Part shown: positions 1 to 64,000 of the stretch, in pieces
How the letters are laid out: every line of letters starts with the position of its first letter
How positions within the stretch are numbered: position 1 is the first letter of the stretch
Sequence record: OM386662.1
Source: Escherichia phage vB_EcoM_ESCO47
Direction: 5' to 3' (one strand)
Length of the DNA stretch: 64,000 nt
Notes under the pieces: model-generated
The model's database searches: none
What the model saw: only the letters and a program-made list of their open reading frames with translations
What the model was told of the DNA's origin: nothing
Program-made: the position numbers and the translations under genes

Positions 1-1222
1 CACCACGGCCTGCACCACGAACAAATAGTCCTCGCATATCAGGAATACCCGGGTTCTGAGCATTTCCACCGAAGCGAGTACCGACAACAGATGCATACAC
101 AGGGTATGAAGCAGCGGAAACAGAACCACCTGTGCACATACGCCATTTATCGTTAGGAGCAGAAGTACCAGCCCACATAATAATAGTACCAACCGGAGCG
201 TCTTGAACCACTGTGTCTTGAGTTACAATTGCACTTCCGTTAACATTGCCCGCTGACATATTTACAGTACCGGTGATATTAGCTCCACCTCCAGCAATTG
301 TAAGTGTGTTATTAACTCGAAGAGTTCCATTAATAGTTTGGCCGCCTCTTTGATGTATTACATCGGCATTCCACGCTAAAGCTGATGCAGCGTCACCACC
401 ACTTTGCGAACCTGCTGTAGTTGTTAATCGAACAACACCACGTAAAGATGTCGTGGAAGCTCGTCCATTTAATGTAGCACCGGTTACAACAACCGATGCG
501 TTGTTGCTATTTACTTCAGCCTGTGTGCCTAGTTTAACGACGCCTTTATTAGAATCCGTGGCTACGGTATTCATAAACGTATATGGTGATATGGCATAGC
601 CTTCACGCAGTGTGCCCTGATAAGCTTGTGCTACAGTCGCCAATCGAACAACACCAGTAATAGATTCTGATGCATTGTCATTATTTGGGGCAATTTGGGC
701 AATTAATTTAATTGCCAACTGTTGGGTTTTCAACGGTGTCATTGCTGTGGTGTCATCAGATCCGGCTAACGCTGCTGCCGAGGTAGAAATTTTAATTACC
801 CCATTATTAGATTCAGTGGAATTACGAGTCAAAAACGCGTTATCAATACTCCCTAATAATTTTAATGGAGTGATTGAAGCATCATCAATAGTCCCGTCGA
901 TTGCTTCAGCTTCGGTTGCATAACGCGTCAAACCATACTGGGTTTCAGTGGCATTAGGATATTGTAAACGTGCATTTAATGTTGCAGGCGTTACCGCTTT
1001 ACTATTATCCAACCCATCAATAACTTCTTGATGAGTTGCTAATTGAATAATTCCAGGATCAGTTGTAGTTGCTTCTGGGACACCATCAACACCGACAGGA
1101 CTAATAGAAGCTAATGCATCCTGGACTGTTGTAATTGTATCCGGAAAACTCGACCCGGTAGGGTCGAATTCAACATATTGAGATTCATTTGAAACGTGTT
1201 GGTATGTATTGTTATTACTCAT
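1..1222 (-). CDS. 12: Short tail fibre protein gp12 (partial; 3' end lies beyond window start)
   Basis: Minus-strand frame open to window edge; N-terminus [21 protein letters not shown] resembles recalled T4 gp12; ATGA overlap with gene 11 stop. Confidence 0.85.
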
Positions 1223-1878
1223 GAGGCTCTCACAAAGTGATAGAAAACAGTAGGAGTGGTATGATTATCGAGAGTAACCGTCTGGGCACCCAATAAATTC
1301 CATGTTCCATAACCTGATTTAGATTCGGATAATATTTCTTGTGTTGTGGTTATTCCAAGGGATGAATGTGGATTTAATACATGTCGTTGGTTATCCAAAT
1401 ATACTATTTGGAGTTTATTACCTTCAGTTGGATGGTCCTGATAAGAAGCAATAGCCACACGATTTGCTATTGCATTCTGTAATGCTATACGGACTTGTGC
1501 AGTGAATTCGTTATCAGTCATACCAACAGTAGCATCGACATGAAGTCCAAATACATTAACAATAACAGGGTCACCGTCATTTAAAGTATCTTCCGTAACG
1601 GTTCCGGAAAACGTCCAATAATCTACTTGGGCTGTGCCTTCAGGAGAAACCCCACTTGTGTTTGTAATAACCGTGCCAATATCAGCGCGTGCTATATTAT
1701 GGACGTCATTTATTGCAGATTCGACGTTGGCTTCATAAAAACCTTTTGCCAACTGCGAAATAGTAACAGAACCGACGGATTGATTATTCAAAACATCGAT
1801 TTGCTGGTTGTTTTTTCTAAAATCTAAAAAATCTGCATGGCGGGATATGACTCCCGCCTTAGTATTAAGAATAGTCAT
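1219..1878 (-). CDS. 11: Baseplate wedge / short tail fibre attachment protein gp11
   Basis: 219-aa product [13 protein letters not shown]... T4 gp11-like; start set at TAATG overlap with gene 10 stop (ORF-track start 1896 is an upstream in-frame Met). Confidence 0.85.
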
Positions 1879-3683
1879 TATGCAATCCTTACCCAACGGT
1901 ATACGGTTATAGATGGTTGGATATTAGTTACCGAACGAGCCGGAGTATGAGATTCGTTAGTTGTAGCAAAATCTTCACGATACTTCGTATACACAGGACC
2001 TTCAGTATCAGGATCATATTGACAACCACCGATAATTACAGGACCATTCTCATCGGAAATAAGAACCTTTTCATCGGTTTTAGTTGCAGGTAAATCTGCA
2101 TTTTCTAATGTAATAGTTGTAACACCGACTGTTCCACCTGCAGTATGTGTTGGGTTGCCTGATACATCAAGGTCATTATTATTTAATGCAAAGTTAGGAT
2201 CAGAAATATCATCATTCCAACCTGCAAGAACTTTACCTTGTCCCCACAATTTCCATGAACCAAAACCTAAATACGTCGCTGGGTTATTAGGGTTAACGGC
2301 GTTTTCGTAAATAGTTCCTACAGGATAAATTGTATCAAATATCGCTGCCACTGAAGTGAATTGACGTTCATATGTAGGAACAGGCTCTACATTAGGCCAT
2401 CCAATTTTATCGAAATCTGTTAATGCAACGTCACCGGTAATTTCAGCATTAGGACCTTGAGAAACATATGTCTCGTCAGTTACATCAAGGATTTCGTCCA
2501 TTTCTAAAAGAGTTCCTAAGTCATTATTAAACCATGTGATATTAATAATGTCCTGGTCTTCAAATTGGCGATCAAACAAAATTGCGGTCGGGATATTATC
2601 CGTATATTCGATAGAATAATCGGTATTAGATTGCACCCAAGTTCCACCTAATTCAGCACAACCTTCCATCGAGTCCGAATCAGCGCCTTCACAACGGAAA
2701 ATCGGCATCCCGACTGTTCCAGCTAATTCTTGAAGAATACCATTAAAACGAACTTCTAATGAATTAGGATTCACCGGTTCAGTAGGATTAACACCAAACG
2801 CTTCAAATGGGATAGAACGAAGAGTTGTCAAATCATCAACTAAAATACTGCCTGGGATAGATTCCTTTTTAGTAAATCTAGAATCTAGAATTCTGATTTG
2901 GCGGCGACTATATGAACTACGCCATTGTGATACACCATCTAAGAATGTTTCGATTTGTACGGTGTCACCGATATTACAAGGTTGACGTAAACGAATATTA
3001 AATCCATCTAAAGCTATTACTTCACCATCATTAGCGCCCGGAGAACCGAAATCACTGTTATCACTAAACACATCACCGTAATACAATTCGTTACCACGAT
3101 GTTTTACACGGATGTTATTGACATTGTATGCAGTACCATTGAAAACATCTAAGAAGTCGGTTTGGCCTTGAGTTTCGATTAGAAATTCTCTACGAGCAAC
3201 ATTACTAATATCAGAGCTAACGATTTTATCGATTTGTTTATTTTTAATATATTCCCAACGACCTGGTGAACAATAAACTAGCTCTAAATCAGAGAATTGA
3301 ACATTGATTTCTACAGGGGATGAAGAACCTTTAATTGTATCACCAACAGCCGGAATTAACGTTACAGGGTTGATATTCCATGTAGCGAATACATCACGAG
3401 CACGAATAACTTTATTGTAATCTTCAGTGGTTCCTTTAGGGAGATTTAAAGAAACACGTCCTGCTGTAGTGTCAATAGCATATGATTTACCCCATGACGC
3501 CGCTAAATTAAGTCCATCAGATGCTTTATATGTTTTCCATGCGCCTGCGGCATATGGAACTTCTCCATCACCTAATTCGTAATAGATTTCGTCAAAGTTC
3601 TCATTTATTTTCTCGCCACCACGACGAAGGTAATCGCCTTGTCCGTCATCAACGACGTTACCAATTTTAATATTTTGTTTCAT
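1878..3683 (-). CDS. 10: Baseplate wedge protein gp10
   Basis: 601 aa, size and position match T4 gp10 (602 aa); coupled to genes 9 and 11. Confidence 0.85.
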
Positions 3684-4555
3684 TATTGAGCGACCCCAAT
3701 TTTCTGTGTTGAGATAACTTTAACTGCTGTACGTAATCCAATAATAGAGGATGTTACCGTCATAGTAGCAAAGTTGTTAACTATAGCAAAGCTAATATTA
3801 GCAATTTCATCTGCCTCATCAACGTTACCGACTCGCATAACAGCATATTCTGTTGAAAGGACCTGAGAATTGATTGCATCTATTAGAATATTTATTTCGC
3901 AAGTTTTAATTTTTCTACCATCAGTTGACTGGCACGTTACTAACAACTTCGCAGTATTATAATCCGTGCGATAGAACAACGGAATGTCCACTGATGTACC
4001 TGTTAAGCTCCATGTTCCGTCAACCGGAGATTCCTTTTGCCCAAACATACTATCGATGGAATAGTTCCAAACCGATTCACCGCCATTGCTTGAAATACAA
4101 CGAAGAACGACATGAGTAAATGGAGTAGAAATAACAAGATTTCCGAGAACACCTTTAATGGAACCATTTGTTACTTGAATACTTAACGGGTTGTTTACAG
4201 AAATAGACCCATTAGAGTTAATGAATTCCACCGAATCACCTAGCTCAGCACGGTCAACAATTGCAATAACACCGCCTTCGGTAGTGTCGATATCATGCAT
4301 TGTGCCTACTGCAACAGGTGTTTGATAATCAGTTGCCTTTCCTTTTTGATAATAGCCTGTTGCATAAATGGTTTGTCCACTAGGACCAGTTCCATTAGCT
4401 GTAGCCATTTTACGTTGGTCACCAAATGCGTTGTAAATAGCATTGATGTCATCATTTATTTTATTACCACCGTCGAATAAGATATCACCAGTAGAGGCGT
4501 TACCAATTTCACCGGTGTCAATTAATTGTTTAGGGGTTTGCCTAAAGAATGCCAT
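3683..4555 (-). CDS. 9: Baseplate wedge protein gp9 (long tail fibre socket)
   Basis: 290 aa, synteny and size match T4 gp9; late promoter TATAAATA upstream on minus strand. Confidence 0.85.
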   Translation of the reverse strand: MAFFRQTPKQLIDTGEIGNASTGDILFDGGNKINDDINAIYNAFGDQRKMATANGTGPSGQTIYATGYYQKGKATDYQTPVAVGTMHDIDTTEGGVIAIVDRAELGDSVEFINSNGSISVNNPLSIQVTNGSIKGVLGNLVISTPFTHVVLRCISSNGGESVWNYSIDSMFGQKESPVDGTWSLTGTSVDIPLFYRTDYNTAKLLVTCQSTDGRKIKTCEINILIDAINSQVLSTEYAVMRVGNVDEADEIANISFAIVNNFATMTVTSSIIGLRTAVKVISTQKIGVAQ

Positions 4556-4588
4556 AATTCCACCTTTTGTTGTCCGATATTATAGTAC

Positions 4589-4596
4589 TATTTATA
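4589..4596 (-). promoter_or_regulatory. T4 late promoter (gene 9)
   Basis: TATAAATA on minus strand about 35 nt upstream of gene 9 start. Confidence 0.6.
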
Positions 4597-4601
4597 GATA
4601 C

Positions 4602-4625
4602 AAAAACGGGAGCCCGAAGGCTCCC
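4602..4625 (-). terminator. Intrinsic terminator after gene 8
   Basis: Minus-strand hairpin GGGAGCC-TTCG-GGCTCCC followed by GTTTTTG. Confidence 0.6.
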
Positions 4626-4630
4626 TAAAA

Positions 4631-5635
4631 TTAGAACACAAACAAAATATTAATTTCTTCCGTCTGGTCCATTGCCATAATAATTGGCGGACGGTTTTCC
4701 ATGTAAATCATTTCACCTGAATGTCGTTGTAAATCTTTGGGGTCATAATAGTCCTTTTCAGCTTTAACATTAGGGTCATTAGGATTTTTCTTGGCTTCTA
4801 ATGGGTTAGCGATAATAGAGATTTGACGAAAACCTCTATTACCAGGTAGAGCCGCTTCTGGAAAATACACCGAATCTAAATACGCTTTAAAACGCATCGT
4901 GTTGGCTTTAACACGATATATCAATCCAAAATCATCTTGCTGCCACGTTAGGTTATTTTCATATCCCCAACGAGAAGGGTCTTCTTTGATTTCTTCTGGC
5001 CACGGAACAACAAGGTATTCGTTAGTGCAACGGTTTATCGATACATCAGGTGGAATCTCATAAAGATATTCCCAAATGTAACCATCACCGGTTTCAATAA
5101 TACCGTTTGCATCACCACGTCCTTCAGGAGGCGACATTGAACGAATAGATGGAGTCCATTTACCACCTAATTTGAGACACTCTTCTTTATTAGTAAGAGA
5201 TTCTATTGAACATAATCCTACATCCGGCACATCTAAACAACGATAAATTAACCATCCAGCGCCAACTTCGGTGGCATTATACGGAGCGGTATTACATGCA
5301 ACGATATCATTAATTCTAAACGTATATGGATCAGGATAACGCACATCGCCCCAATCACGTCTAGGAATAACGGAATCTAGCATAGAAGGTAAAACTTTTA
5401 CGGTGCCCATCATATGGGTCCACATATCAGTTACACCGAGAACAGAATCTGTAGGATAAGGTGGGGCAAAGCCCACCTCATTCTCGTTTGCTGACCATGG
5501 TTCAGAACGTCCAAATGTAATAAAAATGGTGTTCTTGTCTTCCCCATTTCCTACCGAATTATAAAAATTCAGCATTTTCTCTGTTCTAAATTTTGATGTA
5601 ACTATTGCACGATAGATAACACTTGAATCATTCAT
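4631..5635 (-). CDS. 8: Baseplate wedge protein gp8
   Basis: 334 aa; sequence MNDSSVIYRAIVTSKFRTEKMLNFYNS... closely matches recalled T4 gp8. Confidence 0.9.
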   Translation of the reverse strand: MNDSSVIYRAIVTSKFRTEKMLNFYNSVGNGEDKNTIFITFGRSEPWSANENEVGFAPPYPTDSVLGVTDMWTHMMGTVKVLPSMLDSVIPRRDWGDVRYPDPYTFRINDIVACNTAPYNATEVGAGWLIYRCLDVPDVGLCSIESLTNKEECLKLGGKWTPSIRSMSPPEGRGDANGIIETGDGYIWEYLYEIPPDVSINRCTNEYLVVPWPEEIKEDPSRWGYENNLTWQQDDFGLIYRVKANTMRFKAYLDSVYFPEAALPGNRGFRQISIIANPLEAKKNPNDPNVKAEKDYYDPKDLQRHSGEMIYMENRPPIIMAMDQTEEINILFVF

Positions 5636-8600
5636 CTAATTTAACCTGTGGTGGATTCACGGGGTCTCTAGGATTTCCTACATTATCGATTAGTCTTTTC
5701 TCGACTAAATCTCTGAACTGAGCAAACGTAGTACCAGACGCATCGAATAATGGGCTCATCAGTTTACGACGTTCTGATGGTAATTGACCTTGGAAAATGG
5801 AGTTATCATTTTCTGCGTTGTAGTCGGCAGGTAAAGGATATTCCTGTCCAGCCATAGGACCTGCATCATATAATGCTTCGCCTGTAACAGGGTCGTATTC
5901 AACATTACCTTGAGGGTCCAATCTTGCCACCCGGTCAGCGTATTGCGTAGGTAATCCAGAATCCCACTTATAGTTTTTATATTTATTAATTATTGTTTCA
6001 ACATGTTTAAGCGTTAATCCAACGTTAATAAACATTGTCAAAAGAGTTATTGCGATGAAGCCAAATCCAACCGGATGAACAAAACGTAATACGTCAGATT
6101 TCCATCTAGACGAAGGCAGATTTGATTTAATCTTCATTACATAATAAGATCTACCACGATTTATGTAGTCTATATTGTTTTGAGATAATTCTTTACCTTT
6201 GATTCCACGAACGATCATACCGTCAAAGCTCGGAAGTCTTTCCGCTTTAACTTCTTGTCCCTCAATAAGACGACCTAAAAGGTTATGAATCGTTACAGTC
6301 CACTGCAATTTACCCTTAGAGTAGCTTCTTTCTAAATAAGTAACATTACAACGTCCTGTGGCCGTGAATATTGTCTGTCCTACTAAATCTTCTGTAATAG
6401 TGTCAGACTCAACAACAATATCATACTCGGTCCCAGAAGACGATTCTATTTCGACTTCAACGTCTTCATTATACAAAACTTTAAACAAGAATTTATATGA
6501 CGCTTCAGTTCCTTTTGTCGAATAGAAATCATAACTTCTTGACTCAAAGAATCGAGCCACCAAATCACGCTTTTCAGCATTAAGGTAAATATTTCGCTTA
6601 TAAATCTCAGACCATAAGTATTCCCATGCGTGTTCTTCACGTGGATACTGGTTTTTAATAAGATTTAACAGGTTGTTATAGTGGGTCCCATATCCATCTG
6701 ATAAGTATTGGATATATGCTTCACAGAACGCTTCAAAGTTTGAATTATCTAGCAAATACGATTCTGGCATCATAGTCGTGATCAAAGGACGTAAATCCGG
6801 ATCTGCAATACCGTTCTCTTCAACAGGATTCCATGGAGTTTCTCTTTCCTGATTTTGTAAAAATGCCAGTAAGAACGTTTCGGTAGGTTTCCAAATAATG
6901 GAAACGTTATCTCTTACACGATAACTAAAGTCGTAATAGGAAATAATCTCACCTGATGATTTATAGAAAATCATACCGGATGCATATTTTTTAAAGCCGG
7001 TGAAATCAATATTAGGCATAACGATAGTACAATCGCCATCATTCCAATATTCGTGTACTTTTCTATCCGGAGAAGACGCTGGTAAGTTTTCAACGGCCTT
7101 TGTATATAACAACTCAGAATAAATGACAACAGCCCTATCTGAGTTATTAATCCAACAACGGGTGTCAGACTTTCTTGAATAGTTAAAGAAAGGTTCTGCA
7201 TAGTATTTCATAGGTTGCGGACTAAATGATTCCCAACCGGACTCTTCTGTTGAAATGAATGCCATCATATGGTAATGCTTATCAGCAAGCCATTCTCGCG
7301 GGTATTCATATTTTACTGCGCCAAGAAGACCGTACTTTATTTGGGTGACCGGGTCATTAACAATATCAGATTCCAAGAATTTAAAATTGCTTGACGAAAT
7401 AAAGAGTTCGGTGCCATCTGTGGACATACTGGTGAATGCAGGTTCAATACGACGACGTTCTTCTTCAGTATTACCAAAGACTCTAGTAAATGTACCTGTG
7501 GAGTGGTCTAGTACGTAAACTCCTTTATCAACAGAATCAAGAATAGGATTTGTTCTAGGGTCGTCATTCACATTAGCAACTTCGCCAATAATCAATGCAA
7601 ACACCTTACCACCGATAGAATCCATTTTATAACAAACAGCTTTAGGATTACCTGTAATATTAAATGTTTCCGGCTCGAACAAACGCTCAGAATATGTCGG
7701 AGACAATGGGTCTGAATCAATAGGAGCATTACTCGTTCTAATAAAGCGAACTTTATCTCGAGCAGCAACATATACATAATCGTCGTTACAAACAATAGCT
7801 TCTGCGACACGAGATACGTTTGCAGGTAACGATGCATAGTTACCGAAGATTTCTACGTCAAAACCTAAATTCAATTGGTCGCCAATTTTAGCAAATGTTA
7901 CGTCTTGAGAACTAAATCGAACGTCATCAGACGACCAACGAACATCCGTCGATTTACGTCCATAAAATACTTTATCATAGCCGAGAACATAAGTTGTGTA
8001 ATCAGATTGATAATAAACTGTGCGAGATAATGGATATCCCACGCGGTCATTAAACAATTTAACGGCTTTCCATGTTTGGCCTTTGTCATTAGATACTTTA
8101 ACCACAGGCTGATAACGTTCAAACAAGTAAAGAATACCTTCAGATTCCATCAAATAAACACGATTAATATCTCGACAAACATGTTTAATGGACCCTTGAA
8201 TTTCATGGTACTCATTTTCACCAACGATAAAGTTTCTAATGGATGAAATATCAGCATAAGCCGGACTGAATTGGAACGATTCGTTCATCAATGCGGCCAT
8301 GATAGTGTCGTTATTAAAATCGACATAGGCATGGTTATTATTTGTAAATTTTTCACGAATAAAACTATTTGCCAACTGCATTTCAATCATATTTTGAAAT
8401 GTATAAGCGTTGGTTTGAAACGTTTCAAAAATTTCTGTTTGAACCCAGTCAGATTGAGTAAATCCTTCTGCTGCTGTTGCTACACGCATAGTATAAGACG
8501 TTAACGGGTCCAAGCCACTTTCAAAGTAGTTACTATTTGCTGTGTAGCCTAAATTAATCCAACGATAACTAGACTGGGGAATATCCTCCCCAGCGGCTGT

Positions 8601-8726
8601 TTTAGTCTCAGCAATTTCTACGAAATAGTAGAAATTAGCACCAACGTCATCCCAGCGTATTTGAACTTGGTTTGCGGACAACTTGGATATTCTGAGACTT
8701 GTGACTGCTGGCGCTTTTACGGTCAT
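5628..8726 (-). CDS. 7: Baseplate wedge protein gp7
   Basis: 1032 aa, identical length to T4 gp7; synteny between 6 and 8. Confidence 0.85.
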   Translation of the reverse strand: MTVKAPAVTSLRISKLSANQVQIRWDDVGANFYYFVEIAETKTAAGEDIPQSSYRWINLGYTANSNYFESGLDPLTSYTMRVATAAEGFTQSDWVQTEIFETFQTNAYTFQNMIEMQLANSFIREKFTNNNHAYVDFNNDTIMAALMNESFQFSPAYADISSIRNFIVGENEYHEIQGSIKHVCRDINRVYLMESEGILYLFERYQPVVKVSNDKGQTWKAVKLFNDRVGYPLSRTVYYQSDYTTYVLGYDKVFYGRKSTDVRWSSDDVRFSSQDVTFAKIGDQLNLGFDVEIFGNYASLPANVSRVAEAIVCNDDYVYVAARDKVRFIRTSNAPIDSDPLSPTYSERLFEPETFNITGNPKAVCYKMDSIGGKVFALIIGEVANVNDDPRTNPILDSVDKGVYVLDHSTGTFTRVFGNTEEERRRIEPAFTSMSTDGTELFISSSNFKFLESDIVNDPVTQIKYGLLGAVKYEYPREWLADKHYHMMAFISTEESGWESFSPQPMKYYAEPFFNYSRKSDTRCWINNSDRAVVIYSELLYTKAVENLPASSPDRKVHEYWNDGDCTIVMPNIDFTGFKKYASGMIFYKSSGEIISYYDFSYRVRDNVSIIWKPTETFLLAFLQNQERETPWNPVEENGIADPDLRPLITTMMPESYLLDNSNFEAFCEAYIQYLSDGYGTHYNNLLNLIKNQYPREEHAWEYLWSEIYKRNIYLNAEKRDLVARFFESRSYDFYSTKGTEASYKFLFKVLYNEDVEVEIESSSGTEYDIVVESDTITEDLVGQTIFTATGRCNVTYLERSYSKGKLQWTVTIHNLLGRLIEGQEVKAERLPSFDGMIVRGIKGKELSQNNIDYINRGRSYYVMKIKSNLPSSRWKSDVLRFVHPVGFGFIAITLLTMFINVGLTLKHVETIINKYKNYKWDSGLPTQYADRVARLDPQGNVEYDPVTGEALYDAGPMAGQEYPLPADYNAENDNSIFQGQLPSERRKLMSPLFDASGTTFAQFRDLVEKRLIDNVGNPRDPVNPPQVKLDE

Positions 8727-10696
8727 TGTGAAATAGGCTCCAAATCTATAGTTAAGTATTGCGGACGTAAATCGTTTTCAAATACAATTAAGGAACCATC
8801 TTTTGTAAAAATAACATCATCTGTTGGATCCGAGTACAGTTCAATAGTTTGAACTTCAAAACGATCGGAAGAGAGGTCAATTTTATCAATATTCCAATAA
8901 ATCGAATCGGAAGGATAATTTATATCACCGATTGAATAGTATTTGTTTCGTCCATCAGTAACAGGAAGTTTATTAAAGTCATCACCTGTATATGGTTGTA
9001 TGTTTGCATTCTCGACAACATCACCATCGGCAAATGGTCCGATAATAACCTGACCAATACCGCGGTCATTACGATCTGAACCAACAATACGCACATCATA
9101 TTTGATGGTTTTGTTTGGATCCTCGACAGTAGGACGTAATGTATCAAATGAGAATGTATTTGATTCTAGTGAACGATCTTTAATCTGGTTATTATATTTA
9201 ATACCTGCTTCTGGGGTCTTATAAAAGTTCTGAACTTCACGAACTATTTGGATAGTGGCGGACGAACCAATTACAGAGATATCAGCATTATCAACATAAG
9301 TCAACATTTTAGATTTGGCAAATGAAGAGTTAAAGATTTCAACATCTTCGATATAATACCTATCAATTTTGTTAATAATTTGACCTTCGAGCCACTGTTC
9401 AGATTCTTGCAACTTATTTAATGCATACGTAACTTTGATATTCATTTTAATGAACAAATAATCAGGAGAAATAACAACAGGAGTAATCGTTCCTAAGTTA
9501 TAGTCATTTAAGTAGTTTTTAATATCGTCACGTTGGATAGAAGTCAGATATAAACCGGATTTAGGTTTAGCAGCGATAAATGCATAACCAGGTTTAGATG
9601 AATCTGTAAATGTTCTTACCGCTTGAATAATAGAACCAAAACGTTCCGAAACAAATGTATCATAGTCCGAAGCAGTAACACATCGTTGTTGTGTTTCGAG
9701 TTTGATAGTACCTAATTCACGGATACGTTCGATATCTTCTGGGTCACCACCACCGTCAGCACCTACGAAATCAGGATTTCCACTTGGGTTTTCATTAATA
9801 TCAATAACTGTGATATTAGACAGTGTATCAGCATAAGAAAATCCTACAGCACCATTGGCGTCAGCGCCGTTAGTCGAAATATATTCGATAACGATAGTAG
9901 AACCTTGCACAGGTTTTAAACCACCAATGTAGTTAGCAGATAATGCACCTTCAGATGTGTTAAGAGAGATCTCACCTTCACCAAAGTAAAATTCAGTATT
10001 GCCATCAATAGTTTCACGCATATAATAAATGGTGGAAGTTGAACCGGCATGAACCATTGATTTGCGCGTCCAGTCAGTCCATTCTGCTCCATCAACATAC
10101 AATTTAACCAGATTGCGATCAATATTTTTATCACGAATAATAATTGGTTTTAATTTATCAAATGTTAATTCAGTGCGAACAATACGTCCTTGAGCCAAAC
10201 GAAGACGTGGGAAATATTGGTTATTTCTATCTTTAACCACAATAACATCTTCTGTTGATACAAAGTTATATGGGTTAACAGATGTATCTTTAGCATAAGC
10301 CAAGAAACGAGTACCACGTGGAATAGTAATATAGTTTCTATTCAAAGCATCCGTACAGGTAAGCATAATTTCTGTTTGCGCCGCGGATTTAGACGCAGGC
10401 AAATATCCATTATCTTGCGCAGCTTGAACCACGGAACTACGTAAGTTTGCCGTACGTATAAAGCTTTCATATACTGCACTATTACTGAACTGTTGGATAT
10501 AAAGAGTATTGTATGCTAAAAGGTCGCACAATACGTTAAGGCGTGAACCTTCAAAATCATAGTCAAGAAATTCATTTTGACCATTAAGCCATTGGATGAT
10601 GTTTTGTTTAATTTCACTAAATGTACCCCCGATAAAAATCTCGGGAATAGCATTCGCTGTTCGAACTAATTGATAATTTACAGGGGTGGTTGCCAT
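8723..10696 (-). CDS. 6: Baseplate wedge protein gp6
   Basis: Start set at MATTPVNYQLVRTANAIPEIF (matches recalled T4 gp6 N-terminus) with AGGA RBS; ORF-track start 10753 is upstream in-frame. Confidence 0.85.
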   Translation of the reverse strand: MATTPVNYQLVRTANAIPEIFIGGTFSEIKQNIIQWLNGQNEFLDYDFEGSRLNVLCDLLAYNTLYIQQFSNSAVYESFIRTANLRSSVVQAAQDNGYLPASKSAAQTEIMLTCTDALNRNYITIPRGTRFLAYAKDTSVNPYNFVSTEDVIVVKDRNNQYFPRLRLAQGRIVRTELTFDKLKPIIIRDKNIDRNLVKLYVDGAEWTDWTRKSMVHAGSTSTIYYMRETIDGNTEFYFGEGEISLNTSEGALSANYIGGLKPVQGSTIVIEYISTNGADANGAVGFSYADTLSNITVIDINENPSGNPDFVGADGGGDPEDIERIRELGTIKLETQQRCVTASDYDTFVSERFGSIIQAVRTFTDSSKPGYAFIAAKPKSGLYLTSIQRDDIKNYLNDYNLGTITPVVISPDYLFIKMNIKVTYALNKLQESEQWLEGQIINKIDRYYIEDVEIFNSSFAKSKMLTYVDNADISVIGSSATIQIVREVQNFYKTPEAGIKYNNQIKDRSLESNTFSFDTLRPTVEDPNKTIKYDVRIVGSDRNDRGIGQVIIGPFADGDVVENANIQPYTGDDFNKLPVTDGRNKYYSIGDINYPSDSIYWNIDKIDLSSDRFEVQTIELYSDPTDDVIFTKDGSLIVFENDLRPQYLTIDLEPISQ

Positions 10697-10704
10697 TTTA
10701 ATTC

Positions 10705-10998
10705 CTATTTGATAAAGACTTTTGATGAGGCCTGAGAAACAGTATCCCCACATGAAATTGGGTCGGCCATTTGAACCGCCTTCTTACCGGTGACATAAAC
10801 TTTAGGTGTACGTGGTTGAGTAACACCACCATGGGTTTCGTATGGCTTTTTAATTTCTGTATGAGGTGTTATTTGATCTCCCGCAACAAGAACAGGAATA
10901 CCACCGGTAAAAACTTTTGATTGAGAAGAATTTATTACAGTAGGTGGCCATGAAGCATGGCCAGTCGTAATGCATTTATCGTAACTTAAGCCGGACAT
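10705..10998 (-). CDS. 5.4: Baseplate spike tip PAAR-repeat protein gp5.4
   Basis: 97 aa [21 protein letters not shown]...; matches recalled T4 gp5.4 in length and sequence. Confidence 0.8.
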
Positions 10999-11513
10999 TA
11001 TGGCCTCGCATAAACATAGTTTCTAAGTTGATTAGCCCATTTACTCCAGTTTCCTACGATAGTTTTCGTATAAACCTTAACAAGTTTTCTTTGTACTGGA
11101 GCTGGTGGAGGCTCATTGTCTGAGCCACTTCCTGAGCCGCCTGTTGAACCTTCTTCTTGGTAGTTATAAATCATTTCAACTGTATAACTAAACACTTTAA
11201 CGAGATTCTGTGGAGCTCTCCACAAATATAACTGTGTGCTCTCATCTGAAGGCAGATCATCCCACGAAGAAGCAGTTTCAAAATCATCGCCTAAACGATA
11301 ATTTAATGCATCGGAAGAAAAACTAAATACGCTTTCGTATGTTCCAAATAAATGATTTCCGTCTACTGTGATGCCTTGTGTAGGTTCATAATCTGTTATA
11401 TTTATTGACACTAATGTTTCAGACGTTTCTAACTGTGGAGTAAAAAGGACGTCAATAGACGCCCCTTCCATGTCTTCTCCTAAGTCGGTATTTAGAGGAA
11501 GTATTTGTGCCAT
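10998..11513 (-). CDS. Conserved hypothetical protein (T4 5.1-like position)
   Basis: 171-aa ORF between genes 5 and 5.4; Gly/Ser-rich acidic protein. Confidence 0.5.
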
Positions 11514-11516
11514 ATA

Positions 11517-13253
11517 TTACCCAATATCAATACGTGAACCGTCGATGGTGTATTGTCCTGAAGCGATGGAACTCATAGTGTTCATTGTTTCAGCCCAGTT
11601 CCCAGCCACAGTCATGTCAACGTTACCATTAACGGTCCATTTAACGTTACCATTAACAGTATAATCATGATTTCCTTCAACCTGAGTTTTAGCGTCACCT
11701 TTAACTAGGATATCGGCATTTCCATCAACAACAATTTTAATATTGCCTTTGACATAAAGTGTCCCATCACCTTCAACTGTTTTTACTTGGTCGCCTCTAA
11801 TAAAAATAGTGTCAGTGCCATCTATTTGATGGAGACGATTTGCCATGTTGTAATAAATTTCATCACAACCAACGTTAACTTTTTTATTACCGGAAACAAG
11901 GAAATTACCATCGCCGTTAGTTATATCGAAAAGGTCTTCAACTGTTTTACGAGTTTTACGTCCAGAAGGTGAAACCTCTTCATATGTTCCTGTTGGATGA
12001 ACTAAACGATACCGTTCTTGGCCAGGAGTATCATCGAATTCTTGGATATGACCACTTTCGGTTTCCATTGTATGAACATACGGATATTCGCCTTTATAAC
12101 TTGATTCCGGCTCTTTAAAAAGAATACGAGAATCAAAAGGAATAGGAGGCCCTGCAGGATCTTCTTCGTCATTAGAATTTGCTTTTACAAGATCAGCACC
12201 TACACCCGGTGATGGTGGAGTTTTAACAGGGACACCATACGATTCTAAGTTGCCTGTTAAAATAATCATTGTTACGCGAGACGCACGTCCTTTTGTTTGT
12301 TGGAACCATAAAGAATCACGTCCGGCTTTATATGCTGTTTTCCAATCACCTGCAGCCATGGCCGTAAGCATAGTATTAAATTTTGCTACACCGCCAACGC
12401 CCATCTGAAAACACATATTTTCTAATGCCATCTGACGAGATCTATTCATTTGAGCATAAACAGGACCCACCTTAGAGTTAGCCTTAATATCACGTTGCAT
12501 TTTAGCAATGTCTTTCTCAAATAAATTTGTAGCTTCTTCAAGTGTAATAGTTCCTGGGTTACCAGTTACTTCACGTCCTATTTGGTCAGAAAGAAGTTTA
12601 TTAATTTTTACCATATCACGAGTCTGTTCCATTGTGATAAGGTGTCCTATACCAATTGTAGGATAACCGAGATGATCCCAATAAACTTTATCACGAAGAC
12701 CTTCATCACGACGTAGCATTTCGGTTATTGTATAATTTGGATCATCGTCAGATGGAATATTGGCAATATCTGTATCATCAGGATTAATACCAACATCTAA
12801 GTTGTTGTCTTGAATAATGTTTGAAGTGGAATAATAACCTGCTTCTCCACCCTGGTTCAAAACGTTTGTGTCATTACCTAATCGACGCGGATACTGTCCT
12901 GTTGGGTCCGAAAATCCTTGAAGTCTATTCGGTTTCTCACGAACTATACCACCGTAAGTGCCTAAAACAATCCCATTTGTTTTCCATTTGTCTAAGAAAT
13001 GACCATATACTCTTGTTCCTTCAACTGGGCCTGTGACGGATCCACCAATACCTGACATAGCGGCAGAAGTTATAGGTTGGATAACTGTCATCCACGGAAG
13101 TTTCTCGGTAGGAATACCTTGAACATCACCTTGGGCTCTTTGCGCAGGATGAAGACCTATAACGCGTACACGTACACGTCCTTGTTTCAACGGGTCCATA
13201 CGATCTTCAACGACACCGACGAACCAATTTAAACTATTACTGATCATTTCCAT
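11517..13253 (-). CDS. 5: Baseplate hub / tail lysozyme gp5
   Basis: 578 aa MEMISNSLNWFVGVVEDRMDPLKQGRVRVRV...; OB-fold, lysozyme and beta-helix (VxGxxxxx repeats) as in T4 gp5. Confidence 0.9.
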   Translation of the reverse strand: MEMISNSLNWFVGVVEDRMDPLKQGRVRVRVIGLHPAQRAQGDVQGIPTEKLPWMTVIQPITSAAMSGIGGSVTGPVEGTRVYGHFLDKWKTNGIVLGTYGGIVREKPNRLQGFSDPTGQYPRRLGNDTNVLNQGGEAGYYSTSNIIQDNNLDVGINPDDTDIANIPSDDDPNYTITEMLRRDEGLRDKVYWDHLGYPTIGIGHLITMEQTRDMVKINKLLSDQIGREVTGNPGTITLEEATNLFEKDIAKMQRDIKANSKVGPVYAQMNRSRQMALENMCFQMGVGGVAKFNTMLTAMAAGDWKTAYKAGRDSLWFQQTKGRASRVTMIILTGNLESYGVPVKTPPSPGVGADLVKANSNDEEDPAGPPIPFDSRILFKEPESSYKGEYPYVHTMETESGHIQEFDDTPGQERYRLVHPTGTYEEVSPSGRKTRKTVEDLFDITNGDGNFLVSGNKKVNVGCDEIYYNMANRLHQIDGTDTIFIRGDQVKTVEGDGTLYVKGNIKIVVDGNADILVKGDAKTQVEGNHDYTVNGNVKWTVNGNVDMTVAGNWAETMNTMSSIASGQYTIDGSRIDIG

Positions 13254-13828
13254 TATGCGATCTCCATCTCACGAATCAAATCGGTAATAAAGGAGTTAAT
13301 ATCTTCTTTTGCCACAATTTTTATTTTACGTAATGCTTCGTTTTCAAGGACTGCCGCTTCATATGTATCAACTGCAGCTAAAGGACCTTTATACTGAGGA
13401 TATCTACGAGCTTTATCGCCCTTGTCATACCAAACTAATGGCTCATCAGGGTAAGAAACTAAATTATAAAATTTCTCACGATTTTCATTTATATGATAAA
13501 GAACTTGGTCTCCACCGGCATTAGCGTATTTTTGAATAGACGCTTGGTACGCCGCTTCTTGGGATGTAATCCAACCATAATACGGGTCGTAATTATCATT
13601 ACACATTAAAAGCACCCAGTACAACTGTGGATTGCCATAGATTTGGTTGGCTAGTTCTTCTGGGCGAGGAGAACCTTTAATATAATACGTACGTAATCTA
13701 TAATTGGCAGCAACGCGTTTAAAGTACTCTTTATAGTTACGAAATATATCAGTCATAGGAATAACAGGCGCATTCTTATCAATAGTTTTAGCACTGTACC
13801 CTATTGGATCAAAAAATGTAAAGAGCAT
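13253..13828 (-). CDS. 53: Baseplate wedge protein gp53
   Basis: 191 aa MLFTFFDPIGYSAKT...; T4 gp53-like; GGAGG RBS; divergent late promoter. Confidence 0.85.
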   Translation of the reverse strand: MLFTFFDPIGYSAKTIDKNAPVIPMTDIFRNYKEYFKRVAANYRLRTYYIKGSPRPEELANQIYGNPQLYWVLLMCNDNYDPYYGWITSQEAAYQASIQKYANAGGDQVLYHINENREKFYNLVSYPDEPLVWYDKGDKARRYPQYKGPLAAVDTYEAAVLENEALRKIKIVAKEDINSFITDLIREMEIA

Positions 13829-13850
13829 GGCTCCTCCAAGTATAAATTGG

Positions 13851-13858
13851 TATAAATA
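13851..13858 (+). promoter_or_regulatory. T4 late promoter (gene 4)
   Basis: TATAAATA about 27 nt upstream of gene 4 ATG. Confidence 0.65.
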
Positions 13859-13865
13859 ATAATAC

Positions 13866-13873
13866 TATTTATA
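13866..13873 (-). promoter_or_regulatory. T4 late promoter (gene 53), divergent from gene 4 promoter
   Basis: TATAAATA on minus strand about 38 nt upstream of gene 53 start. Confidence 0.6.
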
Positions 13874-13884
13874 AGGAGAACGCT

Positions 13885-14334
13885 ATGTCTTACTCTGGCA
13901 AATGGGTTCCCACCAATTTAAAAAAATATCGTGGAGATCCCACTAAAATTACATATAGGTCAAACTGGGAGAAATTTTTCTTCAATTATTGTGATAAAAA
14001 CCCTGACATCATTGCTTGGGGAAGTGAAACTGCGGTAATTCCATATTTTAGTAACGCAGACGGTAAGAAACGACGCTACTTCATGGATATATGGATGAAA
14101 GATGCTTCAGGCCAGGAGTTCTTTATAGAAATAAAACCAAAGAAAGAAACTCAACCACCTATTAAGCCTGTAAATCTTACAACTGCAGCAAAGAAACGTT
14201 ATATGAACGAGATCTATGTGTGGTCTGTTAACACAGATAAATGGAAAGCCGCGTCAGCGTTAGCAGAAAAGAAAAATATAAAATTCCGAGTTTTGACTGA
14301 AGATGGATTACGCAAACTTGGATACAAGGGGTAA
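13885..14334 (+). CDS. 4: Head completion protein gp4
   Basis: 149 aa [33 protein letters not shown]... matches recalled T4 gp4; late promoter TATAAATA at 13851. Confidence 0.9.
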
Positions 14335-14336
14335 TA

Positions 14337-15167
14337 ATGAGCATATTCCAACTAGTTACTGAAGGCACACAAGCCCCAAAGGTTGCACAGTCATTAAACG
14401 AAAAGAAATGGGTTGAGATTGGATTAGAATATAAGAAAGCTAAAGAGAAAGGAACCACCGCAAAGCAGTTTGCTGAAGCAAAAGGATTAAAATACTCATC
14501 CTTTACTGCAGCAATGTCTCGTTATGCATCGGCAATTAAACTTGCTCAAAAAATTGAAACACTTGAATCTAAACCTAAAAATAAACTTAGTAAACAAGAC
14601 CGCCAATTGATTATGATAAATTCATTTCGTAGCTCGATTAGAGAAAAAATCCGAAATGAAGGCGCAGCAGTTAATAACAAGTCAGCAAAATGGTTTGCTG
14701 ATACAATTAAAAAGAGTGTTAAAGGTCATAAGGTCGCAAAACCTCAACCTGGTAAAATTTATGCTTACATGTATGACGCAAAACATAAAGACACTCTCCC
14801 TTATTGGGATAAGTATCCTTTAATTATTTATTTAGGGCTAGGTAAACAAGGTTCAACTCCATTGATGTATGGATTGAACTTACACTATATTCCGCCTAAA
14901 GCTCGCCAACAGTTCCTTGAAGAATTGCTGAAGCAATATGCTAGCACGCCTACTATTACTAATAATACTAAGTTGAAAATCGACTGGAGTAAAGTGAAAG
15001 GTTTTAAAGGGACAGACAAGATGATTAAAGCTTATCTCCCTGGTCATATTAGAGGAACACTAATGGAAATAGCTCCTAAAGACTGGGCTAATGTAATTAT
15101 GTTACCTACTCAGAGCTTCCAATCTAAAGGAAAACGTTTCTCTGCTAATACCGTTTGGAAATCATAA
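14337..15167 (+). CDS. 2: DNA end protector protein gp2
   Basis: 276 aa, basic; size and synteny match T4 gp2 (274 aa). Confidence 0.75.
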
Positions 15168-15268
15168 TTCTATTCTCTTCCGTTCTTCTGAGTATCTGCT
15201 TAACCGGATTAATGGAAGAGACCTAAAACCATTATACTGTATTTTTACGAAAGCATTTTGAGGTGCTT

Positions 15269-15850
15269 ATGACTCGTCCTACGAGACAGATTTTTAACCA
15301 AGCGAATATAACAAACTTTGTTGTTGATATTCCAGATAATGACCGAGTATCAGGATTCGTCCTTAATGCTCAAGCTGCGCCTCTTCCTGGCGTAAGAATT
15401 CCAATAGTTGACACTGTCACGGGCACTATGGGATTAGGACGTGCGTCTCGCGCTGGCACATCATTTGAATATGACCCATTTATAGTTCGCTTTATCATAG
15501 ATGAAGACATGACGTCCTGGTTGAACATGTATAAATGGATGCTCAGCACTAATAACTATATTACAGGTGAGAATACTGCCCAAGCAGATGGTCCTGAGTT
15601 CGCTACACTACACATCTTGGATAACTCTAAGACAAAAATTGTTTTAACAGCGAACTTTTACAAACCCTGGGTTTCTGATCTATCTGAAATCGAATTTAGC
15701 TATACTGAAGATGCTGATGTTGCAATGGTTTGTACTGCTACTATACACTATGCATATATGACCATTGAAAAGGACGGAGAAATCATCCAGACTCAACAAC
15801 CTAAGGAATACGGTACGCTTTCACGCCCAAGACACCCTTCTCTACGATAA
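15269..15850 (+). CDS. 3: Tail completion / sheath stabiliser protein gp3
   Basis: Start moved to ATG 15269 with GAGG RBS (ORF-track start 15263 is GTG); synteny between 2 and 1. Confidence 0.75.
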   Translation: MTRPTRQIFNQANITNFVVDIPDNDRVSGFVLNAQAAPLPGVRIPIVDTVTGTMGLGRASRAGTSFEYDPFIVRFIIDEDMTSWLNMYKWMLSTNNYITGENTAQADGPEFATLHILDNSKTKIVLTANFYKPWVSDLSEIEFSYTEDADVAMVCTATIHYAYMTIEKDGEIIQTQQPKEYGTLSRPRHPSLR

Positions 15851-15903
15851 TCGCTTTTAGTTCCATATGATATAATTCCTCATAAATTAACTGAGGAAAA
15901 CTT

Positions 15904-16635
15904 ATGGAACTAATCTTCTTAAGTGGTCTCAAACGCAGTGGTAAAGACACTACAGCAGACTACATCAATTCAAACTTTAAATCCATTAAATACCAATTGG
16001 CCGCACCGCTAAAAGACGCTCTAGCTATTGCATGGGCTCGCAAACACGACGAAAATCCGGATGTGTTCATTGAATTAAAATATGAATATTTTGAAGGTGT
16101 CGGGTATGATCGTGAAACACCATTAGACCTTAACAATTTAGACGTTATTGAACTAATGGAAGAAGCTATTACTTATTTGCAAAAGTGTTATTTGCCTATA
16201 GGTGATATTAAAATACTGTCGGCTGGAGACGAATACTCTTATTTAGATGTTAAATCCTACAATGCTCTGCGAGACGTTATAAATAAAATCAACGACACAT
16301 GGTCTATCCGCCGTCTTATGCAAGCCCTCGGTACGGATGTTGTTGTTGATTTATTTGACCGTATGTATTGGGTTAAGCTTTTTGCATTAAACTATATGGA
16401 TTATATTGGAAGTGATTTTGATTACTACGTTGTAACCGATACACGCCAAGTCCATGAAATGGAAACCGCTAGAGCGATGGGTGCTACAGTTATTCACGTA
16501 GTTCGCTCTGGACAGGAATCCAATGATACACATATTACAGAAGCTGGGTTGCCTATTGAAGAAAGCGACCTGGTTATTACAAACGACGGCTCCCTAGAAG
16601 AGCTTTATTCTAAAATTGAAACTATCTTAAGGTAA
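15904..16635 (+). CDS. 1: Deoxynucleoside monophosphate kinase gp1
   Basis: P-loop SGLKRSGKDTTAD; sequence close to recalled T4 gp1. Confidence 0.9.
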   Translation: MELIFLSGLKRSGKDTTADYINSNFKSIKYQLAAPLKDALAIAWARKHDENPDVFIELKYEYFEGVGYDRETPLDLNNLDVIELMEEAITYLQKCYLPIGDIKILSAGDEYSYLDVKSYNALRDVINKINDTWSIRRLMQALGTDVVVDLFDRMYWVKLFALNYMDYIGSDFDYYVVTDTRQVHEMETARAMGATVIHVVRSGQESNDTHITEAGLPIEESDLVITNDGSLEELYSKIETILR

Positions 16636-16639
16636 TAAA

Positions 16640-16870
16640 ATGTCTACTGAAACTATCGAAAAACTGCAGTCCGAAATCGTTACTCTGAAATCTCGTATTC
16701 TTGATACCCAGGACAAAGCTACGGCTATCCAGCAGGAATCTCAGCTTCTTGGTAATGCATTGGCTAAAATTGCTAATCTGGTCGGTATCACCGGTGAATC
16801 TGTTAAAGTTGATGATCTGGTAGAAGCGGTTCGTTCCCTGGTTGAAGATTCTACTGAAGAAGCTGAATAA
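16640..16870 (+). CDS. 57A: Tail fibre assembly chaperone gp57A
   Basis: 76 aa coiled-coil MSTETIEKLQSEIVTLKSRILDTQDKA... like T4 gp57A. Confidence 0.8.
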   Translation: MSTETIEKLQSEIVTLKSRILDTQDKATAIQQESQLLGNALAKIANLVGITGESVKVDDLVEAVRSLVEDSTEEAE

Positions 16871-17326
<456 letters not shown>

Positions 17327-17338
17327 TTTCACAAACCA

Positions 17339-17379
17339 GTTTACAATGTTATAGGGCTATGTTATAGTAGTCCTATCAA
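17339..17379 (+). promoter_or_regulatory. T4-type early promoter
   Basis: GTTTAC -35, ~17 bp, TGnTATAGT extended -10, conserved CCTATCAA start region. Confidence 0.55.
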
Positions 17380-17405
17380 AACAAAACCAAATTAAAGGAA
17401 ATAAA

Positions 17406-17717
17406 ATGAAAACTTATCAAGAATTTATCGCCGAAGCTTCTGCTGCGCCAAAGACATTCATTATTAATACTCAGGTAGGTCTTGACGATGAGTATGCGGA
17501 TGCAATTCTGAAGTCACTTGCTAAGAACGGCGTTGAAGTAATCGCTTCGGACTTTAAGAAAGGGGCTTCCGAGATGTTTATTTCTATAACTAAAGGATCT
17601 AAAGCTAAGATCAAATCATCGTTCGGAGTTGCTCGCACCGATCAAATCGACAGACATGACTTTAAACAAACCGGTGTTAAACGACAGAACACAATTGCAT
17701 CACGTGGAATAAAATAG
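17406..17717 (+). CDS. Internal head protein (IpI-like) with capsid targeting sequence
   Basis: N-terminus MKTYQEFIAEA = T4 internal-protein capsid targeting sequence with LxE prohead-protease site; own early promoter. Confidence 0.7.
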   Translation: MKTYQEFIAEASAAPKTFIINTQVGLDDEYADAILKSLAKNGVEVIASDFKKGASEMFISITKGSKAKIKSSFGVARTDQIDRHDFKQTGVKRQNTIASRGIK

Positions 17718-17730
17718 TTTCACAAACCAT

Positions 17731-17771
17731 GTTTACTTTTAGATGGGGTAGTGATACTATTACCCTATCAA
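17731..17771 (+). promoter_or_regulatory. T4-type early promoter
   Basis: GTTTAC ... TGATACTAT ... CCTATCAA. Confidence 0.55.
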
Positions 17772-17820
17772 AACAAAACATCCAAATGGAAACTAAAATG
17801 AAAACATATCAAGAATTTAT
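17752..17820 (+). repeat. 69-bp direct repeat (promoter, leader and first codons of an internal-protein gene), copy 1
   Basis: Identical to 18095-18163. Confidence 0.8.
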
Positions 17821-18070
17821 CTCCGAATCCAGCCTTAATGAAGAAGTAAAAATTAACAAACCCGTTAAGGCTATTATCGATAATATAAACTATCTTTATA
17901 ACATCGATCTTACAAACTATATATTGATAGGCAATAAACGGAACTTTTTTACATTTGATATCTCGGAACTTGACCAGAATCAAATCAATAATATTGAACG
18001 CTTTGCTAATGACAAAGGGTTACGCCACGAGACAGCCGGCTATAAAAAATATGCAATTTATCTAAAATAA
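17798..18070 (+). CDS. Internal head protein family member (capsid targeting sequence)
   Basis: Start set at MKTYQEFISE (ORF-track start 17729 is upstream); 69-bp leader repeat shared with next gene. Confidence 0.65.
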   Translation: MKTYQEFISESSLNEEVKINKPVKAIIDNINYLYNIDLTNYILIGNKRNFFTFDISELDQNQINNIERFANDKGLRHETAGYKKYAIYLK

Positions 18071-18073
18071 ATT

Positions 18074-18114
18074 GTTTACAACGGGCTCTAGTGGTGATAC
18101 TATTACCCTATCAA
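18074..18114 (+). promoter_or_regulatory. T4-type early promoter
   Basis: GTTTACAACGGGCTCTAGTGGTGATACTATTACCCTATCAA. Confidence 0.55.
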
Positions 18115-18163
18115 AACAAAACATCCAAATGGAAACTAAAATGAAAACATATCAAGAATTTAT
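18095..18163 (+). repeat. 69-bp direct repeat, copy 2
   Basis: Identical to 17752-17820; adjacent 44-bp promoter block 18071-18114 also recurs at 18366-18409. Confidence 0.8.
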
Positions 18164-18365
18164 TGCAGAAGCTAAAAGACATGAAGATGAACTGCCTTTT
18201 GTTTCAAAAACCGTTGTTGGAACATTGGCTGATTTTAAAAAAATTCCTAATGATAAACTTGCTAAATTGGTTGGTTCTATCAGTGAAAAAGGTGGCAAGG
18301 TCACATTTACTGCTCAAGGCACAGCCAATCTTAAAAAACTTTTGAAAGCAGCTGGTGTTGAATAA
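18141..18365 (+). CDS. Internal head protein family member (capsid targeting sequence)
   Basis: Start set at MKTYQEFIAEAKRHEDE; identical promoter/leader repeat as previous gene. Confidence 0.65.
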   Translation: MKTYQEFIAEAKRHEDELPFVSKTVVGTLADFKKIPNDKLAKLVGSISEKGGKVTFTAQGTANLKKLLKAAGVE

Positions 18366-18368
18366 ATT

Positions 18369-18409
18369 GTTTACAACGGGCTCTAGTGGTGATACTATTA
18401 CCCTATCAA
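18369..18409 (+). promoter_or_regulatory. T4-type early promoter
   Basis: Exact repeat of promoter at 18074. Confidence 0.55.
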
Positions 18410-18424
18410 CTTGAGGAGAATAAA

Positions 18425-18610
18425 ATGAAACGTTGTGAATTAATTAGAAATGTTACTGCACTGGTCGCTGTTACTGCTTTTGGTTTTAGCATGTTTGCAG
18501 GATTCATGCTCGATATGCTTTCAACTTCCGAGAATATAATCTCTTTAGTAGTGGCATTTTTAATTGGTTCAATCTCTTTTGTTATGGATAAAATCTCTAA
18601 AGGTGGCTAA
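18425..18610 (+). CDS. Small hydrophobic membrane protein
   Basis: Start at MKRCEL with GAGGAG RBS; two predicted TM segments. Confidence 0.5.
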   Translation: MKRCELIRNVTALVAVTAFGFSMFAGFMLDMLSTSENIISLVVAFLIGSISFVMDKISKGG

Positions 18611-19017
18611 TGAACGTTGAATATTATGTATATGCGGATTATGAAAATAACCCGTCTAAAGATGAAGATAACCGTTTAGGCGTTGATCCTTTTGATTCTC
18701 CTGGTGCAGCTTGGCAATGGATTGAAAGCACTGATATTCCATATCGCTATATTGAAGTTGTTGACCAGGTTGGTAATAAGTATCCTAAGGAAGCATACGT
18801 CCCTTCAGGTAAGGTGAATTTTCTTTTGTTCGCCGGTGATAACTATTATCCACGTGGCGGCTATACCGATTTAATCGCTAAAGCATTTTCTGAAGACACA
18901 TTACGTGAAATCATTAAAGAAAACGAGAATAAGCCGCGATACGGTTCTGATCGTTTCGACTGGTGGCAGATTGTTAATGCCATCACCCATACTATTGTTG
19001 ATGAGGGTCAAGCATGA
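18610..19017 (+). CDS. Hypothetical protein
   Basis: 135-aa ORF, TAATG coupling to upstream gene; no recognisable domain. Confidence 0.5.
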   Translation: MNVEYYVYADYENNPSKDEDNRLGVDPFDSPGAAWQWIESTDIPYRYIEVVDQVGNKYPKEAYVPSGKVNFLLFAGDNYYPRGGYTDLIAKAFSEDTLREIIKENENKPRYGSDRFDWWQIVNAITHTIVDEGQA

Positions 19018-19298
19018 TTCTTTATGCTAAAGTATCATCCATTGAAAATGGATATAAAGGCGACCAAGATGCAGCAAAACAGTTGATTGATGTCTATGGT
19101 ATTTTAACATGTTTTGAAGTTGAAAAGGTTTATATCGACCGTTCATCTTCACAAGTCAAATTGATTTGGGAAGACCGTAAATTCAACACGGTTAATTTTG
19201 ATTTCTTTATTGAAACTGAATCAGGCCCAGTTGAATACGACATCTTCAAGAATCCTTTAGGACTGGATTGCATTCAGAACACATACACAATATGGTGA
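19014..19298 (+). CDS. Hypothetical protein
   Basis: 94-aa ORF, ATGA-coupled; no recognisable domain. Confidence 0.45.
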   Translation: MILYAKVSSIENGYKGDQDAAKQLIDVYGILTCFEVEKVYIDRSSSQVKLIWEDRKFNTVNFDFFIETESGPVEYDIFKNPLGLDCIQNTYTIW

Positions 19299-19330
19299 GA
19301 AATTGTTTTACTGACAGTAAAAATGATTAA

Positions 19331-19357
19331 TTTGCTTTAAGAATTATGTGTTATTAT
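19331..19357 (+). promoter_or_regulatory. MotA-dependent middle promoter candidate (upstream of tRNA cluster)
   Basis: MotA box TTTGCTTTA, 12 bp, -10 TATTAT. Confidence 0.45.
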
Positions 19358-19418
19358 TAATAAGTACCCTCTATTACCAAAGGTTCTTCCCTCAAAGAGC
19401 CTTTCATAATAGAATTAT

Positions 19419-19493
19419 GGCCCTTTAGCTCAATGGGAGAGCTGTCAGCTCATAACTGATAGGTAGCTGGATCGAAACCAGCAAGGGTCACCA
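19419..19493 (+). tRNA. tRNA with CAU anticodon (Met or lysidine-modified Ile)
   Basis: Manual cloverleaf: acceptor GGCCCTT/AAGGGTC, D-arm GCTC..GAGC, anticodon loop CTCATAA, T-stem GCTGG/CCAGC, 3' CCA encoded. Confidence 0.75.
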
Positions 19494-19497
19494 ATTT

Positions 19498-19569
19498 GGA
19501 TGCATAGCTCAGTGGTAGAGCAGTTGACTGTTAATCAATTGGTCCATGGTTCGAATCCATGTGTGTCCG
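19498..19569 (+). tRNA. tRNA-Asn (GUU anticodon)
   Basis: Manual cloverleaf: D-loop AGTGGTA, anticodon loop CTGTTAA, T-arm CATGG-TTCGAAT-CCATG; acceptor with G-U pairs; no encoded CCA. Confidence 0.7.
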
Positions 19570-19576
19570 CAAATTA

Positions 19577-19652
19577 CGAGGCATAGCTCAGAAGGAAGAG
19601 CAAGGACCTTCTAAGTCCTAGGTCGTAGGTTCGATCCCTACTGTCTCGACCA
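19577..19652 (+). tRNA. tRNA-Arg (UCU anticodon)
   Basis: Manual cloverleaf: acceptor CGAGGCA/TGTCTCG, anticodon loop CTTCTAA, T-loop TTCGATC, CCA encoded; T4 also carries tRNA-Arg(UCU). Confidence 0.75.
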
Positions 19653-19813
19653 AACAAGAAACCGGGTCGCTACCGGCAAGTCGTCGGACTGATGTTCCCT
19701 GTTTAAGGACTGGCATTAACAAATCTTTATGTTTTGTTAATGCCCCCTTACATCACAACAGAAACGGCGCATTGAACACTTACCTAGTAGGTGGAAACCC
19801 CGACAAGGTATAT
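19653..19813 (+). ncRNA. Candidate small structured RNA downstream of tRNA cluster
   Basis: Non-coding stretch with perfect 12-bp hairpin (19712-19744) ending at intrinsic terminator; T4 encodes small stable RNAs at the equivalent position. Confidence 0.3.
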
Positions 19814-19842
19814 AGCCCCTTCCGAAAGGTTGGGGCTTTTTT
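19814..19842 (+). terminator. Intrinsic terminator after tRNA/small RNA region
   Basis: AGCCCC-TTCCGAAAGGTT-GGGGCT followed by TTTTTT. Confidence 0.7.
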
Positions 19843-19843
19843 G

Positions 19844-19851
19844 TATAAATA
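19844..19851 (+). promoter_or_regulatory. T4 late promoter
   Basis: TATAAATA immediately after terminator, 36 nt upstream of ORF 19887. Confidence 0.55.
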
Positions 19852-19886
19852 TAGTAAACAATAAACCTACTTTCTAAGGACCATCA

Positions 19887-20507
19887 ATGTATACCTTTAA
19901 TGAATTTTTAGCCGAAACGGAAGTAATCACCGAAGCCGGTGTACGTATGACAAAAGAGAAATGGCAAGCTGCTTACGACGCTATTTCTGGTACAAAAACT
20001 AGTACAGAGTTTTTCAAAAACGTTCAAGCCATGTACGGTATCGACACTTCCAGCCAAAAAGAATATTACAGAGCTTCTAAAGCATTCAAAGATATTGTTA
20101 GTGGTGGTGTTTCTGCTAAATCAGGTTCGCCTAAAGTAAAACCTGCTCCTACCATTCCTAAACCTGCGTCCCCTAAAGCAAAACCTGAGCCTAAGCCGGA
20201 AGTAAAAGCAACTCCTAAAGCTCCTGCTCTTAAGTTTGATACTTCTAGCCTGGAAAAAAAATATAAACAACTATCTTCGCTTGTTCGTGATATTGAATCT
20301 GATACATCTTCACTCGTTCGTGAATTCAATAGTCTTCGTAATGGCCAACATATCAACAACCTTGATACCCCAGACCTTTATCGTCTTTATTTGACTATCG
20401 AAGGTTTGAAGTACACTCAACCACTTCATGATGAGATTAAAGAAAAACTTCGTCAAGCAGGTCGTTTGGCTGCTGACGCTGCTCAGTATGCAAAAACTCG
20501 TAAGTAA
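19887..20507 (+). CDS. Hypothetical protein with CTS-like N-terminus and Pro/Lys-rich linker
   Basis: MYTFNEFLAETE resembles the capsid targeting sequence; KPAPTIPKPASPKAKPEPKPE linker; late promoter TATAAATA upstream. Confidence 0.55.
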   Translation: MYTFNEFLAETEVITEAGVRMTKEKWQAAYDAISGTKTSTEFFKNVQAMYGIDTSSQKEYYRASKAFKDIVSGGVSAKSGSPKVKPAPTIPKPASPKAKPEPKPEVKATPKAPALKFDTSSLEKKYKQLSSLVRDIESDTSSLVREFNSLRNGQHINNLDTPDLYRLYLTIEGLKYTQPLHDEIKEKLRQAGRLAADAAQYAKTRK

Positions 20508-20510
20508 AGA

Positions 20511-20530
20511 ATGGGGACTTCGGTCCCCAT
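20511..20530 (+). other. C(UUCG)G tetraloop RNA hairpin
   Basis: ATGGGGAC-TTCG-GTCCCCAT directly after stop codon of ORF 19887-20507. Confidence 0.6.
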
Positions 20531-20568
20531 TAGGGGTCTATAACTTACTGAAAAAGTTGTTTACTTCT

Positions 20569-20608
20569 TCCCTAGATGTGTTACTATAGACCTATCAACA
20601 ACATGAGG
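20569..20608 (+). promoter_or_regulatory. T4-type early promoter
   Basis: GTTTAC ... TGTTACTAT ... CCTATCAA. Confidence 0.55.
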
Positions 20609-20616
20609 AGAATATT

Positions 20617-20922
20617 ATGAGTCTTTACACTGAACTGAATAAAAAAACTGAAGAATCTGCTGAAACTATTTTTAAAAACGTGCAAAAGCGTATTTTAGAA
20701 AAGATGTATAACGCTGCAGCTAAAGGTGAAAAATCTTGTCGGTTTCCGATGAGGTGTTCTTCTGATTTATGCGCAAATACTATTGAATGGTTGGAAAGTG
20801 AAGGTCTTACGGTAGAGAAAAACCCGGCGACTTCTATTGATGGCGAATCATATATTAGTATTTCTTGGGATAAACCACGTATGAATGAAGGACACTACAA
20901 GTTGTTAAGTTGGAAAAATTAA
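20617..20922 (+). CDS. Hypothetical protein
   Basis: 101-aa ORF with GAGGAG RBS and own early promoter. Confidence 0.5.
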   Translation: MSLYTELNKKTEESAETIFKNVQKRILEKMYNAAAKGEKSCRFPMRCSSDLCANTIEWLESEGLTVEKNPATSIDGESYISISWDKPRMNEGHYKLLSWKN

Positions 20923-20931
20923 AAATAATGA

Positions 20932-20970
20932 TGTATAAACACCAATGATGGTGATACTATAGACTTATCA
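20932..20970 (+). promoter_or_regulatory. T4-type early promoter (variant -35)
   Basis: GTATAAAC ... TGATACTAT ... CTTATCAA. Confidence 0.4.
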
Positions 20971-20989
20971 ACTACAGAGGAGAAACAAA

Positions 20990-21217
20990 ATGGCTAAAGT
21001 TAGTATTGATGTCGTTGATTATGAATACACAGAAGAAGTTATTCGCAACCGTCACCCTGAAGTTCGTATCGATTCAGTACAAGATTCCAAGTTCTGGACA
21101 ACTGAGCTTAATCTGAGTGGTCCTTATGAAGCTGTTAAGAAGTTCATGGTTGAAGAATACTGCGAAGGAATGCACCCGGAAGACGCCAAGTTTTATGTCA
21201 ATTTGATTAAAAAATAA
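20990..21217 (+). CDS. Hypothetical protein
   Basis: 75-aa ORF with GAGGAG RBS. Confidence 0.5.
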   Translation: MAKVSIDVVDYEYTEEVIRNRHPEVRIDSVQDSKFWTTELNLSGPYEAVKKFMVEEYCEGMHPEDAKFYVNLIKK

Positions 21218-21252
21218 TTTACAAACTCTTGAGAGCAGAGTATAATGCTCTC
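21218..21252 (+). promoter_or_regulatory. Sigma70-type promoter with -10 embedded in a palindrome
   Basis: TTTACA-N17-TATAAT; inverted repeat GAGAGCA / TGCTCTC brackets the -10. Confidence 0.5.
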
Positions 21253-21287
21253 ATTGGATAATAAACCACCAATTGAAAGGTAATAAT

Positions 21288-21881
21288 ATGAACACACTGA
21301 AGAAACTTGTTGAATTCATCCGCACTAAACTGGGTACTGCTATGGCTAAAAATCTTACTGTCGAAGAACAGTATAACGCAGCTGCAGATAAGTTGATTAC
21401 CCAAATCAAAGAACTAAAAACGGCTTCTGTTAAATCTATTAATGAAGAAAAACGTATTCGCGAACTTGTTAATGAAAAGAACAAGCAAGCCGCTTCTAAG
21501 GAACGTGAAATTCGTAAGCTCCTGGCTGAAGGACAGGATGTTACCATGCATGCTAAGCTTGGTCTTCTGTATCGTCGAACTGCCGAACAACTTAATACAA
21601 AAGCTGATGGGTATGCCGCTATGCGAATTGAAATTGCTCGTAAGGTGGTTGAACTTGACGATGCTCGTCAGAATCTGGCAATCAAACTCGAATACATTCG
21701 TGAAACTCGAGCAGCCAATGCCCTTGGTATCTCTACGGCTGATGATGTAATTGAAATCGCTGCACTGACTAAGGTTGATATCGAAGACACTCTGACTCGT
21801 GTTGAAACGTTCAATGGCTCTCCAGCTGGTGTCGAAACCACTTCTGCTGATGTACAAGAATATATTAACTCTTTGAAATAA
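21288..21881 (+). CDS. Hypothetical coiled-coil protein
   Basis: Start set at MNTLKK with GAAAGG RBS; long predicted helical/coiled-coil region. Confidence 0.5.
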
Positions 21882-21889
21882 AATAATAC

Positions 21890-21911
21890 GGAGGACTCCG
21901 GTCCTCCTTTT
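21890..21911 (+). terminator. Intrinsic terminator
   Basis: GGAGGAC-TCCG-GTCCTCC followed by TTTT. Confidence 0.65.
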
Positions 21912-21930
21912 GGATAATAAAGGAGTTAAC

Positions 21931-22533
21931 ATGCGAAACCAAAATAATGATATTGACTCAATGTTCGAAGAGTTCCGAGATAAGGTAAATCCACCTACGT
22001 CTTTAGTTGATTCATTACGATATGTTGCAACCGGACGTAAATGGTACTGGTCGTCTTCTTATGAGACCACCGAGAAAACGGCTAGCCATAGCAGAAAATC
22101 TTTATTAGCCCCAGGTATTATGATTCATGATATCGGAGCTATTGCTAAACTAGTTGCAGACCATGATATTAGATTCACTGATTTCGTTGCTCCTACGTGG
22201 TCTGTTTGTTGTTTAAACACTGAATGGGAATATATCAGCGAACGCTCTGAAGATTATTATGGTTTTAGAGATAAGCTTCTGAGGTCTAATATGTTTTATA
22301 TCGATACAGAAGTTCTAGTCGATAATAAAAAATATTACTTTACGTTAATCATCGATTCTGAAACTATGTATGAAGGCAAGCCTTTGCTTAAAAGAGTTGA
22401 TGCTTTAAGTGCTATTGATGCGCTTTATGAAACTATGGTTGTTAGTCCTAATTTCACTAACAATTTAATCCTTGAGCAATTTATTATGGAATGTAGAGAA
22501 TATGTCAAAGCCAACCCTGTACATGCCAATTAA
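21931..22533 (+). CDS. Hypothetical protein
   Basis: Start set at MRNQNND after AAGGAG RBS; follows terminator hairpin. Confidence 0.5.
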   Translation: MRNQNNDIDSMFEEFRDKVNPPTSLVDSLRYVATGRKWYWSSSYETTEKTASHSRKSLLAPGIMIHDIGAIAKLVADHDIRFTDFVAPTWSVCCLNTEWEYISERSEDYYGFRDKLLRSNMFYIDTEVLVDNKKYYFTLIIDSETMYEGKPLLKRVDALSAIDALYETMVVSPNFTNNLILEQFIMECREYVKANPVHAN

Positions 22534-22897
22534 GCCCTGGGCATATGAATACAAGCGTAAATTAATCCCAAATGAAGTACTATTTGGCCCTATTTTAGCT
22601 TTAGCATTTTTAATCTTTATGATTATAGGAGCCGTTTTAGATTCTAGTGAAGTTATATCGTCTGATGCAGCATTTTCATTAATGTTCGTCGCACCACTTA
22701 TTGTACCGTTTTTATTAATGCCTATTAACTGGATGGGATATTGGTACCAAGGACGTCATCACAGAGCCAGATTAAGAGAATGGAAAGTTCAGTGCGCAAA
22801 AGCCCAAGCTCAGTATGATGAAGCTGTTAAAAAATACGAATACAATGAAGCCATGGAATTCGTTAAGGAAATAAGATGCAAAAGCCTCAACTCTTAA
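22502..22897 (+). CDS. Small membrane protein, FIKECR-tail family
   Basis: Start MSKPTLYMP after conserved junction GGAATGTAGAGAATATG; two TM segments; C-terminal EFVKEIRCK. Confidence 0.45.
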   Translation: MSKPTLYMPIKPWAYEYKRKLIPNEVLFGPILALAFLIFMIIGAVLDSSEVISSDAAFSLMFVAPLIVPFLLMPINWMGYWYQGRHHRARLREWKVQCAKAQAQYDEAVKKYEYNEAMEFVKEIRCKSLNS

Positions 22898-23235
22898 CCG
22901 TATGGCCTTCTCTTGGTGAGAACATTCTAATTTTTATTATGAGTATTGGCATGGGATTTGCCTTTGGATTAGTTGGATTTCTTATTGACAGCGTTGTGTT
23001 AGGATTTATAGGGAACACTGGTGGATTCACAGACCAATGGCAGGACTTACGGTATACCCAAGCCTTTGCATCCATCGCATCATTTTGTACTGTAGTCTAT
23101 TTTTACTACGATTTTATAAACCACAACAAGAAAAATAAAAAGGTTTACGCTTCTCAAATGATTAGTTATAATGAACTCCTAGCTAGACGTGAAAATGAAA
23201 CAATCGAAAACTTTATTAAGGAATGTAGAAAATGA
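22876..23235 (+). CDS. Small membrane protein, FIKECR-tail family
   Basis: AAGGA RBS; TM segments; ends ENFIKECRK. Confidence 0.5.
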   Translation: MQKPQLLTVWPSLGENILIFIMSIGMGFAFGLVGFLIDSVVLGFIGNTGGFTDQWQDLRYTQAFASIASFCTVVYFYYDFINHNKKNKKVYASQMISYNELLARRENETIENFIKECRK

Positions 23236-23537
23236 GTAAGATTATTGAAATTAAAGTACCAGAGTTTAATGATGCCAAATCCGCTTCAGATGCAATTTAT
23301 AAACTTCTGAATCAAGCTGAACGTATCGAAGAAGAAGCAACAAAGATCGCAGACCAATATGCCGTATCATTTTCTGTAGGTGATTATGGTAGCGGTCGTA
23401 CTTATTATCCTAAGGGTGAAATCGTATCCCAGTGGATGAAAAATGAAATTGAAAATAATGGTGGCGATGTTAAGCGTGAAGGTAATGGTTACGTTATTAC
23501 TGAAGGTGCTTGGGTTTCGTCTTCTGCGTTGTGCTAA
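23232..23537 (+). CDS. Hypothetical protein, GWVSSSxxC-tail paralog 1
   Basis: ATGA coupling; C-terminus GAWVSSSALC shared with the next two genes. Confidence 0.5.
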   Translation: MSKIIEIKVPEFNDAKSASDAIYKLLNQAERIEEEATKIADQYAVSFSVGDYGSGRTYYPKGEIVSQWMKNEIENNGGDVKREGNGYVITEGAWVSSSALC

Positions 23538-23546
23538 GGAATCACT

Positions 23547-23819
23547 ATGTCTAAAGAACAAACCGAACTGGCTGAAGCTGTAGCAAAAATCTATGCATCT
23601 ATTGAGGCAGCCAAAGAAATTGCTGATAAACAAAACACCACGTTTAATTTGTATCCGGCATATGGTATGGGCGGAACCTATCATTCACCAGGTTATCTTA
23701 AAGCCGACCTTGAACATCATACTAAACATGGTAACCCTGAATGGGCTGACGTTTACCAATATGACTACAACCTGAGCCTTGAAGATGGCGGTTGGGTTGC
23801 ATCTTCTCACACTTGCTAA
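23547..23819 (+). CDS. Hypothetical protein, GWVSSSxxC-tail paralog 2
   Basis: AAGGA RBS; C-terminus GGWVASSHTC. Confidence 0.5.
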   Translation: MSKEQTELAEAVAKIYASIEAAKEIADKQNTTFNLYPAYGMGGTYHSPGYLKADLEHHTKHGNPEWADVYQYDYNLSLEDGGWVASSHTC

Positions 23820-23828
23820 GGAAACCAT

Positions 23829-24026
23829 ATGTCTCGTGAATTAGATTGTGCTGTACGTACGGCAGTAGCTGCTCTGGAAAACCTGTTCCAAATTGCAACA
23901 GAAGAACGCGAAGAAGTTACATTATGGATTGAAGATAACGCAGGTCTGAATCTCCAGGACGCGATTTCATTATCCCACAATAGTATTACTGTTCAAGGCT
24001 GGGTATCATCTAGTTATTCTTGCTAA
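23829..24026 (+). CDS. Hypothetical protein, GWVSSSxxC-tail paralog 3
   Basis: AAGGA RBS; C-terminus QGWVSSSYSC. Confidence 0.5.
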   Translation: MSRELDCAVRTAVAALENLFQIATEEREEVTLWIEDNAGLNLQDAISLSHNSITVQGWVSSSYSC

Positions 24027-24030
24027 AACA

Positions 24031-24072
24031 GTTTACAACAAGATAGGGCTATGTTATAGTAGTCCTATCAAA
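24031..24072 (+). promoter_or_regulatory. T4-type early promoter
   Basis: GTTTAC ... TGTTATAGT ... CCTATCAA. Confidence 0.55.
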
Positions 24073-24088
24073 TTAAATGGAGTCCACA

Positions 24089-24328
24089 ATGATTTATTAC
24101 GAAAGTATCGGAACCGAAGTAGTTGCTAAAACTATTACTCGTGAAAAGTTTGCAAAGATATTCGATATGCGTTATAAAAAATCTGAACACAAAGGCATCC
24201 GATTCAAAGATGCGCACTGTACAATTTGCCCTTATAATGAAGACATAAATGGTACAATCGTTCCATTGGTAGAGGCTTCACATGATGACCTCTGGGATGA
24301 ATATAATATCGCATGTCGTGAAATTTAA
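24089..24328 (+). CDS. Hypothetical protein
   Basis: Start set at MIYYESIG after early promoter. Confidence 0.45.
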   Translation: MIYYESIGTEVVAKTITREKFAKIFDMRYKKSEHKGIRFKDAHCTICPYNEDINGTIVPLVEASHDDLWDEYNIACREI

Positions 24329-24353
24329 GTAATCTAAATTCGAGGAAATTATT

Positions 24354-25310
24354 ATGATGTTAGTTATTGGTTCTCGTGCACTTCACTATCACGGTCTTAT
24401 TGATTCTAGCGCTATTAAAAATAGTGATTGGGACTTTATTGCGGATCAAGGTTCTTGGAATGCATTCAAAAATCAAATGATGGGTGTATATGTTCACCAA
24501 GATAACCCTGATGTCCAAGTTTTCAAATGCTTCCATAATGGACGCGAAACTCATTTTGAAGCATATATTGTTCCGGCAATCACTAATGTCCGTGAATTAG
24601 TCGGTGAACTCACTCCTGAAGATTTCACGTCTTCTTATGACCTTTTAAAATACGCCAGGAAAAATTTGACTAAAGACCGTTTGAACGGGTTTTACTGGGC
24701 AACTCCTGAGATATGTCTTGCAATTAAGATGTCTCATCGTTTCAAGAAAAATAATCCATTCTTTTTAAAGACTATGAACCATATTCAGTATCTTCGTGGT
24801 AAAGGTGTTACACCGAACGATGAACTTACTGAAATTATGCTGAAACGCCAGAAAGAAACCTTGAATTATGCTCACCCAGTTCTTGACACTTCTAAAAGTG
24901 CGTTCTTTAAAGATGACATCTATACATATGACCATGATACTATTCATGAAGCCATTGCACTAACAGACCGTCCAGCGTATACATTTTATATGAAAGACGG
25001 TTCTGAAGTCATGACCTCACGCGAGAAGTTCGAATTGTTACCAGAAATGGTCAAATTGGCCGGTGTATACGAAGAATCATGTGTACTAGCATTAGAACGT
25101 TCTCAGATTCCTAATGACTTTAAAATTAACCCTGAAGCCAGTTTCATGATGGCATTGGAAAAAGTCTGTACAAGCATCACCTCCGGTTGGTTCCGTGAGT
25201 ATGCCTGGGAAAACTACAGCAAAGTAGTAAGTATGTACCAAAGCTTAGGACATGATGATTACATCAAACGTTTCAAACAAAATTTCCATATGGTAAAACC
25301 TTTCAAATAA
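24354..25310 (+). CDS. Predicted nucleotidyltransferase-fold protein
   Basis: N-terminal GSRALHYHG...SDWDFIAD fits the minimal nucleotidyltransferase GS...DxD signature; GAGGA RBS. Confidence 0.5.
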   Translation: MMLVIGSRALHYHGLIDSSAIKNSDWDFIADQGSWNAFKNQMMGVYVHQDNPDVQVFKCFHNGRETHFEAYIVPAITNVRELVGELTPEDFTSSYDLLKYARKNLTKDRLNGFYWATPEICLAIKMSHRFKKNNPFFLKTMNHIQYLRGKGVTPNDELTEIMLKRQKETLNYAHPVLDTSKSAFFKDDIYTYDHDTIHEAIALTDRPAYTFYMKDGSEVMTSREKFELLPEMVKLAGVYEESCVLALERSQIPNDFKINPEASFMMALEKVCTSITSGWFREYAWENYSKVVSMYQSLGHDDYIKRFKQNFHMVKPFK

Positions 25311-25322
25311 CTTCACAAAACT

Positions 25323-25363
25323 GTTTACAACATGATAGGACTATGTTATAGTAGTCCTATTAA
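25323..25363 (+). promoter_or_regulatory. T4-type early promoter
   Basis: GTTTAC ... TGTTATAGT ... CCTATTAA. Confidence 0.55.
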
Positions 25364-25380
25364 AACATGAGGAGAATATT

Positions 25381-25686
25381 ATGAAATTAGGCGAAACCAA
25401 CCGAATTGGCCTTTTAACAATATTTGCATCACCTTTTTACGCAGCCCTTTCTGTTGCAGTATTACAAAAGGCTTACGATATGGATGGTGTTCCTGGTTTT
25501 GTATTCTTATCACCGTTTTTATTATTCGTCGGAGCATTGTTATTATATGCAACTACCGGTTTAGACCATAATGTCTGGGTCAATTATAAATGTAAATTGT
25601 CTGAAGAAGAACACGCAGAAGCTCGTAAAAAAACTATTGAATCTACCAATCTAGAAAATTTCATTAAAGAATGTCGAGGAAAATAA
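25381..25686 (+). CDS. Small membrane protein, FIKECR-tail family
   Basis: GAGGAG RBS; TM segments; ends ENFIKECRGK. Confidence 0.5.
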   Translation: MKLGETNRIGLLTIFASPFYAALSVAVLQKAYDMDGVPGFVFLSPFLLFVGALLLYATTGLDHNVWVNYKCKLSEEEHAEARKKTIESTNLENFIKECRGK

Positions 25687-25687
25687 T

Positions 25688-26374
25688 ATGAATAGTTCTA
25701 AAGTGTTTAATAGTCAAGCTCGTGCAGTAGGTGGTTTTGCTCATGCGATTAAAAACGGCCAAATTAAAAACGAGACTATGTTCTTTAACTGCGATTTGAA
25801 TTTTGCTTTTGATAATGGCGGCCCAATTACTCGTAGCTTTATCCAAAATCTTCCTGACGATTGGAAAGACTCGGATGTAGTATTTGATTCACGAGTCCAC
25901 ATGCTGATGCCTGGTTGGTATCCTGCTATCCCAGGTTATCACCATGACGATGTACCACGCCCTGATATTCCAGTTGGTCAACACTTTATTACTGCAGGAC
26001 AACCTGACTATGACAATCCTCGCTATTTGTCTGAACATATTCTTGGACTTGTTAACGCTGATGTGTGTCCTACTCATTTTGCAACAGGAACTGCAGAGTT
26101 CAGTCAGATTCCTGATGGCGAACTTATCTATCGTCAGTGGCACAAAGAAGTCCTCGAAAAAATCGAAAAAGGTGAACTAGAGAAATGGGAAGCTCCAGAT
26201 CGTACTCTTCTTCAGTTTGATTGGCAAACATGGCACACTGGTTCTCGTGCAATTAGTAACGGATGGCGTTGGTTCGGACGTGTATCTCGTAATACAGACC
26301 GAGTTAAAAAGATTACCAATGAAATTCGTGTCAATGCTCAAGTTTATCTGGAATTCCCTATGGAAGGCTGGTAA
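25688..26374 (+). CDS. Hypothetical protein
   Basis: 228-aa ORF with GAGGA RBS; no confident domain. Confidence 0.5.
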   Translation: MNSSKVFNSQARAVGGFAHAIKNGQIKNETMFFNCDLNFAFDNGGPITRSFIQNLPDDWKDSDVVFDSRVHMLMPGWYPAIPGYHHDDVPRPDIPVGQHFITAGQPDYDNPRYLSEHILGLVNADVCPTHFATGTAEFSQIPDGELIYRQWHKEVLEKIEKGELEKWEAPDRTLLQFDWQTWHTGSRAISNGWRWFGRVSRNTDRVKKITNEIRVNAQVYLEFPMEGW

Positions 26375-26865
26375 TGATTAACAAAACATATTGGTCTAAT
26401 ATTGACGACGGCAATGAAGGTATTTCGTACTATTCAGTAGATTGGACAGGATGTCCATCCTACTTAGTGAAACGTATTTGCCAAGAATTTAAAATCAACC
26501 AGCCAGCAGGTATTATCGTGAACAGATACATTAATGGATATCAACCTATCGATGAAGTAATACGAACAACTCAAGCTGATCTTGAAAAGTTTTTCAATAA
26601 GTGCCAATGGATAACAGGATGGATTATATTTGTACCGTCGGTATGGTTTTTCAGTACTAAGGTGAGTTCTTTCGGTTTTGTTGATATTATCGCTATCTTA
26701 TTAGCATCTACTATTGTAAGTGTTGTTGGTGGCATCATTGGCGGCGGTACCGCCGCCATCATTATTAATCTTATTAAAAGTAGTTTACAAGAACATAAAG
26801 ACAAGATAAAAGCCAAGAATAATGAAGTTGAACGTTTTATTACCGAATGCAGGAATTTGAGATGA
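26374..26865 (+). CDS. Membrane protein, FIKECR-tail family
   Basis: TAATG coupling; Gly-rich TM segments; ends ERFITECRNLR. Confidence 0.5.
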   Translation: MINKTYWSNIDDGNEGISYYSVDWTGCPSYLVKRICQEFKINQPAGIIVNRYINGYQPIDEVIRTTQADLEKFFNKCQWITGWIIFVPSVWFFSTKVSSFGFVDIIAILLASTIVSVVGGIIGGGTAAIIINLIKSSLQEHKDKIKAKNNEVERFITECRNLR

Positions 26866-27098
26866 GTATAGCAATTTACATTAAGTCAGAATCATGTGAT
26901 AGTTATCTGTACACATACGATAAAGATGTGTCAGAAGAAAAAATCAAAGACGACCTTAATATGGACCTTGATATGTTCTGTCCTATTGCAGATTACAAAC
27001 TTGCGGTCTCTAATAGTGAAAGTCCATCTAAAGAAACGCGCATTGAAGAATTTATGTCCGAATTAATGGCCAAATCATGGAACAGAGATGATGAGTAA
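26862..27098 (+). CDS. Hypothetical protein
   Basis: ATGA-coupled start at MSIAIYIKSE. Confidence 0.45.
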   Translation: MSIAIYIKSESCDSYLYTYDKDVSEEKIKDDLNMDLDMFCPIADYKLAVSNSESPSKETRIEEFMSELMAKSWNRDDE

Positions 27099-27546
27099 GA
27101 AAAATAAAGTGAAAGAGCTATCAGCCGGTATTATTTTCCTTACCGAAGATAAAGAGTTATTCATGGGGCGTGTAACTGGTTCTCGTCCTAAAGGTGCATT
27201 AGCTCATCGGTGGGATATTCCTAAAGGCCGTGTCGAACCTGGCGAATCTCCTATTGAAGCCGCTATTCGTGAATGCGAAGAAGAAACTGGGTTTACACAG
27301 TATGATCCGGCCTTCCTGAAAGATCTAGGTGAACATCGATACTCAGATAATAAGAATATTCATCTGTTCTATTATACGATCCCTGTAGAGCACGAGCAAT
27401 TCAGACACAGTGTTTGTAGTGCTTATCATACATTCCCTGATGGAACTTCTATCCCAGAATTTGATGCATTTGCACTAATTAAACCGAGTCAATGGGAATA
27501 TGTAATGGGTAAATCTTTATATAAGGTGCTCACTGCCATTCTGTAA
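27088..27546 (+). CDS. nudE: Nudix hydrolase NudE
   Basis: Nudix box GESPIEAAIRECEEETGF; immediately upstream of e as in T4 (e.1). Confidence 0.85.
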   Translation: MMSKKNKVKELSAGIIFLTEDKELFMGRVTGSRPKGALAHRWDIPKGRVEPGESPIEAAIRECEEETGFTQYDPAFLKDLGEHRYSDNKNIHLFYYTIPVEHEQFRHSVCSAYHTFPDGTSIPEFDAFALIKPSQWEYVMGKSLYKVLTAIL

Positions 27547-27553
27547 TTAATAA

Positions 27554-27580
27554 ATACCTCCTATAAACGTGGGAGGTATT
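27554..27580 (+). promoter_or_regulatory. RBS-sequestering hairpin with embedded late-promoter-like box upstream of lysozyme e
   Basis: Perfect 8-bp stem ATACCTCC / GGAGGTAT; 3' arm contains the SD GGAGG; loop TATAAACGTG. Confidence 0.65.
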
Positions 27581-28075
27581 ATGAATATATTTGAAATGCT
27601 TCGTAATGACGAAGGTCTTAGACTGTCTTTATACAAAGACACTGAAGGCTTTTGGACGATTGGCATAGGCCATTTAGTAACAAAGAACCCGTCTTTAGCC
27701 GTAGCTAAAGCTGAACTTGACCGAATGATAGGTCGTAAATGCAACGGTACAATTACACTTGATGAGGCTGAAAAGCTATTTAATGAAGACGTTGATAAAG
27801 CCGTTCGCGGAATCTTGGGTAATGCTAAACTAAAACTGGTTTATGATTCTTTAGATGCGGTGAGACGTTGTGCATTAATAAATATGGTCTTCCAAATGGG
27901 TGTAGCAGGCGTCGCAGGTTTTACTAATTCTCTTCGTATGCTTCAGCAGAAACGTTGGGATGAGGCAGCAGTAAACCTTGCCCAGAGCAAGTGGTACCGT
28001 CAGACGCCTAATCGCGCAAAACGTGTGATTGCTACCTTTAAAACTGGTACATGGACCGCGTATAAAAATCTATAA
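27581..28075 (+). CDS. e: Endolysin (T4 lysozyme, gene e)
   Basis: [32 protein letters not shown]... near-identical to recalled T4 lysozyme; start set at MNIF (ORF-track start 27569 upstream). Confidence 0.95.
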
Positions 28076-28079
28076 AGTT

Positions 28080-28113
28080 GTTTACTTTGTCCTGTGACCA
28101 TGATACTATATCC
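28080..28113 (+). promoter_or_regulatory. T4-type early promoter
   Basis: GTTTAC ... TGATACTAT. Confidence 0.5.
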
Positions 28114-28115
28114 AT

Positions 28116-28193
28116 AGTTACTTGAACAGACAAATCACTAATTAAAATATTTACATTTAGAACTCATATGAAAACATATAAAGAATTTATCGC
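28116..28193 (+). repeat. 78-bp direct repeat (leader and CTS codons), copy 1
   Basis: Matches 28602-28679 with one mismatch. Confidence 0.8.
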
Positions 28194-28566
28194 AGAGAAT
28201 GTAATTCCTGCATCTAAAGAACTTTTGGTGACGTTTGAATCCGAAGAGTTCACCGAAGAACTGAATGAGAACCTGACTACTGCCACACCTCAGGTTATCC
28301 GTGTTCGTAACGCCCTGCAGTCAGGCATGCCGGCCGGTGTCTCTAAGACCATGAAGTTGGCATTCACTACTTCTAATAACGAAGACTTTGGCAACGGTAT
28401 CGCTATGAACACTGGGCAGTATTATGTTGAGTGGAACGGTGAAACCGGCACGGCTAAGATTCGTCAGACACGTGCCGCTGGTGGCAAAATGCTGGACGTT
28501 AAACTAAACGTTAAAGAGAAAGACGTTGTAGCTCTGTTCAAGAACTGGATGAAATCTTACAAATAA
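28168..28566 (+). CDS. Internal head protein (IpIII-like position) with capsid targeting sequence
   Basis: N-terminus MKTYKEFIAEN; position after e as T4 ipIII. Confidence 0.65.
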   Translation: MKTYKEFIAENVIPASKELLVTFESEEFTEELNENLTTATPQVIRVRNALQSGMPAGVSKTMKLAFTTSNNEDFGNGIAMNTGQYYVEWNGETGTAKIRQTRAAGGKMLDVKLNVKEKDVVALFKNWMKSYK

Positions 28567-28600
28567 GTTTACATCTCCTAGAATTGTGATAGTATATCTA
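28567..28600 (+). promoter_or_regulatory. T4-type early promoter
   Basis: GTTTAC ... TGATAGTAT. Confidence 0.5.
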
Positions 28601-28601
28601 C

Positions 28602-28679
28602 AGTTACTTGAACAGACAAATCACTAATTAAAATATTTACATTTAGGACTCATATGAAAACATATAAAGAATTTATCGC
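28602..28679 (+). repeat. 78-bp direct repeat, copy 2
   Basis: Matches 28116-28193 with one mismatch. Confidence 0.8.
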
Positions 28680-29229
28680 TGAAGCTTCTGTAGCAAAAGC
28701 CCAAGGCATTAATAAAGACGAGTGGACTTACCGCGGAAATGGCTTTGACCCTAAAACAGCTCCTATCGAACGGTACTTAGCTACAAAGGCTTCCGACTTT
28801 AAAGCCTTCGCTTGGGAAGGACTTCGCTGGCGTAACGATCTAAATATTGAAGTTGACGGACTTAAATTTGCCCATATTCAAGATGTTGTTGCTAGTAACT
28901 TGGACGCAGCTTTTGTTAAAGCTGACGGTGACCTTCGTCGCTGGAATTTAAAACTATTCTCTAAACAGAAAGGTCCGGTGTTTGTGCCTAAAGCTGGTAA
29001 ATGGGTTATTGATAATAAATTAGCTAAGGCTGTCAACTACGCTGGTCTTGAATTCGCCAAGCATAAATCAAGATGGAAAGGTCTTGATGCAATGGACTTC
29101 CGTAAAGAATTTGCCGATGTTATGACTAAAGGCGGCTTTAAGGCAGAAATAGATACCTCTAAAGGTATGTTTAAAGACGCTAATATTCAGTACGCGTATG
29201 CTGTTGCTAATGCAGCCCGTGGTAATTAA
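28654..29229 (+). CDS. Internal head protein (IpII/IpIII-like) with capsid targeting sequence
   Basis: N-terminus MKTYKEFIAEA; 78-bp leader repeat shared with previous gene. Confidence 0.65.
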   Translation: MKTYKEFIAEASVAKAQGINKDEWTYRGNGFDPKTAPIERYLATKASDFKAFAWEGLRWRNDLNIEVDGLKFAHIQDVVASNLDAAFVKADGDLRRWNLKLFSKQKGPVFVPKAGKWVIDNKLAKAVNYAGLEFAKHKSRWKGLDAMDFRKEFADVMTKGGFKAEIDTSKGMFKDANIQYAYAVANAARGN

Positions 29230-29267
29230 TAAGGCCTATACGGCTTATTTACATTTAAAGGAAACAT

Positions 29268-29570
29268 ATGAAAACATATCAAGAATTTATTACTGAAGCG
29301 CGAGTGAGTGCAGGTAAATTAGAAGCCGCTATAAATAAAAAGGCCCATTCATTTCATGATTTGTCCGATAAAGACCGTAAGAAACTTGTAAGCCTTTATA
29401 TTGACAAAGAGCGTATTCTCGCTCTTCCTGGCGCTAATGAAGGTAAACAGGCCAAGCCTTTGAATGCTGTCGAAAAGAAAATTGATAACTTTGCTTCTAA
29501 ATTTGGTATGTCTATGGATGACCTTCAGCAAGCGGCTATCGAAGCAGCTAAAGTAATTAAAGGTAAATAA
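29268..29570 (+). CDS. Internal head protein family member with capsid targeting sequence
   Basis: N-terminus MKTYQEFITEA. Confidence 0.65.
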   Translation: MKTYQEFITEARVSAGKLEAAINKKAHSFHDLSDKDRKKLVSLYIDKERILALPGANEGKQAKPLNAVEKKIDNFASKFGMSMDDLQQAAIEAAKVIKGK

Positions 29571-29572
29571 CA

Positions 29573-29606
29573 GTTTACTTTCTCCTAGAATTGTGATATT
29601 ATATTC
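29573..29606 (+). promoter_or_regulatory. T4-type early promoter (upstream of denV remnant)
   Basis: GTTTAC ... TGATATTAT. Confidence 0.5.
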
Positions 29607-29627
29607 ATAATTACTTGGGTGGGTAAA

Positions 29628-29756
29628 ATGACTTATATTAATTTGACTTTAGTATCTGAATTTGCTGATCAACATTTAATCGCTGAATATTGTGAATTAC
29701 CATGTGGTTTTGGTGTAATTCGTAAATACGTGGCAAAAATATTTACATTCAAATAA
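29628..29756 (+). pseudogene. denV: denV (endonuclease V, pyrimidine-dimer glycosylase) remnant, truncated after 42 codons
   Basis: [25 protein letters not shown] aligns to recalled T4 Endo[26 protein letters not shown] but Arg3, Arg22, Arg26 are replaced and the frame stops at codon 43. Confidence 0.6.
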
Positions 29757-29902
29757 AATGGGAACAACCTGGACCTCATGATTCTATGAGGGATTCCCGC
29801 CGACCTGTAATAAGGTCGAGCGCAATGCGGTAATGAGTTTACATAGCGAGTCGAAGGACCTAACATGTGCCAAGGAATGGCCCAAACCTAGAGAGAAATA
29901 AT

Positions 29903-30442
29903 ATGAGAACATTTTTAACCGGACCTTATCTATCCCTGATGAATGCTTTTACACACCATTCTGATGCTAGAGTAGAAGAAATTTGTAAGAACGGTTATAT
30001 CCCACCATTTGAAGACGTACTCAAGCAGTACTGTACACTTCGTTTAGACGGTGGCAGACAATCAGGTAAATCAACTGCAGTAACTAATTTTGCCGCTAAT
30101 TGGCTGTACGACGGTGGAACAGTTATTGTTCTTTCTAATACTTCAGCTTATGCTAAAATTTCTGCTGGCAACATTGAAAAAGAATTTTCTCGTTATTCTA
30201 GCGATGATATTCGATTCCGTTTATTTACTGATTCTGTCCGTAGTTTTATTGGCAATGAAGGTTCTAAATTCCGTGGATTAACGCTTTCTCGTATTCTGTA
30301 TATAATTGACGAGCCTATTAAAGCTCCTGATATGGATAAGATTTACAATGCCCATATTAAAACAGTACAGCACTGCTGCAAAAGCAAATATTGCATCGGC
30401 GGTATTGCTCGTCCTCAATTTTTTGTGATAGGAATGCAATGA
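29903..30442 (+). CDS. P-loop NTPase-like hypothetical protein
   Basis: Walker A-like GGRQSGKST; start set at MRTFLTG with AGAGAG RBS. Confidence 0.5.
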   Translation: MRTFLTGPYLSLMNAFTHHSDARVEEICKNGYIPPFEDVLKQYCTLRLDGGRQSGKSTAVTNFAANWLYDGGTVIVLSNTSAYAKISAGNIEKEFSRYSSDDIRFRLFTDSVRSFIGNEGSKFRGLTLSRILYIIDEPIKAPDMDKIYNAHIKTVQHCCKSKYCIGGIARPQFFVIGMQ

Positions 30443-30792
30443 CAACAGTAGAAGTTTTTGAGTATTGTTACGCCAGCCCAGTGTGTAATAAACGAGCTCT
30501 CGTAGAAAATTATGAGATCTATCATTTTAAACCTAAACGATACCGTTTGACTAAAGGACCTTTTAAAGGTGAAGAAGTTCTTTGCACAGCTCCTAATGCA
30601 CGGTTGATGACTAGTATTCCGCATTTCAAAATGGAATTCATAGGACGTAAATACAAAGGGTTGATTACACAAAGTCTGATGGCTTATGACTCTGATCCGA
30701 TTTTGATGGAACCTACTGAATTTAAATCGTATTATTCTGGTTCTGTAAAGACCGTTGAAAATAATTCTTTTACGGTGGCATATCATGGCTAA
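30439..30792 (+). CDS. Hypothetical protein
   Basis: ATGA-coupled start MTTVEVFEY (ORF-track start 30391 upstream). Confidence 0.45.
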   Translation: MTTVEVFEYCYASPVCNKRALVENYEIYHFKPKRYRLTKGPFKGEEVLCTAPNARLMTSIPHFKMEFIGRKYKGLITQSLMAYDSDPILMEPTEFKSYYSGSVKTVENNSFTVAYHG

Positions 30793-31003
30793 ATTGACTA
30801 TTGAAGGCTCTGATGAAGCTTTGAAAAGATTCGTTGAATGGTTTAATGGACCTGGTGAACAAGACTTTCTGGAAGTCCAGGACGGTGGTCAATGGAATGG
30901 CAAAGAAATGGTTTATCCGACCACTTATATCTCTGTTCAGGGTTGGACCGACGGACTTCGTTTAGTAGAATATGATATTGCAACAAGTGAGGAAGTGAAA
31001 TGA
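30785..31003 (+). CDS. Hypothetical protein
   Basis: Start MAKLTIEG overlapping previous stop. Confidence 0.4.
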   Translation: MAKLTIEGSDEALKRFVEWFNGPGEQDFLEVQDGGQWNGKEMVYPTTYISVQGWTDGLRLVEYDIATSEEVK

Positions 31004-31263
31004 TTGAAGATATTAAGGGTTACAAACCGCATACCGATGAAAAAATAGGTAAAGTAAATGCTATCAAAGACGCGGAAGTCCGTCTTGGGTTGTTGTTTGA
31101 TGCTCTGATTGAAGAAGCATATATCTTGAAAGAAAATGAAACAGAGCAACAAACCAAAGAAGATATGGGTGCAGTGCAGGCTCTTAAGTATGCTAAGCAA
31201 CATCTAAAAGAAGCCAGCATGTGGGCTTGTCGCGCAGTTTTCCGACCTGAAGAAAAATACTAA
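31000..31263 (+). CDS. Hypothetical protein
   Basis: 87-aa ORF, ATGA-coupled. Confidence 0.45.
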   Translation: MIEDIKGYKPHTDEKIGKVNAIKDAEVRLGLLFDALIEEAYILKENETEQQTKEDMGAVQALKYAKQHLKEASMWACRAVFRPEEKY

Positions 31264-31267
31264 AACT

Positions 31268-31307
31268 GTTTACTTCTCCTCTAGTTGTGTTACTATAGAC
31301 CTGTCAA
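31268..31307 (+). promoter_or_regulatory. T4-type early promoter (regB)
   Basis: GTTTAC ... TGTTACTAT ... CCTGTCAA. Confidence 0.55.
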
Positions 31308-31324
31308 TTAGAGGAGAAATCAAA

Positions 31325-31783
31325 ATGACAATCAATTCAGAAGTTTTCATTCGTCGCAACAAACTCCGTCGAATCTTCGAATCGGAGTTCCGTCAAATCA
31401 ACGCCGATATCAAGAACTCTGCAAAAGCTCTTGGTATCACAGGCTTTCATATCAAGTATTCTCAACATCTTTTAGATCGTGCTATTCAACGTGAAATCGA
31501 TGAGAACTACGTTTTTGAATTATTCCGTAAAGTAAAAAATCATGTTAAAGAAGTTGCAGAATTTTTATCAATGCCAGCACGTCCTGATGTTGACGAAGAT
31601 TTTGTCGAAGGAGTTGAGTATCGTCCAGGACGTTTAGAAATAACCGATGGAAATCTTTGGTTAGGACTTACTGTCTGTCGAGAAAATCCTGCATTTGAAA
31701 TGAAAACTCTCCAATGCAGAATGGCTATTATCAATAGCAAACGACTACCTGGAAAAGCTTCAAAAGCAGTGATTAAAATCTAG
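31325..31783 (+). CDS. regB: Endoribonuclease RegB
   Basis: MTINSEVFIRRNKLRRIFESEFRQIN...RMAIINSKRLPGKASKAVIKI matches recalled T4 RegB; own early promoter. Confidence 0.9.
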   Translation: MTINSEVFIRRNKLRRIFESEFRQINADIKNSAKALGITGFHIKYSQHLLDRAIQREIDENYVFELFRKVKNHVKEVAEFLSMPARPDVDEDFVEGVEYRPGRLEITDGNLWLGLTVCRENPAFEMKTLQCRMAIINSKRLPGKASKAVIKI

Positions 31784-31791
31784 AGGTAAAC

Positions 31792-32334
31792 ATGAGAAAA
31801 GCACTACTCGCTGGTCTGTTAGCACTATCTTTAAATGCATACAGCTCCGAGCATACTTTCAGTAATGTCCAACTCGATAACTTGAAATACGCTTATCAGT
31901 TTGGGGAACAGTTTTCTAAGGATGGAAAATTTAAAACGCACGAAAATATGCATAAGAAAGGTCTTGGTTATATAATGGCTGCGATACTATGGCAAGAGTC
32001 GTCAGCAGGTATAAATGTCAAAGACAAAAAGGGACACCATTCTTATGGTATGTTTCAAAATTATTTACCGACAATGAAATCAAGAACAAAGGAACTCGGA
32101 TATAATATGTCCGATTCTCAAATTAAGAAAATGCTATCTAAGCGGTCTAATTCAGCAAGATGGGCTTATATCGAATTTTCTTATTGGTTAAATATACATA
32201 ATGGGGATATAAGAAAAGCTATATCTTCGTATAATGCGGGATGGAACCAAAAAGCAGGCCAGAAATATGCTAGTGAAGTCCTGGAAAAGGCTAATTACCT
32301 TAAATCGCATAAACTACTGGAAACACACGAATGA
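31792..32334 (+). CDS. Secreted lytic transglycosylase-like protein (T4 vs.1 position)
   Basis: N-terminal signal peptide MRKALLAGLLALSLNA; WQESSAG motif reminiscent of transglycosylase catalytic Glu. Confidence 0.5.
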   Translation: MRKALLAGLLALSLNAYSSEHTFSNVQLDNLKYAYQFGEQFSKDGKFKTHENMHKKGLGYIMAAILWQESSAGINVKDKKGHHSYGMFQNYLPTMKSRTKELGYNMSDSQIKKMLSKRSNSARWAYIEFSYWLNIHNGDIRKAISSYNAGWNQKAGQKYASEVLEKANYLKSHKLLETHE

Positions 32335-32675
32335 CCAAAATATTGCTTTTATTGGTTAGTATAGCTTCATTTGCAGCAAACGCAGTCACCAAATATGCGG
32401 AAGTTGTGGAGTATACAAATAGAACGTCTTCTGATTATTGTGGTAAAAACAAAGCGTGCCAGGTGGATTTTGCACAAAAACTTTTATATGCATACAAAGA
32501 TGGAGAAAAAGACGGAATGTCTCCCTATAAGTCAGAGACATTAATTAAACGATACAATAAAAAATGGCAAGTACTAGAATGTTCGGCAGCGGCACCAAAG
32601 GATAAAGCATTATGTGATTCTATGGTAGACCGCTTAGTTGATTCATATACAAGAGGACTAACTTCTTGTGATTAA
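32331..32675 (+). CDS. Small exported protein at the T4 vs (valyl-tRNA synthetase modifier) position
   Basis: 114 aa with hydrophobic N-terminus; assignment by synteny only. Confidence 0.35.
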   Translation: MTKILLLLVSIASFAANAVTKYAEVVEYTNRTSSDYCGKNKACQVDFAQKLLYAYKDGEKDGMSPYKSETLIKRYNKKWQVLECSAAAPKDKALCDSMVDRLVDSYTRGLTSCD

Positions 32676-33135
32676 AAACTATATCAAGGGCGATATCGTC
32701 GCCCTGTTTTCTGAAGGTAAAAATATTGCTCATGGGTGCAATTGTTTCCATACAATGGCTGCCGGTGTAGCAGGTCAATTGGCTAAAGCTTTTCCTAAAA
32801 TATTAGAAGCTGATAAGCTTCAAACCGAATGGGGTGATGAGACTAAACTTGGTTCATTTTCTGTTTACGAAAAGTATTTTAAAACTCATAAGGCATATTG
32901 CTTTAATCTTTATACACAGTTTGAGCCGGGACCTAATTTTGAGTACTCTGCTTTAATGAATTGTATGTTAGAATTAAATGACTTCGGTAAAAATAAATTA
33001 GCTAAACCGGTAATTTATATGCCACGAATTGGAGCCGGAATTGGTGGTGGAAATTGGGATGTCATCGAAGAGATTTTAGATACGTATTCCACTAAACTAG
33101 AAATTGTGATTGTTGATTGGGAACCGTTATTATGA
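32668..33135 (+). CDS. Macro-domain protein (TARG1/DarG-like ADP-ribose processing fold)
   Basis: GDIVALFSEGKNIAHGCNCFHTMAAGVAGQLAKAFP and later PRIGAGIGGGNW resemble macro-domain signatures. Confidence 0.55.
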   Translation: MIKNYIKGDIVALFSEGKNIAHGCNCFHTMAAGVAGQLAKAFPKILEADKLQTEWGDETKLGSFSVYEKYFKTHKAYCFNLYTQFEPGPNFEYSALMNCMLELNDFGKNKLAKPVIYMPRIGAGIGGGNWDVIEEILDTYSTKLEIVIVDWEPLL

Positions 33136-33344
33136 ATATACATTATCCACATCCATATGACCCAAAGAATAAGGCAGTAATTATTCGTCAATGGGAACGC
33201 ATTTGTCGTACCAAATGTCCAATTAATAGTCCACATGATGTAGATAAAGACTACATCGGAACATTAGTTGAATATACCTTTATTGATAAGAAAGGCCGTA
33301 AACAACATGTAGAAGAATATTGCTTAAAGGTGACATGGCTATGA
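33132..33344 (+). CDS. Hypothetical protein
   Basis: ATGA-coupled start MNIHYPH. Confidence 0.4.
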   Translation: MNIHYPHPYDPKNKAVIIRQWERICRTKCPINSPHDVDKDYIGTLVEYTFIDKKGRKQHVEEYCLKVTWL

Positions 33345-33547
33345 GTCAAACAAAAATTCTTACAGGTGCTAAATGCGAAAAATGCGAATGGCCTGTAGTT
33401 TTTGCTTTATGCAATGACGAAATGGCTTGTGATTTTGATTATTGGTGTTACTGTTCGAACAAAGGTTGTAGCAATCATAAAGGTGAAGGTTTTTACTCAG
33501 GATTTTACCCTTACCCAGATTTCGTTAAAGAAGGTGAACCTAAATGA
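33341..33547 (+). CDS. Cys-rich hypothetical protein (possible zinc ribbon)
   Basis: CEKCEWP...CNDEMACDFDYWCYCSNKGCSNH. Confidence 0.4.
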   Translation: MSQTKILTGAKCEKCEWPVVFALCNDEMACDFDYWCYCSNKGCSNHKGEGFYSGFYPYPDFVKEGEPK

Positions 33548-33726
33548 AATTAACTAAAGAAGAGAAAGCTAAACTGTTCGAACTTATCCATGACCTATTG
33601 GATGAGCAAGCAGCCACCAATGCGTACGATGAATATGCTCCTTTAACAGATGAAGAATATCAAGCATTGATGGAATCATTTGACAGGAAAGAACAAGAAC
33701 TCATTGACTACGTGAATTCACTATAA
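33544..33726 (+). CDS. Hypothetical acidic protein
   Basis: 60-aa ATGA-coupled ORF. Confidence 0.4.
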   Translation: MKLTKEEKAKLFELIHDLLDEQAATNAYDEYAPLTDEEYQALMESFDRKEQELIDYVNSL

Positions 33727-33735
33727 GGGACTCTT

Positions 33736-34317
33736 ATGGCTAGTTTAATTTTTACATATGCCGCTATGAACGCTGGTAAGTCTGCTTCATTACTTACTGC
33801 CGCACACAACTATAAAGAACGTGGCATGGGTGTATTAGTTCTTAAACCGGCTATTGATACTCGCGATTCAAAAGGTGAAATAGTCTCTCGTATTGGTATT
33901 CGTCAGGATGCCAATATAATTACAAAAGACATGGATATCTTTGAATTCTATAAATGGGCTGCAGCACAAAAGGATATTCATTGTGTATTTGTTGATGAAG
34001 CTCAGTTCTTAACTACTGAAAAGGTGTATCAACTTAGTCGTATTGTTGACGTGTACAATGTGCCGGTAATGGCATATGGACTACGAACAGATTTTAAAGG
34101 TAATCTATTTGAAGGTTCTCAAGCATTAATGGCTATTGCCGATAAGCTTGTTGAACTTAAAGGTGTCTGTCATTGTGGTAAAAAGGCCACAATGGTAGCT
34201 AGAGTCACGGAAGACGGACTTCCAATTACAGACGGCAGTCAAATTGAAATTGGTGATACCGATAGATATGTGTCATTATGCCGGAAGCATTGGAACGATT
34301 TGACAGGATTGTTATAA
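33736..34317 (+). CDS. tk: Thymidine kinase
   Basis: MASLIFTYAAMNAGKSASLLTAAHNYKERG... near-identical to recalled T4 Tk; P-loop and C-terminal CHCG zinc motif. Confidence 0.95.
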   Translation: MASLIFTYAAMNAGKSASLLTAAHNYKERGMGVLVLKPAIDTRDSKGEIVSRIGIRQDANIITKDMDIFEFYKWAAAQKDIHCVFVDEAQFLTTEKVYQLSRIVDVYNVPVMAYGLRTDFKGNLFEGSQALMAIADKLVELKGVCHCGKKATMVARVTEDGLPITDGSQIEIGDTDRYVSLCRKHWNDLTGLL

Positions 34318-34344
34318 ATACTAATATCTAACTAAGAGGTGTAT

Positions 34345-34557
34345 ATGCAGCATTTAAACGAAAGACAACTTCGTAATCTTACTGTTAGCCAATTAGATGA
34401 AATTCGAAGAGAGATTGGACATTCAATTTCTCATTTAAAAGAAGATATCCGTCAAACTGGTTCTAAAGCAGATTATACCCGTATGCGTAAGCTGGAAAAA
34501 TACCTCACAGATGTTAAGGCCGTCCAAAGGCGTAAAATTAATACAGGTCAAAAATAA
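34345..34557 (+). CDS. Hypothetical protein (T4 rI.-1 position)
   Basis: First ATG after AAGAGG RBS. Confidence 0.45.
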
Positions 34558-34569
34558 CAGGAGGCCGTT

Positions 34570-34869
34570 ATGGCCTTAAGAGCAATGGCCTTATTGGCAA
34601 TGCTTGGGTTGTTTGTAGCAACTACACCTTTTGTAAGTACTGCATATGTTGACCCACATTTTGATAACTATATGGAATCAGGGATTAAAAATGTTTATTC
34701 TCTATTTGAAATCCATAATGTAGAGAATTCTGAAAAATTTTATTCTTATATGGCTAAAAGTTTTAAAGCTAATCCCTGTCAAGATGCATTTGAATGCCAT
34801 GAACAAGGAACCAGAACCGCTAGACAGTTCGCAGAGTTTATGAATATAAAATTAAACGACTCATTCTGA
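34570..34869 (+). CDS. rI: Lysis inhibition regulator RI
   Basis: MALRAMALLAMLGLFVATTPFVSTAYVDPHFDNYMESGI... matches recalled T4 RI; N-terminal membrane anchor. Confidence 0.85.
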   Translation: MALRAMALLAMLGLFVATTPFVSTAYVDPHFDNYMESGIKNVYSLFEIHNVENSEKFYSYMAKSFKANPCQDAFECHEQGTRTARQFAEFMNIKLNDSF

Positions 34870-34893
34870 TGCATTTTAAATGCGACATAATCA

Positions 34894-34922
34894 AAGTCCC
34901 TTCCGAAAGGTTGGGACTTTTT
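34894..34922 (+). terminator. Intrinsic terminator after rI
   Basis: AAGTCCC-TTCCGAAAGGTT-GGGACTT followed by TTTT; same loop as terminator at 19814. Confidence 0.7.
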
Positions 34923-34933
34923 GGCATTTAGCA

Positions 34934-34974
34934 GTTTACATCTCGGTAAAATGGTGTTATAGTAGTCCTATCAA
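34934..34974 (+). promoter_or_regulatory. T4-type early promoter
   Basis: GTTTAC ... TGTTATAGT ... CCTATCAA. Confidence 0.55.
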
Positions 34975-34991
34975 ATAAAGAGGAGAACAAA

Positions 34992-35099
34992 ATGAAACTT
35001 TTGCTTATTGTATATGTTGTGATACAATACAACTATCCGATGTTCACATTCAATATGGTGAACAATATAATAAATCTTATTGAGAAGAGCATACAATGA
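34992..35099 (+). CDS. Small hydrophobic peptide (35 aa)
   Basis: GAGGAG RBS, ATGA-coupled to next gene; below ORF-track size cutoff. Confidence 0.35.
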   Translation: MKLLLIVYVVIQYNYPMFTFNMVNNIINLIEKSIQ

Positions 35100-35305
35100 G
35101 TTTATACGATCCTAGCGGTGATTCTGAAAATGGCGTTATCCTTTTAAAAGGTGAACGAACCAAAGAAATGGATATTGATGATGTTGAAGTGTCAAGTTGG
35201 ACCTTGATACCTGGTGGGATTTGTCTTGAACAGGACGATAACTTCATTTGCCTAGACGCTGGCCAAGTAGAAGCTCTCTATAGTATTTTAAAACATAACC
35301 GTTAA
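35096..35305 (+). CDS. Hypothetical acidic protein
   Basis: 69-aa ORF. Confidence 0.45.
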   Translation: MSLYDPSGDSENGVILLKGERTKEMDIDDVEVSSWTLIPGGICLEQDDNFICLDAGQVEALYSILKHNR

Positions 35306-35317
35306 GAGGAAATTATT

Positions 35318-35872
35318 ATGATTATTGAAACATCTGTTCTGTTTGGCGACCTGACAGCCGATGTAATTGATAATGCAATCGTGCTTAAACAAGAAGATGA
35401 TACAGTTGTTCTGACCATCCGGGATATTCAGAGTCTGTACGACTTGTCTATTATTGACACAGAGCAATATATTAGAGCGAACAGTCGACTTTTTAAAATC
35501 AATGATGAAGTCGTTGCCCGGTTACATCGTGGTGAAAACGGTTTTAATCTGGAAACCGAATGGGTTTGTTTATCCATTAATAACCGTTCAGAATTTTTAG
35601 AGAAAATTTTTAAACTGTTCCAAGAAGAGTGTGTACCTGAGCTTGAGTGGAAAGTCCCGGGTTGTGATGCAGTTATGCATTCAAGCGAAACCTTTGAAGG
35701 TGATGAAGAAGGTGATTATAATACTGAATTCAGTGTCCACCAACATCAAGGTCGCGATATGTTATCTATCATCCAAACCCACGATGGTGAAGCTGAAGTA
35801 GTATTCACTAAAGACGAATTGAAAGTTCTGGTAAAATACCTGAACACTATTATCCCAACTATGAACGCGTAA
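35318..35872 (+). CDS. Hypothetical protein
   Basis: 184-aa ORF with AAGAGG RBS. Confidence 0.5.
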   Translation: MIIETSVLFGDLTADVIDNAIVLKQEDDTVVLTIRDIQSLYDLSIIDTEQYIRANSRLFKINDEVVARLHRGENGFNLETEWVCLSINNRSEFLEKIFKLFQEECVPELEWKVPGCDAVMHSSETFEGDEEGDYNTEFSVHQHQGRDMLSIIQTHDGEAEVVFTKDELKVLVKYLNTIIPTMNA

Positions 35873-35881
35873 GGAATTATT

Positions 35882-36322
35882 ATGATTATTAATACAAACT
35901 CTTGGCACGCTAAATTACACGACCATTTTTATGACTGTCATTCTCGACCACACTCTTTATGTGCTTACTTCTGGAAAATTGTATGGGTCTGCTTTATTTG
36001 TTCTGTGCTTGCAGGCAGTACAGTCTTCGGTTTAACTGTTGCAGGTGCTGGTGTATTAGAGCATTTCTTTGTATTAAGTACTCCTGTTAGTTTGAGTCTT
36101 GGGTTTGTTTTAGGGCTGGCTATACTAGCGGTAGCATTTGGTTTAATGTACAGTCTAATGAATTTATGGTCCTGGTACGATTTACGTAAAGAAGAAAAAG
36201 AATTAGAACGAATTAAAGCCAAGCGTGAAGGCCGAGAAACTAAAGAAAACGTTTTCATTCAATATATCAAAGCTTGTAAATCTAAGATGTGTCCGGTAAT
36301 CCACTTCGAGGACATTAAATGA
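35882..36322 (+). CDS. Membrane protein
   Basis: AAGGA RBS; multiple TM segments; charged tail. Confidence 0.5.
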   Translation: MIINTNSWHAKLHDHFYDCHSRPHSLCAYFWKIVWVCFICSVLAGSTVFGLTVAGAGVLEHFFVLSTPVSLSLGFVLGLAILAVAFGLMYSLMNLWSWYDLRKEEKELERIKAKREGRETKENVFIQYIKACKSKMCPVIHFEDIK

Positions 36323-37305
36323 GAACTGTTATGAAGGGCTATTTTGGCTCACATCTTTATGGAACTAGTACGCCAGAATCTGACGTTGATTTTAAAGAAA
36401 TTTATGTCCCTCATGCTCGTGATATCTTGACCGGTAACGTTAAAGAACATATGAGCAAGAACACGAATAACACATCTTCTAAGAACACAAAAGACGACGT
36501 GGACCATGAGTTGTATAGTCTCAAATATTTCTTTAAACTAGCTGCGGACGGCGAAACCGTCGCATTAGATATGCTTCACACTCCACAAAGTCTAGTAGTT
36601 AAATCTGATTTGCCTGATGTATGGAAGTATATTCAAGATAACAGGTCTCGTTTCTATACAACTAACATGAAATCTTATTTAGGGTATGTCCGTAAGCAAG
36701 CTTCCAAATATGGTGTTAAGGGTTCTCGATTGGCTGTTCTTCGTCAAGCCCTTAAACGTTCTAATGAACGGGGACAATACTTTGATAATGGTGCAGTAAT
36801 TCGTTTATCACATATGAAGAATGTTCTGCCTGTAGGTGAATTTGCTTCGTGGGTTGAAACCGAAAACGAGAAAACAGGTAAGCAAACATTCTATAATCTG
36901 TTAGACCGTAAATTCCAAGACACGTTAACCAATAAAGAGTTCAATGCCATCCTGGTTAAACTGGAAGAGAACTATGGTGAACGTGCTCGTAAGGCGGAAG
37001 CCAACGAAGGTATTGACTGGAAAGCATTGAGTCATGCATGTCGTGGTGGACTTCAACTATTGGAAATTTACAAAACCGGCGACCTGGTTTACCCACTTCA
37101 GGATGCTCCATTTATTCTCGATGTTAAGCTTGGTAAACATACATTTAAAACTGTACAAGAATTCCTAGAAGATATCGTTGACCAAGTTGAACAAGCATCA
37201 GAACAAGCCGCTAAGAACGGTATGCAACAAAAAGTAGATATGAGTTTCTGGGATGATTTCCTTGAGCAAGTCTATCTCGAAAATCATAATTCTTACTATA
37301 AATAG
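36319..37305 (+). CDS. Predicted nucleotidyltransferase-fold protein
   Basis: N-terminal GSHLYGTSTPESDVDF fits the nucleotidyltransferase GS...DxD signature; paralogous architecture to 24354-25310. Confidence 0.5.
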   Translation: MRTVMKGYFGSHLYGTSTPESDVDFKEIYVPHARDILTGNVKEHMSKNTNNTSSKNTKDDVDHELYSLKYFFKLAADGETVALDMLHTPQSLVVKSDLPDVWKYIQDNRSRFYTTNMKSYLGYVRKQASKYGVKGSRLAVLRQALKRSNERGQYFDNGAVIRLSHMKNVLPVGEFASWVETENEKTGKQTFYNLLDRKFQDTLTNKEFNAILVKLEENYGERARKAEANEGIDWKALSHACRGGLQLLEIYKTGDLVYPLQDAPFILDVKLGKHTFKTVQEFLEDIVDQVEQASEQAAKNGMQQKVDMSFWDDFLEQVYLENHNSYYK

Positions 37306-37332
37306 ATAAATAACTCTTAACTTGAGGTAAAT

Positions 37333-37614
37333 ATGAAAAAATTAGTAATTGGTTTATTTGCAGTAATGATGGCGTTCTCTGTTGGTGCTACCACGGGTGC
37401 TACCAGCGGTAGTGCAGGCGCTGGTGGTAACCAGTCTTCTGGGCCTTCCAATGGTTCGGTAAATGCGTCACATTCTCAGGGTATTGAGAACATTAAATCA
37501 AGCTATATTAATAGCACGGCCGGACAAGCAACTGAAGCATGGTCAAAGGGTCGAGTAGTTACTCGCTCCGTATTCTGTGATATGCCTAATTATGTTGCTA
37601 AGTGCGATAAGTAA
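37333..37614 (+). CDS. Secreted Gly/Ser-rich protein
   Basis: Signal peptide MKKLVIGLFAVMMAFSVGA; GAGG RBS. Confidence 0.5.
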   Translation: MKKLVIGLFAVMMAFSVGATTGATSGSAGAGGNQSSGPSNGSVNASHSQGIENIKSSYINSTAGQATEAWSKGRVVTRSVFCDMPNYVAKCDK

Positions 37615-37618
37615 ATGT

Positions 37619-37638
37619 GGGGACCTTCGGGTCCCTTT
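37619..37638 (+). other. C(UUCG)G tetraloop RNA hairpin
   Basis: GGGGACC-TTCG-GGTCCC followed by TTT, after ORF 37333-37614. Confidence 0.6.
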
Positions 37639-37666
37639 AGGGGGTTAAAATATTTTTAAAAAAGTA

Positions 37667-37704
37667 GTGTACATGCTTTTAGGATATGTTATTATAGACC
37701 TATC
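37667..37704 (+). promoter_or_regulatory. Early/middle promoter (variant)
   Basis: GTGTACATGCTTTT ... TGTTATTAT ... CCTATCGAA. Confidence 0.35.
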
Positions 37705-37733
37705 GAAACGAAATGAGTAAATTGGAGAATAAA

Positions 37734-38714
37734 ATGTTCAACGTTCAAATCAAAAAAGGTATCTATCGTAATAACGAAATCTCTGGTTCTTATGTCGCCA
37801 CAAAGACCTGGTTCCCGGCAAAGCTTAATCCTGAGTGTTCTCACCTCGGTGATGGTAAAGTTTTCATTATGATTGATGGTTCTGAACGTGGAGTATGGGT
37901 CTTTAAATCAGATATCGTTATGGAAGGAGTTGAGACCTCTCCAGTTACAGTTGTTGAAAGCAACGAAGACATGAAAACTCGTATCAATAAACGCTTTAAA
38001 GTAATGAATATGATGACGAATGGCATTATCAATGGCAAAATTCGTTCACTCATTATTTCAGGTGCAGCTGGTATTGGTAAAACGTATTCTCTGGATAAAG
38101 CACTTAATAACGCTAATGATAATGGTTTCATCAAATACAAAAGCATTAATGGTAAAATCTCTGGTATTGGCCTTTACGAACAACTTTGGCTCAACCGTGA
38201 TGCAGACAGCGTTCTCTTAATCGACGACGTTGATGTATTCTCAGATATGGACATCTTGAACCTTCTTAAAGCAGCATTAGATACTGGTGATAAACGCAAA
38301 GTTTGTTGGAGCACTGCGTCATCTTATCTCGATGATAAGGGTATTGATAAAGAATTTGAGTTTGAAGGTACTATCGTTTTCATTACAAACGTTGATATCG
38401 ATAAAGAGTTAGAACGCGGTTCGAAACTTGCTCCACACCTTCAGGCTTTAGTATCTCGTTCAGTGTATCTTGACCTTGGAGTACACTCTAATGAAGAGAT
38501 TATGGTTCGAGTTGAAGATGTAATATTATCTACTGACATGATGCAGAAACGTGGTCTGACTGATGCAGAAACGTATAAAGCATTATCTTGGATGAAGGCT
38601 AACGTATCTCGTCTTCGCAATGTATCATTACGTACGGCTCTTTATGTAGCAGATTTTATTTCAACTGATAAAGATGGTTGGGAGGAAATCTCTGAAGTAA
38701 CTTTACTGAAATAA
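37734..38714 (+). CDS. AAA+/P-loop ATPase
   Basis: Walker A ISGAAGIGKT, Walker B VLLIDDVD; start set at ATG 37734 with GGAG RBS. Confidence 0.6.
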   Translation: MFNVQIKKGIYRNNEISGSYVATKTWFPAKLNPECSHLGDGKVFIMIDGSERGVWVFKSDIVMEGVETSPVTVVESNEDMKTRINKRFKVMNMMTNGIINGKIRSLIISGAAGIGKTYSLDKALNNANDNGFIKYKSINGKISGIGLYEQLWLNRDADSVLLIDDVDVFSDMDILNLLKAALDTGDKRKVCWSTASSYLDDKGIDKEFEFEGTIVFITNVDIDKELERGSKLAPHLQALVSRSVYLDLGVHSNEEIMVRVEDVILSTDMMQKRGLTDAETYKALSWMKANVSRLRNVSLRTALYVADFISTDKDGWEEISEVTLLK

Positions 38715-38852
38715 GCTTATAGGAAGTTCTGAGATAACAAAAGCCATAAAGATGAATAATCATATGGCTTACCTCAAAGAAGGACACCAGGAACCTACTG
38801 AGGGCATAGAAATATTTAAAAATAATGATGTACAAATCAAAGAGGATATGTT

Positions 38853-39140
38853 ATGGATTTTATGCAAAAAATTAAAGCCGCAGTCGAACTCTATGCTCAT
38901 CGTATGGTTAGTTCTACGATGCAATATAGCGAGGAGGTTCGCCAGGACTCTTCCTTGAAAGGAAAAACTAAAGCCTTAATTACCTTAGATCGTTTGCAAA
39001 AGAATGCCGTAGAGATGCTCCAGTACGACAAGGGTGTATATAAGAAAGAACAGGAAGAGAAACTTAAATCTGAAAAATTAAAGAAAATCCCGAAGTCGGT
39101 TTGGTTCAGTGGAAAAAATACCGAAAAAAGTTTCTTTTAG
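38853..39140 (+). CDS. Hypothetical protein
   Basis: 95-aa ORF with AGAGGA RBS; overlaps alternative ORF 38752-38958. Confidence 0.4.
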   Translation: MDFMQKIKAAVELYAHRMVSSTMQYSEEVRQDSSLKGKTKALITLDRLQKNAVEMLQYDKGVYKKEQEEKLKSEKLKKIPKSVWFSGKNTEKSFF

Positions 39141-39142
39141 TT

Positions 39143-39182
39143 GTTTACAAGGTCTATGGTTATGTTATTATAGACCTATCAA
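39143..39182 (+). promoter_or_regulatory. T4-type early promoter
   Basis: GTTTAC ... TGTTATTAT ... CCTATCAA. Confidence 0.55.
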
Positions 39183-39198
39183 CTACTGGAGGTAAAAC

Positions 39199-39723
39199 AT
39201 GAACGCTAAAGATATTTTCAATCTGGTAAATTATAACGACGGTAAATTTAAATCTGAAGCACAAAGCAAGTTCTTTAATGATGTTGCTTATGGTAACGAG
39301 ATTACCGTAGACGGAGGTCAGATTTTCAAATCTCGCTGGAATTGGATTGTTATCATCGATTCAGTTGGAATTGTGGAAGTCTACAAAAACACCAACAAAA
39401 AACGTACTCTTCACTGGAGTCGTGCTACAAACGCAGAGTATCAGGCAAAACGTAAAGCACATAACATGCCTACTGAGTCTGATATCCAAAACATTAAATC
39501 AGATATCGAATACTACGACAGTCTGATTGCAGAACAACAAGCAGTTATTGACAAGTTCGACGAAATCAAAGCTTGTAAAGAAATTCCTGAATTTATGCGG
39601 GAATCAGTAAACGAACAGTACGCCCTCACTTCAGGTCGTATCGAGCAGTACAAATCACAACGAGCAGAACGCCAAGCACTTCTTCGGAAATTTGAAGAAC
39701 GTTTAAAGACGGTTCACGCATAA
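39199..39723 (+). CDS. Hypothetical protein
   Basis: 174-aa ORF with GGAGG RBS and early promoter. Confidence 0.5.
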   Translation: MNAKDIFNLVNYNDGKFKSEAQSKFFNDVAYGNEITVDGGQIFKSRWNWIVIIDSVGIVEVYKNTNKKRTLHWSRATNAEYQAKRKAHNMPTESDIQNIKSDIEYYDSLIAEQQAVIDKFDEIKACKEIPEFMRESVNEQYALTSGRIEQYKSQRAERQALLRKFEERLKTVHA

Positions 39724-39785
39724 ACGCTTTACCCAAGGATGGGTTATAATGGTTTTGAGTTCCAATTCAATCTGAGGAAATAGAT

Positions 39786-40763
39786 ATGAGTATTACATCA
39801 AACGCAGTAAAACATGAAATCAATGTATTATGCTCCAAACAACTTCCGATTTGGTTTGCTACCAGCAATCGTCGCGAATCTCTTAATTATGAAGCGATCG
39901 CTGTTCAAGTTCATCAACTGTTAATTACTAAATTTGATTTCCATGTACCGTCAGAAATCTATATTAAGTTGGCTATTACGTTGCTTAAAGAGTGCAAAAA
40001 TTATGGTCGCTCTATGGCAGACGGTATTTTCAACGCGTTGAACAAGCTTAATGTTCTGTCAATGGTTAACTCAAACAATATTTTGCGTAATCTCGGACGT
40101 ACTGATCTGTTCTGTCGTGAAAAAGGTAAAATGACACTCAAACAGATCGCCCATCATCTCAACCAGAACCAGTCTAGGTTTATCGCAGTATCGGCACGGT
40201 TACAGACTGGTCTGAATCGTCAGATGAATTTTAAAACGTTTTCAAAATATCCGGGTTATAACGAATTCTTTAAATGCGAAGTCCAGAACATTGGTGGTAA
40301 AACCGTGTTGGTTGTTCGTGTAACATTTGAAGGACGTCGTCAGCATTATTTTAATATTATCGGGTCCGGCCTTCAACATTTAGGTTTTATCGACGAAGTT
40401 AAGATTTTACGTCAACCGAACGGATTCTCGATTGGGTACGAATGCACGTTAAAAGATGAGTTTTTAGAAAAAGCTCCTCCTAAATTCGTTGAAGCACCGC
40501 CGATTATGGCAACACGTGATATTGCCGAAGAAGACAAGCTTCAAGAGCTTATCGACAATCTTGAATCAGGATTTGATCAACCTGTACAGAAATTTAAATC
40601 AAAACATGCTGAACAAATCAAATATTTTGAAGAACTGATTAATGAGCTTAATGTAACTATTCAACAGACTGACGATGAAATCTCTCGATTAGCCGGTATG
40701 AATGGTAAAAATAAAACCGAACGAGCTAATCTTATTCAGGTTGTAAAACTTCTTAAGGAATGA
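39786..40763 (+). CDS. Hypothetical protein with C-terminal coiled coil (paralog pair A)
   Basis: 325 aa; GAGGAA RBS; upstream CCAAGGAYGG...TATAAT element shared with next gene. Confidence 0.5.
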   Translation: MSITSNAVKHEINVLCSKQLPIWFATSNRRESLNYEAIAVQVHQLLITKFDFHVPSEIYIKLAITLLKECKNYGRSMADGIFNALNKLNVLSMVNSNNILRNLGRTDLFCREKGKMTLKQIAHHLNQNQSRFIAVSARLQTGLNRQMNFKTFSKYPGYNEFFKCEVQNIGGKTVLVVRVTFEGRRQHYFNIIGSGLQHLGFIDEVKILRQPNGFSIGYECTLKDEFLEKAPPKFVEAPPIMATRDIAEEDKLQELIDNLESGFDQPVQKFKSKHAEQIKYFEELINELNVTIQQTDDEISRLAGMNGKNKTERANLIQVVKLLKE

Positions 40764-40821
40764 TGTACAACCAAGGACGGATGGAGTATAATCATTCTAT
40801 CTTAACCAAGAGGAGAACATT

Positions 40822-41775
40822 ATGAAAACTCGTTCACATTACATTGATTACTTTGCAGGTCTTATCGCTAACGTTCATGCCCAACGTGCTTCTGGTGTAC
40901 TAGGATTTGATGTTCCACACCGAGATGTAGTAAGTGGTATTCTTCGAGATTTTGGTACATACATAGGCCAAGAAAATCATATCTGTAAAGATACTCAAAA
41001 TGCATATTCTCATTCATTAGGGACACTGCTTCAATGGTTCAAACGTTCTCGTTTATTATCTTCTACTGTAGCTCGCGATAACATTAAAAACTTTATGAAG
41101 CCGAGCTTTATTAAATCTGTGACATCTAAAACCGATTTGGTTGAATTCACTATTGTTAATGATGTTAAAAAGACTCGTTTGGCTGATTGGTTAACTACCA
41201 TTCCTGAAACTAAATTTGCTGATAAATTTGCTTGTGAATTCAATAACCAAGTGAATATGCTTTTTAAACATTCTCGTAAATTATTCACAGGCGGCGATGA
41301 TCGTACAAATACAGTTCATGCTAAAGATTGGGTTACTGCAGTGTTCAAACCAACCGGTAATGGTACCGCATCATTATCAATTGATATTCAGGTTCCTTAT
41401 TATTACTCACGTAATCTCGGCACCATGAAAGCTGAAGAAATTAAGAAGCACAATAAAACCATTCGTTCGCTGACTTATAAACTTCGCATGATGTTAAGAA
41501 TCATGGACGTGGTAGAAATGTATGATGAAACCGAAGATAACGGTTCAATGTTATTCAGTTCTCGTATTCAAATTAAGCTGAAGAACCCTAATACGTATAA
41601 ACCTAAGCCTATTAAAGAACCTAAAGTAGAAAAAGTTGATAATTTAAGAGAAGAACGCGAATATCTCAAATCTCGTCTGAAAGAAGTCGAAGCCCAGATT
41701 GCAGAACAAACTAAATCGTTAAAAGCTCTGAATGCGAAAGCGGATGGTTTACGAAATGCCATTGAGGTTTTATAA
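40822..41775 (+). CDS. Hypothetical protein with C-terminal coiled coil (paralog pair B)
   Basis: 317 aa; AGAGGAG RBS; similar size and architecture to 39786-40763. Confidence 0.5.
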   Translation: MKTRSHYIDYFAGLIANVHAQRASGVLGFDVPHRDVVSGILRDFGTYIGQENHICKDTQNAYSHSLGTLLQWFKRSRLLSSTVARDNIKNFMKPSFIKSVTSKTDLVEFTIVNDVKKTRLADWLTTIPETKFADKFACEFNNQVNMLFKHSRKLFTGGDDRTNTVHAKDWVTAVFKPTGNGTASLSIDIQVPYYYSRNLGTMKAEEIKKHNKTIRSLTYKLRMMLRIMDVVEMYDETEDNGSMLFSSRIQIKLKNPNTYKPKPIKEPKVEKVDNLREEREYLKSRLKEVEAQIAEQTKSLKALNAKADGLRNAIEVL

Positions 41776-42080
41776 TGAAACTACGTCTTTTAGAGGATAT
41801 TGATATGAACACTAATCACCGCTTGGTTAAGTTTATTGACGATAGTTCAAAGATTGAATTTGTTCAGCGAGATAAAATCCACGGTGAAGAAGAGTTCGTT
41901 CCTCCGGCATGGAACGAAATAATGAAAATGGTTGAACGACGTGAAAATGCTGCCAAATCGGCAGCAAAACATCCATGCCCGGAATGTGGAACTATCCAAG
42001 TCCAACTGGTTAACTGGACCACTGATAACTTGAAATTGAAATGTCGTAAATGCTTCCACAAATTTGAGAGAACATTATAA
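41775..42080 (+). CDS. Zinc-ribbon hypothetical protein
   Basis: CPECG...CRKC four-Cys motif; ATGA coupling. Confidence 0.45.
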   Translation: MKLRLLEDIDMNTNHRLVKFIDDSSKIEFVQRDKIHGEEEFVPPAWNEIMKMVERRENAAKSAAKHPCPECGTIQVQLVNWTTDNLKLKCRKCFHKFERTL

Positions 42081-42493
42081 TGAGATATAGCCTTCGTTGT
42101 TTTATTGCAGCTTTAGTTTTTGTCATCATTCCATTCATTTGGAGCAGCCAGAATACTTACATGGAAACTAAAGTAATTCCTGTGGAGGTAGTGGAATTAA
42201 TCTCAGGCCAATCTACAGGAAAATATTCTAAATTGGAATTTATTGCAGTTTATAAAGATGAACAAGGTCGAGTTTTTGACAGGCATGTATCTCCATCATT
42301 TTATACGCTTCTGAATAAAGGTGATACGATAGCTATAGAAATTCGTGAGATGGATATCAAACAAACTACTAAAGATAACCTGATTTGGTTCTTTGGTACA
42401 GTGTTGATGTTCTCTATCGGTATCACAGGTTTTATTACATGTATTGTATTTGGTGTTGCATATTTAATCGATGAAAGGAAAAATAATGTTTAA
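42080..42493 (+). CDS. Membrane protein
   Basis: N- and C-terminal TM segments. Confidence 0.45.
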   Translation: MRYSLRCFIAALVFVIIPFIWSSQNTYMETKVIPVEVVELISGQSTGKYSKLEFIAVYKDEQGRVFDRHVSPSFYTLLNKGDTIAIEIREMDIKQTTKDNLIWFFGTVLMFSIGITGFITCIVFGVAYLIDERKNNV

Positions 42494-42749
42494 AGTGTAT
42501 GGTTATGACTCTACTATTCATAAATGCATTTATTGTGATAATGCGAAACGATTGCTGACTGTTAAGAAACAGCCATTCGAATTCATTAATGTTATGCCAG
42601 AAAAAGGTGTGTTCGACGATGAGAAAATTGCTGAGCTTCTGGTTAAGCTTGGACGTGAATCACAAGTCGGATTGACTATGCCTCAAGTGTTTGCTCCTGA
42701 CGGAAGTCACATTGGTGGATTTGACCAACTGCGAGAATATTTTAAATGA
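42486..42749 (+). CDS. nrdC: Thioredoxin/glutaredoxin NrdC
   Basis: MFKVYGYDSTIHKCIYCDNAKRLL... matches recalled T4 NrdC, CxYC active site; start set at MFKVY. Confidence 0.9.
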   Translation: MFKVYGYDSTIHKCIYCDNAKRLLTVKKQPFEFINVMPEKGVFDDEKIAELLVKLGRESQVGLTMPQVFAPDGSHIGGFDQLREYFK

Positions 42750-43081
42750 ACGATATTGATTTCGCCAAAGCATATAAATTTGTAGCAACTCTTCTCGGCC
42801 CTGACGCTCCTACTAAGCTTGAAGTTTTAAATTCGATTCCGACTTCATTGGTTCGAGATGCTGAAATATGGACATGGGACGACCCGGCTGTTTGTGAAGA
42901 CCTGTATATTCTGATGAATGACTTGATGGTTAAAAAGCCTGAAACAATGGTTACTATTACTGCTGAAGAATATAATCGCCTACAAGCCATAGAAGAGCTT
43001 CTGTGGAACATTGAATCAGCTTTGCCGTCTGGACTAGAATCCTGGATTGATTATGAAGAGCTCAATAAACTCCGCGGTTAA
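42746..43081 (+). CDS. Hypothetical protein
   Basis: 111-aa ATGA-coupled ORF. Confidence 0.45.
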   Translation: MNDIDFAKAYKFVATLLGPDAPTKLEVLNSIPTSLVRDAEIWTWDDPAVCEDLYILMNDLMVKKPETMVTITAEEYNRLQAIEELLWNIESALPSGLESWIDYEELNKLRG

Positions 43082-43130
43082 ACCGTGGTATTCGGCTCGA
43101 TGGGAGACTGTCGAGCCGGACGTCGAAACA

Positions 43131-43162
43131 GTTTACAACGACGAAGAAACATGTTATGATGA
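43131..43162 (+). promoter_or_regulatory. T4-type early promoter
   Basis: GTTTAC ... TGTTATGAT. Confidence 0.4.
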
Positions 43163-43200
43163 ACCTTCAATAAATGAATTAATTGATATGGAGTATGGTT

Positions 43201-43614
43201 ATGAATATTTCTGAAACTCGCGGTAAATGGTTCAAGATTGTTAAAGAAGATGAAGAACTACAAGCCAAGTTTCCTGAATTAAAGAAAGGAACAATCATCA
43301 AGGTAATTGGTATTTCAACAACGGCTGACCTGTCTGGTGGCATCGTTGAAGTGATGTTGTCTACTGGCGAGAAACTTTGCATCAACGACCGTGATATTGG
43401 TTTTTGGTGTTTCTGGGAATCTGATTCAATAGATGAACTCGAAGAAATTGACCAAGTAGTTCGTGACAGTGAACTACTTGGTGAATTCGAAGGGGAACGT
43501 ATTTCTTATGCTTTAGCTAAATTAGCCGCACAAGAAAATAATGACGGCTATGAAGGTAATCTGATGCAAGCCGCAGCGGAATACATTGAATATTTAGAAA
43601 GACGTTTAAGTTAA
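43201..43614 (+). CDS. Hypothetical acidic protein
   Basis: Start chosen at third ATG with GGAG RBS. Confidence 0.45.
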   Translation: MNISETRGKWFKIVKEDEELQAKFPELKKGTIIKVIGISTTADLSGGIVEVMLSTGEKLCINDRDIGFWCFWESDSIDELEEIDQVVRDSELLGEFEGERISYALAKLAAQENNDGYEGNLMQAAAEYIEYLERRLS

Positions 43615-43623
43615 AGGTTTATT

Positions 43624-43803
43624 ATGAAAACTGAATTATTTTATGGCGAAAGAAAAAATGGACAAAAATCCTGGAAATTTGTTATGACTGGGGCTCCAAA
43701 CAATCCGACTATGGCTACTTCAATTATTTCAGTAACACGTCCTACTAAGAAAATGATTCGTCAATATAAACGTTTTCATCGAGACTTTTATAACGTTTAC
43801 TAA
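43624..43803 (+). CDS. Small basic protein (59 aa)
   Basis: AAAGG RBS; below ORF-track cutoff. Confidence 0.35.
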   Translation: MKTELFYGERKNGQKSWKFVMTGAPNNPTMATSIISVTRPTKKMIRQYKRFHRDFYNVY

Positions 43804-43805
43804 AT

Positions 43806-43813
43806 TATAAATA
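43806..43813 (+). promoter_or_regulatory. T4 late promoter (gene 49)
   Basis: TATAAATA 30 nt upstream of gene 49 ATG, followed by a short hairpin. Confidence 0.6.
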
Positions 43814-43842
43814 CCCTTATCTATTTAAGGTAAGGGTTTATC

Positions 43843-44316
43843 ATGTTATTATCAGGCGCAAAATATAAAGAAGAAAAACAAAAATTTTATGATGCACAGA
43901 ATGGTAAGTGTCCTATTTGCCACCGTGAATTAGACCCTGATGTTCAAGGTAACCATCTTGACCACGACCACGAATTAAACGGGCCAAAAGCCGGTAGAGT
44001 TCGTGGATTACTCTGTAATCTGTGCAACGCAGCAGAAGGTCAAATGAAGCATAAGTTCAACCGTTCCGGTCTTAAAGGCTGTGATGTCGACTACCTAGAA
44101 TGGCTTGAAGCTCTTCTTGCTTATTTGAAACAAGATTATTCTGATAATAATATCCATCCTAATTTTGTTCCAGACAAAACTAAAGAGTTCTCAAGACTAT
44201 GTAAAGAGGAAATGATGGCTGAGATGCTTCAAAGAGGATTTGAATATAATGAATCTGATACTAAAACACAATTAATAGCTTCATTCAAAAAGCAGCTTAG
44301 AAAGAGTTTAAAATGA
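43843..44316 (+). CDS. 49: Endonuclease VII (Holliday junction resolvase) gp49
   Basis: 157 aa MLLSGAKYKEEKQKFYDAQNGKCPICHREL...HLDHDHELNGPKAGRVRGLLCNLCN matches recalled T4 gp49; late promoter upstream. Confidence 0.9.
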   Translation: MLLSGAKYKEEKQKFYDAQNGKCPICHRELDPDVQGNHLDHDHELNGPKAGRVRGLLCNLCNAAEGQMKHKFNRSGLKGCDVDYLEWLEALLAYLKQDYSDNNIHPNFVPDKTKEFSRLCKEEMMAEMLQRGFEYNESDTKTQLIASFKKQLRKSLK

Positions 44317-46130
44317 AAATCGAAAAAGAAATTGAAGGATTAATTCATAAAACTAATAAAGATCTTTTGAACGAGAATGCTAATAAAGATTCTCGTGTTT
44401 TTCCAACTCAACGGGACCTTATGGCTGGTATTGTGTCTAAGCACATTGCCAAAAATATGGTCCCGTCTTTTATTATGAATGCGCATGAAAGCGGAATCAT
44501 TCACATGCATGATATTGATTATTCTCCTGCTCTTCCGTTTACTAATTGCTGTTTAGTCGATTTAAAGGGGATGCTTGAGAATGGATTTAAATTAGGCAAT
44601 GCTCAAATTGAAACGCCTAAATCTATTGGCGTTGCTACTGCAATTATGGCACAAATTACTGCACAAGTTGCTTCACACCAGTATGGCGGAACTACATTTG
44701 CGAATGTTGATAAAGTTCTTTCTCCTTATGTTAAACGCACATACGCTAAACATGTTGAAGATGCAGAAAAATGGCAAATACCAGACATTCTGAATTATGC
44801 TCAATCCAAAACAGAAAAAGATGTCTATGACGCATTCCAAGCTTACGAATATGAAGTGAACACGTTATTCAGTTCAAACGGACAAACTCCTTTTGTTACT
44901 ATAACATTTGGAACAGGAACTGATTGGACTGAACGAATGATTCAGAAGGCAATTCTTAAAAACCGCATTAAAGGCCTTGGTCGTGATGGAATAACTCCTA
45001 TTTTTCCTAAACTTGTTATGTTTGTTGAAGAAGGTGTTAATCTTTATAAAGATGATCCGAACTATGATATTAAACAGCTTGCTCTAGAGTGCGCAAGCAA
45101 AAGAATGTATCCTGATATTATTTCAGCTAAGAACAATAAAGCTATCACTGGCTCATCTATTCCTGTTTCTCCAATGGGTTGCCGCAGTTTCTTGAGTGTG
45201 TGGAAAGATTCAACCTGTAATGAAATTCTTGACGGACGTAATAATCTCGGTGTTGTAACACTGAATCTTCCTCGTATCGCATTGGATTCTTATATTGGAA
45301 CACAGTTCAATGAACAGAAATTTATCGAATTATTTAATGAACGAATGGATTTATGTTTTGAAGCTTTGATGTGTAGAATTAGTTCCTTAAAAGGAGTTAA
45401 AGCGACTGTTGCTCCTATTCTTTATCAAGAAGGTGCATTCGGGGTTCGTCTTAAACCTGATGACGACATAATTGAGTTATTTAAAAACGGTAGAAGTTCA
45501 GTGTCTTTGGGATACATTGGTATTCACGAATTGAATATTCTTGTTGGACGCGATATTGGGCAAGAAATTTTAACTAAAATGAATGCTCATCTTAAACAGT
45601 GGACTGAAAGAACTGGATTTGCTTTTAGTTTATATTCTACTCCTGCTGAAAACCTTTGTTATCGCTTCTGTAAACTCGATACAGAAAAATATGGAAGTGT
45701 AAAAGATGTTACCGATAAAGGTTGGTACACTAACAGTTTCCATGTTTCAGTAGAAGAAAATATTACTCCATTTGAAAAGATTTCTCGTGAAGCGCCATAT
45801 CATTTCATTGCGACAGGTGGTCACATTTCTTATGTCGAACTTCCTGATATGAAAAATAACTTAAAAGGACTTGAGGCTGTGTGGGATTATGCTGTACAAC
45901 ATTTAGATTATTTTGGTGTTAATATGCCAGTAGATAAATGTTTTACATGTGGAAGTACCCATGAAATGACTCCTACTGAAAACGGATTTGTTTGTTCAGT
46001 TTGTGGAGAAACTGATCCTAAAAAGATGAATACCATAAGAAGAACATGTGGTTATTTGGGAAATCCGAACGAACGCGGATTTAATCTAGGTAAAAATAAA
46101 GAAATCATGCATAGGGTTAAACACCAATGA
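44313..46130 (+). CDS. nrdD: Anaerobic ribonucleoside-triphosphate reductase NrdD
   Basis: 605 aa (same as spliced T4 NrdD); C-terminal Cys cluster CFTCGS...CSVCGE and glycyl-radical region; uninterrupted ORF. Confidence 0.9.
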   Translation: MKIEKEIEGLIHKTNKDLLNENANKDSRVFPTQRDLMAGIVSKHIAKNMVPSFIMNAHESGIIHMHDIDYSPALPFTNCCLVDLKGMLENGFKLGNAQIETPKSIGVATAIMAQITAQVASHQYGGTTFANVDKVLSPYVKRTYAKHVEDAEKWQIPDILNYAQSKTEKDVYDAFQAYEYEVNTLFSSNGQTPFVTITFGTGTDWTERMIQKAILKNRIKGLGRDGITPIFPKLVMFVEEGVNLYKDDPNYDIKQLALECASKRMYPDIISAKNNKAITGSSIPVSPMGCRSFLSVWKDSTCNEILDGRNNLGVVTLNLPRIALDSYIGTQFNEQKFIELFNERMDLCFEALMCRISSLKGVKATVAPILYQEGAFGVRLKPDDDIIELFKNGRSSVSLGYIGIHELNILVGRDIGQEILTKMNAHLKQWTERTGFAFSLYSTPAENLCYRFCKLDTEKYGSVKDVTDKGWYTNSFHVSVEENITPFEKISREAPYHFIATGGHISYVELPDMKNNLKGLEAVWDYAVQHLDYFGVNMPVDKCFTCGSTHEMTPTENGFVCSVCGETDPKKMNTIRRTCGYLGNPNERGFNLGKNKEIMHRVKHQ

Positions 46131-46597
46131 ATTATGATAGATTTTATCCTTGTGATTTTGTGAATGGCCCTGGTTGCAGGGTCGTTCTTTTCGTTACAGG
46201 TTGTTTGCATAAATGCGAAGGGTGTTATAATAAATCAACATGGAATGCTAGAAATGGTATTCCATTCACTGGTGAAACACTAGAACAATTAATTGAATGT
46301 TTGAATAATGATTATATAGAAGGATTGACTATAACCGGAGGTGACCCTCTCTATCCTGATAACAGAGATGTGATTCACTCCGTGGTTCAAACTATTAAAA
46401 ATCTTTATCCAAATAAAAGCATTTGGTTGTGGACAGGATATAAGTTTGAAGATATTAAACAACTAGAAATGCTTAAATATGTTGATGTTATTATTGATGG
46501 GAAGTATGAGAAAAATCTTCCGACCAAAAAACTGTGGCGAGGATCAGATAATCAGCGACTTTGGTCAAATACCGATGGGGTGTGGAAACATGATTAA
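46127..46597 (+). CDS. nrdG: Anaerobic RNR activating enzyme NrdG
   Basis: Radical-SAM Cys cluster GCLHKCEGC; 156 aa as in T4; ATGA-coupled to nrdD. Confidence 0.9.
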   Translation: MNYDRFYPCDFVNGPGCRVVLFVTGCLHKCEGCYNKSTWNARNGIPFTGETLEQLIECLNNDYIEGLTITGGDPLYPDNRDVIHSVVQTIKNLYPNKSIWLWTGYKFEDIKQLEMLKYVDVIIDGKYEKNLPTKKLWRGSDNQRLWSNTDGVWKHD

Positions 46598-46712
46598 ATT
46601 GAATTACATTATGGATACTATAAATGGTATGATTTTTAATTTTGGTCCAGAATTTTATTCGCAATACAGTTTAGTGCTTATCAATGCTTGGTTAATCAAT
46701 TAAGGGTAAAAT

Positions 46713-46928
46713 ATGTATAAATTTCGTAAAGGTTTAGCTGATTTTCTTACAACTGTAACGTTCTTTTTGTTTATGGCAGTTGGAGCTATTTTTCTTATTC
46801 CTTTTACTGTTGTATTTTTCATGATTAGTTTAATTTCTCCGGAAAAGGGTTTATCCTCCAGCGAATTCAATGAACGTTTGGACAAAATTACTAATAAACT
46901 GAATTCTGTTCTTGATAAAAAGGCTTAA
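46713..46928 (+). CDS. Small membrane protein
   Basis: Two TM segments. Confidence 0.45.
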   Translation: MYKFRKGLADFLTTVTFFLFMAVGAIFLIPFTVVFFMISLISPEKGLSSSEFNERLDKITNKLNSVLDKKA

Positions 46929-46930
46929 TT

Positions 46931-47242
46931 ATGATTAGTTTTGAGCGGTATGTGGTGGAGAGATGGAATGGGTTTGATATGTTCGGTAATGACTATTATT
47001 TCTATGAATGTAGTCTAAATCCTAGTTTCTGGGCCGGACGTGAATCTGATCTCGAAGAAATTAATGCTCGCGCCGACCTGTTAGGTGAACTCCCTACAGT
47101 ATACTTTAGCTTTGACGAGTCAGGTTTCGTTATCCAAGTTTATTTTCCTGAAGAAAATTCAGGTGATGATTCTGTTAACCCGCCTTATTGGGCTTACCAG
47201 GGGATTATTTCTCGTGGAACAAAACAAGAACCTACAGAATAA
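46931..47242 (+). CDS. Hypothetical protein
   Basis: 103-aa ORF with AAAAGG RBS. Confidence 0.45.
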   Translation: MISFERYVVERWNGFDMFGNDYYFYECSLNPSFWAGRESDLEEINARADLLGELPTVYFSFDESGFVIQVYFPEENSGDDSVNPPYWAYQGIISRGTKQEPTE

Positions 47243-47537
47243 AATTGAAATCTACGGTATCCCTGAAGAAGTTGGTCGTTGTCCTGGATGCCATATGGTC
47301 ACAAAACTTTTAAAGGAACTCAATGCTCCTTTTACCTTTTATAAAGTCCTCACTAATAATGGTAAGATTGAATATGACCGTCCTTTAATCGTATCTCTTG
47401 CTAAACGTGCAGGATTCACTTCACTTAATATTCGTTATCCTGTCATATTTTTAAATGATAAGAAACAAAAGAATATTGCAGAGTTTAAAGAGTCTCTAAT
47501 TTCATTAGGATATGACTCTGATATAATCGAAGATTGA
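47166..47537 (+). CDS. nrdH: Glutaredoxin-like protein (NrdH-like); start uncertain
   Basis: CPGC redox motif in KIEIYGIPEEVGRCPGCHMV; only in-frame ATG (47166) overlaps previous gene in another frame; domain begins near 47241 without canonical start. Confidence 0.45.
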   Translation: MILLTRLIGLTRGLFLVEQNKNLQNKIEIYGIPEEVGRCPGCHMVTKLLKELNAPFTFYKVLTNNGKIEYDRPLIVSLAKRAGFTSLNIRYPVIFLNDKKQKNIAEFKESLISLGYDSDIIED

Positions 47538-47559
47538 CCAGGAGCCGTCTGGTCTTCTT
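47535..47559 (+). terminator. Intrinsic terminator candidate after glutaredoxin gene
   Basis: GACCAG-GAGCCGT-CTGGTC followed by TTCTTT. Confidence 0.5.
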
Positions 47560-47645
47560 TAACCCACTTCCTATATAATCTATTAGATTTCTTTCCTCTT
47601 TATCACAGTGTGCCCCTCTCAAATCAAAAATATTTTCATAAAGCA

Positions 47646-47678
47646 GTTTACTTTTGCCTATGGTGTGATACAGTAGTA
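47646..47678 (+). promoter_or_regulatory. T4-type early promoter
   Basis: GTTTAC ... TGTGATACAGT. Confidence 0.45.
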
Positions 47679-47702
47679 TTAACAACGTGTAAAGGAGCTC
47701 GT

Positions 47703-48113
47703 ATGAAGATACAAACTGATTCTACCCTAACCGAGCTCCATGAGCAAATAGAAGAACTCGGACTACCATGGTTTGAAGTTCCAATTTATGATTTCACAAT
47801 AGTGCCCTTGACTCCTGAAGATGAGGATGTCGCATCAGAGATATTTGAAGATGTTGAAATCGGTGATTCGTATGGTGTGACTCTTTCGTACAGTTCTGTT
47901 ATAGTTCTTACGATAAACTTGAATGAATCATGGGTGAACACCTTAGCGCATGAAATCGTTCATATCAAAAACAGTATTGCGGCGCATAAAGGGATAAAGT
48001 GGTGTGTAAACAATGACGAGGCTGAAGCCTACCTAGTCGGATGGTTATCTGAACAACTTTTTAAATTTTACACAAATCGTTTAAAAACAGTTTACACACC
48101 AAATGATAAGTGA
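47703..48113 (+). CDS. Putative zinc metallopeptidase-motif protein
   Basis: HExxH motif LAHEIVHIK; start set at MKIQTDS with AAGGAG RBS. Confidence 0.45.
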   Translation: MKIQTDSTLTELHEQIEELGLPWFEVPIYDFTIVPLTPEDEDVASEIFEDVEIGDSYGVTLSYSSVIVLTINLNESWVNTLAHEIVHIKNSIAAHKGIKWCVNNDEAEAYLVGWLSEQLFKFYTNRLKTVYTPNDK

Positions 48114-48130
48114 TACTATCGACCTATCAA
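48090..48130 (+). promoter_or_regulatory. T4-type early promoter (inside 3' end of upstream gene)
   Basis: GTTTAC ... TGATACTAT ... CCTATCAA. Confidence 0.5.
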
Positions 48131-48147
48131 CTACCGATGAGAACATT

Positions 48148-48330
48148 ATGCTTATCAAAGATAAAGAAATTAAAGTTGACTGGTATTATTCGGTAAATGG
48201 CTATCCTGTACAGGTAACCAAAGTGACTGACCAAGATGTATGGTATCGTCCTTTGAAACGGCCTGACTCACCATTAATGGTATGTAATCATTCGGTGTTT
48301 TGTTCGGTAGCAAAGGAAATTAAATCATGA
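48148..48330 (+). CDS. Hypothetical protein
   Basis: Start set at MLIKDKEIK downstream of early promoter. Confidence 0.4.
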   Translation: MLIKDKEIKVDWYYSVNGYPVQVTKVTDQDVWYRPLKRPDSPLMVCNHSVFCSVAKEIKS

Positions 48331-48575
48331 GCCTGAAAATACACGCAAAGAGAAATGTTATTACCCTGAATCTTGACGACGAACGTTTGATTTTTATTAC
48401 TATCACAGATAAAAATATTGAAATTGCTAATGGTCCTAAGGCTTATTGCTGTCCTGTTAAGAATTGGAAACACGTAACATTTCTTACTTTAGGCGACCTC
48501 CTTGAAGATATTAAATTGGATTTAGGAATTCGAGATATCCAATACATTAAAAATATTATTGATGCTAACTGCTGA
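48327..48575 (+). CDS. Hypothetical protein
   Basis: 82-aa ATGA-coupled ORF. Confidence 0.45.
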   Translation: MSLKIHAKRNVITLNLDDERLIFITITDKNIEIANGPKAYCCPVKNWKHVTFLTLGDLLEDIKLDLGIRDIQYIKNIIDANC

Positions 48576-48583
48576 GGTAACTA

Positions 48584-48876
48584 TGGGTAAAACTATCCGT
48601 CGTAAAGAATTGACTGTAAAAGATTTTTATTATTCAGGACGCCGTAAAGCACCTGACGGTGTAAGTCAGGATCAAGTTGAAGAAAATATCTTCCGTTCCG
48701 ATAAGTGGAAACGTATGCGCGGAACCAGTTCTGAAGTTAAAAAGCATCAAAGCAGCCTTTTACGAGGCGAAGTAAGAAAATTGAAAAAAGATGTTTACAG
48801 TAAAGAGGATTATGATTATAATACTTCTCATACTGAAGCCAAACGTAAAGCCAATGAATGTTTCAAATACAGTTGA
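48584..48876 (+). CDS. Hypothetical basic protein
   Basis: Start MGKTIRRK with GAGGT RBS. Confidence 0.45.
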
Positions 48877-48885
48877 GGAAATTGA

Positions 48886-49036
48886 TATGACTATTTTAAC
48901 AGAATCCGTAAAACGCACTCTCTACAAGCAAGGTCTTTATTCACTGCCACGTGCTCCTAAAGCAGATTCAAGCAAATGGACCCTGGCAAAGTGGATTAAG
49001 TTTATTGACGAAAATGGGACTTGGAACACAAAATGA
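48886..49036 (+). CDS. Hypothetical small protein
   Basis: Start MTILTESVK after GAGGAAATTGATATG junction (same junction precedes 49309). Confidence 0.35.
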
Positions 49037-49233
49037 ACACTGAAAATATTGTGTCATGGCAACTTCGTGAAGAACGCGCCGAATTCTTTGCCAACATGAA
49101 ACTCAACGGTGTTGAGGACGAAGACTTTTTACGCTGGTTCTGGATTTACAAATATAAAGAATGCCAACATGCCGTGCTATTGACTTGCGCAGTTATGTAC
49201 GAAGGCTGGAAAGGTGCCAAAAAGTTCGGATAA
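49033..49233 (+). CDS. Hypothetical protein
   Basis: ATGA-coupled start MNTENIV. Confidence 0.4.
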   Translation: MNTENIVSWQLREERAEFFANMKLNGVEDEDFLRWFWIYKYKECQHAVLLTCAVMYEGWKGAKKFG

Positions 49234-49236
49234 CGA

Positions 49237-49271
49237 TTTACAAACTCTTGGGAGTAGAGTATAATACTCCC
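49237..49271 (+). promoter_or_regulatory. Sigma70-type promoter with -10 embedded in a palindrome (second copy)
   Basis: TTTACA-N17-TATAAT; inverted repeat GGGAGTA / TACTCCC with compensatory changes relative to copy at 21218. Confidence 0.5.
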
Positions 49272-49308
49272 AATGGATAATAAAATTTTAATTACCGAGG
49301 AAATTGAT

Positions 49309-49641
49309 ATGTCTACTGAAATCAAAAATGTTGTTAACTCCTTTGCCTACGATAAAGTTGTAGATCTGATGGAAAAAGGCAATTCTGTTACTCCTCAAAT
49401 TCTTGATGCATGGGAAGCGCGCCTTTATGAAATCATGCAGAAACATGATCAAAAAATCGGACGTAATTCAATTCGTGAAATTCTGGTTCAGTACATTCTC
49501 TCTGAATTTGATGTTGCAGCATTTGGTGTTGAATCAAAAGCTTACCAGAAACATGAAATCTCTGAAACGACTATCCGTCGTATGAAGAATCAGCGTAAGA
49601 AAAAATTCGTTGACCTGAAAATTGTTAAGGCGGCAAAATGA
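49309..49641 (+). CDS. Hypothetical protein
   Basis: Start MSTEIKNVV after GAGGAA RBS; sigma70-type promoter upstream. Confidence 0.45.
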   Translation: MSTEIKNVVNSFAYDKVVDLMEKGNSVTPQILDAWEARLYEIMQKHDQKIGRNSIREILVQYILSEFDVAAFGVESKAYQKHEISETTIRRMKNQRKKKFVDLKIVKAAK

Positions 49642-49865
49642 GCTTAAACGAAACTTTGATTAATGACCTTCGTTTAGCTGGTTATGAAGTAAACACCAAT
49701 AACATTGGTTTGATTCAGATCGAAGGTCCTGGATTTATTTTAGAACATGAATTCAATCAGTGGTGGTTATATGAATCATATGACGATTCACTGCATTTTG
49801 AATACGTCGACCAGTTTGATCGTTTAGATGATGCTCTGGAAGCGGCTAAGTCGATGAGTCTATAG
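49638..49865 (+). CDS. Hypothetical acidic protein
   Basis: 75-aa ATGA-coupled ORF. Confidence 0.45.
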   Translation: MSLNETLINDLRLAGYEVNTNNIGLIQIEGPGFILEHEFNQWWLYESYDDSLHFEYVDQFDRLDDALEAAKSMSL

Positions 49866-49879
49866 TCGATAGTATCTCG

Positions 49880-49917
49880 TGCTTTAAGACGGGTCTTCAA
49901 ATATTATGATATAATAG
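49880..49917 (+). promoter_or_regulatory. Promoter upstream of gene 55 (class uncertain)
   Basis: TGCTTTA box-like element, TGATATAAT extended -10 and CCTATGAA start region. Confidence 0.35.
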
Positions 49918-49944
49918 ACCTATGAATTGAGCCAAGAGGTACTT

Positions 49945-50505
49945 ATGACTAATGTAAAGTTAACCAAAAATAACTATGTAAATAACAAAGAGCTTCTCGC
50001 TGCTATAACGGAGTGGAAAAAGGAGCTCCTAAATAATAAAGACCATAATAAAATTGTTCGACAGAATGATACAATAGGGTTGGCAATTATGCTAATTGCT
50101 GAAGGTCTCTCTAAACGTTTTAACTTTTCAGGATACACCCAGTCTTGGAAACAAGAAATGATTGCCGACGGAATTGAAGCTTCTATTAAAGGACTTCATA
50201 ATTTTGATGAGACTAAATACACTAACCCACATGCATACATAACTCAAGCTTGTTTTAATGCTTTTGTCCAACGTATCAAAAAAGAGCGTAAGGAAGTTGC
50301 AAAGAAATATAGTTACTTCGTTCATAATGTCTATGACAGCCATGACGATGATATGGTAGCGTTGGTAGATGAAACCTTTATTCAGGACATTTACGATAAA
50401 ATGACGCATTACGAAGAATCTGCTTATAAAGCTCCTGGGGCTGAAAAGAAGGAAACTGTTCGCGATTCACCAAGTTTGGATTTTTTATATGAGGACGACA
50501 ATTGA
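49945..50505 (+). CDS. 55: Late-transcription sigma factor gp55
   Basis: [20 protein letters not shown]...[47 protein letters not shown] matches recalled T4 gp55; start set at MTNVKL with AGAGGT RBS. Confidence 0.9.
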
Positions 50506-50707
50506 CATCTCTAATTTTTTAGAAGAACCATTTGATGAAGCATTACCTTATTCCGTAAAAATGTTGGGTCGAGAAGCATTTAAAATTAATTTCGATATCG
50601 ACCCTTTAAATCCACATGACGTATCCTTTTCAATTAATGGACAAGAAGTTGAGTACACGTTTAGTATTGAAGAGGATGGACGTTTTTATTTTAATTTGAT
50701 GAGATAA
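50489..50707 (+). CDS. Hypothetical protein
   Basis: 72-aa ORF overlapping gene 55 end; start uncertain. Confidence 0.35.
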
Positions 50708-50708
50708 T

Positions 50709-51074
50709 ATGAATACCGAGATTATTGAAAGCGCTGAACATAAATTGGCTAAAGAATTTGAAGAAATTCGTGAAGCCGAAAACAAAGAAGCCGAAGATAA
50801 AGTAGCCAAAATGCTACAAGAAATCCAAAAGAAAAATGAAGCTGAAGCCGCTAAGAAAGCCGAAAAGATTCTTAAAAAGAATCGCGGTGAACTCAACCGT
50901 CTTTATGCTCATGCGCAAGAAGCTGCAATTCAAAATAACTTCGAAGCTTATGAATACGCTATTAAAAAATCTCGTGATATTCTGCGTCAACCTTACACCG
51001 ACGAATTGATTAAAATTCAGTGGGTTACCACTCGTCAGGCTATTGAGGATATCATTAATGGCATTAGTAAATAA
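50709..51074 (+). CDS. Hypothetical helical protein
   Basis: 121-aa ORF, Glu/Lys/Ala-rich. Confidence 0.45.
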   Translation: MNTEIIESAEHKLAKEFEEIREAENKEAEDKVAKMLQEIQKKNEAEAAKKAEKILKKNRGELNRLYAHAQEAAIQNNFEAYEYAIKKSRDILRQPYTDELIKIQWVTTRQAIEDIINGISK

Positions 51075-51258
51075 ACCATTTAAACGGCTTCTAGTAGGAG
51101 CCGCTTTTAGACTTCGCTCTTATGGTGATATTTGTATCAAGCAGTCCGAAACCGAATACAAAATGATTGGACGTACGTCTGATGGTATTTTTCAGATTGA
51201 GCCTGTAGCGAAGGTATGGGTAGATTCACATCAACTTAAAAAATGGTGGCAGCGTTGA
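51058..51258 (+). CDS. Hypothetical protein
   Basis: Start MALVNKPF with GAGGA RBS; followed by intrinsic terminator. Confidence 0.4.
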   Translation: MALVNKPFKRLLVGAAFRLRSYGDICIKQSETEYKMIGRTSDGIFQIEPVAKVWVDSHQLKKWWQR

Positions 51259-51266
51259 ATAATTTA

Positions 51267-51293
51267 AAGGAAGCACTAGTGCTTCCTTTTTTT
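51267..51293 (+). terminator. Intrinsic terminator
   Basis: AGGAAGCAC-TA-GTGCTTCCT palindrome followed by TTTTTTT. Confidence 0.7.
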
Positions 51294-51317
51294 GCTTTCT
51301 ATACGGGATGATAGAAT
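51291..51317 (+). promoter_or_regulatory. MotA-dependent middle promoter candidate (genes 47/46)
   Basis: TTTGCTTTC, 12 bp, -10 TAGAAT; directly after terminator. Confidence 0.45.
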
Positions 51318-51341
51318 GAATTATCTTAATGAGGAAATGAT

Positions 51342-52361
51342 ATGAAAATTTTGCAATTAGGTGACTTCCATATCGGGGTCAAACAAGACGACCCATGGGT
51401 TCAAGATATTCAGCGTGACGGCATTCGACAAGCAATTGAGTATTCTAAGAAAAACGGAATTAACACATGGATTCAATATGGTGATTGGTTTGATGTCCGT
51501 AAAGCAATAACACATCGCACAATGGAATTTAACCGTGAACTGGTCAACATGATTACTAAAGCTGGTATTCGTGTCCATGTAACTATCGGGAATCATGACA
51601 TTGCGTTCAAGAATACAATAACACCAAATACGGTTTCTGAACTACTTACCCAATTTGAAAACTTTACAATCTATGAACATCCAACTACAGTAGATTTCGA
51701 CGGTTGTCTTATTGATATTATTCCATGGATGTGTGAAGAGAATACAGGCGAAATCTTAGAACATATCAAAACGAGTTCAGCCGCGTATTGTGTTGGGCAC
51801 TGGGAACTGAATGGCTTTTATTTCTATAAAGGAATGAAGTCTCATGGGCTTGAACCTGATTTCTTAAAGACTTATAAACAAGTCTGGTCCGGCCACTTCC
51901 ACACAATCTCTGAAGCTGCTAACGTCAAATATATTGGGACACCATGGACCCTTACTGCAGGTGATGAGAATGATCCTCGCGGATTCTGGGTATTTGACAC
52001 TGATGTTGAACGTATGGAATTTATTCCTAATGAAACAACATGGCATCGACGAATCACTTATCCGTTTAAAGGCAAAATCAATTATTCTGATTATACTAAT
52101 CTAGCCGTACGTGTTATAGTATCAGAAATTGATTCAGAGTTGACTAAGTTTGAATCTGAACTTGAAAAAGTAGTTCACTCTCTTCGTATGGTTTCTAAAG
52201 TTGATAACAGTGTTGAATCTGATGACGACCAGGAAATCGAGATTAAATCACTTCAAGATATCATTAAAGAATATATTGACGCGATTCCAGATATCTCGGA
52301 CGAAGACAGAGAAGCGCTGGTCAAATATTCCAACGAACTTTATATTGAGGCAACACAATGA
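51342..52361 (+). CDS. 47: Recombination endonuclease subunit gp47 (Mre11-like)
   Basis: MKILQLGDFHIGVKQDDPWVQ...; phosphoesterase motifs GDxHxG, GNHD; 339 aa as T4 gp47. Confidence 0.95.
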   Translation: MKILQLGDFHIGVKQDDPWVQDIQRDGIRQAIEYSKKNGINTWIQYGDWFDVRKAITHRTMEFNRELVNMITKAGIRVHVTIGNHDIAFKNTITPNTVSELLTQFENFTIYEHPTTVDFDGCLIDIIPWMCEENTGEILEHIKTSSAAYCVGHWELNGFYFYKGMKSHGLEPDFLKTYKQVWSGHFHTISEAANVKYIGTPWTLTAGDENDPRGFWVFDTDVERMEFIPNETTWHRRITYPFKGKINYSDYTNLAVRVIVSEIDSELTKFESELEKVVHSLRMVSKVDNSVESDDDQEIEIKSLQDIIKEYIDAIPDISDEDREALVKYSNELYIEATQ

Positions 52362-52615
52362 CTTTAGATGAATTTAACAATGCTGGACTCAGGCTTGAAG
52401 TTGAAATGGACGTTAAAGATGATGATGGATTCGAGAACACTATCAAGTATTGGATTGAGCCATTACGCGTTGAAGGCAATGAAGTTAAAGCAGTTCATGT
52501 CTGCACCGACTGGGCTATTGAATTTAGCTTTAATATAATGGACGACGATACTCCTGGCTCTATTCTTAAAATGGCTGAAGCATGTATCAAGGATGCGTAT
52601 AATGACGAAGACTGA
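52358..52615 (+). CDS. Hypothetical protein (T4 46.2 position)
   Basis: 85-aa ATGA-coupled ORF. Confidence 0.45.
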   Translation: MTLDEFNNAGLRLEVEMDVKDDDGFENTIKYWIEPLRVEGNEVKAVHVCTDWAIEFSFNIMDDDTPGSILKMAEACIKDAYNDED

Positions 52616-52841
52616 TTATGAAATCCATCGTCATGAATTTAGTATTGATGACGGTTATATTGGTGTCGTTGAATGGACTGAGAATTACGAGGAGACAACT
52701 CCTCGTTTCTTTGGAACAATGTATGTTACCTGTGAGTACGCACCGGGTGTTGTTATGTATGCAGAACTAGATGAATATTTTGCTGATAGAGATGACATGT
52801 TAAAATATGTAGAGGACTTCATTCGAAGAGAATACATATGA
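52593..52841 (+). CDS. Hypothetical protein (T4 46.1 position)
   Basis: 82-aa ORF with AAGGA RBS. Confidence 0.45.
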   Translation: MRIMTKTDYEIHRHEFSIDDGYIGVVEWTENYEETTPRFFGTMYVTCEYAPGVVMYAELDEYFADRDDMLKYVEDFIRREYI

Positions 52842-54526
52842 AATCATTTAAATTAAATCGTGTTCGTTATAAAAATATAATGTCTGTTGGGCAAAATTTT
52901 ATCGATATCCAATTAGATAAAGTCCAAAAGACCTTAATCACAGGTAAAAATGGTGGTGGTAAATCTACGATGTTAGAAGCCATCACTTTTGGACTTTTCG
53001 GCAAACCATTTCGTGATGTTAAGAAAGGACAAATCATTAATAGCACGAACAAGAAAGAGCTCTTAGTTGAGCTTTGGATGGAATTCGATGATAAAAAATA
53101 CTTCATCAAACGAGGTCAAAAGCCCAATATTTTCGAAATCTCCGTTGACGGTGTTCGTCTCGATGAATCTGCCAGCAGTCGTGACTTCCAAGAAGAATTT
53201 GAACGTAGCATCGGAATGTCCTATGCGTCTTTTAAACAAATCGTCGTTCTTGGTACAGCAGGGTATACCCCTTTCATGGCTCTTAGCACCCCAGCTCGTA
53301 GAAAACTTGTCGAAGACCTTTTAGAAGTCGGCACACTCGCTGAAATGGATAAAATCAATAAGTCTCAAGTTCGCGAACTTAATTCCCGGGGGCAAGTTCT
53401 CGATGCCAAGAAAGATGGTGTTATCCAACAAATTAAGATTTATAATGAGAATATCGAACGTCAAAAGAAATTATCCGGTGATAATGTAGCTCGTCTACAG
53501 AATATGTATGATGACCTGGCTAAAGAAGCTCGGTCATTAAAAGCAGAAATCGAAGAAGCTAATGAGCGACTACTTAATATCGTTCTTGACGAAGACCCTA
53601 CTGAGGCATTCAACAAGATAGGACAAGAAGCATTATTGATTAAATCTAAAATTGACTCATATAACAAAGTTATTAAGATGTATCATGACGGCGGTACATG
53701 TCCTACTTGTGCATCACAGTTGCACCAGGGTGATCCTATTGTCTCTAAGATTACCGATAAGCTTCATGAATGTAATCACTCATTCGAGCAACTTACCTGT
53801 CACAGAGATAATCTGAGTGTCCTAGTGGACGAATATAGAGCTAATGTTAAGACTAAACAGGACCTTGCATCTGATATTCGTACCAAGAAACAAGCAATGA
53901 TTGCCACTATTGATAAAGCTAAGAAAGTTAAAGCTGCAATAGAGCAAGCCTCAGCAGAATTTATCGACCATGCCGATGAGATAGCTTTGCTTCAAAAAGA
54001 ACTTGATAAAATCATTAAAACAAAATCGGATATCGTTCTTGAAAAATACCATCGTGGTATTATCACAGATATGTTAAAAGATTCTGGTATTAAAGGTGCT
54101 ATCATTAAAAAATATGTGCCTCTGTTCAACAAGCAGATTAACCATTACCTTAAAATCATGGAAGCTGATTACGTGTTTTCTATTGATGAAGAATTCAATG
54201 AATCTATAAAATCCCGTGGTCGTGAAGATTTTAGTTATGCTTCATTTAGCCAAGGTGAAAAAGCACGTATTGATATCGCTTTATTGTTCACATGGCGAGA
54301 TATTGCTGAAAAGGTTTCTGGTGTTAGAATCAATACATTAATTATGGACGAAGTCATGGATTCCGCGACTGATTCTGAAGGTATTAAAGCTATTTCAACA
54401 ATTCTTAACTCTCTAACCGATGCAAACGTGTTTATAATTAGTCACAGAGACCATGACCCACAAGCTTATGGACAACATCTTCAAATGAGCAAAGTTGGAC
54501 GATTTACTGTAATGAAAGCCTCTTAA
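52838..54526 (+). CDS. 46: Recombination endonuclease subunit gp46 (Rad50/SbcC-like ATPase)
   Basis: Walker A GKNGGGKST, long coiled coil with CPTC zinc hook, signature SQGEKARIDIAL, Walker B LIMDEV; 562 aa. Confidence 0.95.
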   Translation: MKSFKLNRVRYKNIMSVGQNFIDIQLDKVQKTLITGKNGGGKSTMLEAITFGLFGKPFRDVKKGQIINSTNKKELLVELWMEFDDKKYFIKRGQKPNIFEISVDGVRLDESASSRDFQEEFERSIGMSYASFKQIVVLGTAGYTPFMALSTPARRKLVEDLLEVGTLAEMDKINKSQVRELNSRGQVLDAKKDGVIQQIKIYNENIERQKKLSGDNVARLQNMYDDLAKEARSLKAEIEEANERLLNIVLDEDPTEAFNKIGQEALLIKSKIDSYNKVIKMYHDGGTCPTCASQLHQGDPIVSKITDKLHECNHSFEQLTCHRDNLSVLVDEYRANVKTKQDLASDIRTKKQAMIATIDKAKKVKAAIEQASAEFIDHADEIALLQKELDKIIKTKSDIVLEKYHRGIITDMLKDSGIKGAIIKKYVPLFNKQINHYLKIMEADYVFSIDEEFNESIKSRGREDFSYASFSQGEKARIDIALLFTWRDIAEKVSGVRINTLIMDEVMDSATDSEGIKAISTILNSLTDANVFIISHRDHDPQAYGQHLQMSKVGRFTVMKAS

Positions 54527-55239
54527 TGAGGCTTATGTTTACAGTTATCAAAATGCCAACGATGCATATTAGCAGGGATCCCTATTTTATCGCAATGAGG
54601 ACATTTAATTTTCTTGTCCTCTTTTTTCTTTCTGTTAGGATTTGATTTACAGAATTTTATATGCGGCTTTAACGCCGATAACTTAGTAGTTAAGCCACAA
54701 AACGGGCAAGAATCTTCTTTCCAAATTTTCGTGGCCATGGTTTTAATTATTTTATCCTTTGTTTCTTGATCAAGTTTTACTATTTTAGGCGTAGGGCCTT
54801 GTTTACAGTTATCAAAATGCCAACGTCTCATGTTTCCTTCAGTGCCAGTTAAACCGCAGTGTGGACATGTAATCTTTGGTTTATTTTTTGCAGACTCGGA
54901 CATTTTCTTACGAGTTTCAGCAGTGAATTCTTTGTTCTTTTGAACTTCTTGATTCTTACGTCGAAGCCATCCAAATAATTTGTTTTTGCTTCTATCTGCT
55001 TTAGGAGATGAGATAGTCATCATACGAGCAGCATATATTAAAGAGGCATTATCTGGATGGATTTTTACTAGCAGTTGATGTGCCAAATAATGTTCTTCTG
55101 GTGTTAAATCTACTAAGTTTAAAGCATCATCACTTCCACCTAAACATTGTGGTATAATGTAATGACGTTCTGTATAACCATCTAAACTTCTTGATTTAGC
55201 ATTGGTGATAAGCTTTTCGTATATTGAGTTATAATTCAT
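54523..55239 (-). CDS. Free-standing HNH homing-endonuclease-like protein with triple zinc-finger repeats
   Basis: N-terminal HNH-like ERHYIIPQCLGGSDDALNLVDLTPEEHYLAH; three CPHCG...WHFDNCK repeats; opposite strand to neighbours; AAGGA RBS. Confidence 0.7.
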   Translation of the reverse strand: MNYNSIYEKLITNAKSRSLDGYTERHYIIPQCLGGSDDALNLVDLTPEEHYLAHQLLVKIHPDNASLIYAARMMTISSPKADRSKNKLFGWLRRKNQEVQKNKEFTAETRKKMSESAKNKPKITCPHCGLTGTEGNMRRWHFDNCKQGPTPKIVKLDQETKDKIIKTMATKIWKEDSCPFCGLTTKLSALKPHIKFCKSNPNRKKKEDKKIKCPHCDKIGIPANMHRWHFDNCKHKPH

Positions 55240-55284
55240 TTACTAAATCCTTATTTGATACAGCAACAGATAAATTGATAAACC

Positions 55285-55292
55285 TATTTATA
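55285..55292 (-). promoter_or_regulatory. T4 late promoter (HNH endonuclease gene)
   Basis: TATAAATA on minus strand 46 nt upstream of the HNH gene start. Confidence 0.5.
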
Positions 55293-55318
55293 TTGCTTTA
55301 AACACGGAGATTTATAAT
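55293..55318 (+). promoter_or_regulatory. MotA-dependent middle promoter candidate (45.2/rpbA/45)
   Basis: TTGCTTTA, 12 bp, -10 TATAAT. Confidence 0.4.
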
Positions 55319-55508
55319 GGCTGAATTTTCAACCGGACAACAACTTCTAGCTGTTCCAGAAATTAAAAAATATGTTCTGACTAATACCTTTTCAGGTGAA
55401 GAACATATTGTTACTGAAGAAATGCTCAAAAATGCTTTTAAAAATGAGTATTATAAAATAATGTCTAATCGTTCAAATGCTTTTATTGTTAGCGACTACT
55501 ATGACTAA
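55317..55508 (+). CDS. Conserved hypothetical protein (T4 45.2 position)
   Basis: 63-aa ORF; synteny. Confidence 0.5.
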   Translation: MAEFSTGQQLLAVPEIKKYVLTNTFSGEEHIVTEEMLKNAFKNEYYKIMSNRSNAFIVSDYYD

Positions 55509-55521
55509 AGAGAGAAATAAT

Positions 55522-55938
55522 ATGTTTACTACTGCTAAAGGTTTTACTGCTGCTGATCTGAAAGTTACTTCTATTCGTACTGACGCTAACCCACATAACC
55601 GGAATCGTGTTCGTAAAGCATGGGTCCTGCATTGTGATGATGTAAGCGCTAAGAAACTTCAGTCTCTGCCACAAGAAATTAAATTCATGCTGTATGGTTT
55701 CATTGATAATGATGTTTCCGATAAGTGGATCGAACTAATGCGCAAACATCGTGAAAATGCTATCGCAGCTGGTGGTAAAATGATTCTAGATAAAGATGGT
55801 TCAGAACGATTGGAAGACTTCTATTGTGTAGACTCAAATGACCAACTTATTGCAGCCGGTGAAATTGTAGCTGCTAAGATTCCAGAATATATTGAAACAC
55901 TGCCTGAAGCTATTAAAAAGCAAATGGTTGCTGCATAA
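55522..55938 (+). CDS. rpbA: RNA polymerase binding protein RpbA
   Basis: Position immediately upstream of gene 45 as in T4; start set at MFTTAKG with AAGAGAG RBS. Confidence 0.55.
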   Translation: MFTTAKGFTAADLKVTSIRTDANPHNRNRVRKAWVLHCDDVSAKKLQSLPQEIKFMLYGFIDNDVSDKWIELMRKHRENAIAAGGKMILDKDGSERLEDFYCVDSNDQLIAAGEIVAAKIPEYIETLPEAIKKQMVAA

Positions 55939-55987
55939 TATTTTTGATATAAAATAAACTTCTTGATTTGAATTGAAAGGAAATAAA

Positions 55988-56674
55988 ATGAAACTGACTA
56001 AAGACACCATCGCTATTCTTAAAAACTTTGCTTCCATTAACTCTGGTGTCATGCTTACTCCAGGTAAGTTTATTATGACTCGGGCTATTAACGGAACCAC
56101 ATATGCTGAAGCAACTATTACTGACGAAATTGATTTTGAAGTTGCTCTTTATGACCTTAACAGTTTTTTAAGTATTCTGAGTCTTGTTTCTGATGATGCA
56201 GAAATTTCTATGAATGAAGACGGTAATATTAAAATCGCCGACACTCGTTCTACTGTTTACTGGCCAGCCGCAGACAAGAGTACAATCGTATTCCCTAACA
56301 AACCAATTCAGTTCCCGGTAGCATCGGTTATCACTGAAATTAAAGCTGAAGACCTTCAGCAATTGCTTCGAGTTTCACGTGGACTCCAGATCGATACAAT
56401 TGCTATCACTAATAAAGATGGTAAAATCGTTGTAAATGGTTATAACAAAGTTGAAGACTCTGGTCTTACTCGTCCTAAGTATTCTTTGACTCTGACTGAT
56501 TATGATGGTTCTAATAACTTCAACTTTGTAATCAATATGGCTAACATGAAAATTCAACCAGGCAATTACAAAGTTATGCTCTGGGGAGCTGGTGATAAAG
56601 TTGCAGCCAAGTTCGAAAGCTCTCAAGTTAGTTATGTTATTGCAATGGAAGCTGATTCCACTCACGATTTCTAA
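55988..56674 (+). CDS. 45: Sliding clamp gp45
   Basis: MKLTKDTIAILKNFASINSGVMLTPGKFIMTRAINGTTYAEA... matches recalled T4 gp45; 228 aa. Confidence 0.95.
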   Translation: MKLTKDTIAILKNFASINSGVMLTPGKFIMTRAINGTTYAEATITDEIDFEVALYDLNSFLSILSLVSDDAEISMNEDGNIKIADTRSTVYWPAADKSTIVFPNKPIQFPVASVITEIKAEDLQQLLRVSRGLQIDTIAITNKDGKIVVNGYNKVEDSGLTRPKYSLTLTDYDGSNNFNFVINMANMKIQPGNYKVMLWGAGDKVAAKFESSQVSYVIAMEADSTHDF

Positions 56675-56700
56675 GCTTTACGTTTAATATGTTATGATTT

Positions 56701-56723
56701 GGAGGAGAAATCCTCCACTTTTT
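56701..56723 (+). terminator. Hairpin plus T-run between genes 45 and 44 (attenuator candidate)
   Basis: GGAGGA-GAAA-TCCTCC followed by ACTTTTTG. Confidence 0.5.
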
Positions 56724-56741
56724 GATAATGAGGAAAATTAT

Positions 56742-57704
56742 ATGATTACCATCAATTCCAAAGAACACATTCTAGAACAGAAATATCGTCCTTCTTCCAT
56801 TGACGAATGTATTCTGCCTGCGTATGACCATGAAACATTCAAGTCTTTAGTATCTAAAGGAAAACTTCCTCATATTATTTTGCACTCTCCTTCTCCTGGC
56901 ACAGGTAAAACAACCGTAGCAAAAGCATTATGTAATGATATCAATGCAGAAATGATGTTCGTCAACGGTTCTGATTGTAAGATTGATTTTGTGCGTGGCC
57001 CGTTAACTGCATTCGCTCGTTCAGTCTCAATGGAAGGCAAGCCTAAAGTTATTGTTATTGATGAATTTGACCGTAGTGGCCTCGCCGAATCACAACGTCA
57101 CCTTCGTACGTTTATGGAAGAATTCTCTAGTAACTGCTCTATTGTTATTACTGCTAACAACATCGATGGAATTATTGAACCATTACGTAGTCGTTGTCGA
57201 GTTATCGAATTCGGACGTCCAACCGAAGAAGATAAAATCTCAATGATGAAGAAAATGATTCATCGTATGGTTGAAATCTGTAAGAATGAAAATATCGAAA
57301 TCGCTGATATGAAAGTTGTTGCAGCTCTGGTTAAAAAGAACTTCCCGGACTTTCGTCGTACAATCGGTCAATTAGACCAGTACTCGTCTAAAGGTGTTCT
57401 TGATGCTGGTATTTTGTCTATCGTAACTAATGACCGTGGCACGGTCTCTGATGTTATCGAAGCAATGAAGAACAAAGATATCAAACAGCTTCGTGCATTA
57501 GCTCCAAAATACGCTGCAGATTATTCATGGTTCATCGATAAATTAGTTTCAGAATGTTATGACCAAGTTGCACCTGGTAAAAGTATTATTTCGCTTTATG
57601 AAATCGCAGGCGAAAATAATAAGTTTCATGGATTAGCAAGTAATATTGAATTACATGTTATGTATATGCTTCTTCAACTGACCTGTGAACTGACTTGGAA
57701 ATAA
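56742..57704 (+). CDS. 44: Clamp loader large subunit gp44
   Basis: Walker [15 protein letters not shown] Walker B, SRC motif LRSRC; start set at [11 protein letters not shown]. Confidence 0.95.
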
Positions 57705-57705
57705 T

Positions 57706-58269
57706 ATGAACTTATTCGATGATGACGTCCGGCTTAACGAGCACCAAATTGCATGGAAGTCTAATGACGCTGATGCGATTCAAAAATGTGCTGATATGTT
57801 TAAAGAAAAACCTGAGAATGAATTCTTTAAAATCATTAATGCTATTAATGAAAAGAAATCTATGTCAATTGCTCAGGTCGACTACTCAAAATTTATGGTT
57901 GAGAACTCATTATCCCAGTTCCCAGAATGTATGCCAGCTGTTTACATGATGAACTTAGTCGGTTCTGAATTAAGTGATGAAGCGCACTTCAACTATATGA
58001 TGGCGGCAATTCCGCGCGGTCGTCGATTCTCTAAATGGGCTAAACTAGTCGAAGACACTTCAGAGTTACTAGTTATCAAACTGTTGATGAAACATTACAC
58101 AATCAACATGAATGATGCTACAGAGTATAAGCGGCTCCTTGAAAAAAATAACAAGTTGCCAATAGTCCTTAAAGAACTGAAGGCCATGGTCACTGATGAA
58201 TTTCTCAAAGAAGTTACCAAAAACGTGAAAGAACAAAAACAATTTAAAAAAATAGCATTGGAATGGTAA
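57706..58269 (+). CDS. 62: Clamp loader small subunit gp62
   Basis: 187 aa as T4 gp62; coupled to gene 44. Confidence 0.9.
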
Positions 58270-58271
58270 AA

Positions 58272-58640
58272 ATGATTGAAATTAAATTGAAGAACCCTGA
58301 AGATTTTCTGAAAGTCAAAGAGACTTTGACCCGTATGGGCATCGCTAATAACAAGGATAAAGTCCTTTACCAGTCTTGTCATATCCTCCAAAAGCAAGGT
58401 AAGTATTATATCGTCCACTTTAAAGAAATGTTGCGTATGGATGGACGTCAGGTTGATATTGACGGTGAAGACTATCAGCGACGTGATTCGATTGCCCAGT
58501 TGCTTGAAGACTGGGGATTGATTGTTATTGAAGACTCTGCTCGTGAAGATCTATTTAGCCTGACTAATAACTTCCGAGTTATCTCTTTTAAACAGAAAGA
58601 TGACTGGACTTTGAAAGCAAAATATACAATTGGTAATTAA
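58272..58640 (+). CDS. regA: Translational repressor RegA
   Basis: MIEIKLKNPEDFLKVKETLTRMGIANNKDKVLYQSCHILQKQGKYYIVHFKEMLRMDGRQV matches recalled T4 RegA; 122 aa. Confidence 0.9.
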   Translation: MIEIKLKNPEDFLKVKETLTRMGIANNKDKVLYQSCHILQKQGKYYIVHFKEMLRMDGRQVDIDGEDYQRRDSIAQLLEDWGLIVIEDSAREDLFSLTNNFRVISFKQKDDWTLKAKYTIGN

Positions 58641-58644
58641 AGCA

Positions 58645-58662
58645 ATGGGACTTCGGTCCCAT
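58645..58662 (+). other. C(UUCG)G tetraloop RNA hairpin
   Basis: ATGGGAC-TTCG-GTCCCAT directly after regA stop, upstream of gene 43. Confidence 0.6.
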
Positions 58663-58722
58663 TTGGAGTATAATGTCTATAACAACAAACAAAGACAATA
58701 ACTCGTCTATAAAGGAAAAATA

Positions 58723-61434
58723 ATGCAAGAATTTTATTTGACAGTAGAACAGATTGGTGACTCAATTTTCGAACGTTATATCGATTCTAACGGTCGTGAA
58801 CGTGTTCGTGAAGTAGAGTATAAGCCATCATTGTTTGCACATTGTCCCGAAAGTCAGGCTACAAAATATTTTGATATCTATGGTAAACCATGTACTCGTA
58901 AGTTATTCGCTAATATGCGTGACGCATCTCAGTGGATTAAACGCATGGAAGATATCGGTCTTGAAGCATTAGGTATGGACGATTTTAAATTGTCTTATAT
59001 CAGTGATACGTATCCGGTTGATATCAAATACGACCATACTAAAATTCGTGTAGCGAACTTTGACATCGAAGTAACATCTCCTGACGGGTTCCCTGAGCCG
59101 TCACAAGCAAAACATCCTATTGATGCTATCACTCATTATGACTCAATTGATGACAGGTTTTATGTATTTGACCTTTTGAATTCTCCATATGGTAATGTAG
59201 AAGAATGGTCTATCGAAATTGCGGCTAAGCTTCAAGAACAAGGCGGTGATGAAGTTCCATCCGAAATTATCGACAAAATTGTTTATATGCCGTTTGATAA
59301 TGAAAAAGAATTATTGATGGAATATCTCAATTTCTGGCAACAGAAAACTCCTGTCATTTTAACCGGATGGAACGTTGAGACATTTGATATTCCATATGTG
59401 TATAACAGAATCAAGAATATTTTTGGTGAATCCACAGCAAAACGGTTGTCACCACATCGCAAGACTCGTGTTAAAGTTATTGAAAACATGTATGGTTCAC
59501 GAGAAATCATTACATTGTTTGGTATCTCTGTTCTTGATTATATCGACCTTTACAAAAAGTTCTCTTTCACGAACCAACCGTCATATTCTCTGGACTATGT
59601 TTCAGAATTTGAATTGAATGTTGGTAAACTGAAATACGACGGTCCTATTTCTAAACTTCGCGAAAGTAATCATCAACGATATATAAGCTATAACATCATC
59701 GACGTATATCGTGTATTGCAAATTGATGCTAAACGCCAGTTCATTAACTTGAGCTTGGACATGGGTTATTATGCTAAAATTCAGATTCAATCTGTGTTCA
59801 GTCCAATTAAAACTTGGGACGCTATTATTTTTAATAGCCTTAAAGAACAAAACAAGGTGATTCCACAAGGTCGTTCGCATCCAGTTCAACCTTACCCGGG
59901 TGCTTTTGTTAAGGAACCTATTCCAAATCGATACAAATATGTGATGAGCTTCGACCTCACATCTCTGTATCCAAGCATCATTCGCCAAGTGAATATTAGC
60001 CCAGAAACAATAGCAGGAACGTTTAAAGTAGCTCCATTACATGATTATATTAACGCTGTTGCTGAACGTCCTTCTGATGTGTACAGTTGTTCTCCTAACG
60101 GCATGATGTATTATAAAGACCGTGACGGTGTTGTTCCAACTGAAATCACTAAAGTCTTTAATCAACGTAAAGAACATAAAGGTTATATGCTTGCGGCTCA
60201 ACGTAATGGTGAAATAATTAAAGAGGCCTTACATAATCCTAATCTTTCTGTTGATGAACCATTAGATGTTGATTATCGTTTTGACTTCACTGACGAGATT
60301 AAAGAAAAGATTAAAAAGTTGTCTGCTAAATCTCTTAATGAAATGTTGTTTAGAGCTCAACGTACTGAAGTTGCAGGTATGACTGCACAAATTAACCGTA
60401 AATTGCTCATCAACTCGCTTTATGGTGCACTTGGAAACGTTTGGTTCCGTTATTACGATTTGCGTAATGCAACTGCAATCACAACATTCGGTCAAATGGC
60501 TTTACAATGGATTGAACGTAAAGTTAATGAATATCTTAACGAAGTTTGTGGTACACAAGGCGAAGCTTTCGTTCTATATGGTGATACAGACTCCATTTAC
60601 GTATCTGTAGATAAAATTATTGATAAGGTTGGTGAATCTAAATTCCGCGATACTAACCATTGGGTAGACTTCTTAGATAAGTTCGCTCGTGAACGTATGG
60701 AACCTGCTATTGATAGAGGTTTCCGTGAAATGTGCGAATACATGAATAATAAGCAACATTTGATGTTCATGGACCGAGAAGCTATCGCTGGGCCTCCGCT
60801 TGGTTCTAAAGGTATTGGTGGATTCTGGACTGGTAAGAAACGTTATGCATTAAACGTGTGGGATATGGAAGGAACCAGATACGCTGAACCTAAGCTTAAA
60901 ATCATGGGTCTCGAAACACAGAAATCTTCGACTCCTAAAGCAGTACAGAAAGCTCTTAAGGAATGTATTCGTCGTATGCTTCAGGAAGGCGAAGAATCAT
61001 TACAAGAATATTTTAAAGAGTTTGAAAAAGAGTTCCGTCAGCTGGATTATATTAGCATCTCATCAGTGTCATCGGCAAATAACATTGCTAAATATGATGT
61101 CGGTGGATTCCCAGGTCCTAAATGTCCATTCCATATTCGTGGAATTCTGACATATAACCGAGCTATCAAAGGTAATATTGATGCTCCACAAGTTGTAGAA
61201 GGTGAAAAGGTATACGTTCTGCCTTTACGTGATGGAAACCCGTTCGGTGATAAATGTATCGCATGGCCATCTGGTACAGAAATCACTGATTTGATTAAAG
61301 ACGACGTGCTTCGTTGGATGGACTACACTGTTCTCCTTGAGAAGACATTTATTAACCCACTTGAAGGATTCACGTCAGCAGCGAAACTCGATTATGAGAA
61401 GAAAGCATCTCTGTTCGATATGTTCGATTTTTGA
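58723..61434 (+). CDS. 43: DNA polymerase gp43 (family B)
   Basis: 903 aa; exo motifs FDIE, YNIIDV; pol motifs DLTSLYPS, YGDTDS; sequence near-identical to recalled RB69 gp43. Confidence 0.97.
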   Translation: MQEFYLTVEQIGDSIFERYIDSNGRERVREVEYKPSLFAHCPESQATKYFDIYGKPCTRKLFANMRDASQWIKRMEDIGLEALGMDDFKLSYISDTYPVDIKYDHTKIRVANFDIEVTSPDGFPEPSQAKHPIDAITHYDSIDDRFYVFDLLNSPYGNVEEWSIEIAAKLQEQGGDEVPSEIIDKIVYMPFDNEKELLMEYLNFWQQKTPVILTGWNVETFDIPYVYNRIKNIFGESTAKRLSPHRKTRVKVIENMYGSREIITLFGISVLDYIDLYKKFSFTNQPSYSLDYVSEFELNVGKLKYDGPISKLRESNHQRYISYNIIDVYRVLQIDAKRQFINLSLDMGYYAKIQIQSVFSPIKTWDAIIFNSLKEQNKVIPQGRSHPVQPYPGAFVKEPIPNRYKYVMSFDLTSLYPSIIRQVNISPETIAGTFKVAPLHDYINAVAERPSDVYSCSPNGMMYYKDRDGVVPTEITKVFNQRKEHKGYMLAAQRNGEIIKEALHNPNLSVDEPLDVDYRFDFTDEIKEKIKKLSAKSLNEMLFRAQRTEVAGMTAQINRKLLINSLYGALGNVWFRYYDLRNATAITTFGQMALQWIERKVNEYLNEVCGTQGEAFVLYGDTDSIYVSVDKIIDKVGESKFRDTNHWVDFLDKFARERMEPAIDRGFREMCEYMNNKQHLMFMDREAIAGPPLGSKGIGGFWTGKKRYALNVWDMEGTRYAEPKLKIMGLETQKSSTPKAVQKALKECIRRMLQEGEESLQEYFKEFEKEFRQLDYISISSVSSANNIAKYDVGGFPGPKCPFHIRGILTYNRAIKGNIDAPQVVEGEKVYVLPLRDGNPFGDKCIAWPSGTEITDLIKDDVLRWMDYTVLLEKTFINPLEGFTSAAKLDYEKKASLFDMFDF

Positions 61435-61475
61435 TATAATGCCATGGACGGCAAACTAACCTAAATGAGAGAAAT

Positions 61476-62108
61476 ATGAAAACCACTCCTATTACTATCG
61501 CAATTGACGCAATCGTAAAGCAAGCTTCATCTCTGGCTACTATGGCTAAAGTAATTAGTCAAAATTCAGCTCGATACAATGCCATTCTTGAAACCTTGCG
61601 ACGTCCTGGTCTGAGTAATTATGAAAGTCGTGTAATTATTACCGGTGTCGGTAAAAATGCTAATATCGCAACTAAAGCTTCTGAAACATTTGCTTCACTC
61701 GGTATCCCGAGTATGTACTTGAACACTGGGCATTATTCTCACGGTGATGCAGGATTCATTGCGCCTAATGATGTGTTGATTCATATTAGTCGTTCTGGTA
61801 AAACTGAAGAAATGATTGGCGTGGCTAAGCATCTTAAAATGATTCGTCCGAACGTCAAACAGATTCTGTTGCATTGTAACCCGGACATTCCACAAGAAAA
61901 TGAAGCCCTTTTTGATTACTCTTTCTGTACAGGCATCGCAGTAGAGGTTGATGAGAATTCTCTGGCTCCGACTATGTCAACTACATTGTTGTTAGCGCTT
62001 ATCGATACGTTTGCTATCAACCTTTCATCTGAACGTGGATTTACCTCTAATGACTTCCTTAAGTTCCACCCTGGTGGTGCACTAGGTGCCATGTTACGAG
62101 GCGAATAA
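61476..62108 (+). CDS. SIS-domain sugar-phosphate isomerase (arabinose-5-phosphate isomerase KdsD/GutQ-like, no CBS domains)
   Basis: ITGVGKNANIATKASETFASLGIPS...SHGDAGFIAPNDVLIHISRSGKTEE...FLKFHPGGALG resembles KdsD SIS-domain motifs; ends where KdsD CBS domains would begin. Confidence 0.65.
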   Translation: MKTTPITIAIDAIVKQASSLATMAKVISQNSARYNAILETLRRPGLSNYESRVIITGVGKNANIATKASETFASLGIPSMYLNTGHYSHGDAGFIAPNDVLIHISRSGKTEEMIGVAKHLKMIRPNVKQILLHCNPDIPQENEALFDYSFCTGIAVEVDENSLAPTMSTTLLLALIDTFAINLSSERGFTSNDFLKFHPGGALGAMLRGE

Positions 62109-62251
62109 TGAAAGCAATAGCAATAGGACTTTTACTATTGATGCTTGTTATGACTATCTACTGGAGCTTAACTGCTCCAGTAATGGTTCCGACTCTTATA
62201 ATCGGATGGATTATGATTGGACTACAAGCAAAGTATGAATGCTTTAACTAG
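62108..62251 (+). CDS. Small hydrophobic peptide (47 aa)
   Basis: TAATG-coupled; two TM-like segments; below ORF-track cutoff. Confidence 0.3.
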   Translation: MKAIAIGLLLLMLVMTIYWSLTAPVMVPTLIIGWIMIGLQAKYECFN

Positions 62252-62292
62252 AATAGTGTACAATACTCCTACTTACCAATGAGGACCACAAC

Positions 62293-63978
62293 ATGAAAAA
62301 AGCTGTTATTCTTGGTGCTGGACTGGCAACTCGTTTGTATCCAATAACGCATCATATTCCTAAGGTGCTTGTTAACTATAAACAAGACACTATTCTGAGC
62401 AATTTGTATACAATTTATTCTGATCTTGGCGCAGACGAAATTATTGTAGTAGTTCATTCAAAATTTGCTGAAACTGTTCGAGCTTATTGTGAGCAAGAAG
62501 GGTTCAATGTGACTATTCGTACAGTTGATGAAGCGTATGGATCTGCTTATGCTCTTGCTAAATTACACAAAGATTTAGACGGCCATAATGTAATTGTTAA
62601 CTGGTGTGATATTATTCCTGATTTTGGTTCATGGTCATGGAATGTTAACGCAATCTATGTTAAGGGCGACGAATGTCGATATAATTTCGACGGTGAAAAT
62701 ATCACTAACGTAGGTTCAACAGGTGGTAATGTTGTAGGAATTTATCAGTTCAAAGACTGGGAATTCTATATGGGTTCTACCGATGAGGAAATTCATGAAT
62801 ACTGCAAAGGACGTGATTTCGTAGAATTCCTTTACGGCAGCGCATTCAATAAATCAGAGCTTATGAATCTAATTGATTTAGGTGATATGCCTAAACTTGA
62901 AAAAGCTCATGAAGTTCGTGAACTTAATCGTAGTTTTAATGCAGTTGAAATTGGTGAAGAAACTGTAACTAAATTCGCATTAACCGAACAGGGTCGAGCT
63001 CTTCAGAAAGATGAGATTTCATGGTATCTTAAAGTGAAATCAGATTCAGTTCCTCAGTTAGTTTCTGTTAATGAAAATAACTTTGAAATGGAACGCATTA
63101 AAGGTAGGCCGGCATTTGAATATATTAAATCCAAATCAAGTCTTGCTCGTCCACAAATTGTTGATGCAATTTTAGATGCACTGAAATTCAGCACAGACAC
63201 TTATTTTGTAAGTCCTGAAACTGTTCGTCGTGATTTCACTAAAGAATTCTATACTAAAGTTATTGATCGTTGTGAAAGCATTCAACCATTGATTGATTCA
63301 TTTGGTAAAATCACACATGTGAACTACACCAAGATTGGACGTCTGAAGCCAATGCTGAAACAAGCTTTAGAACACCTTATTCGTTATCATAACCGTTCTC
63401 AGGGACAGTACTCTGTTATTCATGGTGACCCGAACTTCAGTAATACTATGATTACTGATAACGGCGAAGTCAAGTTTATCGACCCTCGTGGATATTTTGG
63501 CGAAACCAAGATTTACGGCCCGAAATTGTATGATGAAGCTAAAGTGCTTTATGCTGTTTCAGGTTATGATGAATTCAATGCTAATCCGACCTGGGGGCAG
63601 TTTACTATTGATGAAACAACTTGTAATGTGTCTATTAACATCAATCCATTAGTTTACAAATATGGAAAGATGAGTTCGTTTAACGAGTATCATCATTTGG
63701 CAGTGGCAATTATCTGGATTGCATTAGGTGGTTATTTCAAGAATAATCCACTTAAAGCGGTAGCCGCATATTATAAAGGTATGGAACTTCTGACTAAGCA
63801 ATTACGTAACATGGGCCGTGTACTTCAGGACGGCTCTATTAGTTATGACGTAGCAGAACCTGTAACGGCTACACTGATTACAAAAAATCCTGGTAAATGG
63901 GTACTAACTGATAAAGAAACTGGTGTTTCCTATCGTCCAATCGGTGGCGATATCACTCATCAATGGGAACGAATCTAA
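62293..63978 (+). CDS. Bifunctional sugar-1-phosphate nucleotidyltransferase / sugar kinase (APH-fold) fusion
   Basis: N-terminus MKKAVILGAGLATRLYPITHHIPKVLV = NTP-transferase signature; C-terminus HGDPNFSNTMI...IDPRGYFG = aminoglycoside/choline-kinase-type catalytic loop. Confidence 0.65.
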   Translation: MKKAVILGAGLATRLYPITHHIPKVLVNYKQDTILSNLYTIYSDLGADEIIVVVHSKFAETVRAYCEQEGFNVTIRTVDEAYGSAYALAKLHKDLDGHNVIVNWCDIIPDFGSWSWNVNAIYVKGDECRYNFDGENITNVGSTGGNVVGIYQFKDWEFYMGSTDEEIHEYCKGRDFVEFLYGSAFNKSELMNLIDLGDMPKLEKAHEVRELNRSFNAVEIGEETVTKFALTEQGRALQKDEISWYLKVKSDSVPQLVSVNENNFEMERIKGRPAFEYIKSKSSLARPQIVDAILDALKFSTDTYFVSPETVRRDFTKEFYTKVIDRCESIQPLIDSFGKITHVNYTKIGRLKPMLKQALEHLIRYHNRSQGQYSVIHGDPNFSNTMITDNGEVKFIDPRGYFGETKIYGPKLYDEAKVLYAVSGYDEFNANPTWGQFTIDETTCNVSININPLVYKYGKMSSFNEYHHLAVAIIWIALGGYFKNNPLKAVAAYYKGMELLTKQLRNMGRVLQDGSISYDVAEPVTATLITKNPGKWVLTDKETGVSYRPIGGDITHQWERI

Positions 63979-64000
63979 TGCACCGTGTAGAAAACATGCT

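Follow-up and report, generated by a model that had tools for sequence, protein, structure and literature searches.

What kind of locus surrounds the three tRNA genes at 19419–19813 in Escherichia phage vB_EcoM_ESCO47 (record OM386662.1), and what is the structured, non-coding RNA of about 160 nt that follows them? The region was studied within a 64,000-nucleotide stretch of this record, referred to here as the window. The reading that best explains the data, with a probability of roughly 0.85, is that 19331–19842 would constitute one transcription unit of a T-even (Mosigvirus-like) phage and the counterpart of the T4 tRNA operon. Homology suggests that a MotA-type middle promoter would start the transcript, that a stable 5' leader hairpin would come next, followed by three tRNAs packed head to tail and by an orthologue of T4 rnaD beginning 2 nt past the CCA of tRNA-Arg, and that a conserved trailer hairpin and an intrinsic terminator would end the unit. 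As in T4, the precursor would presumably be cut by host RNase P, an endonuclease such as RNase E and 3' exonucleases, with the CCA-adding enzyme also used, giving mature tRNAs and a stable rnaD RNA as products. The elements of the proposed unit are:

19331–19357, plus strand: T4-type middle (MotA-dependent) promoter, predicted from sequence and conservation
19370–19413, plus strand: 5' leader hairpin of the tRNA precursor, from fold and conservation
19419–19493, plus strand: tRNA-CAU, most likely tRNA-Ile2 (ARAGORN; RF00005, 58.4 bits), CCA encoded
19498–19570, plus strand: tRNA-Asn (GUU) (ARAGORN; RF00005, 71.8 bits), CCA not encoded
19577–19652, plus strand: tRNA-Arg (UCU), AGA reader (ARAGORN; RF00005, 66.0 bits), CCA encoded
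19654–19774, plus strand: rnaD orthologue (species 2 or band D RNA), 121 nt, from homology and a covariance model
19777–19793, plus strand: trailer hairpin CACUUAC-CUA-GUAGGUG, found in 19 of 19 loci
19798–19808, plus strand: trailer block CCCCGACAAGG, invariant in 19 of 19 loci, for whose collection it doubled as the anchor
19814–19842, plus strand: intrinsic terminator of the tRNA/rnaD unit, from fold and conservation, with the stem at 19814–19837 and the U-run reaching 19842

The closest overall relatives of the window are the Mosigvirus (RB69-like) T-even phages, with ~89% identity over 20 kb, and the same 20-kb comparison found no near-identical record. Upstream of the tRNAs, the gene order assigned with PHROG is that of T4, comprising 57B, three internal-head-protein (ip) genes, trna.4, trna.3 and trna.2. 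The tRNA/rnaD locus itself is a mosaic in which the nearest relative differs module by module: S16 for the CAU tRNA (99% identity), IME08 for tRNA-Asn (95%), mar005 and VR5-type copies for tRNA-Arg (100%), RB3 for rnaD (97%) and mar005 for the trailer (99%).

The MotA-type promoter that the initial annotation had placed at 19331 is borne out by conservation. It consists of a MotA box, TTTGCTTTA (19331–19339), a 12-bp spacer and the −10 element TATTAT (19352–19357), and the box, the spacer length and the −10 element are invariant in T4, RB3, IME08, mar005, S16, and PM2. The candidate agrees with what we take to be the middle-promoter consensus, a MotA box (a/t)(a/t)(a/t)TGCTT(t/c)A followed after 11–13 bp by a −10 TAnnnT, and transcription would be expected to start near 19364. 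In T4, transcription of the tRNA cluster reportedly starts at a middle promoter just upstream and terminates after the species I RNA (PMC2330249). The window candidate occupies the position homologous to the T4 site, and the predicted promoter at 19331–19357 corresponds to the one reported there. The leader hairpin that follows is composed of an outer stem, UCUAUUA/UAAUAGA, and an inner stem, AAAGGUUCUU/AAGAGCCUUU, and ends 5 nt upstream of the first tRNA. It folds at −17.6 kcal/mol (z = −7.15, with 0 of 200 shuffles as stable) and is conserved from T4 through S16.

Exactly three tRNA genes were identified by ARAGORN in the 64-kb window, with anticodons cat, gtt, and tct, separated by spacers of 4 and 6 nt. 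All three were also accepted by the Rfam tRNA family RF00005, well above its gathering score of 29 bits, so that the tightly packed CAU, Asn-GUU, and Arg-UCU cloverleaves described initially are upheld by two predictors. The first of these is labelled "Met" by ARAGORN because that program relies on the anticodon alone. It is most likely a lysidine-dependent tRNA-Ile2 reading AUA, not a tRNA-Met, because it has the GGCCC acceptor start in common with T4 tRNA-Ile (the T4 counterpart is annotated as isoleucyl-tRNA), because it is 79% identical to the Stx-phage ileZ gene, annotated as tRNA-Ile, and because 12 of 12 sampled matches in E. coli (4543 records hit) are annotated as tRNA-Ile. Its acceptor stem, GGCCCUU/AAGGGUC, contains the pairs C4-G69 and C5-G68, which we take to be determinants for TilS. 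The T-loop, AUCGAAA (A54, A60), is unusual and is the same in the 99%-identical S16 copy. In tRNA-Asn the discriminator G at 19569 is not followed by CCA (GCAAATT), whereas the tRNA-Asn genes of the four other loci compared encode GCCAAAT; this gene would therefore need the host CCA-adding enzyme, on which some T4 tRNAs likewise depend. The tRNA-Arg adjoining rnaD belongs to two unrelated lineages across phages, in contrast to the nearly invariant 5' block of rnaD beside it.

Through these genes the phage would add decoding for AUA (by the lysidine-modified CAU tRNA-Ile2), AGA, and AAY. In the 60 ORFs of the window, AUA occurs at 9.2 per 1000 codons, AGA at 7.2 per 1000, and the Asn codons at 59.5 per 1000; in E. 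coli, where AUA and AGA are the scarcest codons, the corresponding values are about 4–5 per 1000 for AUA and about 2 per 1000 for AGA. As both are commoner in the window than in the host, the tRNA set fits codon supplementation. That the three tRNAs mainly replace host tRNAs lost to anticodon nucleases or host shut-off, rather than matching codons, appears unlikely. Asn and Arg tRNAs are among the targets of colicin E5-type and colicin D-type nucleases, and replacement of cleaved host tRNAs is reportedly discussed for phage tRNAs in general by van den Berg et al. (2023); however, the set matches the very codons over-used by the 60 window ORFs, and the anticodon loop of the window tRNA-Asn, CUGUUAA, presumably does not differ from the host type in any way that would clearly allow escape.

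The sequence downstream of tRNA-Arg was described initially as a structured non-coding RNA of about 160 nt, and this description proved apt. Folding of the 161 nt between 19653 and 19813 gave −49.7 kcal/mol (z = −3.83), a stability that 0 of 200 shuffles matched, and the stretch can now be divided into an rnaD orthologue (fold z = −3.95 for 19654–19774) and a conserved 3' trailer. The identification of the structured RNA as the orthologue of T4 rnaD rests on homology: 19654–19774 is collinear with annotated rnaD of RB3 (97% identity) and T4 (86%) over at least 95% of the length, and a covariance model of rnaD matched the window at 136.2 bits (E = 6e-36) over positions 1–121. As in RB3, T4, and IME08, where the gap is 1–2 nt, the RNA begins directly after the tRNA, 2 nt past its CCA in the window. 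No Rfam family reached threshold over 19653–19813, and a search of 19300–19900 at permissive thresholds returned only chance-level matches outside the tRNA family, the best being PyrR (21.5 bits against a gathering score of 54), NsiR1 (17.5 against 39), and CRISPR-DR27 (17.9 against 35).

A BLAST search of GenBank with 19653–19850 matched ~741 phage records, most of them in two pieces ~350 bp apart that lie under features annotated as rnaD and rnaC. The window has only the first of these genes. From 19775 on it aligns collinearly with the trailer and terminator found downstream of rnaC in other phages, the 139-nt rnaC of T4 is absent, and rnaD is joined directly to the trailer (GGCGCA-TTG-AACACTT); nor was GGGTTCGAATCCCGG, the tRNA-like T-arm motif of rnaC, found between rnaD and the trailer. 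All rnaC-less loci examined share the window's junction in the form GGCGCA-nnG-AACACTT, and the polymorphism therefore looks like a single indel event. A junction-spanning query retrieved 30 GenBank records with the rnaC-less layout, as compared with ~741 that carry rnaD, all from the JS98/JS10/IME08/VR5 group. The 30 are at most 88.9% identical to the window, and in none of them does any annotation cover the RNA. More diverged copies were recognized by the covariance model in Citrobacter phage Moon (28.6 bits), Pectobacterium phage PM2 (28.0 bits), and a metagenome contig (48.8 bits). rnaD is not universal at tRNA loci: neither S16 nor PKO111 yielded a copy in the 2.5 kb around its CAU tRNA. 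A two-block pattern of the rnaD core had no match in 185,579 bacterial and archaeal genomes, which gives no host counterpart at that stringency. Pattern matches in IMG/VR to the rnaD 3' block or 5' core were dismissed as chance, as they lie on unrelated contigs with no model match and no tRNAs.

The trailer hairpin carries a compensatory change among the 19 loci, being A-U in the window and mar005 and G-C in the others. Block CCCCGACAAGG, further downstream, repeats the motif that the 5' arm of the terminator shows in T4 and RB3; pairing of the block with GUUGGGG (19829–19835) would be possible. The terminator noted initially at 19814 folds as AGCCCC-UU-CC GAAA GG-UU-GGGGCU followed by U6, its stem of 8 pairs being interrupted by two U.U mismatches and capped by a GAAA loop. 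The first U of the six-U run (19837–19842) closes the stem. A simple consensus terminator scan missed this site because of the internal U.U mismatches, but the structure is conserved after rnaC or rnaD in T4, RB3, IME08, and mar005. The late-promoter motif of the downstream gene, TATAAATA, is placed after the terminator. The same simple scan reported a minus-strand "terminator" at 19677–19661, which is helix P1 of rnaD read backwards beside the A-rich leader.

An RNAalifold consensus of 19 distinct rnaD sequences revealed five helices, whose plus-strand positions in the window are:

19661–19665/19673–19677, plus strand: P1, 5-bp hairpin with the loop GUCGCUA
19680–19686/19765–19772, plus strand: P2, 7-bp closing helix, GUCGUCG with 3' CGGCG-CA(C/U)
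19693–19696/19757–19760, plus strand: P3
19697–19699, plus strand: CCC bulge
19700–19708/19746–19755, plus strand: P4
19712–19723/19733–19744, plus strand: P5, apical hairpin, whose apex is too variable to align across the family

P1 is thus a short hairpin at the 5' end, and the remainder of the RNA forms a long rod closed by P2. This conserved five-helix fold is well supported. Across the 19 sequences, 96.7% of the cells of the consensus are paired, against 33–50% with slid partners, and six of the 24 pairs show compensatory double changes, among them the P1 closing pair 8:24 (AU 13, GC 4), 40:112 in P3 (UA 11, AU 6), and 51:103 in P4 (AU 7, GC 6). With 30 distinct sequences, double changes are seen in 12 of the 24 pairs, in an alignment that was fitted to the covariance model and so leans toward structure. 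Independent single-sequence folds of the T4, Moon, and PM2 RNAs recover the same architecture; the Moon and PM2 copies build P1 from different bases, and their P2 pair 33:117 is flipped from G-C to C-G. The consensus fold lies 0–4.9 kcal/mol from the minimum free energy (MFE) structure in 19 of 19 sequences.

Constraint is unevenly distributed over this structure, being concentrated in a nearly invariant 5' block (~45 nt) and the CCC-bulged stem, with P5 the least constrained part. The apex of the RNA is represented by three unrelated sequence types, each of which forms a hairpin. In the window P5 is the perfect 12-bp hairpin at 19712–19744 to which the initial annotation drew attention, its arms, GGCATTAACAAA/TTTGTTAATGCC, being 100% complementary around a 9-nt loop; only about three hairpins of this size occur in the 64-kb window. 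Among copies with the window-type P5, 91.7% of this helix is paired and two pairs show double changes. All of the family helices are able to form in the window allele, which departs slightly from the family: the closing pair of P1 is mismatched (A.C), 27:124 is a G.U, and the 3' triplet is UUG where other copies have CCA, CCG, CCU, or CAG. Its MFE structure is an alternative pairing 3.6 kcal/mol below the family fold, inside the family range. The internal loop GGACUGA/GAAA changes in Moon and PM2, for which reason a kink-turn or CsrA-site reading of it was discarded. A tRNA-like (acceptor/T-arm) rnaD was also rejected: ARAGORN and Rfam found none, the P1 loop GUCGCUA has neither T-loop nor anticodon-loop signatures, and the 3' CCA that T4 and RB3 encode gives way elsewhere to CCG, CCT, CAG, or TTG.

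The species 2 RNA is a stable phage RNA known since the 1970s and, like rnaC, among the oldest of phage small RNAs. A literature search that included the older RNA names found no functional study of species 1 or 2, and the roles of RNAC and RNAD are given as unknown in reviews and papers (PMC3014915, PMC9697503, PMC12685909). Both are described as accumulating late in T4 infection, with a Northern blot (for which an RNAC probe is described) cited as validation (PMC9697503). That the 160 nt after tRNA-Arg might be a mere 3' trailer, a decayed tRNA pseudogene, or a small coding or attenuator region is highly improbable. Such a reading would accommodate the lack of an Rfam family at threshold (PyrR, at 21.5 bits against 54, was the best non-tRNA match) and the two short ORFs that overlap the region, 19772–19864 on the plus strand and 19618–19722 on the minus strand. 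Against it stand the homology over the full length of an RNA that the T4 reference record lists as small and stable, the reported late accumulation of the T4 counterpart (PMC9697503), the covariation in support of the fold, and the late-promoter motif that the downstream gene has of its own past the terminator. Neither ARAGORN nor Rfam found a cloverleaf in the 160 nt, and small ORFs over rnaD were ruled out by the replacement of the apical region with unrelated sequences and indels, which is incompatible with a conserved ORF.

The choice then lies between an RNA that acts on its own precursor and one that acts elsewhere. A purely cis-acting rnaD, serving as a 3' cap or ordered-processing guide of the tRNA precursor with its stability a by-product, seems to us rather doubtful. 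It would account for the fact that rnaD is invariably located within a tRNA cluster or at its 3' end, only 1–2 nt downstream of a tRNA CCA in the case of the window, RB3, T4, and IME08; in the MFE structure of the window the 5' CCGGGUCG is able to pair with CGACAAGG of the trailer, and reviews report no role for the RNA (PMC3014915). In mar005 and other Mosigvirus loci, however, a 345-bp ORF separates tRNA-Arg from rnaD, yet rnaD is 92% conserved. The near-invariance of ~45 nt also exceeds the need of a generic protective hairpin, whereas the largest hairpin, P5, varies freely, and every line of a T4-like phage that was evolved on a single host, ECOR34, acquired a convergent rnaD SNP (PMC12685909), a result that hints at effects specific to the host. 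We favour, tentatively, the possibility that rnaD is a trans-acting, protein-binding stable RNA with the invariant 5' block and the CCC-bulged stem as the putative binding surface, because P1, P2, and the CCC stem are where constraint on the sequence itself, beyond that on the structure, is concentrated and because rnaD stays conserved when parted from tRNA-Arg (by the ORF in mar005) or from rnaC (in the window). As the window and ~30 GenBank phages retain rnaD without rnaC, rnaD would work independently of rnaC. The fuller version of this trans-acting reading, in which rnaD would be an autonomous RNA with a specific partner bound through the P1/AA/P2 block and the CCC stem, and with the apex as a neutral spacer, is a long shot as it stands; candidate partners under it would be a late protein of the phage or a host protein involved in RNA processing or defence. 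With rnaC absent, no tRNA-like element lies downstream of rnaD to define its 3' end in the window, and the mature RNA could be ~121 nt, or ~190 nt if it reaches the terminator.

For annotation, these results indicate that the CAU tRNA should read tRNA-Ile2 and that a 121-nt rnaD gene should be added to the window, as well as to ~30 genomes of the JS98 group. New here are the covariation-supported fold of rnaD, the extension of the family to Moonvirus and Mosugukvirus, the finding of neither an Rfam family nor a bacterial counterpart in the searches above, and the natural uncoupling of rnaD from rnaC. The fold, range, and uncoupling are useful for mutant design and leave the picture of the locus unchanged; its value lies in better annotation (tRNA-Ile2 and rnaD) and in providing an old orphan RNA with a well-supported fold. 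If the trans-acting reading is true, the rnaC-less phages would be the cleanest background for finding the function of rnaD, after ~50 years without one.

Comparison with known loci places the window among T-even phages. The T4 record (NC_000866, 70908–72530) lists eight tRNAs, segB, rnaD (species 2), and rnaC (species 1), confirming the eight tRNAs and two small stable RNAs that had initially been given for the equivalent locus. Like the window, the T4 locus lies downstream of 57B, the ip genes, and trna.4/.3/.2, has the same middle promoter and leader hairpin, carries rnaD directly after tRNA-Arg, and ends in the same trailer hairpin and terminator. The window differs in having three tRNAs, not eight, in lacking segB and rnaC, in a tRNA-Arg of different lineage, and in its tRNA-Asn, which was correctly described at first as missing from the T4 set. 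The initial view of a reduced and different set thus holds for the number of tRNAs and the loss of rnaC; it does not hold for the structured RNA, which corresponds to T4 rnaD. The "different set" of tRNAs is, moreover, already present in sequenced phages, as JS98, JS10, and IME08 carry Met(CAU)-Asn-Arg.

The organization in Dhakavirus (JS98, JS10, IME08, VR5) is identical to that of the window: CAU tRNA, tRNA-Asn, tRNA-Arg, an rnaD-like RNA, trailer, and terminator. Here, too, rnaC is absent, and rnaD joins the trailer at the same junction. Three tRNAs each have been reported for JS98 and JS10 (PMC2993671). Most Dhakavirus members differ from the window in the type of apical hairpin, in an rnaD that is only 76–77% identical, and in a different allele of the CAU tRNA; VR5 is the exception, with a window-type apex and an rnaD 94% identical. 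The Mosigvirus phages (RB69, mar005P1) share an identical tRNA-Arg, the trailer and terminator (99%), and the downstream ORF (97%) with the window, but their order is CAU tRNA, tRNA-Arg, a 345-bp ORF, rnaD, and rnaC, so that, unlike the window, they lack tRNA-Asn and retain rnaC. Further afield, ileZ of Stx-converting lambdoid phages is 79% identical to the CAU tRNA of the window, in an unrelated type of phage without an rnaD-like RNA. It is accompanied by the Arg tRNA genes argN and argO, and both sets would supply decoders of the rare codons AUA and AGA/AGG. RB3, T2L, and RB1 resemble the window in carrying tRNA-Asn and a tRNA-Arg of the same lineage, followed by an rnaD 97% identical (PMC2330249); RB3 differs in having ten tRNAs (including Asn) and rnaC after rnaD. 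Taken together, these comparisons indicate that the three-tRNA and rnaD operon of the window is ordinary for its phage group, and that the locus is a new mosaic example of a long-known kind of element.

Three internal-head-protein genes (PHROG 2667, 7673 and 8765) lie in tandem upstream of the tRNA operon, each preceded by a repeated cassette of ~97 nt, and all three products start with MKTYQEFI(A/S)E, the capsid-targeting signal of T4 internal proteins. A second repeat, also found ahead of trna.4, looks like a T4 early promoter in its sequence. The repeats, together with two elements that follow the operon, are located as follows.

Repeats and promoter-like elements flanking the tRNA operon (window coordinates)
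17356-17452, 17748-17844 and 18091-18187: ~97-nt repeated cassette
17723-17771, 18066-18114 and 18361-18409: second repeat, TTGTTTACA...GGTGATACTAT
19844-19851: late-promoter motif TATAAATA, directly 3' of the U-run of the terminator
19887-20507: 206-aa ORF of PHROG 2280, a group without assigned function

The motif TATAAATA, the T4 late-promoter consensus, is located upstream of the 206-aa ORF, the N terminus of which (MYTFNEFLAE) is similar to the internal-protein targeting sequence, and this ORF may encode a further injected head protein. The longest hairpin-type repeat of the whole window is an inverted repeat at 43446-43487 (AATTGACCAAGTAGTTC / GAACTACTTGGTGAATT; 17 nt, 94% complementary, with an 8-nt loop).

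Within the operon, the trailer heptamer CCCCGAC (19798-19804) repeats the terminator 5'-arm motif in its T4 and RB3 form and is complementary to GUUGGGG in the terminator 3' arm (19829-19835), such that the two could pair. The 5' segment CCGGGUCG of rnaD (19662-19669) is likewise able to pair with the trailer segment CGACAAGG (19801-19808), as it does in the minimum-energy fold of 19653-19813. These complementarities may mean that the precursor can adopt alternative pairings, or they may be what is left of a duplicated terminator.

The tRNA locus seems to be an insertion hotspot. In the closest Mosigvirus relatives, tRNA-Arg and rnaD are separated by an inserted 345-bp ORF (1161-1505 in L003, mar005P1), and in one relative, AV116, a homing endonuclease is annotated within the matched region. 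SegB is reported to cut preferentially within tRNA-Asn (PMC2330249).

Three contigs (L011, L012 and L013) contain an extra segment, AAGCCGTCGTATGAAGACTGATTACCAGCATTCACCGGCGCAAC, after a T4-type tRNA-Arg and ~65 nt upstream of rnaD; from its sequence, this looks like a second, internally deleted rnaD copy ahead of the full one. Downstream of the rnaD-like element of Pectobacterium phage PM2, a tRNA T-arm-like motif, GGAGTTCGAATCTCC, was observed at about 3725-3760 of L032, where no tRNA is annotated in the record, and this region may be an rnaC-like element. A metagenome contig provided an rnaD copy of intermediate divergence, ~110 nt downstream of a putative long-arm tRNA (judged by eye), which helps to widen the family alignment.

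rnaD copy in the metagenome contig (L037)
LAHS01003206.1, 54-168, minus strand: rnaD copy, 48.8 bits with the rnaD covariance model

At the 3' boundary of the window tRNA-Asn (19569-19576), CAAATTA comes next, so CCA is not encoded, whereas four related loci have CCAAATA. The T-loop of the CAU tRNA (19470-19476) reads AUCGAAA, with A54 and A60 in place of U54 and a pyrimidine; it is shared with the Salmonella phage S16 copy, whereas the PM2, PKO111 and Moon copies have the canonical UUCGA loop.

Follow-up and report, generated by a model that had tools for sequence, protein, structure and literature searches.

Genes and Elements at the Two Loci

The window (the whole stretch of 64,000 nucleotides analyzed here, from Escherichia phage vB_EcoM_ESCO47; OM386662.1) is that of a T4-like phage and carries two similar hairpins on its + strand, to which the listed features of both loci belong. 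Site 1 follows a cluster of stable RNAs. Three tRNA genes, tRNA-Met, tRNA-Asn, and tRNA-Arg (19419–19652; ARAGORN and Rfam RF00005), are succeeded by a homolog of the T4 small stable RNA rnaD, or species 2 RNA (19654–19772), recognized from the T4 annotation and by alignment with T4, LH01, and fPS-90; in the same alignment, rnaC, which comes next after rnaD in T4, is cleanly missing from the window. A conserved 3′ trailer containing ACACTTACCTAGTAGGTGGAAACCCCGACAAGGT (19773–19813; alignment and an anchored listing of relatives) leads from the stable RNAs to the hairpin AGCCCC-UU-CC-GAAA-GG-UU-GGGGCU (19814–19837), which would close this unit and has orthologs in T4, LH01, and fPS-90. Its U-tract consists of six T (19837–19842), the first of which can pair with A19814.

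A T4-type late promoter, TATAAATA, is predicted at 19844–19851, 36 nt upstream of the ATG at 19887. It is identical in LH01 and annotated in fPS-90, whose annotators independently marked a “terminator” and a “predicted late promoter” at the ortholog of site 1. Taken by itself, TATAAATA shows no enrichment across the window (10 occurrences vs. 8.4 expected); its count was dropped as support for late promoters, and the call at 19844 therefore rests on position and conservation. The ATG opens a 206-aa ORF (19887–20507; phrog_2280) that is a member of repeat family D1 with 64% identity. It is probably a late, internal-protein-like gene, since the protein has MYTFNEFLAE at its N-terminus, a sequence similar to MKTYQEFIAE, a motif of internal virion proteins.

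Site 2 lies behind a homolog of the lysis-inhibition gene rI (34570–34869; phrog_1246, E 2e-29, and RB69 annotation), the last gene of the tk-rI.1-rI block. The hairpin, AAAGUCCC-UU-CC-GAAA-GG-UU-GGGACUUU, occupies 34893–34920 with a G-C-rich core at 34896–34917 and has orthologs in RB69 and Av-05; as DNA it reads (A)AAGTCCC-TT-CC-GAAA-GG-TT-GGGACTT(T), followed by TTGG, and its U-tract of five T (34918–34922) partly overlaps the stem base. A T4-type early promoter is predicted at 34934–34963, with a -35 box GTTTAC (34934–34939), a TGn element (34955–34957), and a -10 box TATAGT (34958–34963). In the promoter scan, it had 10 of 12 matches with the TG (TGtTATAGT at 34955–34963); it belongs to the repeated promoter families D2 and D4 and is conserved in RB69, which has an equivalent cassette at site 2 with the site-1 stem. 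The GAGGAG ribosome-binding site and the 35-aa ORF (34992–35099) that begin the downstream block (34980–35099) are also where RB69-type nucleotide homology stops. Upstream, the window is Mosigvirus-like (about 80%), and from 35207 on it is VR5/VR25/VR26-like (about 85%), so that a mosaic junction, with a switch of homology partner within 34990–35207, is located at site 2.

The initial annotation had placed hairpins at 19814 and 34894, each followed directly by a promoter, late at 19844 and early at 34934; both hairpins were recovered at these places, and the predicted promoter elements are in position behind them.

Sequence and Predicted Fold of the Hairpin Pair

Both TTCCGAAAGGTT and CCGAAAGG occur exactly twice in the window. 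The common inner sequence with a GAAA loop and a C-C/G-G clamp, as described by the initial annotation, is exact, and the shared stretch is longer than was claimed: the exact repeat covers 18 nt (CCCTTCCGAAAGGTTGGG), and 29 of 33 nt are identical overall (repeat family D13). Chance was rejected as the origin of the 18-nt repeat because it is expected only about 0.05 times per 64-kb sequence of the same dinucleotide composition.

The predicted fold of both RNAs comprises six to eight outer pairs, a 2×2 U·U/U·U internal loop, the CC/GG clamp, and the GAAA loop, with 8–10 pairs in total. The fold energies are -16.0 kcal/mol (z -3.4) at site 1 and -15.8 kcal/mol (z -4.5) at site 2. Only one stem pair, the third from the base, is changed on both sides between the two hairpins, from C-G at site 1 to U-A at site 2, and site 2 has one or two additional A-U pairs at its base. 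The site-2 orthologs of RB69 and Av-05 have the AGCCCC stem of site 1; therefore, the GUCCC/GGGAC of the window is a double-sided compensatory change, as had been proposed for the outer stems.

At both sites, a small-loop G-C-rich hairpin with a U-tract directly 3′ of it, a co-oriented upstream unit, and a compensatory stem change are found, as in intrinsic terminators. The U·U/U·U mismatch is predicted by the nearest-neighbor model to cost approximately 4 kcal/mol compared with paired versions; given this mismatch, termination efficiency may perhaps be lower than that of the T4 form. A terminator scan missed both sites because it required an uninterrupted stem, while a custom fold-based scan recovered both. 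At or above the gathering score of Rfam 15, no family was matched at either site, and the three tRNAs were the only matches in the whole window.

Distribution and Covariation of the Apex

Many phage contigs contain the 16-nt apex, on outer stems that covary. Covariation was scored over five outer stem pairs in 44 distinct sequences that had been selected only by the apex, and 61 double-sided changes were counted vs. 18.6 ± 3.3 in shuffles, none of the 500 shuffles reaching 61. Paired cells amounted to 90.9% overall, compared with at most 64% when the 3′ partners were slid. U-G pairs are present in the outer stems of this set, and these can form on this strand only.

In bacterial genomes, the apex occurs at about chance level. 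None of 5,426 complete E. coli genomes contained it, and about four of the 120 bacterial and archaeal matches listed were terminator-like; on these counts, a host origin of the apex was rejected. Apart from complete T4-like genomes, the environmental contigs with the apex have almost no proteins in common with the window, and their PHROGs are those of varied phages.

The notion that the U·U/U·U version is uniquely favored was discarded, as scans with N at the middle positions showed the fully paired AG/UU version to be about as common once T4-like genomes were discounted; the U·U/U·U version is tolerated and recurrent. A Term-seq terminator survey contained nothing on tetraloops. It is quite improbable, in our estimate, that CC-UU-CC-GAAA-GG-UU-GG with its two stacked U·U pairs is a phage-specific terminator apex, kept or spread across unrelated phages for a function beyond that of a plain hairpin. 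If it were, factor recognition, one-directional termination, or a portable recombination handle moving terminator–promoter cassettes between phage families would be its candidate roles.

Copies in Relatives and Origin of the Pair

Site 1 is identified by alignment as the ortholog of the T4 terminator closing the tRNA/rnaD/rnaC cluster, a hairpin at NC_000866.4 70825–70858, about 55 nt past rnaC; across the window, T4, LH01, and fPS-90, the flanking genes are the same and the trailer is conserved. Further copies are found in relatives. In fPS-90, L184, L188, and L204, a late promoter and a gene lie between two hairpin copies spaced about 557 bp apart; the corresponding place in T4 has a single hairpin and lacks the gene. 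Three copies are present in JS98-like genomes, and in most of these, among the matches listed, all three share a different stem (GGC/GCC). Moreover, the 3′ flank of site 2 in RB69, TTTTTGGCATCTA, resembles that of site 1 in T4, TTTTTGGTATCTA.

From these comparisons, duplication of one hairpin is the most likely origin of the pair, which would make the two sites paralogs and not terminators of independent origin. The alternative is convergence, in which two terminators of separate ancestry would have settled on one favored apex: the stable tetraloop C(GAAA)G, carried by a G-C-rich stem whose 3′ arm contains U’s. The 16-nt apex does cap no fewer than 12 distinct outer stems, in contigs from a range of phages that include a PolA-encoding phage and various portal and capsid types, and related designs with G·U or A-U pairs in mid-stem are about as common among the matches listed. 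The identical 24-nt hairpin is also present in a T5-like Salmonella phage. With this hairpin, and with the same apex on other stems in unrelated phage contigs, simple duplication is evidently not the only way in which similar hairpins can originate or spread, and convergence at site 2 is conceivable. However, identity in the window runs past the stem (29/33 nt), the flank after the T-run is common to site 1 of T4 and site 2 of RB69, tandem copies bracket cassettes in relatives, and most JS98-like genomes have one stem for all their copies, unlike the AGCC/GGCT of the Tequatrovirus and Mosigvirus copies. Convergence is therefore considered unlikely.

Roles other than termination were also weighed. 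The hairpins might serve mainly as DNA, as targets for a recombinase, a homing endonuclease, or a cruciform-cutting enzyme that moves cassettes, with termination being incidental. Such a role would suit their location at indel and mosaic junctions and the homing-endonuclease genes near both loci (T4 segB; mobD in VR26), and the authors of the PeSL (promoter-early stem-loop) papers speculate on a DNA-binding protein and cite T4 deletions ending at GGGC/GCCC motifs (PMC2839356; PMC4122927). Yet the T-run is always 3′ of the same arm, the U-G wobble pairs would be C-A mismatches on the other strand, a cruciform would be weakened by T·T and A·A mismatches, the genes on either side of the elements are always co-oriented, and the indels can be explained by ordinary homologous recombination on short repeats, all of which makes a primary role in DNA very unlikely. 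Still less credible is a role in RNA processing, in which the apex with its U·U pairs would be the site of an RNA-binding protein or RNase and serve to direct processing or stability of the tRNA precursor and the mRNAs. An apex that is identical across many phages on variable stems, its absence from E. coli genomes, and the position of site 1 at the 3′ terminus of a precursor in need of processing are compatible with it, but the 5′ middle dinucleotide of orthologous site 1 varies among T4-like phages (GA, AG, UU, and UC) as it would at a tolerant stem position, no Rfam family is matched, and there is no known candidate binding protein.

Sequence and predicted fold, together with the orthology, the covariation, and the cassettes gained or lost between hairpin copies, are best accounted for if both elements are Rho-independent terminators of the + strand and two copies of one ancestral hairpin, a reading held to be highly probable.

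Proposed Function and Significance

On the terminator reading, the transcript would form a stem of G-C pairs with two stacked U·U mismatches and a CC/GG clamp closed by the GAAA tetraloop, and the U-tract 3′ of the stem would release the host RNA polymerase. Site 1 would end the early or middle transcript of the tRNA-rnaD cluster, and the late promoter seven bases further on would direct transcription of the internal-protein-like gene. Site 2 would end the tk-rI.1-rI transcript, and shortly after its T-run comes the -35 box of the following early promoter. With a terminator directly before a promoter at both junctions, one transcription unit would be insulated and the next begun within about 40–70 bp. 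Hairpin copies at several cassette edges would also provide short homology for recombination, which would account for small neighboring genes having been inserted, deleted, or replaced in relatives. We infer termination, promoter activity, and recombination at the hairpin; hairpin geometry, U-tracts, co-oriented placement, conservation, and the compensatory change support an assignment as putative intrinsic terminators with adjoining late and early promoters. The terminator–promoter junctions of the initial annotation are thereby supported; the T4 orthology of site 1, the likely paralogy, and the known class of cassette-boundary elements had been missed.

For annotation, the pair would fix two transcription-unit boundaries of the phage. 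It also suggests that copies of the T4 tRNA-cluster terminator have come to lie at further cassette edges in T4-like phages, among them late-promoter junctions beside internal-protein-like genes, which would extend the published view of terminator–promoter cassettes as seams of T4-type genome mosaicism. That one 16-nt apex is shared by many phages and lacking in the host offers a modest starting point for designing terminators and following phage–phage exchange.

Comparison With Known Systems

The T4 tRNA-cluster terminator resembles site 1 in having tRNA-Arg, rnaD, and the trailer upstream, an AGCCCC/GGGGCT stem, a CC-GAAA-GG apex, and a U-tract. It differs in having GA where the window has UU, which makes the T4 stem a fully paired one of 10 bp, and in having rnaC upstream, no TATAAATA after the hairpin, and no internal-protein-like gene.

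Extra-stable tetraloop hairpins with C(UUCG)G and GNRA loops were reportedly described from T4 intercistronic regions by Tuerk et al. in 1988, and like them, the present pair has a short G-C-clamped tetraloop capping a stem. Two C(UUCG)G hairpins occur in the window, at 20510–20531 and 58644–58663, both without a U-tract. The present pair is distinguished from the UUCG hairpins by its GAAA loops, its internal U·U/U·U motif, and its U-tracts.

PeSL cassettes are known from T4-type phages (Arbiol et al., 2010, PMC2839356; Comeau et al., 2014, PMC4122927). Site 2 has their order, a stem-loop directly before an early promoter, a ribosome-binding site (GAGGAG at 34980), and a start codon (ATG at 34992), whereas site 1 has the late TATAAATA promoter. 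As with PeSLs, the parts are repeated, the hairpin twice (D13) and the promoter part in four to seven copies (D2–D4 and D7), and indels are associated with them: site 2 marks a mosaic junction within a variable region, and duplicated hairpins bracket genes in fPS-90, L184, L188, L204, and JS98-like genomes. The stem of site 2 differs from the published consensus stems of RB49/phi1, PST, and nt-1. With a lacZ reporter, transcription was shown to stop at the stem-loop of published PeSL elements (PMC2839356; PMC4122927), whose architecture site 2 matches.

The terminator/promoter elements of the T-even internal-protein loci (Repoila et al., 1994), as summarized in PMC2839356, have early promoters and weak AT-rich stems. 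Going by that summary, they resemble site 1 and its relatives in flanking genes with an internal-protein-like N-terminal motif and differ from site 1, where a G-C-rich hairpin is followed by a late promoter. Since two hairpin copies flank inserted late genes in relatives and the homology partner switches at site 2, the pair matches the known terminator–promoter cassettes of T4-type phages (PeSL and internal-protein-locus elements). The pair is thus real but ordinary, as such cassettes at the edges of gene cassettes are already known in these phages.

Sequence and predicted fold of the hairpin pair

The window derives from a T4-like phage (Tevenvirinae), nearest to the Mosigvirus/RB69 group with approximately 80-94% nucleotide identity by segment, and early transcription runs along its + strand. 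Both hairpins lie on this strand: site 1 (AGCCCCTTCCGAAAGGTTGGGGCT, 19814-19837), with a T-run next and then TATAAATA at 19844-19851, and site 2 (AAAGTCCCTTCCGAAAGGTTGGGACTTT, 34893-34920), followed by TTGG, GTTTAC (34934-34939), and TGtTATAGT (34955-34963). The initial annotation had described a common inner sequence with a GAAA loop and suggested a genome-wide search for it; within the window, TTCCGAAAGGTT and CCGAAAGG occur exactly twice each, at these two sites only. The shared part proved longer than claimed, with an exact match of 18 nt and identity at 29 of 33 nt overall (repeat family D13), while the expected number of exact 18-nt repeats in a sequence of the window's composition is 0.05.

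Each RNA is predicted to form a stem of 6-8 outer pairs that leads through a 2x2 U.U/U.U internal loop to a CC/GG clamp closed by the GAAA loop, with energies of -16.0 (site 1) and -15.8 kcal/mol (site 2) and z-scores of -3.4 and -4.5, respectively. The compensating outer-stem changes proposed earlier were found as a single double-sided change, C-G to U-A on both arms, and site 2 has added basal A-U pairs. A standard terminator scan of the window picked up neither site because of the internal loop in the stem; a fold-based scan of the + strand ranked both with the most stable compact hairpin-plus-T-run sites.

Another family (D14, 82% over 33 nt) comprises near-identical C(UUCG)G tetraloop hairpins at 20510-20531 (AATGGGGACTTCGGTCCCCATT) and 58644-58663 (AATGGGACTTCGGTCCCATT), each right behind a stop codon and without a U-tract; an early promoter at 20560 comes after the former, and a 903-aa ORF at 58723 after the latter.

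Site 1 and the stable-RNA cluster

The 5' side of site 1 carries, in order, tRNA-Met, tRNA-Asn, tRNA-Arg, a homolog of the T4 small stable RNA rnaD, and a conserved trailer. The T4 hairpin at the matching position, AGCCCCGACCGAAAGGTTGGGGCT plus five T (NC_000866.4, 70825-70858), lies approximately 55 nt 3' of rnaC, which together with the shared upstream RNAs identifies site 1, judging from sequence, as the ortholog of the terminator closing the T4 tRNA/stable-RNA cluster. In the T4 terminator, 5' GA pairs with 3' UU to give a continuous 10-bp stem, whereas UU replaces GA in the window, LH01, and RB69, at a predicted cost of approximately 4 kcal/mol. The rnaC gene (T4 species 1 RNA, approximately 140 nt), present in T4, LH01, and fPS-90, is cleanly and entirely missing from the window in an alignment with these phages, the gap falling at 19772-19773 between the rnaD homolog and the trailer.

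The late promoter that had been placed directly after site 1, at 19844, is supported by an identical copy of TATAAATA in LH01 and by the annotation of fPS-90, which marks a terminator together with a predicted late promoter at the equivalent position. The motif is not enriched in the window (10 seen vs. 8.4 expected), and its count alone lends the promoter no support. The next gene (19887-20507, +; phrog_2280, a family of unknown function) encodes a protein beginning MYTFNEFLAE. At its start, the gene carries a diverged copy (64%) of the ribosome-binding-site and MKTYQEFIAE segment of family D1, which has eight copies in the window, one of them opening an ORF with a match to a family of internal virion proteins; this suggests that 19887-20507 is likely a late, internal-protein-like gene.

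Family D1, found at 17391, 17783, 18126, 19872, 28153, 28639, and 29253, consists of a ribosome-binding site and ATG AAA AC. TAT CAA GAA TTT AT. encoding MKTYQEFIAE, an internal-protein N-terminal motif, and marks two internal-protein-type gene clusters (approximately 17.3-18.4 and 28.1-29.3 kb). Around one small internal-protein gene, two 100% identical 49-nt early-promoter segments (18066-18114 and 18361-18409) lie 295 bp apart, likely a recent tandem cassette duplication.

Site 2 and the early-promoter cassette

Directly upstream of site 2 is a homolog of the lysis-inhibition gene rI (34570-34869, +; phrog_1246). RB69 has at the matching location the hairpin, T-run, GGCATCTATCAG, GTTTAC, TGTTATAGT, a ribosome-binding site, and ATG, and Av-05 has the same cassette. 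The RB69 stem here is AGCCCC/GGGGCT, the same as that of site 1 in the window; thus, with the position being orthologous, GUCCC/GGGAC at site 2 is a double change that preserves pairing. The early promoter reported right after site 2, at 34934, is conserved in this RB69 cassette. The initial observation is correct, and its interpretation holds.

In its promoter half, site 2 is a member of families D2 and D4, T4-type early promoters scattered over the window. Nucleotide homology with RB69-type phages ends at approximately 34988, where the next ORF starts, and from 35207 on, the best matches are VR5/VR25/VR26-type phages (approximately 85%), which places the cassette on a mosaic junction. The stretch directly 3' of it (34990-35207, approximately 220 bp) had no megablast match among 50,697 phage records; it holds a 35-aa ORF together with the beginning of the following one, and its flanks match two distinct T4-like lineages.

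Two other repeats were noted. A 49-nt repeat (21217-21265 and 49236-49284, 90%) contains a TTTACA...TATAAT promoter with an inverted repeat, GAGAGCAGAGTATAATGCTCTC, spanning the -10 box, and may represent an operator-controlled promoter pair. A 77-nt direct repeat (54536-54612 and 54800-54876, 73%), beginning TGTTTACAGTTATCAAAATGCCAACG, has its copies 264 bp apart.

Evidence of selection on the hairpin and occurrence of its apex

IMG/VR was searched with the 16-nt apex (the inner part of the hairpin) alone, the outer stem being unconstrained, which gave 79 full-context occurrences on 76 DNA stretches, or approximately 45 distinct contexts, approximately 32 of them with a T-run. In an alignment of 43 distinct 32-nt contexts from this search plus site 2, the five outer pairs showed 61 double-sided changes vs. 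18.6 +/- 3.3 in shuffled alignments (observed value reached in 0 of 500), and 90.9% of cells were paired overall vs. at most 64% with the 3' partners slid. The alignment also contains U-G pairs, compatible with this strand only. The pattern argues for selection of the hairpin as an RNA structure; a recombination or nuclease site acting at the DNA level is less well supported, and so is a hairpin serving protein recognition.

Convergence on a favoured apex is also less well supported as an account of the pair: the identity between sites 1 and 2 runs beyond the stem, through the T-run and further. The apex does recur in unrelated phages, such as environmental contigs with family-A DNA polymerase and diverse portal and capsid proteins. 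In phage contigs, the apex is found for the most part in terminators. The T5-like Salmonella phage vB_SenS_UTK0009, from an unrelated family, carries the 24-nt hairpin unchanged between two convergent genes (1501-1527, identical to site 1 over 27 nt), adjoining another hairpin that acts for the other strand. The design also occurs in an rV5-like phage, there with middle pairs U.G and G.U. In bacterial and archaeal genomes, the apex occurs at about chance frequency (at least 120 matches vs. approximately 280 by chance, estimated from the stated collection size), approximately four of the 120 matches listed being terminator-like, and none of 5,426 complete E. coli genomes matched a 51-nt query of the site-1 hairpin and flanks.

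Complete control scans of the middle positions (5'/3') gave 32 distinct terminator-like contexts for UU/UU (approximately 13 T4-like), 18 for AA/UU, 16 for GA/UU, and two for UU/AA; scans covering an estimated one-quarter of the collection gave seven for AG/UU and 0-2 for each other mismatch combination. By these counts, the U.U/U.U form recurs and is tolerated, at roughly the frequency of each fully paired form, and is not uniquely favoured. The strong preference for U over A on the 3' arm may simply let the 5' arm drift freely, because U pairs with A or G and stacks against U. The phage-wide recurrence of the apex is a small lead.

Cassettes in related phages and proposed role

The RB69 site-2 3' flank (TTTTTGGCATCTA) is similar to the T4 site-1 3' flank (TTTTTGGTATCTA). 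In fPS-90 and the related phages L184, L188, and L204, two hairpin copies approximately 557 bp apart enclose a late promoter and a small gene, and in L204, T4's own downstream flank follows the second copy; T4 has one hairpin and lacks this small gene. JS98-like genomes have three copies, two of which enclose internal-protein-like genes; the majority of the genomes have GGC/GCC in place of AGCC/GGCT in all three stems, and one retains AGCC at the site-1 ortholog. Such a pattern is expected if cassettes were gained and lost by recombination between copies.

Directly shown are the sequence and its predicted fold, the synteny, the covariation, and the indels of cassettes between hairpin copies. 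In the mechanism proposed, host RNA polymerase would terminate at the U-tracts of both sites, transcription would resume from a late promoter at 19844 and an early one at 34934, and the site-2 T-run, which precedes the predicted start by approximately 45-51 nt, would occupy the position of an AT-rich upstream element. The repeated hairpin may also be a substrate for homologous recombination.

The same model of cassette gain and loss via repeated elements was described for the promoter-early stem-loop (PeSL) cassettes of T4-type phages, where the stem-loop acted as a terminator in a reporter and crossovers were located inside or beside the loop (PMC2839356, PMC4122927). The PeSL authors also mention analogous elements at T-even internal-protein loci and T4 deletions with ends at GGGC/GCCC motifs. 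Site 1 is thus the known terminator of the T4 tRNA cluster, and site 2 is most likely a copy of it within a PeSL-type cassette.

Follow-up and report, generated by a model that had tools for sequence, protein, structure and literature searches.

C(UUCG)G hairpins at gene ends of an RB69-like coliphage belong to the intercistronic hairpins of T4-like phages

Results

The window, which is the whole stretch of 64,000 nucleotides analysed here, comes from Escherichia phage vB_EcoM_ESCO47 (OM386662.1), an RB69-like T4-type coliphage of the genus Mosigvirus. A preliminary description had reported three C(UUCG)G hairpins 3' of stop codons in this DNA, all of which were found in their places and are named H1, H2 and H3 below. 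H1, AAUGGGGAC-UUCG-GUCCCCAUU (20510..20531, GC core 20513-20528, + strand; predicted stability -15.5 kcal/mol), starts 3 nt past the stop codon (20505-20507) of a gene of 206 aa (19887-20507, + strand). Its tail, AUUAGGGG (20529..20536, + strand), is a short interrupted U-run followed by a G-run, beyond which lie an early sigma70-type promoter (20560..20587, + strand; TTTACT, 16 nt, TGn-TACTAT), a conserved AGACCTATC, the SD sequence GAGGAG and an ATG at 20617. H2, GGGACC-UUCG-GGUCCC (37620..37635, + strand; predicted -13.9 kcal/mol), starts 5 nt past the stop codon (37612-37614) of a gene of 93 aa (37333-37614, + strand) and has the tail UUUAGGGGG (37636..37644). An AT-rich, UP-like stretch leads from there to an early promoter (37668..37695, + strand; TGTACA, 16 nt, TGn-TATTAT), which serves an nrdC.11-like gene with a probable start ATG at 37734 after GGAG.

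H3, AAUGGGAC-UUCG-GUCCCAUU (58644..58663, + strand; predicted -13.1 kcal/mol), lies between the stop codon of regA (58638-58640) and the -10 element of the gene 43 promoter (TATAAT, 58669-58674), 5' of the gp43 translational operator hairpin AGAC-AAUAACUC-GUCU (58693-58708). A sequence resembling the RegB consensus, GGAGUAUAAUG (58665..58675, + strand), overlaps the -10 element. The preliminary count of three was incomplete. A fourth C(UUCG)G hairpin, GGGAGCC-UUCG-GGCUCCC (4608..4625, - strand; predicted -15.5 kcal/mol), is situated 5 nt past the stop codon of gp8 and is followed by GUUUUUG and by the gp9 late promoter TATAAATA (4596..4589, - strand). Also overlooked was a UCCG (UNCG) variant, GGAGGAC-UCCG-GUCCUCC (21890..21907, + strand; predicted -14.4 kcal/mol), which is followed by UUUUGG and lies between an e.6-like and an e.5-like gene; gene order and size suggest that these are the counterparts of T4 e.6/e.5.

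The UUCG loop, the closing C-G pair and a Watson-Crick stem are common to H1, H2, H3 and the hairpin at 4608-4625, and the earlier remark that stems differ while loop and closing pair stay constant holds for H1-H3. All four C(UUCG)G hairpins are on the sense strand of their flanking genes and begin 3-5 nt past a stop codon. In 2000 dinucleotide-preserving shuffles, C(UUCG)G hairpins with at least five Watson-Crick pairs occurred 0.068 times on average and at most twice, compared with the 4 observed, which rules out chance occurrence. With predicted stabilities of -13.1 to -15.5 kcal/mol and z-scores of -1.4 to -2.6 against shuffles of 45-48 nt segments, the folding model makes them unusually stable for their size. 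The hairpins have the form of GC-rich stem-loops with a loop of 3-8 nt at the end of a transcription unit. Membership in a known Rfam family was also considered and rejected, as only three tRNAs in the window reached a gathering score.

Textbooks trace the UUCG tetraloop to the intergenic C(UUCG)G hairpins of T4. The loop was first found in T4 mRNA, a discovery that PMC4371310 credits to Tuerk et al. (1988). In T4 itself, 20 UUCG loops sit on stems of at least 5 bp, and about 13 of these hairpins are intergenic, of the C(UUCG)G type and on the sense strand. Those at soc, nrdC.11, rI.-1, gene 23, hoc and 30.9 are followed by runs of five or more U; at 39.1/39, regA/43, a-gt/47.1, mobB and e.6/e.5 (AGGGGC-UUCG-GCCCCU at the last junction), a MotA box or a -10 element comes after a short U-run. 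H3 is identical to the hairpin of RB69, and its positional ortholog at the T4 regA-gene 43 site is AAGGGGC-UUCG-GCCCCUU. The window hairpins share with those of T4 the loop, the closing C-G pair, a short GC stem, the position after a stop codon and the sense orientation, at a density of 4 per 64 kb compared with about 13 per 169 kb in T4. They differ from them in stem sequence, and their U-tract lacks one or two of the U found in T4 (UUAUUU) or some relatives (UUUUU). Nothing essential sets them apart: H1, H2 and H3 are members of a class of intergenic C(UUCG)G hairpins long familiar from T4-like phages and, as such, an ordinary finding. The preliminary description, which treated them as 3' elements of genes, missed this classic case.

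Such a hairpin, each time with another stem, is present in almost all orthologs that share the gene junction. At regA/43, 100% of cells were paired among 12 unique orthologs, with changes on both sides in 6/7 pairs; at gp8/gp9 (4608-4625), 99.4% of cells were paired among 25 unique orthologs, with both-side changes in 7/7 pairs. These counts were made on 20-mers centred on the best hairpin picked for each ortholog, so the paired percentages arise partly by construction. Checks for orthologous sites lacking the hairpin and for stems that fail to covary both left the assignment to the class standing. By sequence comparison, hairpin position and pairing are kept at orthologous sites while the stem sequence changes. 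The loop is UUCG in 37/57 unique orthologs; the other loops include UACG, UCCG, GAAA and GCAA. Orthologs of H1 in JS98-like phages read GGAGAC-UU(C/U)G-GUCUCC, a compensatory stem change; covariation of H1 rests on two JS98-like sequences and on G2469, which has the same hairpin as H1 with the tail UUUAGGGGG. Few loci were found in IMG/VR for relatives of the proteins flanking H1 and H2. Orthologs of H2 have covarying stems, many of them with U6 runs.

The eight nucleotides after the GC core are AUUAGGGG in H1, UUUAGGGG in H2 and AUUUGGAG in H3, with 2/8, 3/8 and 3/8 U, respectively, which bears out the earlier statement that none has a strong U-run. All three fall short of a U-tract threshold of about five or more U in 8, which the hairpins at 4608-4625 (6/8) and 21890-21907 (5/8) reach. 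A terminator consensus scan of the + strand called none of H1, H2 and H3, and their short U-runs are followed by G-rich sequence (AUUAGGGG, UUUAGGGGG and AUUUGGAG). By the usual rules, a short U-run followed by G-rich sequence makes for a stable RNA:DNA hybrid and poor release. Given these poor U-runs, H1-H3 should be inefficient as canonical terminators. Five other strong intergenic hairpins of the window (at 4608, 19814, 21890, 34895 and 51266) do have proper U-runs, which indicates that the phage can make canonical terminators and does not do so at H1-H3. In GenBank, OL960577 annotates H2 as a rho-independent terminator, by computational annotation only; MK327934 annotates terminators that include the 21890-21907 hairpin and neither H1 nor H3. 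Read on the minus strand, H1 and H3 were called by the scan with a better T-run, but with the loop CGAA. Antisense terminators are disfavoured because UUCG is strictly on the sense strand here and in T4, so that the sense RNA appears to be what is selected.

In other T4-like phages, most orthologous hairpins have U-runs of 5-7. At least five U in the next 8 nt were counted in 24/32 unique sequences at gp8/gp9, in 5/9 upstream of nrdC.11 and in 5/16 at regA/43, and after 85/125 identical copies of the 14-nt core GGGACUUCGGUCCC in unrelated viral contigs. A tail of the form UUU(A/C)GGG(G) follows 14/57 unique orthologous hairpins at four loci. Its carriers are RB69/JS98-like phages and T4-like phages of about 175 kb, and the tails of H1 and H2 belong to this recurrent UUU(A/C)GGGG type. 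In some lineages, a G-rich tail replaces the U-run.

A promoter lies 3' of every C(UUCG)G hairpin of the window: an early one at H1 and H2, the P43 -10 element at H3 and the late TATAAATA at gp8/9. H1 and H2 align over about 110 nt and share TAAGTAAA, the hairpin, TTAGGGG, AAAAAGTnGTnTAC and TGTTAYTATAGACCTATC. At both, a stop codon within TAAGTAAA is followed by the hairpin, an AT-rich UP stretch, an early sigma70 promoter, an SD sequence and an ATG, which is the PeSL layout of the PMC4122927 consensus; the H1 promoter also fits the T4-group PeSL promoter consensus TTTACW...TAYWAT (PMC4122927). H1 and H2 further provide the similar copies within one genome that are typical of PeSLs, and they are paralogous copies of a PeSL terminator/early-promoter cassette. 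H3 does not have this layout, and only a -10 of the middle-promoter type follows it. Homology with other phages begins exactly at the H2 hairpin, with a different gene upstream, in many matches. This resembles the module-junction behaviour described for PeSLs (PMC2839356, PMC4122927), in which the junctions of mini-circles map to the stem-loop or its immediate neighbourhood (PMC2839356).

The likeness to PeSLs (Arbiol 2010, PMC2839356; Comeau 2014, PMC4122927) covers the stem-loop, the AT-rich stretch, the TTTACW-type -35, the TAYWAT-type -10, SD and ATG, as well as the repetition of H1/H2 in the genome and, probably, their place at junctions of varying neighbour genes. There are also differences. 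The groups for which PeSLs were reported are RB49/phi1, T4/PST and KVP40/nt-1, without the RB69 group; the stem consensus published for the T4 group is looser (AGNA-loop-TCNT); most early promoters of the window (e.g., 17340, 24032, 25324 and 39144) have no stem-loop; and H3 is paired with a middle-type and the gp8/9 hairpin with a late promoter.

Discussion

We consider it probable that H1, H2 and H3 are T4-type intercistronic C(UUCG)G hairpins at transcription-unit ends, where they form the 5' half of terminator-promoter cassettes and act as leaky terminators that also block 3' exonucleases. The cassette arrangement had escaped the preliminary description. For all three, leaky termination together with an exonuclease block is the most likely role, with a mechanism that we infer as follows. 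The nascent RNA would fold at once into a very stable short hairpin, the UUCG loop presumably being favoured because, in an AT-rich genome, it makes a stem of 5-7 bp as stable as possible and quick to fold. The hairpin and the 2-3 U after it would induce E. coli RNA polymerase to pause, with some of the complexes terminating. Such a leaky terminator, or attenuator, would insulate the downstream promoter-driven unit while letting some read-through pass, and any RNA ending at the hairpin, by termination or by cleavage just downstream, would be shielded from 3'-to-5' exonucleases. Intergenic C(UUCG)G hairpins of T4 and hairpin-plus-promoter cassettes in T4-like genomes have already been described. 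The present analysis locates the boundaries of transcription units in this Mosigvirus segment, adds the RB69 group to the carriers of PeSL-type cassettes, and documents across T4-like phages that position and pairing are conserved while the stem, and sometimes the loop, change; otherwise, its use is mainly correct annotation.

Canonical intrinsic terminators of E. coli and its phages likewise have a GC-rich stem, a tetraloop, an A-rich 5' flank, a U-containing 3' flank and a location where a transcription unit ends. The hairpin at gp8/9 and the UCCG variant conform to this type, whereas H1-H3, with 2-3 U per 8 nt and then G-rich sequence, are predicted to be weak. According to PMC2988022, T4 terminators combine a GC stem and a 4-nt loop with poly(U), and one whose U-tract is weak halts about 30% of transcripts. 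Intergenic terminators of T4 often contain UUCG (PMC1702504), and in a lacZ assay, termination at a PeSL stem-loop equalled that at rrnB T1 (PMC2839356). A literature search found no T4 Term-seq or 3'-end mapping data; the T4 45-43 cluster was mapped by Hsu and Karam (1990), as cited in PMC2988021.

An explanation that does without termination, and that we regard as unlikely, makes the hairpins pure stabilisers: polymerase would read through, an endonuclease would cut downstream, and exonucleases would trim the RNA back to the hairpin, which protects the upstream message. The cut could be made by RegB at GGAG or, in AU-rich sequence, by RNase E. The weak U-runs and ensuing G-rich tracts of H1, H2 and H3 agree with it, as does the non-terminator-like tail UUU(A/C)GGG of 14/57 orthologous hairpins, and the host enzymes RNase II, RNase R and PNPase break down T4 mRNA starting at its 3' end. 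Directly 3' of H3, GGAGUAUAAUG matches 9/11 positions of the RegB/S1 consensus GGAGRAYARAA (PMC1702504) and would give H3 a definite way to acquire a processed 3' end; gp43 synthesis is reportedly stimulated by RegB processing (PMC3014915). However, GGAG or GGAU is absent near H1 and H2, structured GGAG sites between genes are not cut by RegB, whose main targets are Shine-Dalgarno sequences, and most orthologs and most unrelated copies carry canonical U-runs. Stabilisation and termination are, moreover, not mutually exclusive, and only the form with no termination competes with leaky termination. The preliminary description had proposed a stabiliser rather than a terminator. A barrier to 3' exonucleases is plausible and in keeping with the poor U-runs; the words "rather than a terminator" are unsupported in view of the orthologs, which mostly have runs of 5-7 U, the annotation of H2 in OL960577 and the published make-up of T4 terminators.

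More doubtful is the idea that the hairpins with a UUU(A/C)GGG(G) tail, including H1 and H2, are a distinct element and not ordinary terminators. Such an element could possibly serve as a dedicated signal for pausing, processing or stability, or as a switch through pairing of its G-run with the 3' arm, which is C-rich.

We give little credence to a mainly DNA-level role, in which hairpin-promoter cassettes are homology patches for gene shuffling (PeSL-mediated recombination) and the RNA hairpin is secondary. It would account for the paralogy of H1 and H2 over about 110 nt, for the many phages whose homology with the window begins at the H2 hairpin next to a differing upstream gene, and for the position of the PeSL mini-circle junctions (PMC2839356). 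Yet the stem sequence is unconserved and covaries among orthologs, which argues for selection on RNA/DNA structure and not on sequence homology; the constant sense orientation of UUCG points to selection acting on RNA; and H3 and the gp8/9 hairpin lie in the conserved core, not in hyperplastic regions.

That the hairpin is really the -30 element of the MotA-dependent promoter P43, with an incidental palindrome, is scarcely credible: the T4 P43 middle promoter starts at 29933, a few nt past the homologous TATAAT (PMC2988021), which puts -30 on GCTTC of stem and loop, but the corresponding bases are ACTTC in the window and RB69, and GAGTTCG, CCGAAAGG or CCTACGG in other orthologs, so that the GCTT core of a MotA box is present in T4 and unconserved beyond it, whereas pairing is conserved in 100% of cells. 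H1, H2 and the gp8/9 hairpin, moreover, lie well upstream of their promoters.

C(UUCG)G hairpins at gene ends

C(UUCG)G hairpins of five or more pairs occur four times in the window, always on the sense strand, whereas 2000 shuffles that preserved dinucleotides gave 0.068 on average and never more than 2. Three plus-strand hairpins, H1 (20510-20531; AAUGGGGAC-UUCG-GUCCCCAUU; predicted -15.5 kcal/mol), H2 (37620-37635; GGGACC-UUCG-GGUCCC; predicted -13.9 kcal/mol) and H3 (58644-58663; AAUGGGAC-UUCG-GUCCCAUU; predicted -13.1 kcal/mol), start 3, 5 and 4 nt past the upstream stop codon, respectively. This confirms the preliminary description, which had placed them just 3' of genes and had reported no strong U-run; the 8 nt past their GC cores (AUUAGGGG, UUUAGGGG and AUUUGGAG) indeed hold only 2-3 U. 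The fourth, found by a systematic scan, lies on the minus strand 5 nt past the gp8 stop codon (4625..4608; GGGAGCC-UUCG-GGCUCCC). It has a proper U-run (GUUUUUG, 4601-4607), 3' of which follows the late promoter TATAAATA for gp9 (4589-4596, minus strand). Between e.6-like and e.5-like genes, the scan also revealed a hairpin with a UCCG tetraloop, a UNCG variant (21890-21907, plus strand; GGAGGAC-UCCG-GUCCUCC, then UUUUGG).

Gene identities from PHROG scans split the window in two: bases 1-13.8 kb carry minus-strand late genes for the baseplate, gp8 and gp9 among them, and the remainder carries plus-strand early and middle genes, which include RegA (58263-58640) and the 903-aa DNA polymerase gp43 (58723-61434). 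In a sequence search, a 2-kb probe centred around H1 matched 726 phage records, the best being Mosigvirus ST0, mar005P1, JS09, HX01 and G2469 at ~95-97% identity. A 238-aa ORF of opposite orientation (minus strand, 54523-55239) lies in the plus-strand early region, with gp46 on one side and the rpbA/45 region on the other; it may be a mobile insertion, for example a homing endonuclease.

Counterparts in T4 and RB69

Hairpins of this kind have been described before, both among the intercistronic C(UUCG)G hairpins of T4-type phages and as parts of PeSL (promoter-early stem-loop) cassettes. T4 mRNA is where the UUCG tetraloop was discovered (PMC4371310), and this loop is frequent in T4 intergenic terminator structures (PMC1702504). 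In T4, TAAGC-AAGGGGC-UUCG-GCCCCUU-AUUUGGAGUAUAAU lies between regA and gene 43, ahead of the gp43 operator, and the RB69 hairpin at this junction is exactly H3; H3 is therefore an ortholog of the T4 intercistronic CUUCGG hairpin, and H1-H3 as a set are orthologous or paralogous to the T4-type hairpins. The translational operator hairpin of gp43 is also present in the window (AGAC-AAUAACUC-GUCU, 58693-58708, plus strand); it is of the 16-nt RB69 type, with a loop identical to that of T4.

Across the entire T4 genome, 20 UUCG hairpins had stems of 5 bp or more; ~13 of them are intergenic, of the C(UUCG)G type and on the sense strand. Of these, roughly half carry runs of U5 or more (after soc, nrdC.11, rI.-1, gene 23, hoc and 30.9), and in the remainder the U-run is short or interrupted and leads into a MotA box or -10 element (39.1/39, regA/43, a-gt/47.1, mobB and e.6/e.5). 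Both hairpin density and the mix of tail types agree between T4 and the window; T4 has a UUCG hairpin at its e.6/e.5 junction, and the window has the UCCG hairpin between the putative counterparts of these genes.

Conservation across T4-like phages

Loci for comparison were collected via RegA, gp8 and the nrdC.11-like protein. Nearly every ortholog with the same gene junction has a tetraloop hairpin at the equivalent place, built on varied stems (GGGAC, GGGGC, GGAGCC, GGGCC, GGACCC, GGAGAC, GCCACC, GGGACUCC and others). The alignments were centred on hand-picked hairpins, so that the paired fraction arises partly by construction and recurrence with different stems is the informative part: at gp8/gp9 (25 unique sequences) 99.4% of cells were paired, with both-side changes in 7/7 pairs, and at regA/43 (12 unique sequences) 100%, with both-side changes in 6/7. 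H1-H3 are conserved, covarying RNA hairpins on the sense strand at gene ends. JS98-like H1 orthologs, GGAGAC-UU(C/U)G-GUCUCC-UUUUAGGGGG, show a compensatory G-C to A-U change in the stem. The loop is UUCG in 37/57 unique orthologs, the rest having UACG, UCCG, UUUG, GAAA, GCAA, GAGA, UGAG, CAUG and a few others.

Between the regA stop codon and the stem, a short spacer, AAGCAA (58639-58647 in the window; 29966-29973 in T4), is kept in diverse phages despite the changing stem. Read in reverse complement, the spacer gives the MotA-box-like ATTGCTTTA, with TATATT 11 nt downstream on the minus strand; the conservation may simply be a coding constraint at the end of regA.

Promoters downstream of the hairpins

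H1-H3 are physically coupled to promoters and, with the gp8/9 hairpin and its downstream late promoter included, promoter-like elements are recognizable just downstream in every case. After an AT-rich stretch, H1 is followed by an early promoter at 20560-20587 (plus strand; TTTACT, 16 nt, TGn-TACTAT) and H2 by one at 37668-37695 (plus strand; TGTACA, 16 nt, TGn-TATTAT), each with the conserved AGACCTATC, a Shine-Dalgarno site and an ATG on its 3' side. The two units can be aligned over ~110 nt, from a common stop-codon context (TAAGTAAA) through the promoter. Judged from this sequence arrangement, they are built like the composite terminator/promoter cassettes published as PeSLs, for which the T4-group promoter consensus is TTTACW-N17-TAYWAT (PMC4122927); PeSLs of RB49 and phi1 showed both terminator and promoter activity in reporter assays (PMC2839356). 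In many database phages, the match to the window begins exactly at the H2 hairpin and the upstream gene is different, which fits the proposal that PeSLs are junctions between modules. At H3, TATAAT (58669-58674) lies 5 nt past the hairpin; the homologous TATAAT in T4 serves the MotA-dependent P43 promoter, which starts at 29933 (PMC2988021).

Highly similar early promoters, GTTTACA...TGTTAYTATAG(T/A)(A/C)(G/C)TCCTATC or with AGACCTATC, occur elsewhere on the plus strand, mostly without an upstream stem-loop (for example, 17340-17368, 24032-24060, 25324-25352, 31270-31300, 34935-34963 and 39144-39171). Upstream of gp47, the hairpin AAAGGAAGCA-CUAG-UGCUUCCUUU with a U-run (51266-51289, plus strand) is directly followed by the MotA-box-like UUUGCUUUC and TAGAAT, a predicted terminator/middle-promoter cassette of a 'PmSL' type.

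Probable termination and stabilization

According to reviews, T4 terminators combine poly(U) with a GC-rich stem that has a 4-nt loop; the mobE terminator, with its weak U-tract, stops ~30% of transcripts (PMC2988022). Among unique orthologs, at least 5 U within 8 nt were found in 24/32 at gp8/9, 5/9 upstream of nrdC.11 and 5/16 at regA/43. The H2 ortholog of a VR25-like phage (AAAGGACCC-UUCG-GGGUCCUUUUUUAUUUU) looks like a textbook terminator. In addition, the 14-nt core GGGACUUCGGUCCC was found in at least 120 unrelated IMG/VR contigs, with at least 5 U in 8 after 85/125 occurrences; since unrelated contigs carry it, mostly with U-runs, it appears to be a generic, repeatedly reinvented hairpin that is normally a terminator hairpin. 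H2 is annotated computationally as a rho-independent terminator in OL960577 (WebGeSTer, TransTermHP); the UCCG hairpin is marked as a terminator in MK327934, a record in which H1 and H3 have no terminator annotation.

With only 2-3 U, H1-H3 would most likely be leaky terminators or sites of pausing, giving the unit downstream partial insulation. Leaky passage could be useful at regA/43: gene 43 transcripts are produced early (PMC3014915), and the sole promoter directly upstream is of the middle type. T4 mRNA decays from its 3' ends through RNase II, RNase R and PNPase, against which a hairpin would shield any RNA that ends there. The preliminary description had instead viewed the hairpins as mRNA stability or processing elements rather than terminators, an interpretation that is partly supported: stabilization is plausible and compatible with termination, and the evidence gives no support to excluding the latter. 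Processing and stabilization without termination is an unlikely account, for which H3 makes the strongest case: directly 3' of its stem, GGAGUAUAAUG (58665-58675, plus strand) agrees at 9/11 positions with the RegB/S1 cleavage consensus GGAGRAYARAA, a sequence match that overlaps the -10 TATAAT.

A recurrent tail in place of the U-run

The sole part with any potential for novelty is the tail UUU(A/C)GGG(G). Tetraloop hairpins of four separate loci, in several T4-like lineages, carry it instead of a U-run: in the window after H1 (20529-20536; UUUAGGGGG in G2469) and H2 (37636-37644), and elsewhere at loci L085/86, L228, L230-236, L262, L272-278 and L016/17/27. It is present in 14/57 unique orthologs, from RB69/JS98-like and ~175-kb T4-like phages. 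Weak pairing between its G-run and the C-rich 3' arm is possible; at gp8/9 and regA/43 the G-run adjoins the TATAAATA box or the promoter -10, and past it in H1 and H2 lie the late-promoter-like TATAACTT and TTAAAATA.

Other hairpins in the window

Two paralogous GAAA-tetraloop terminators on the plus strand (19814-19837 and 34895-34918) share the form AG(C/U)CCC-UU-CC-GAAA-GG-UU-GGG(G/A)CU, with a UU/UU internal loop and then U5-6. The first lies between a cluster of three tRNA genes (Rfam RF00005; 19419-19649, plus strand) and TATAAATA (19844-19851), and the second has an early promoter downstream. A further GAAA-tetraloop hairpin, UGGAGGA-GAAA-UCCUCCA (56700-56717, plus strand), is located just within the start of gene 44 (ATG at 56694).
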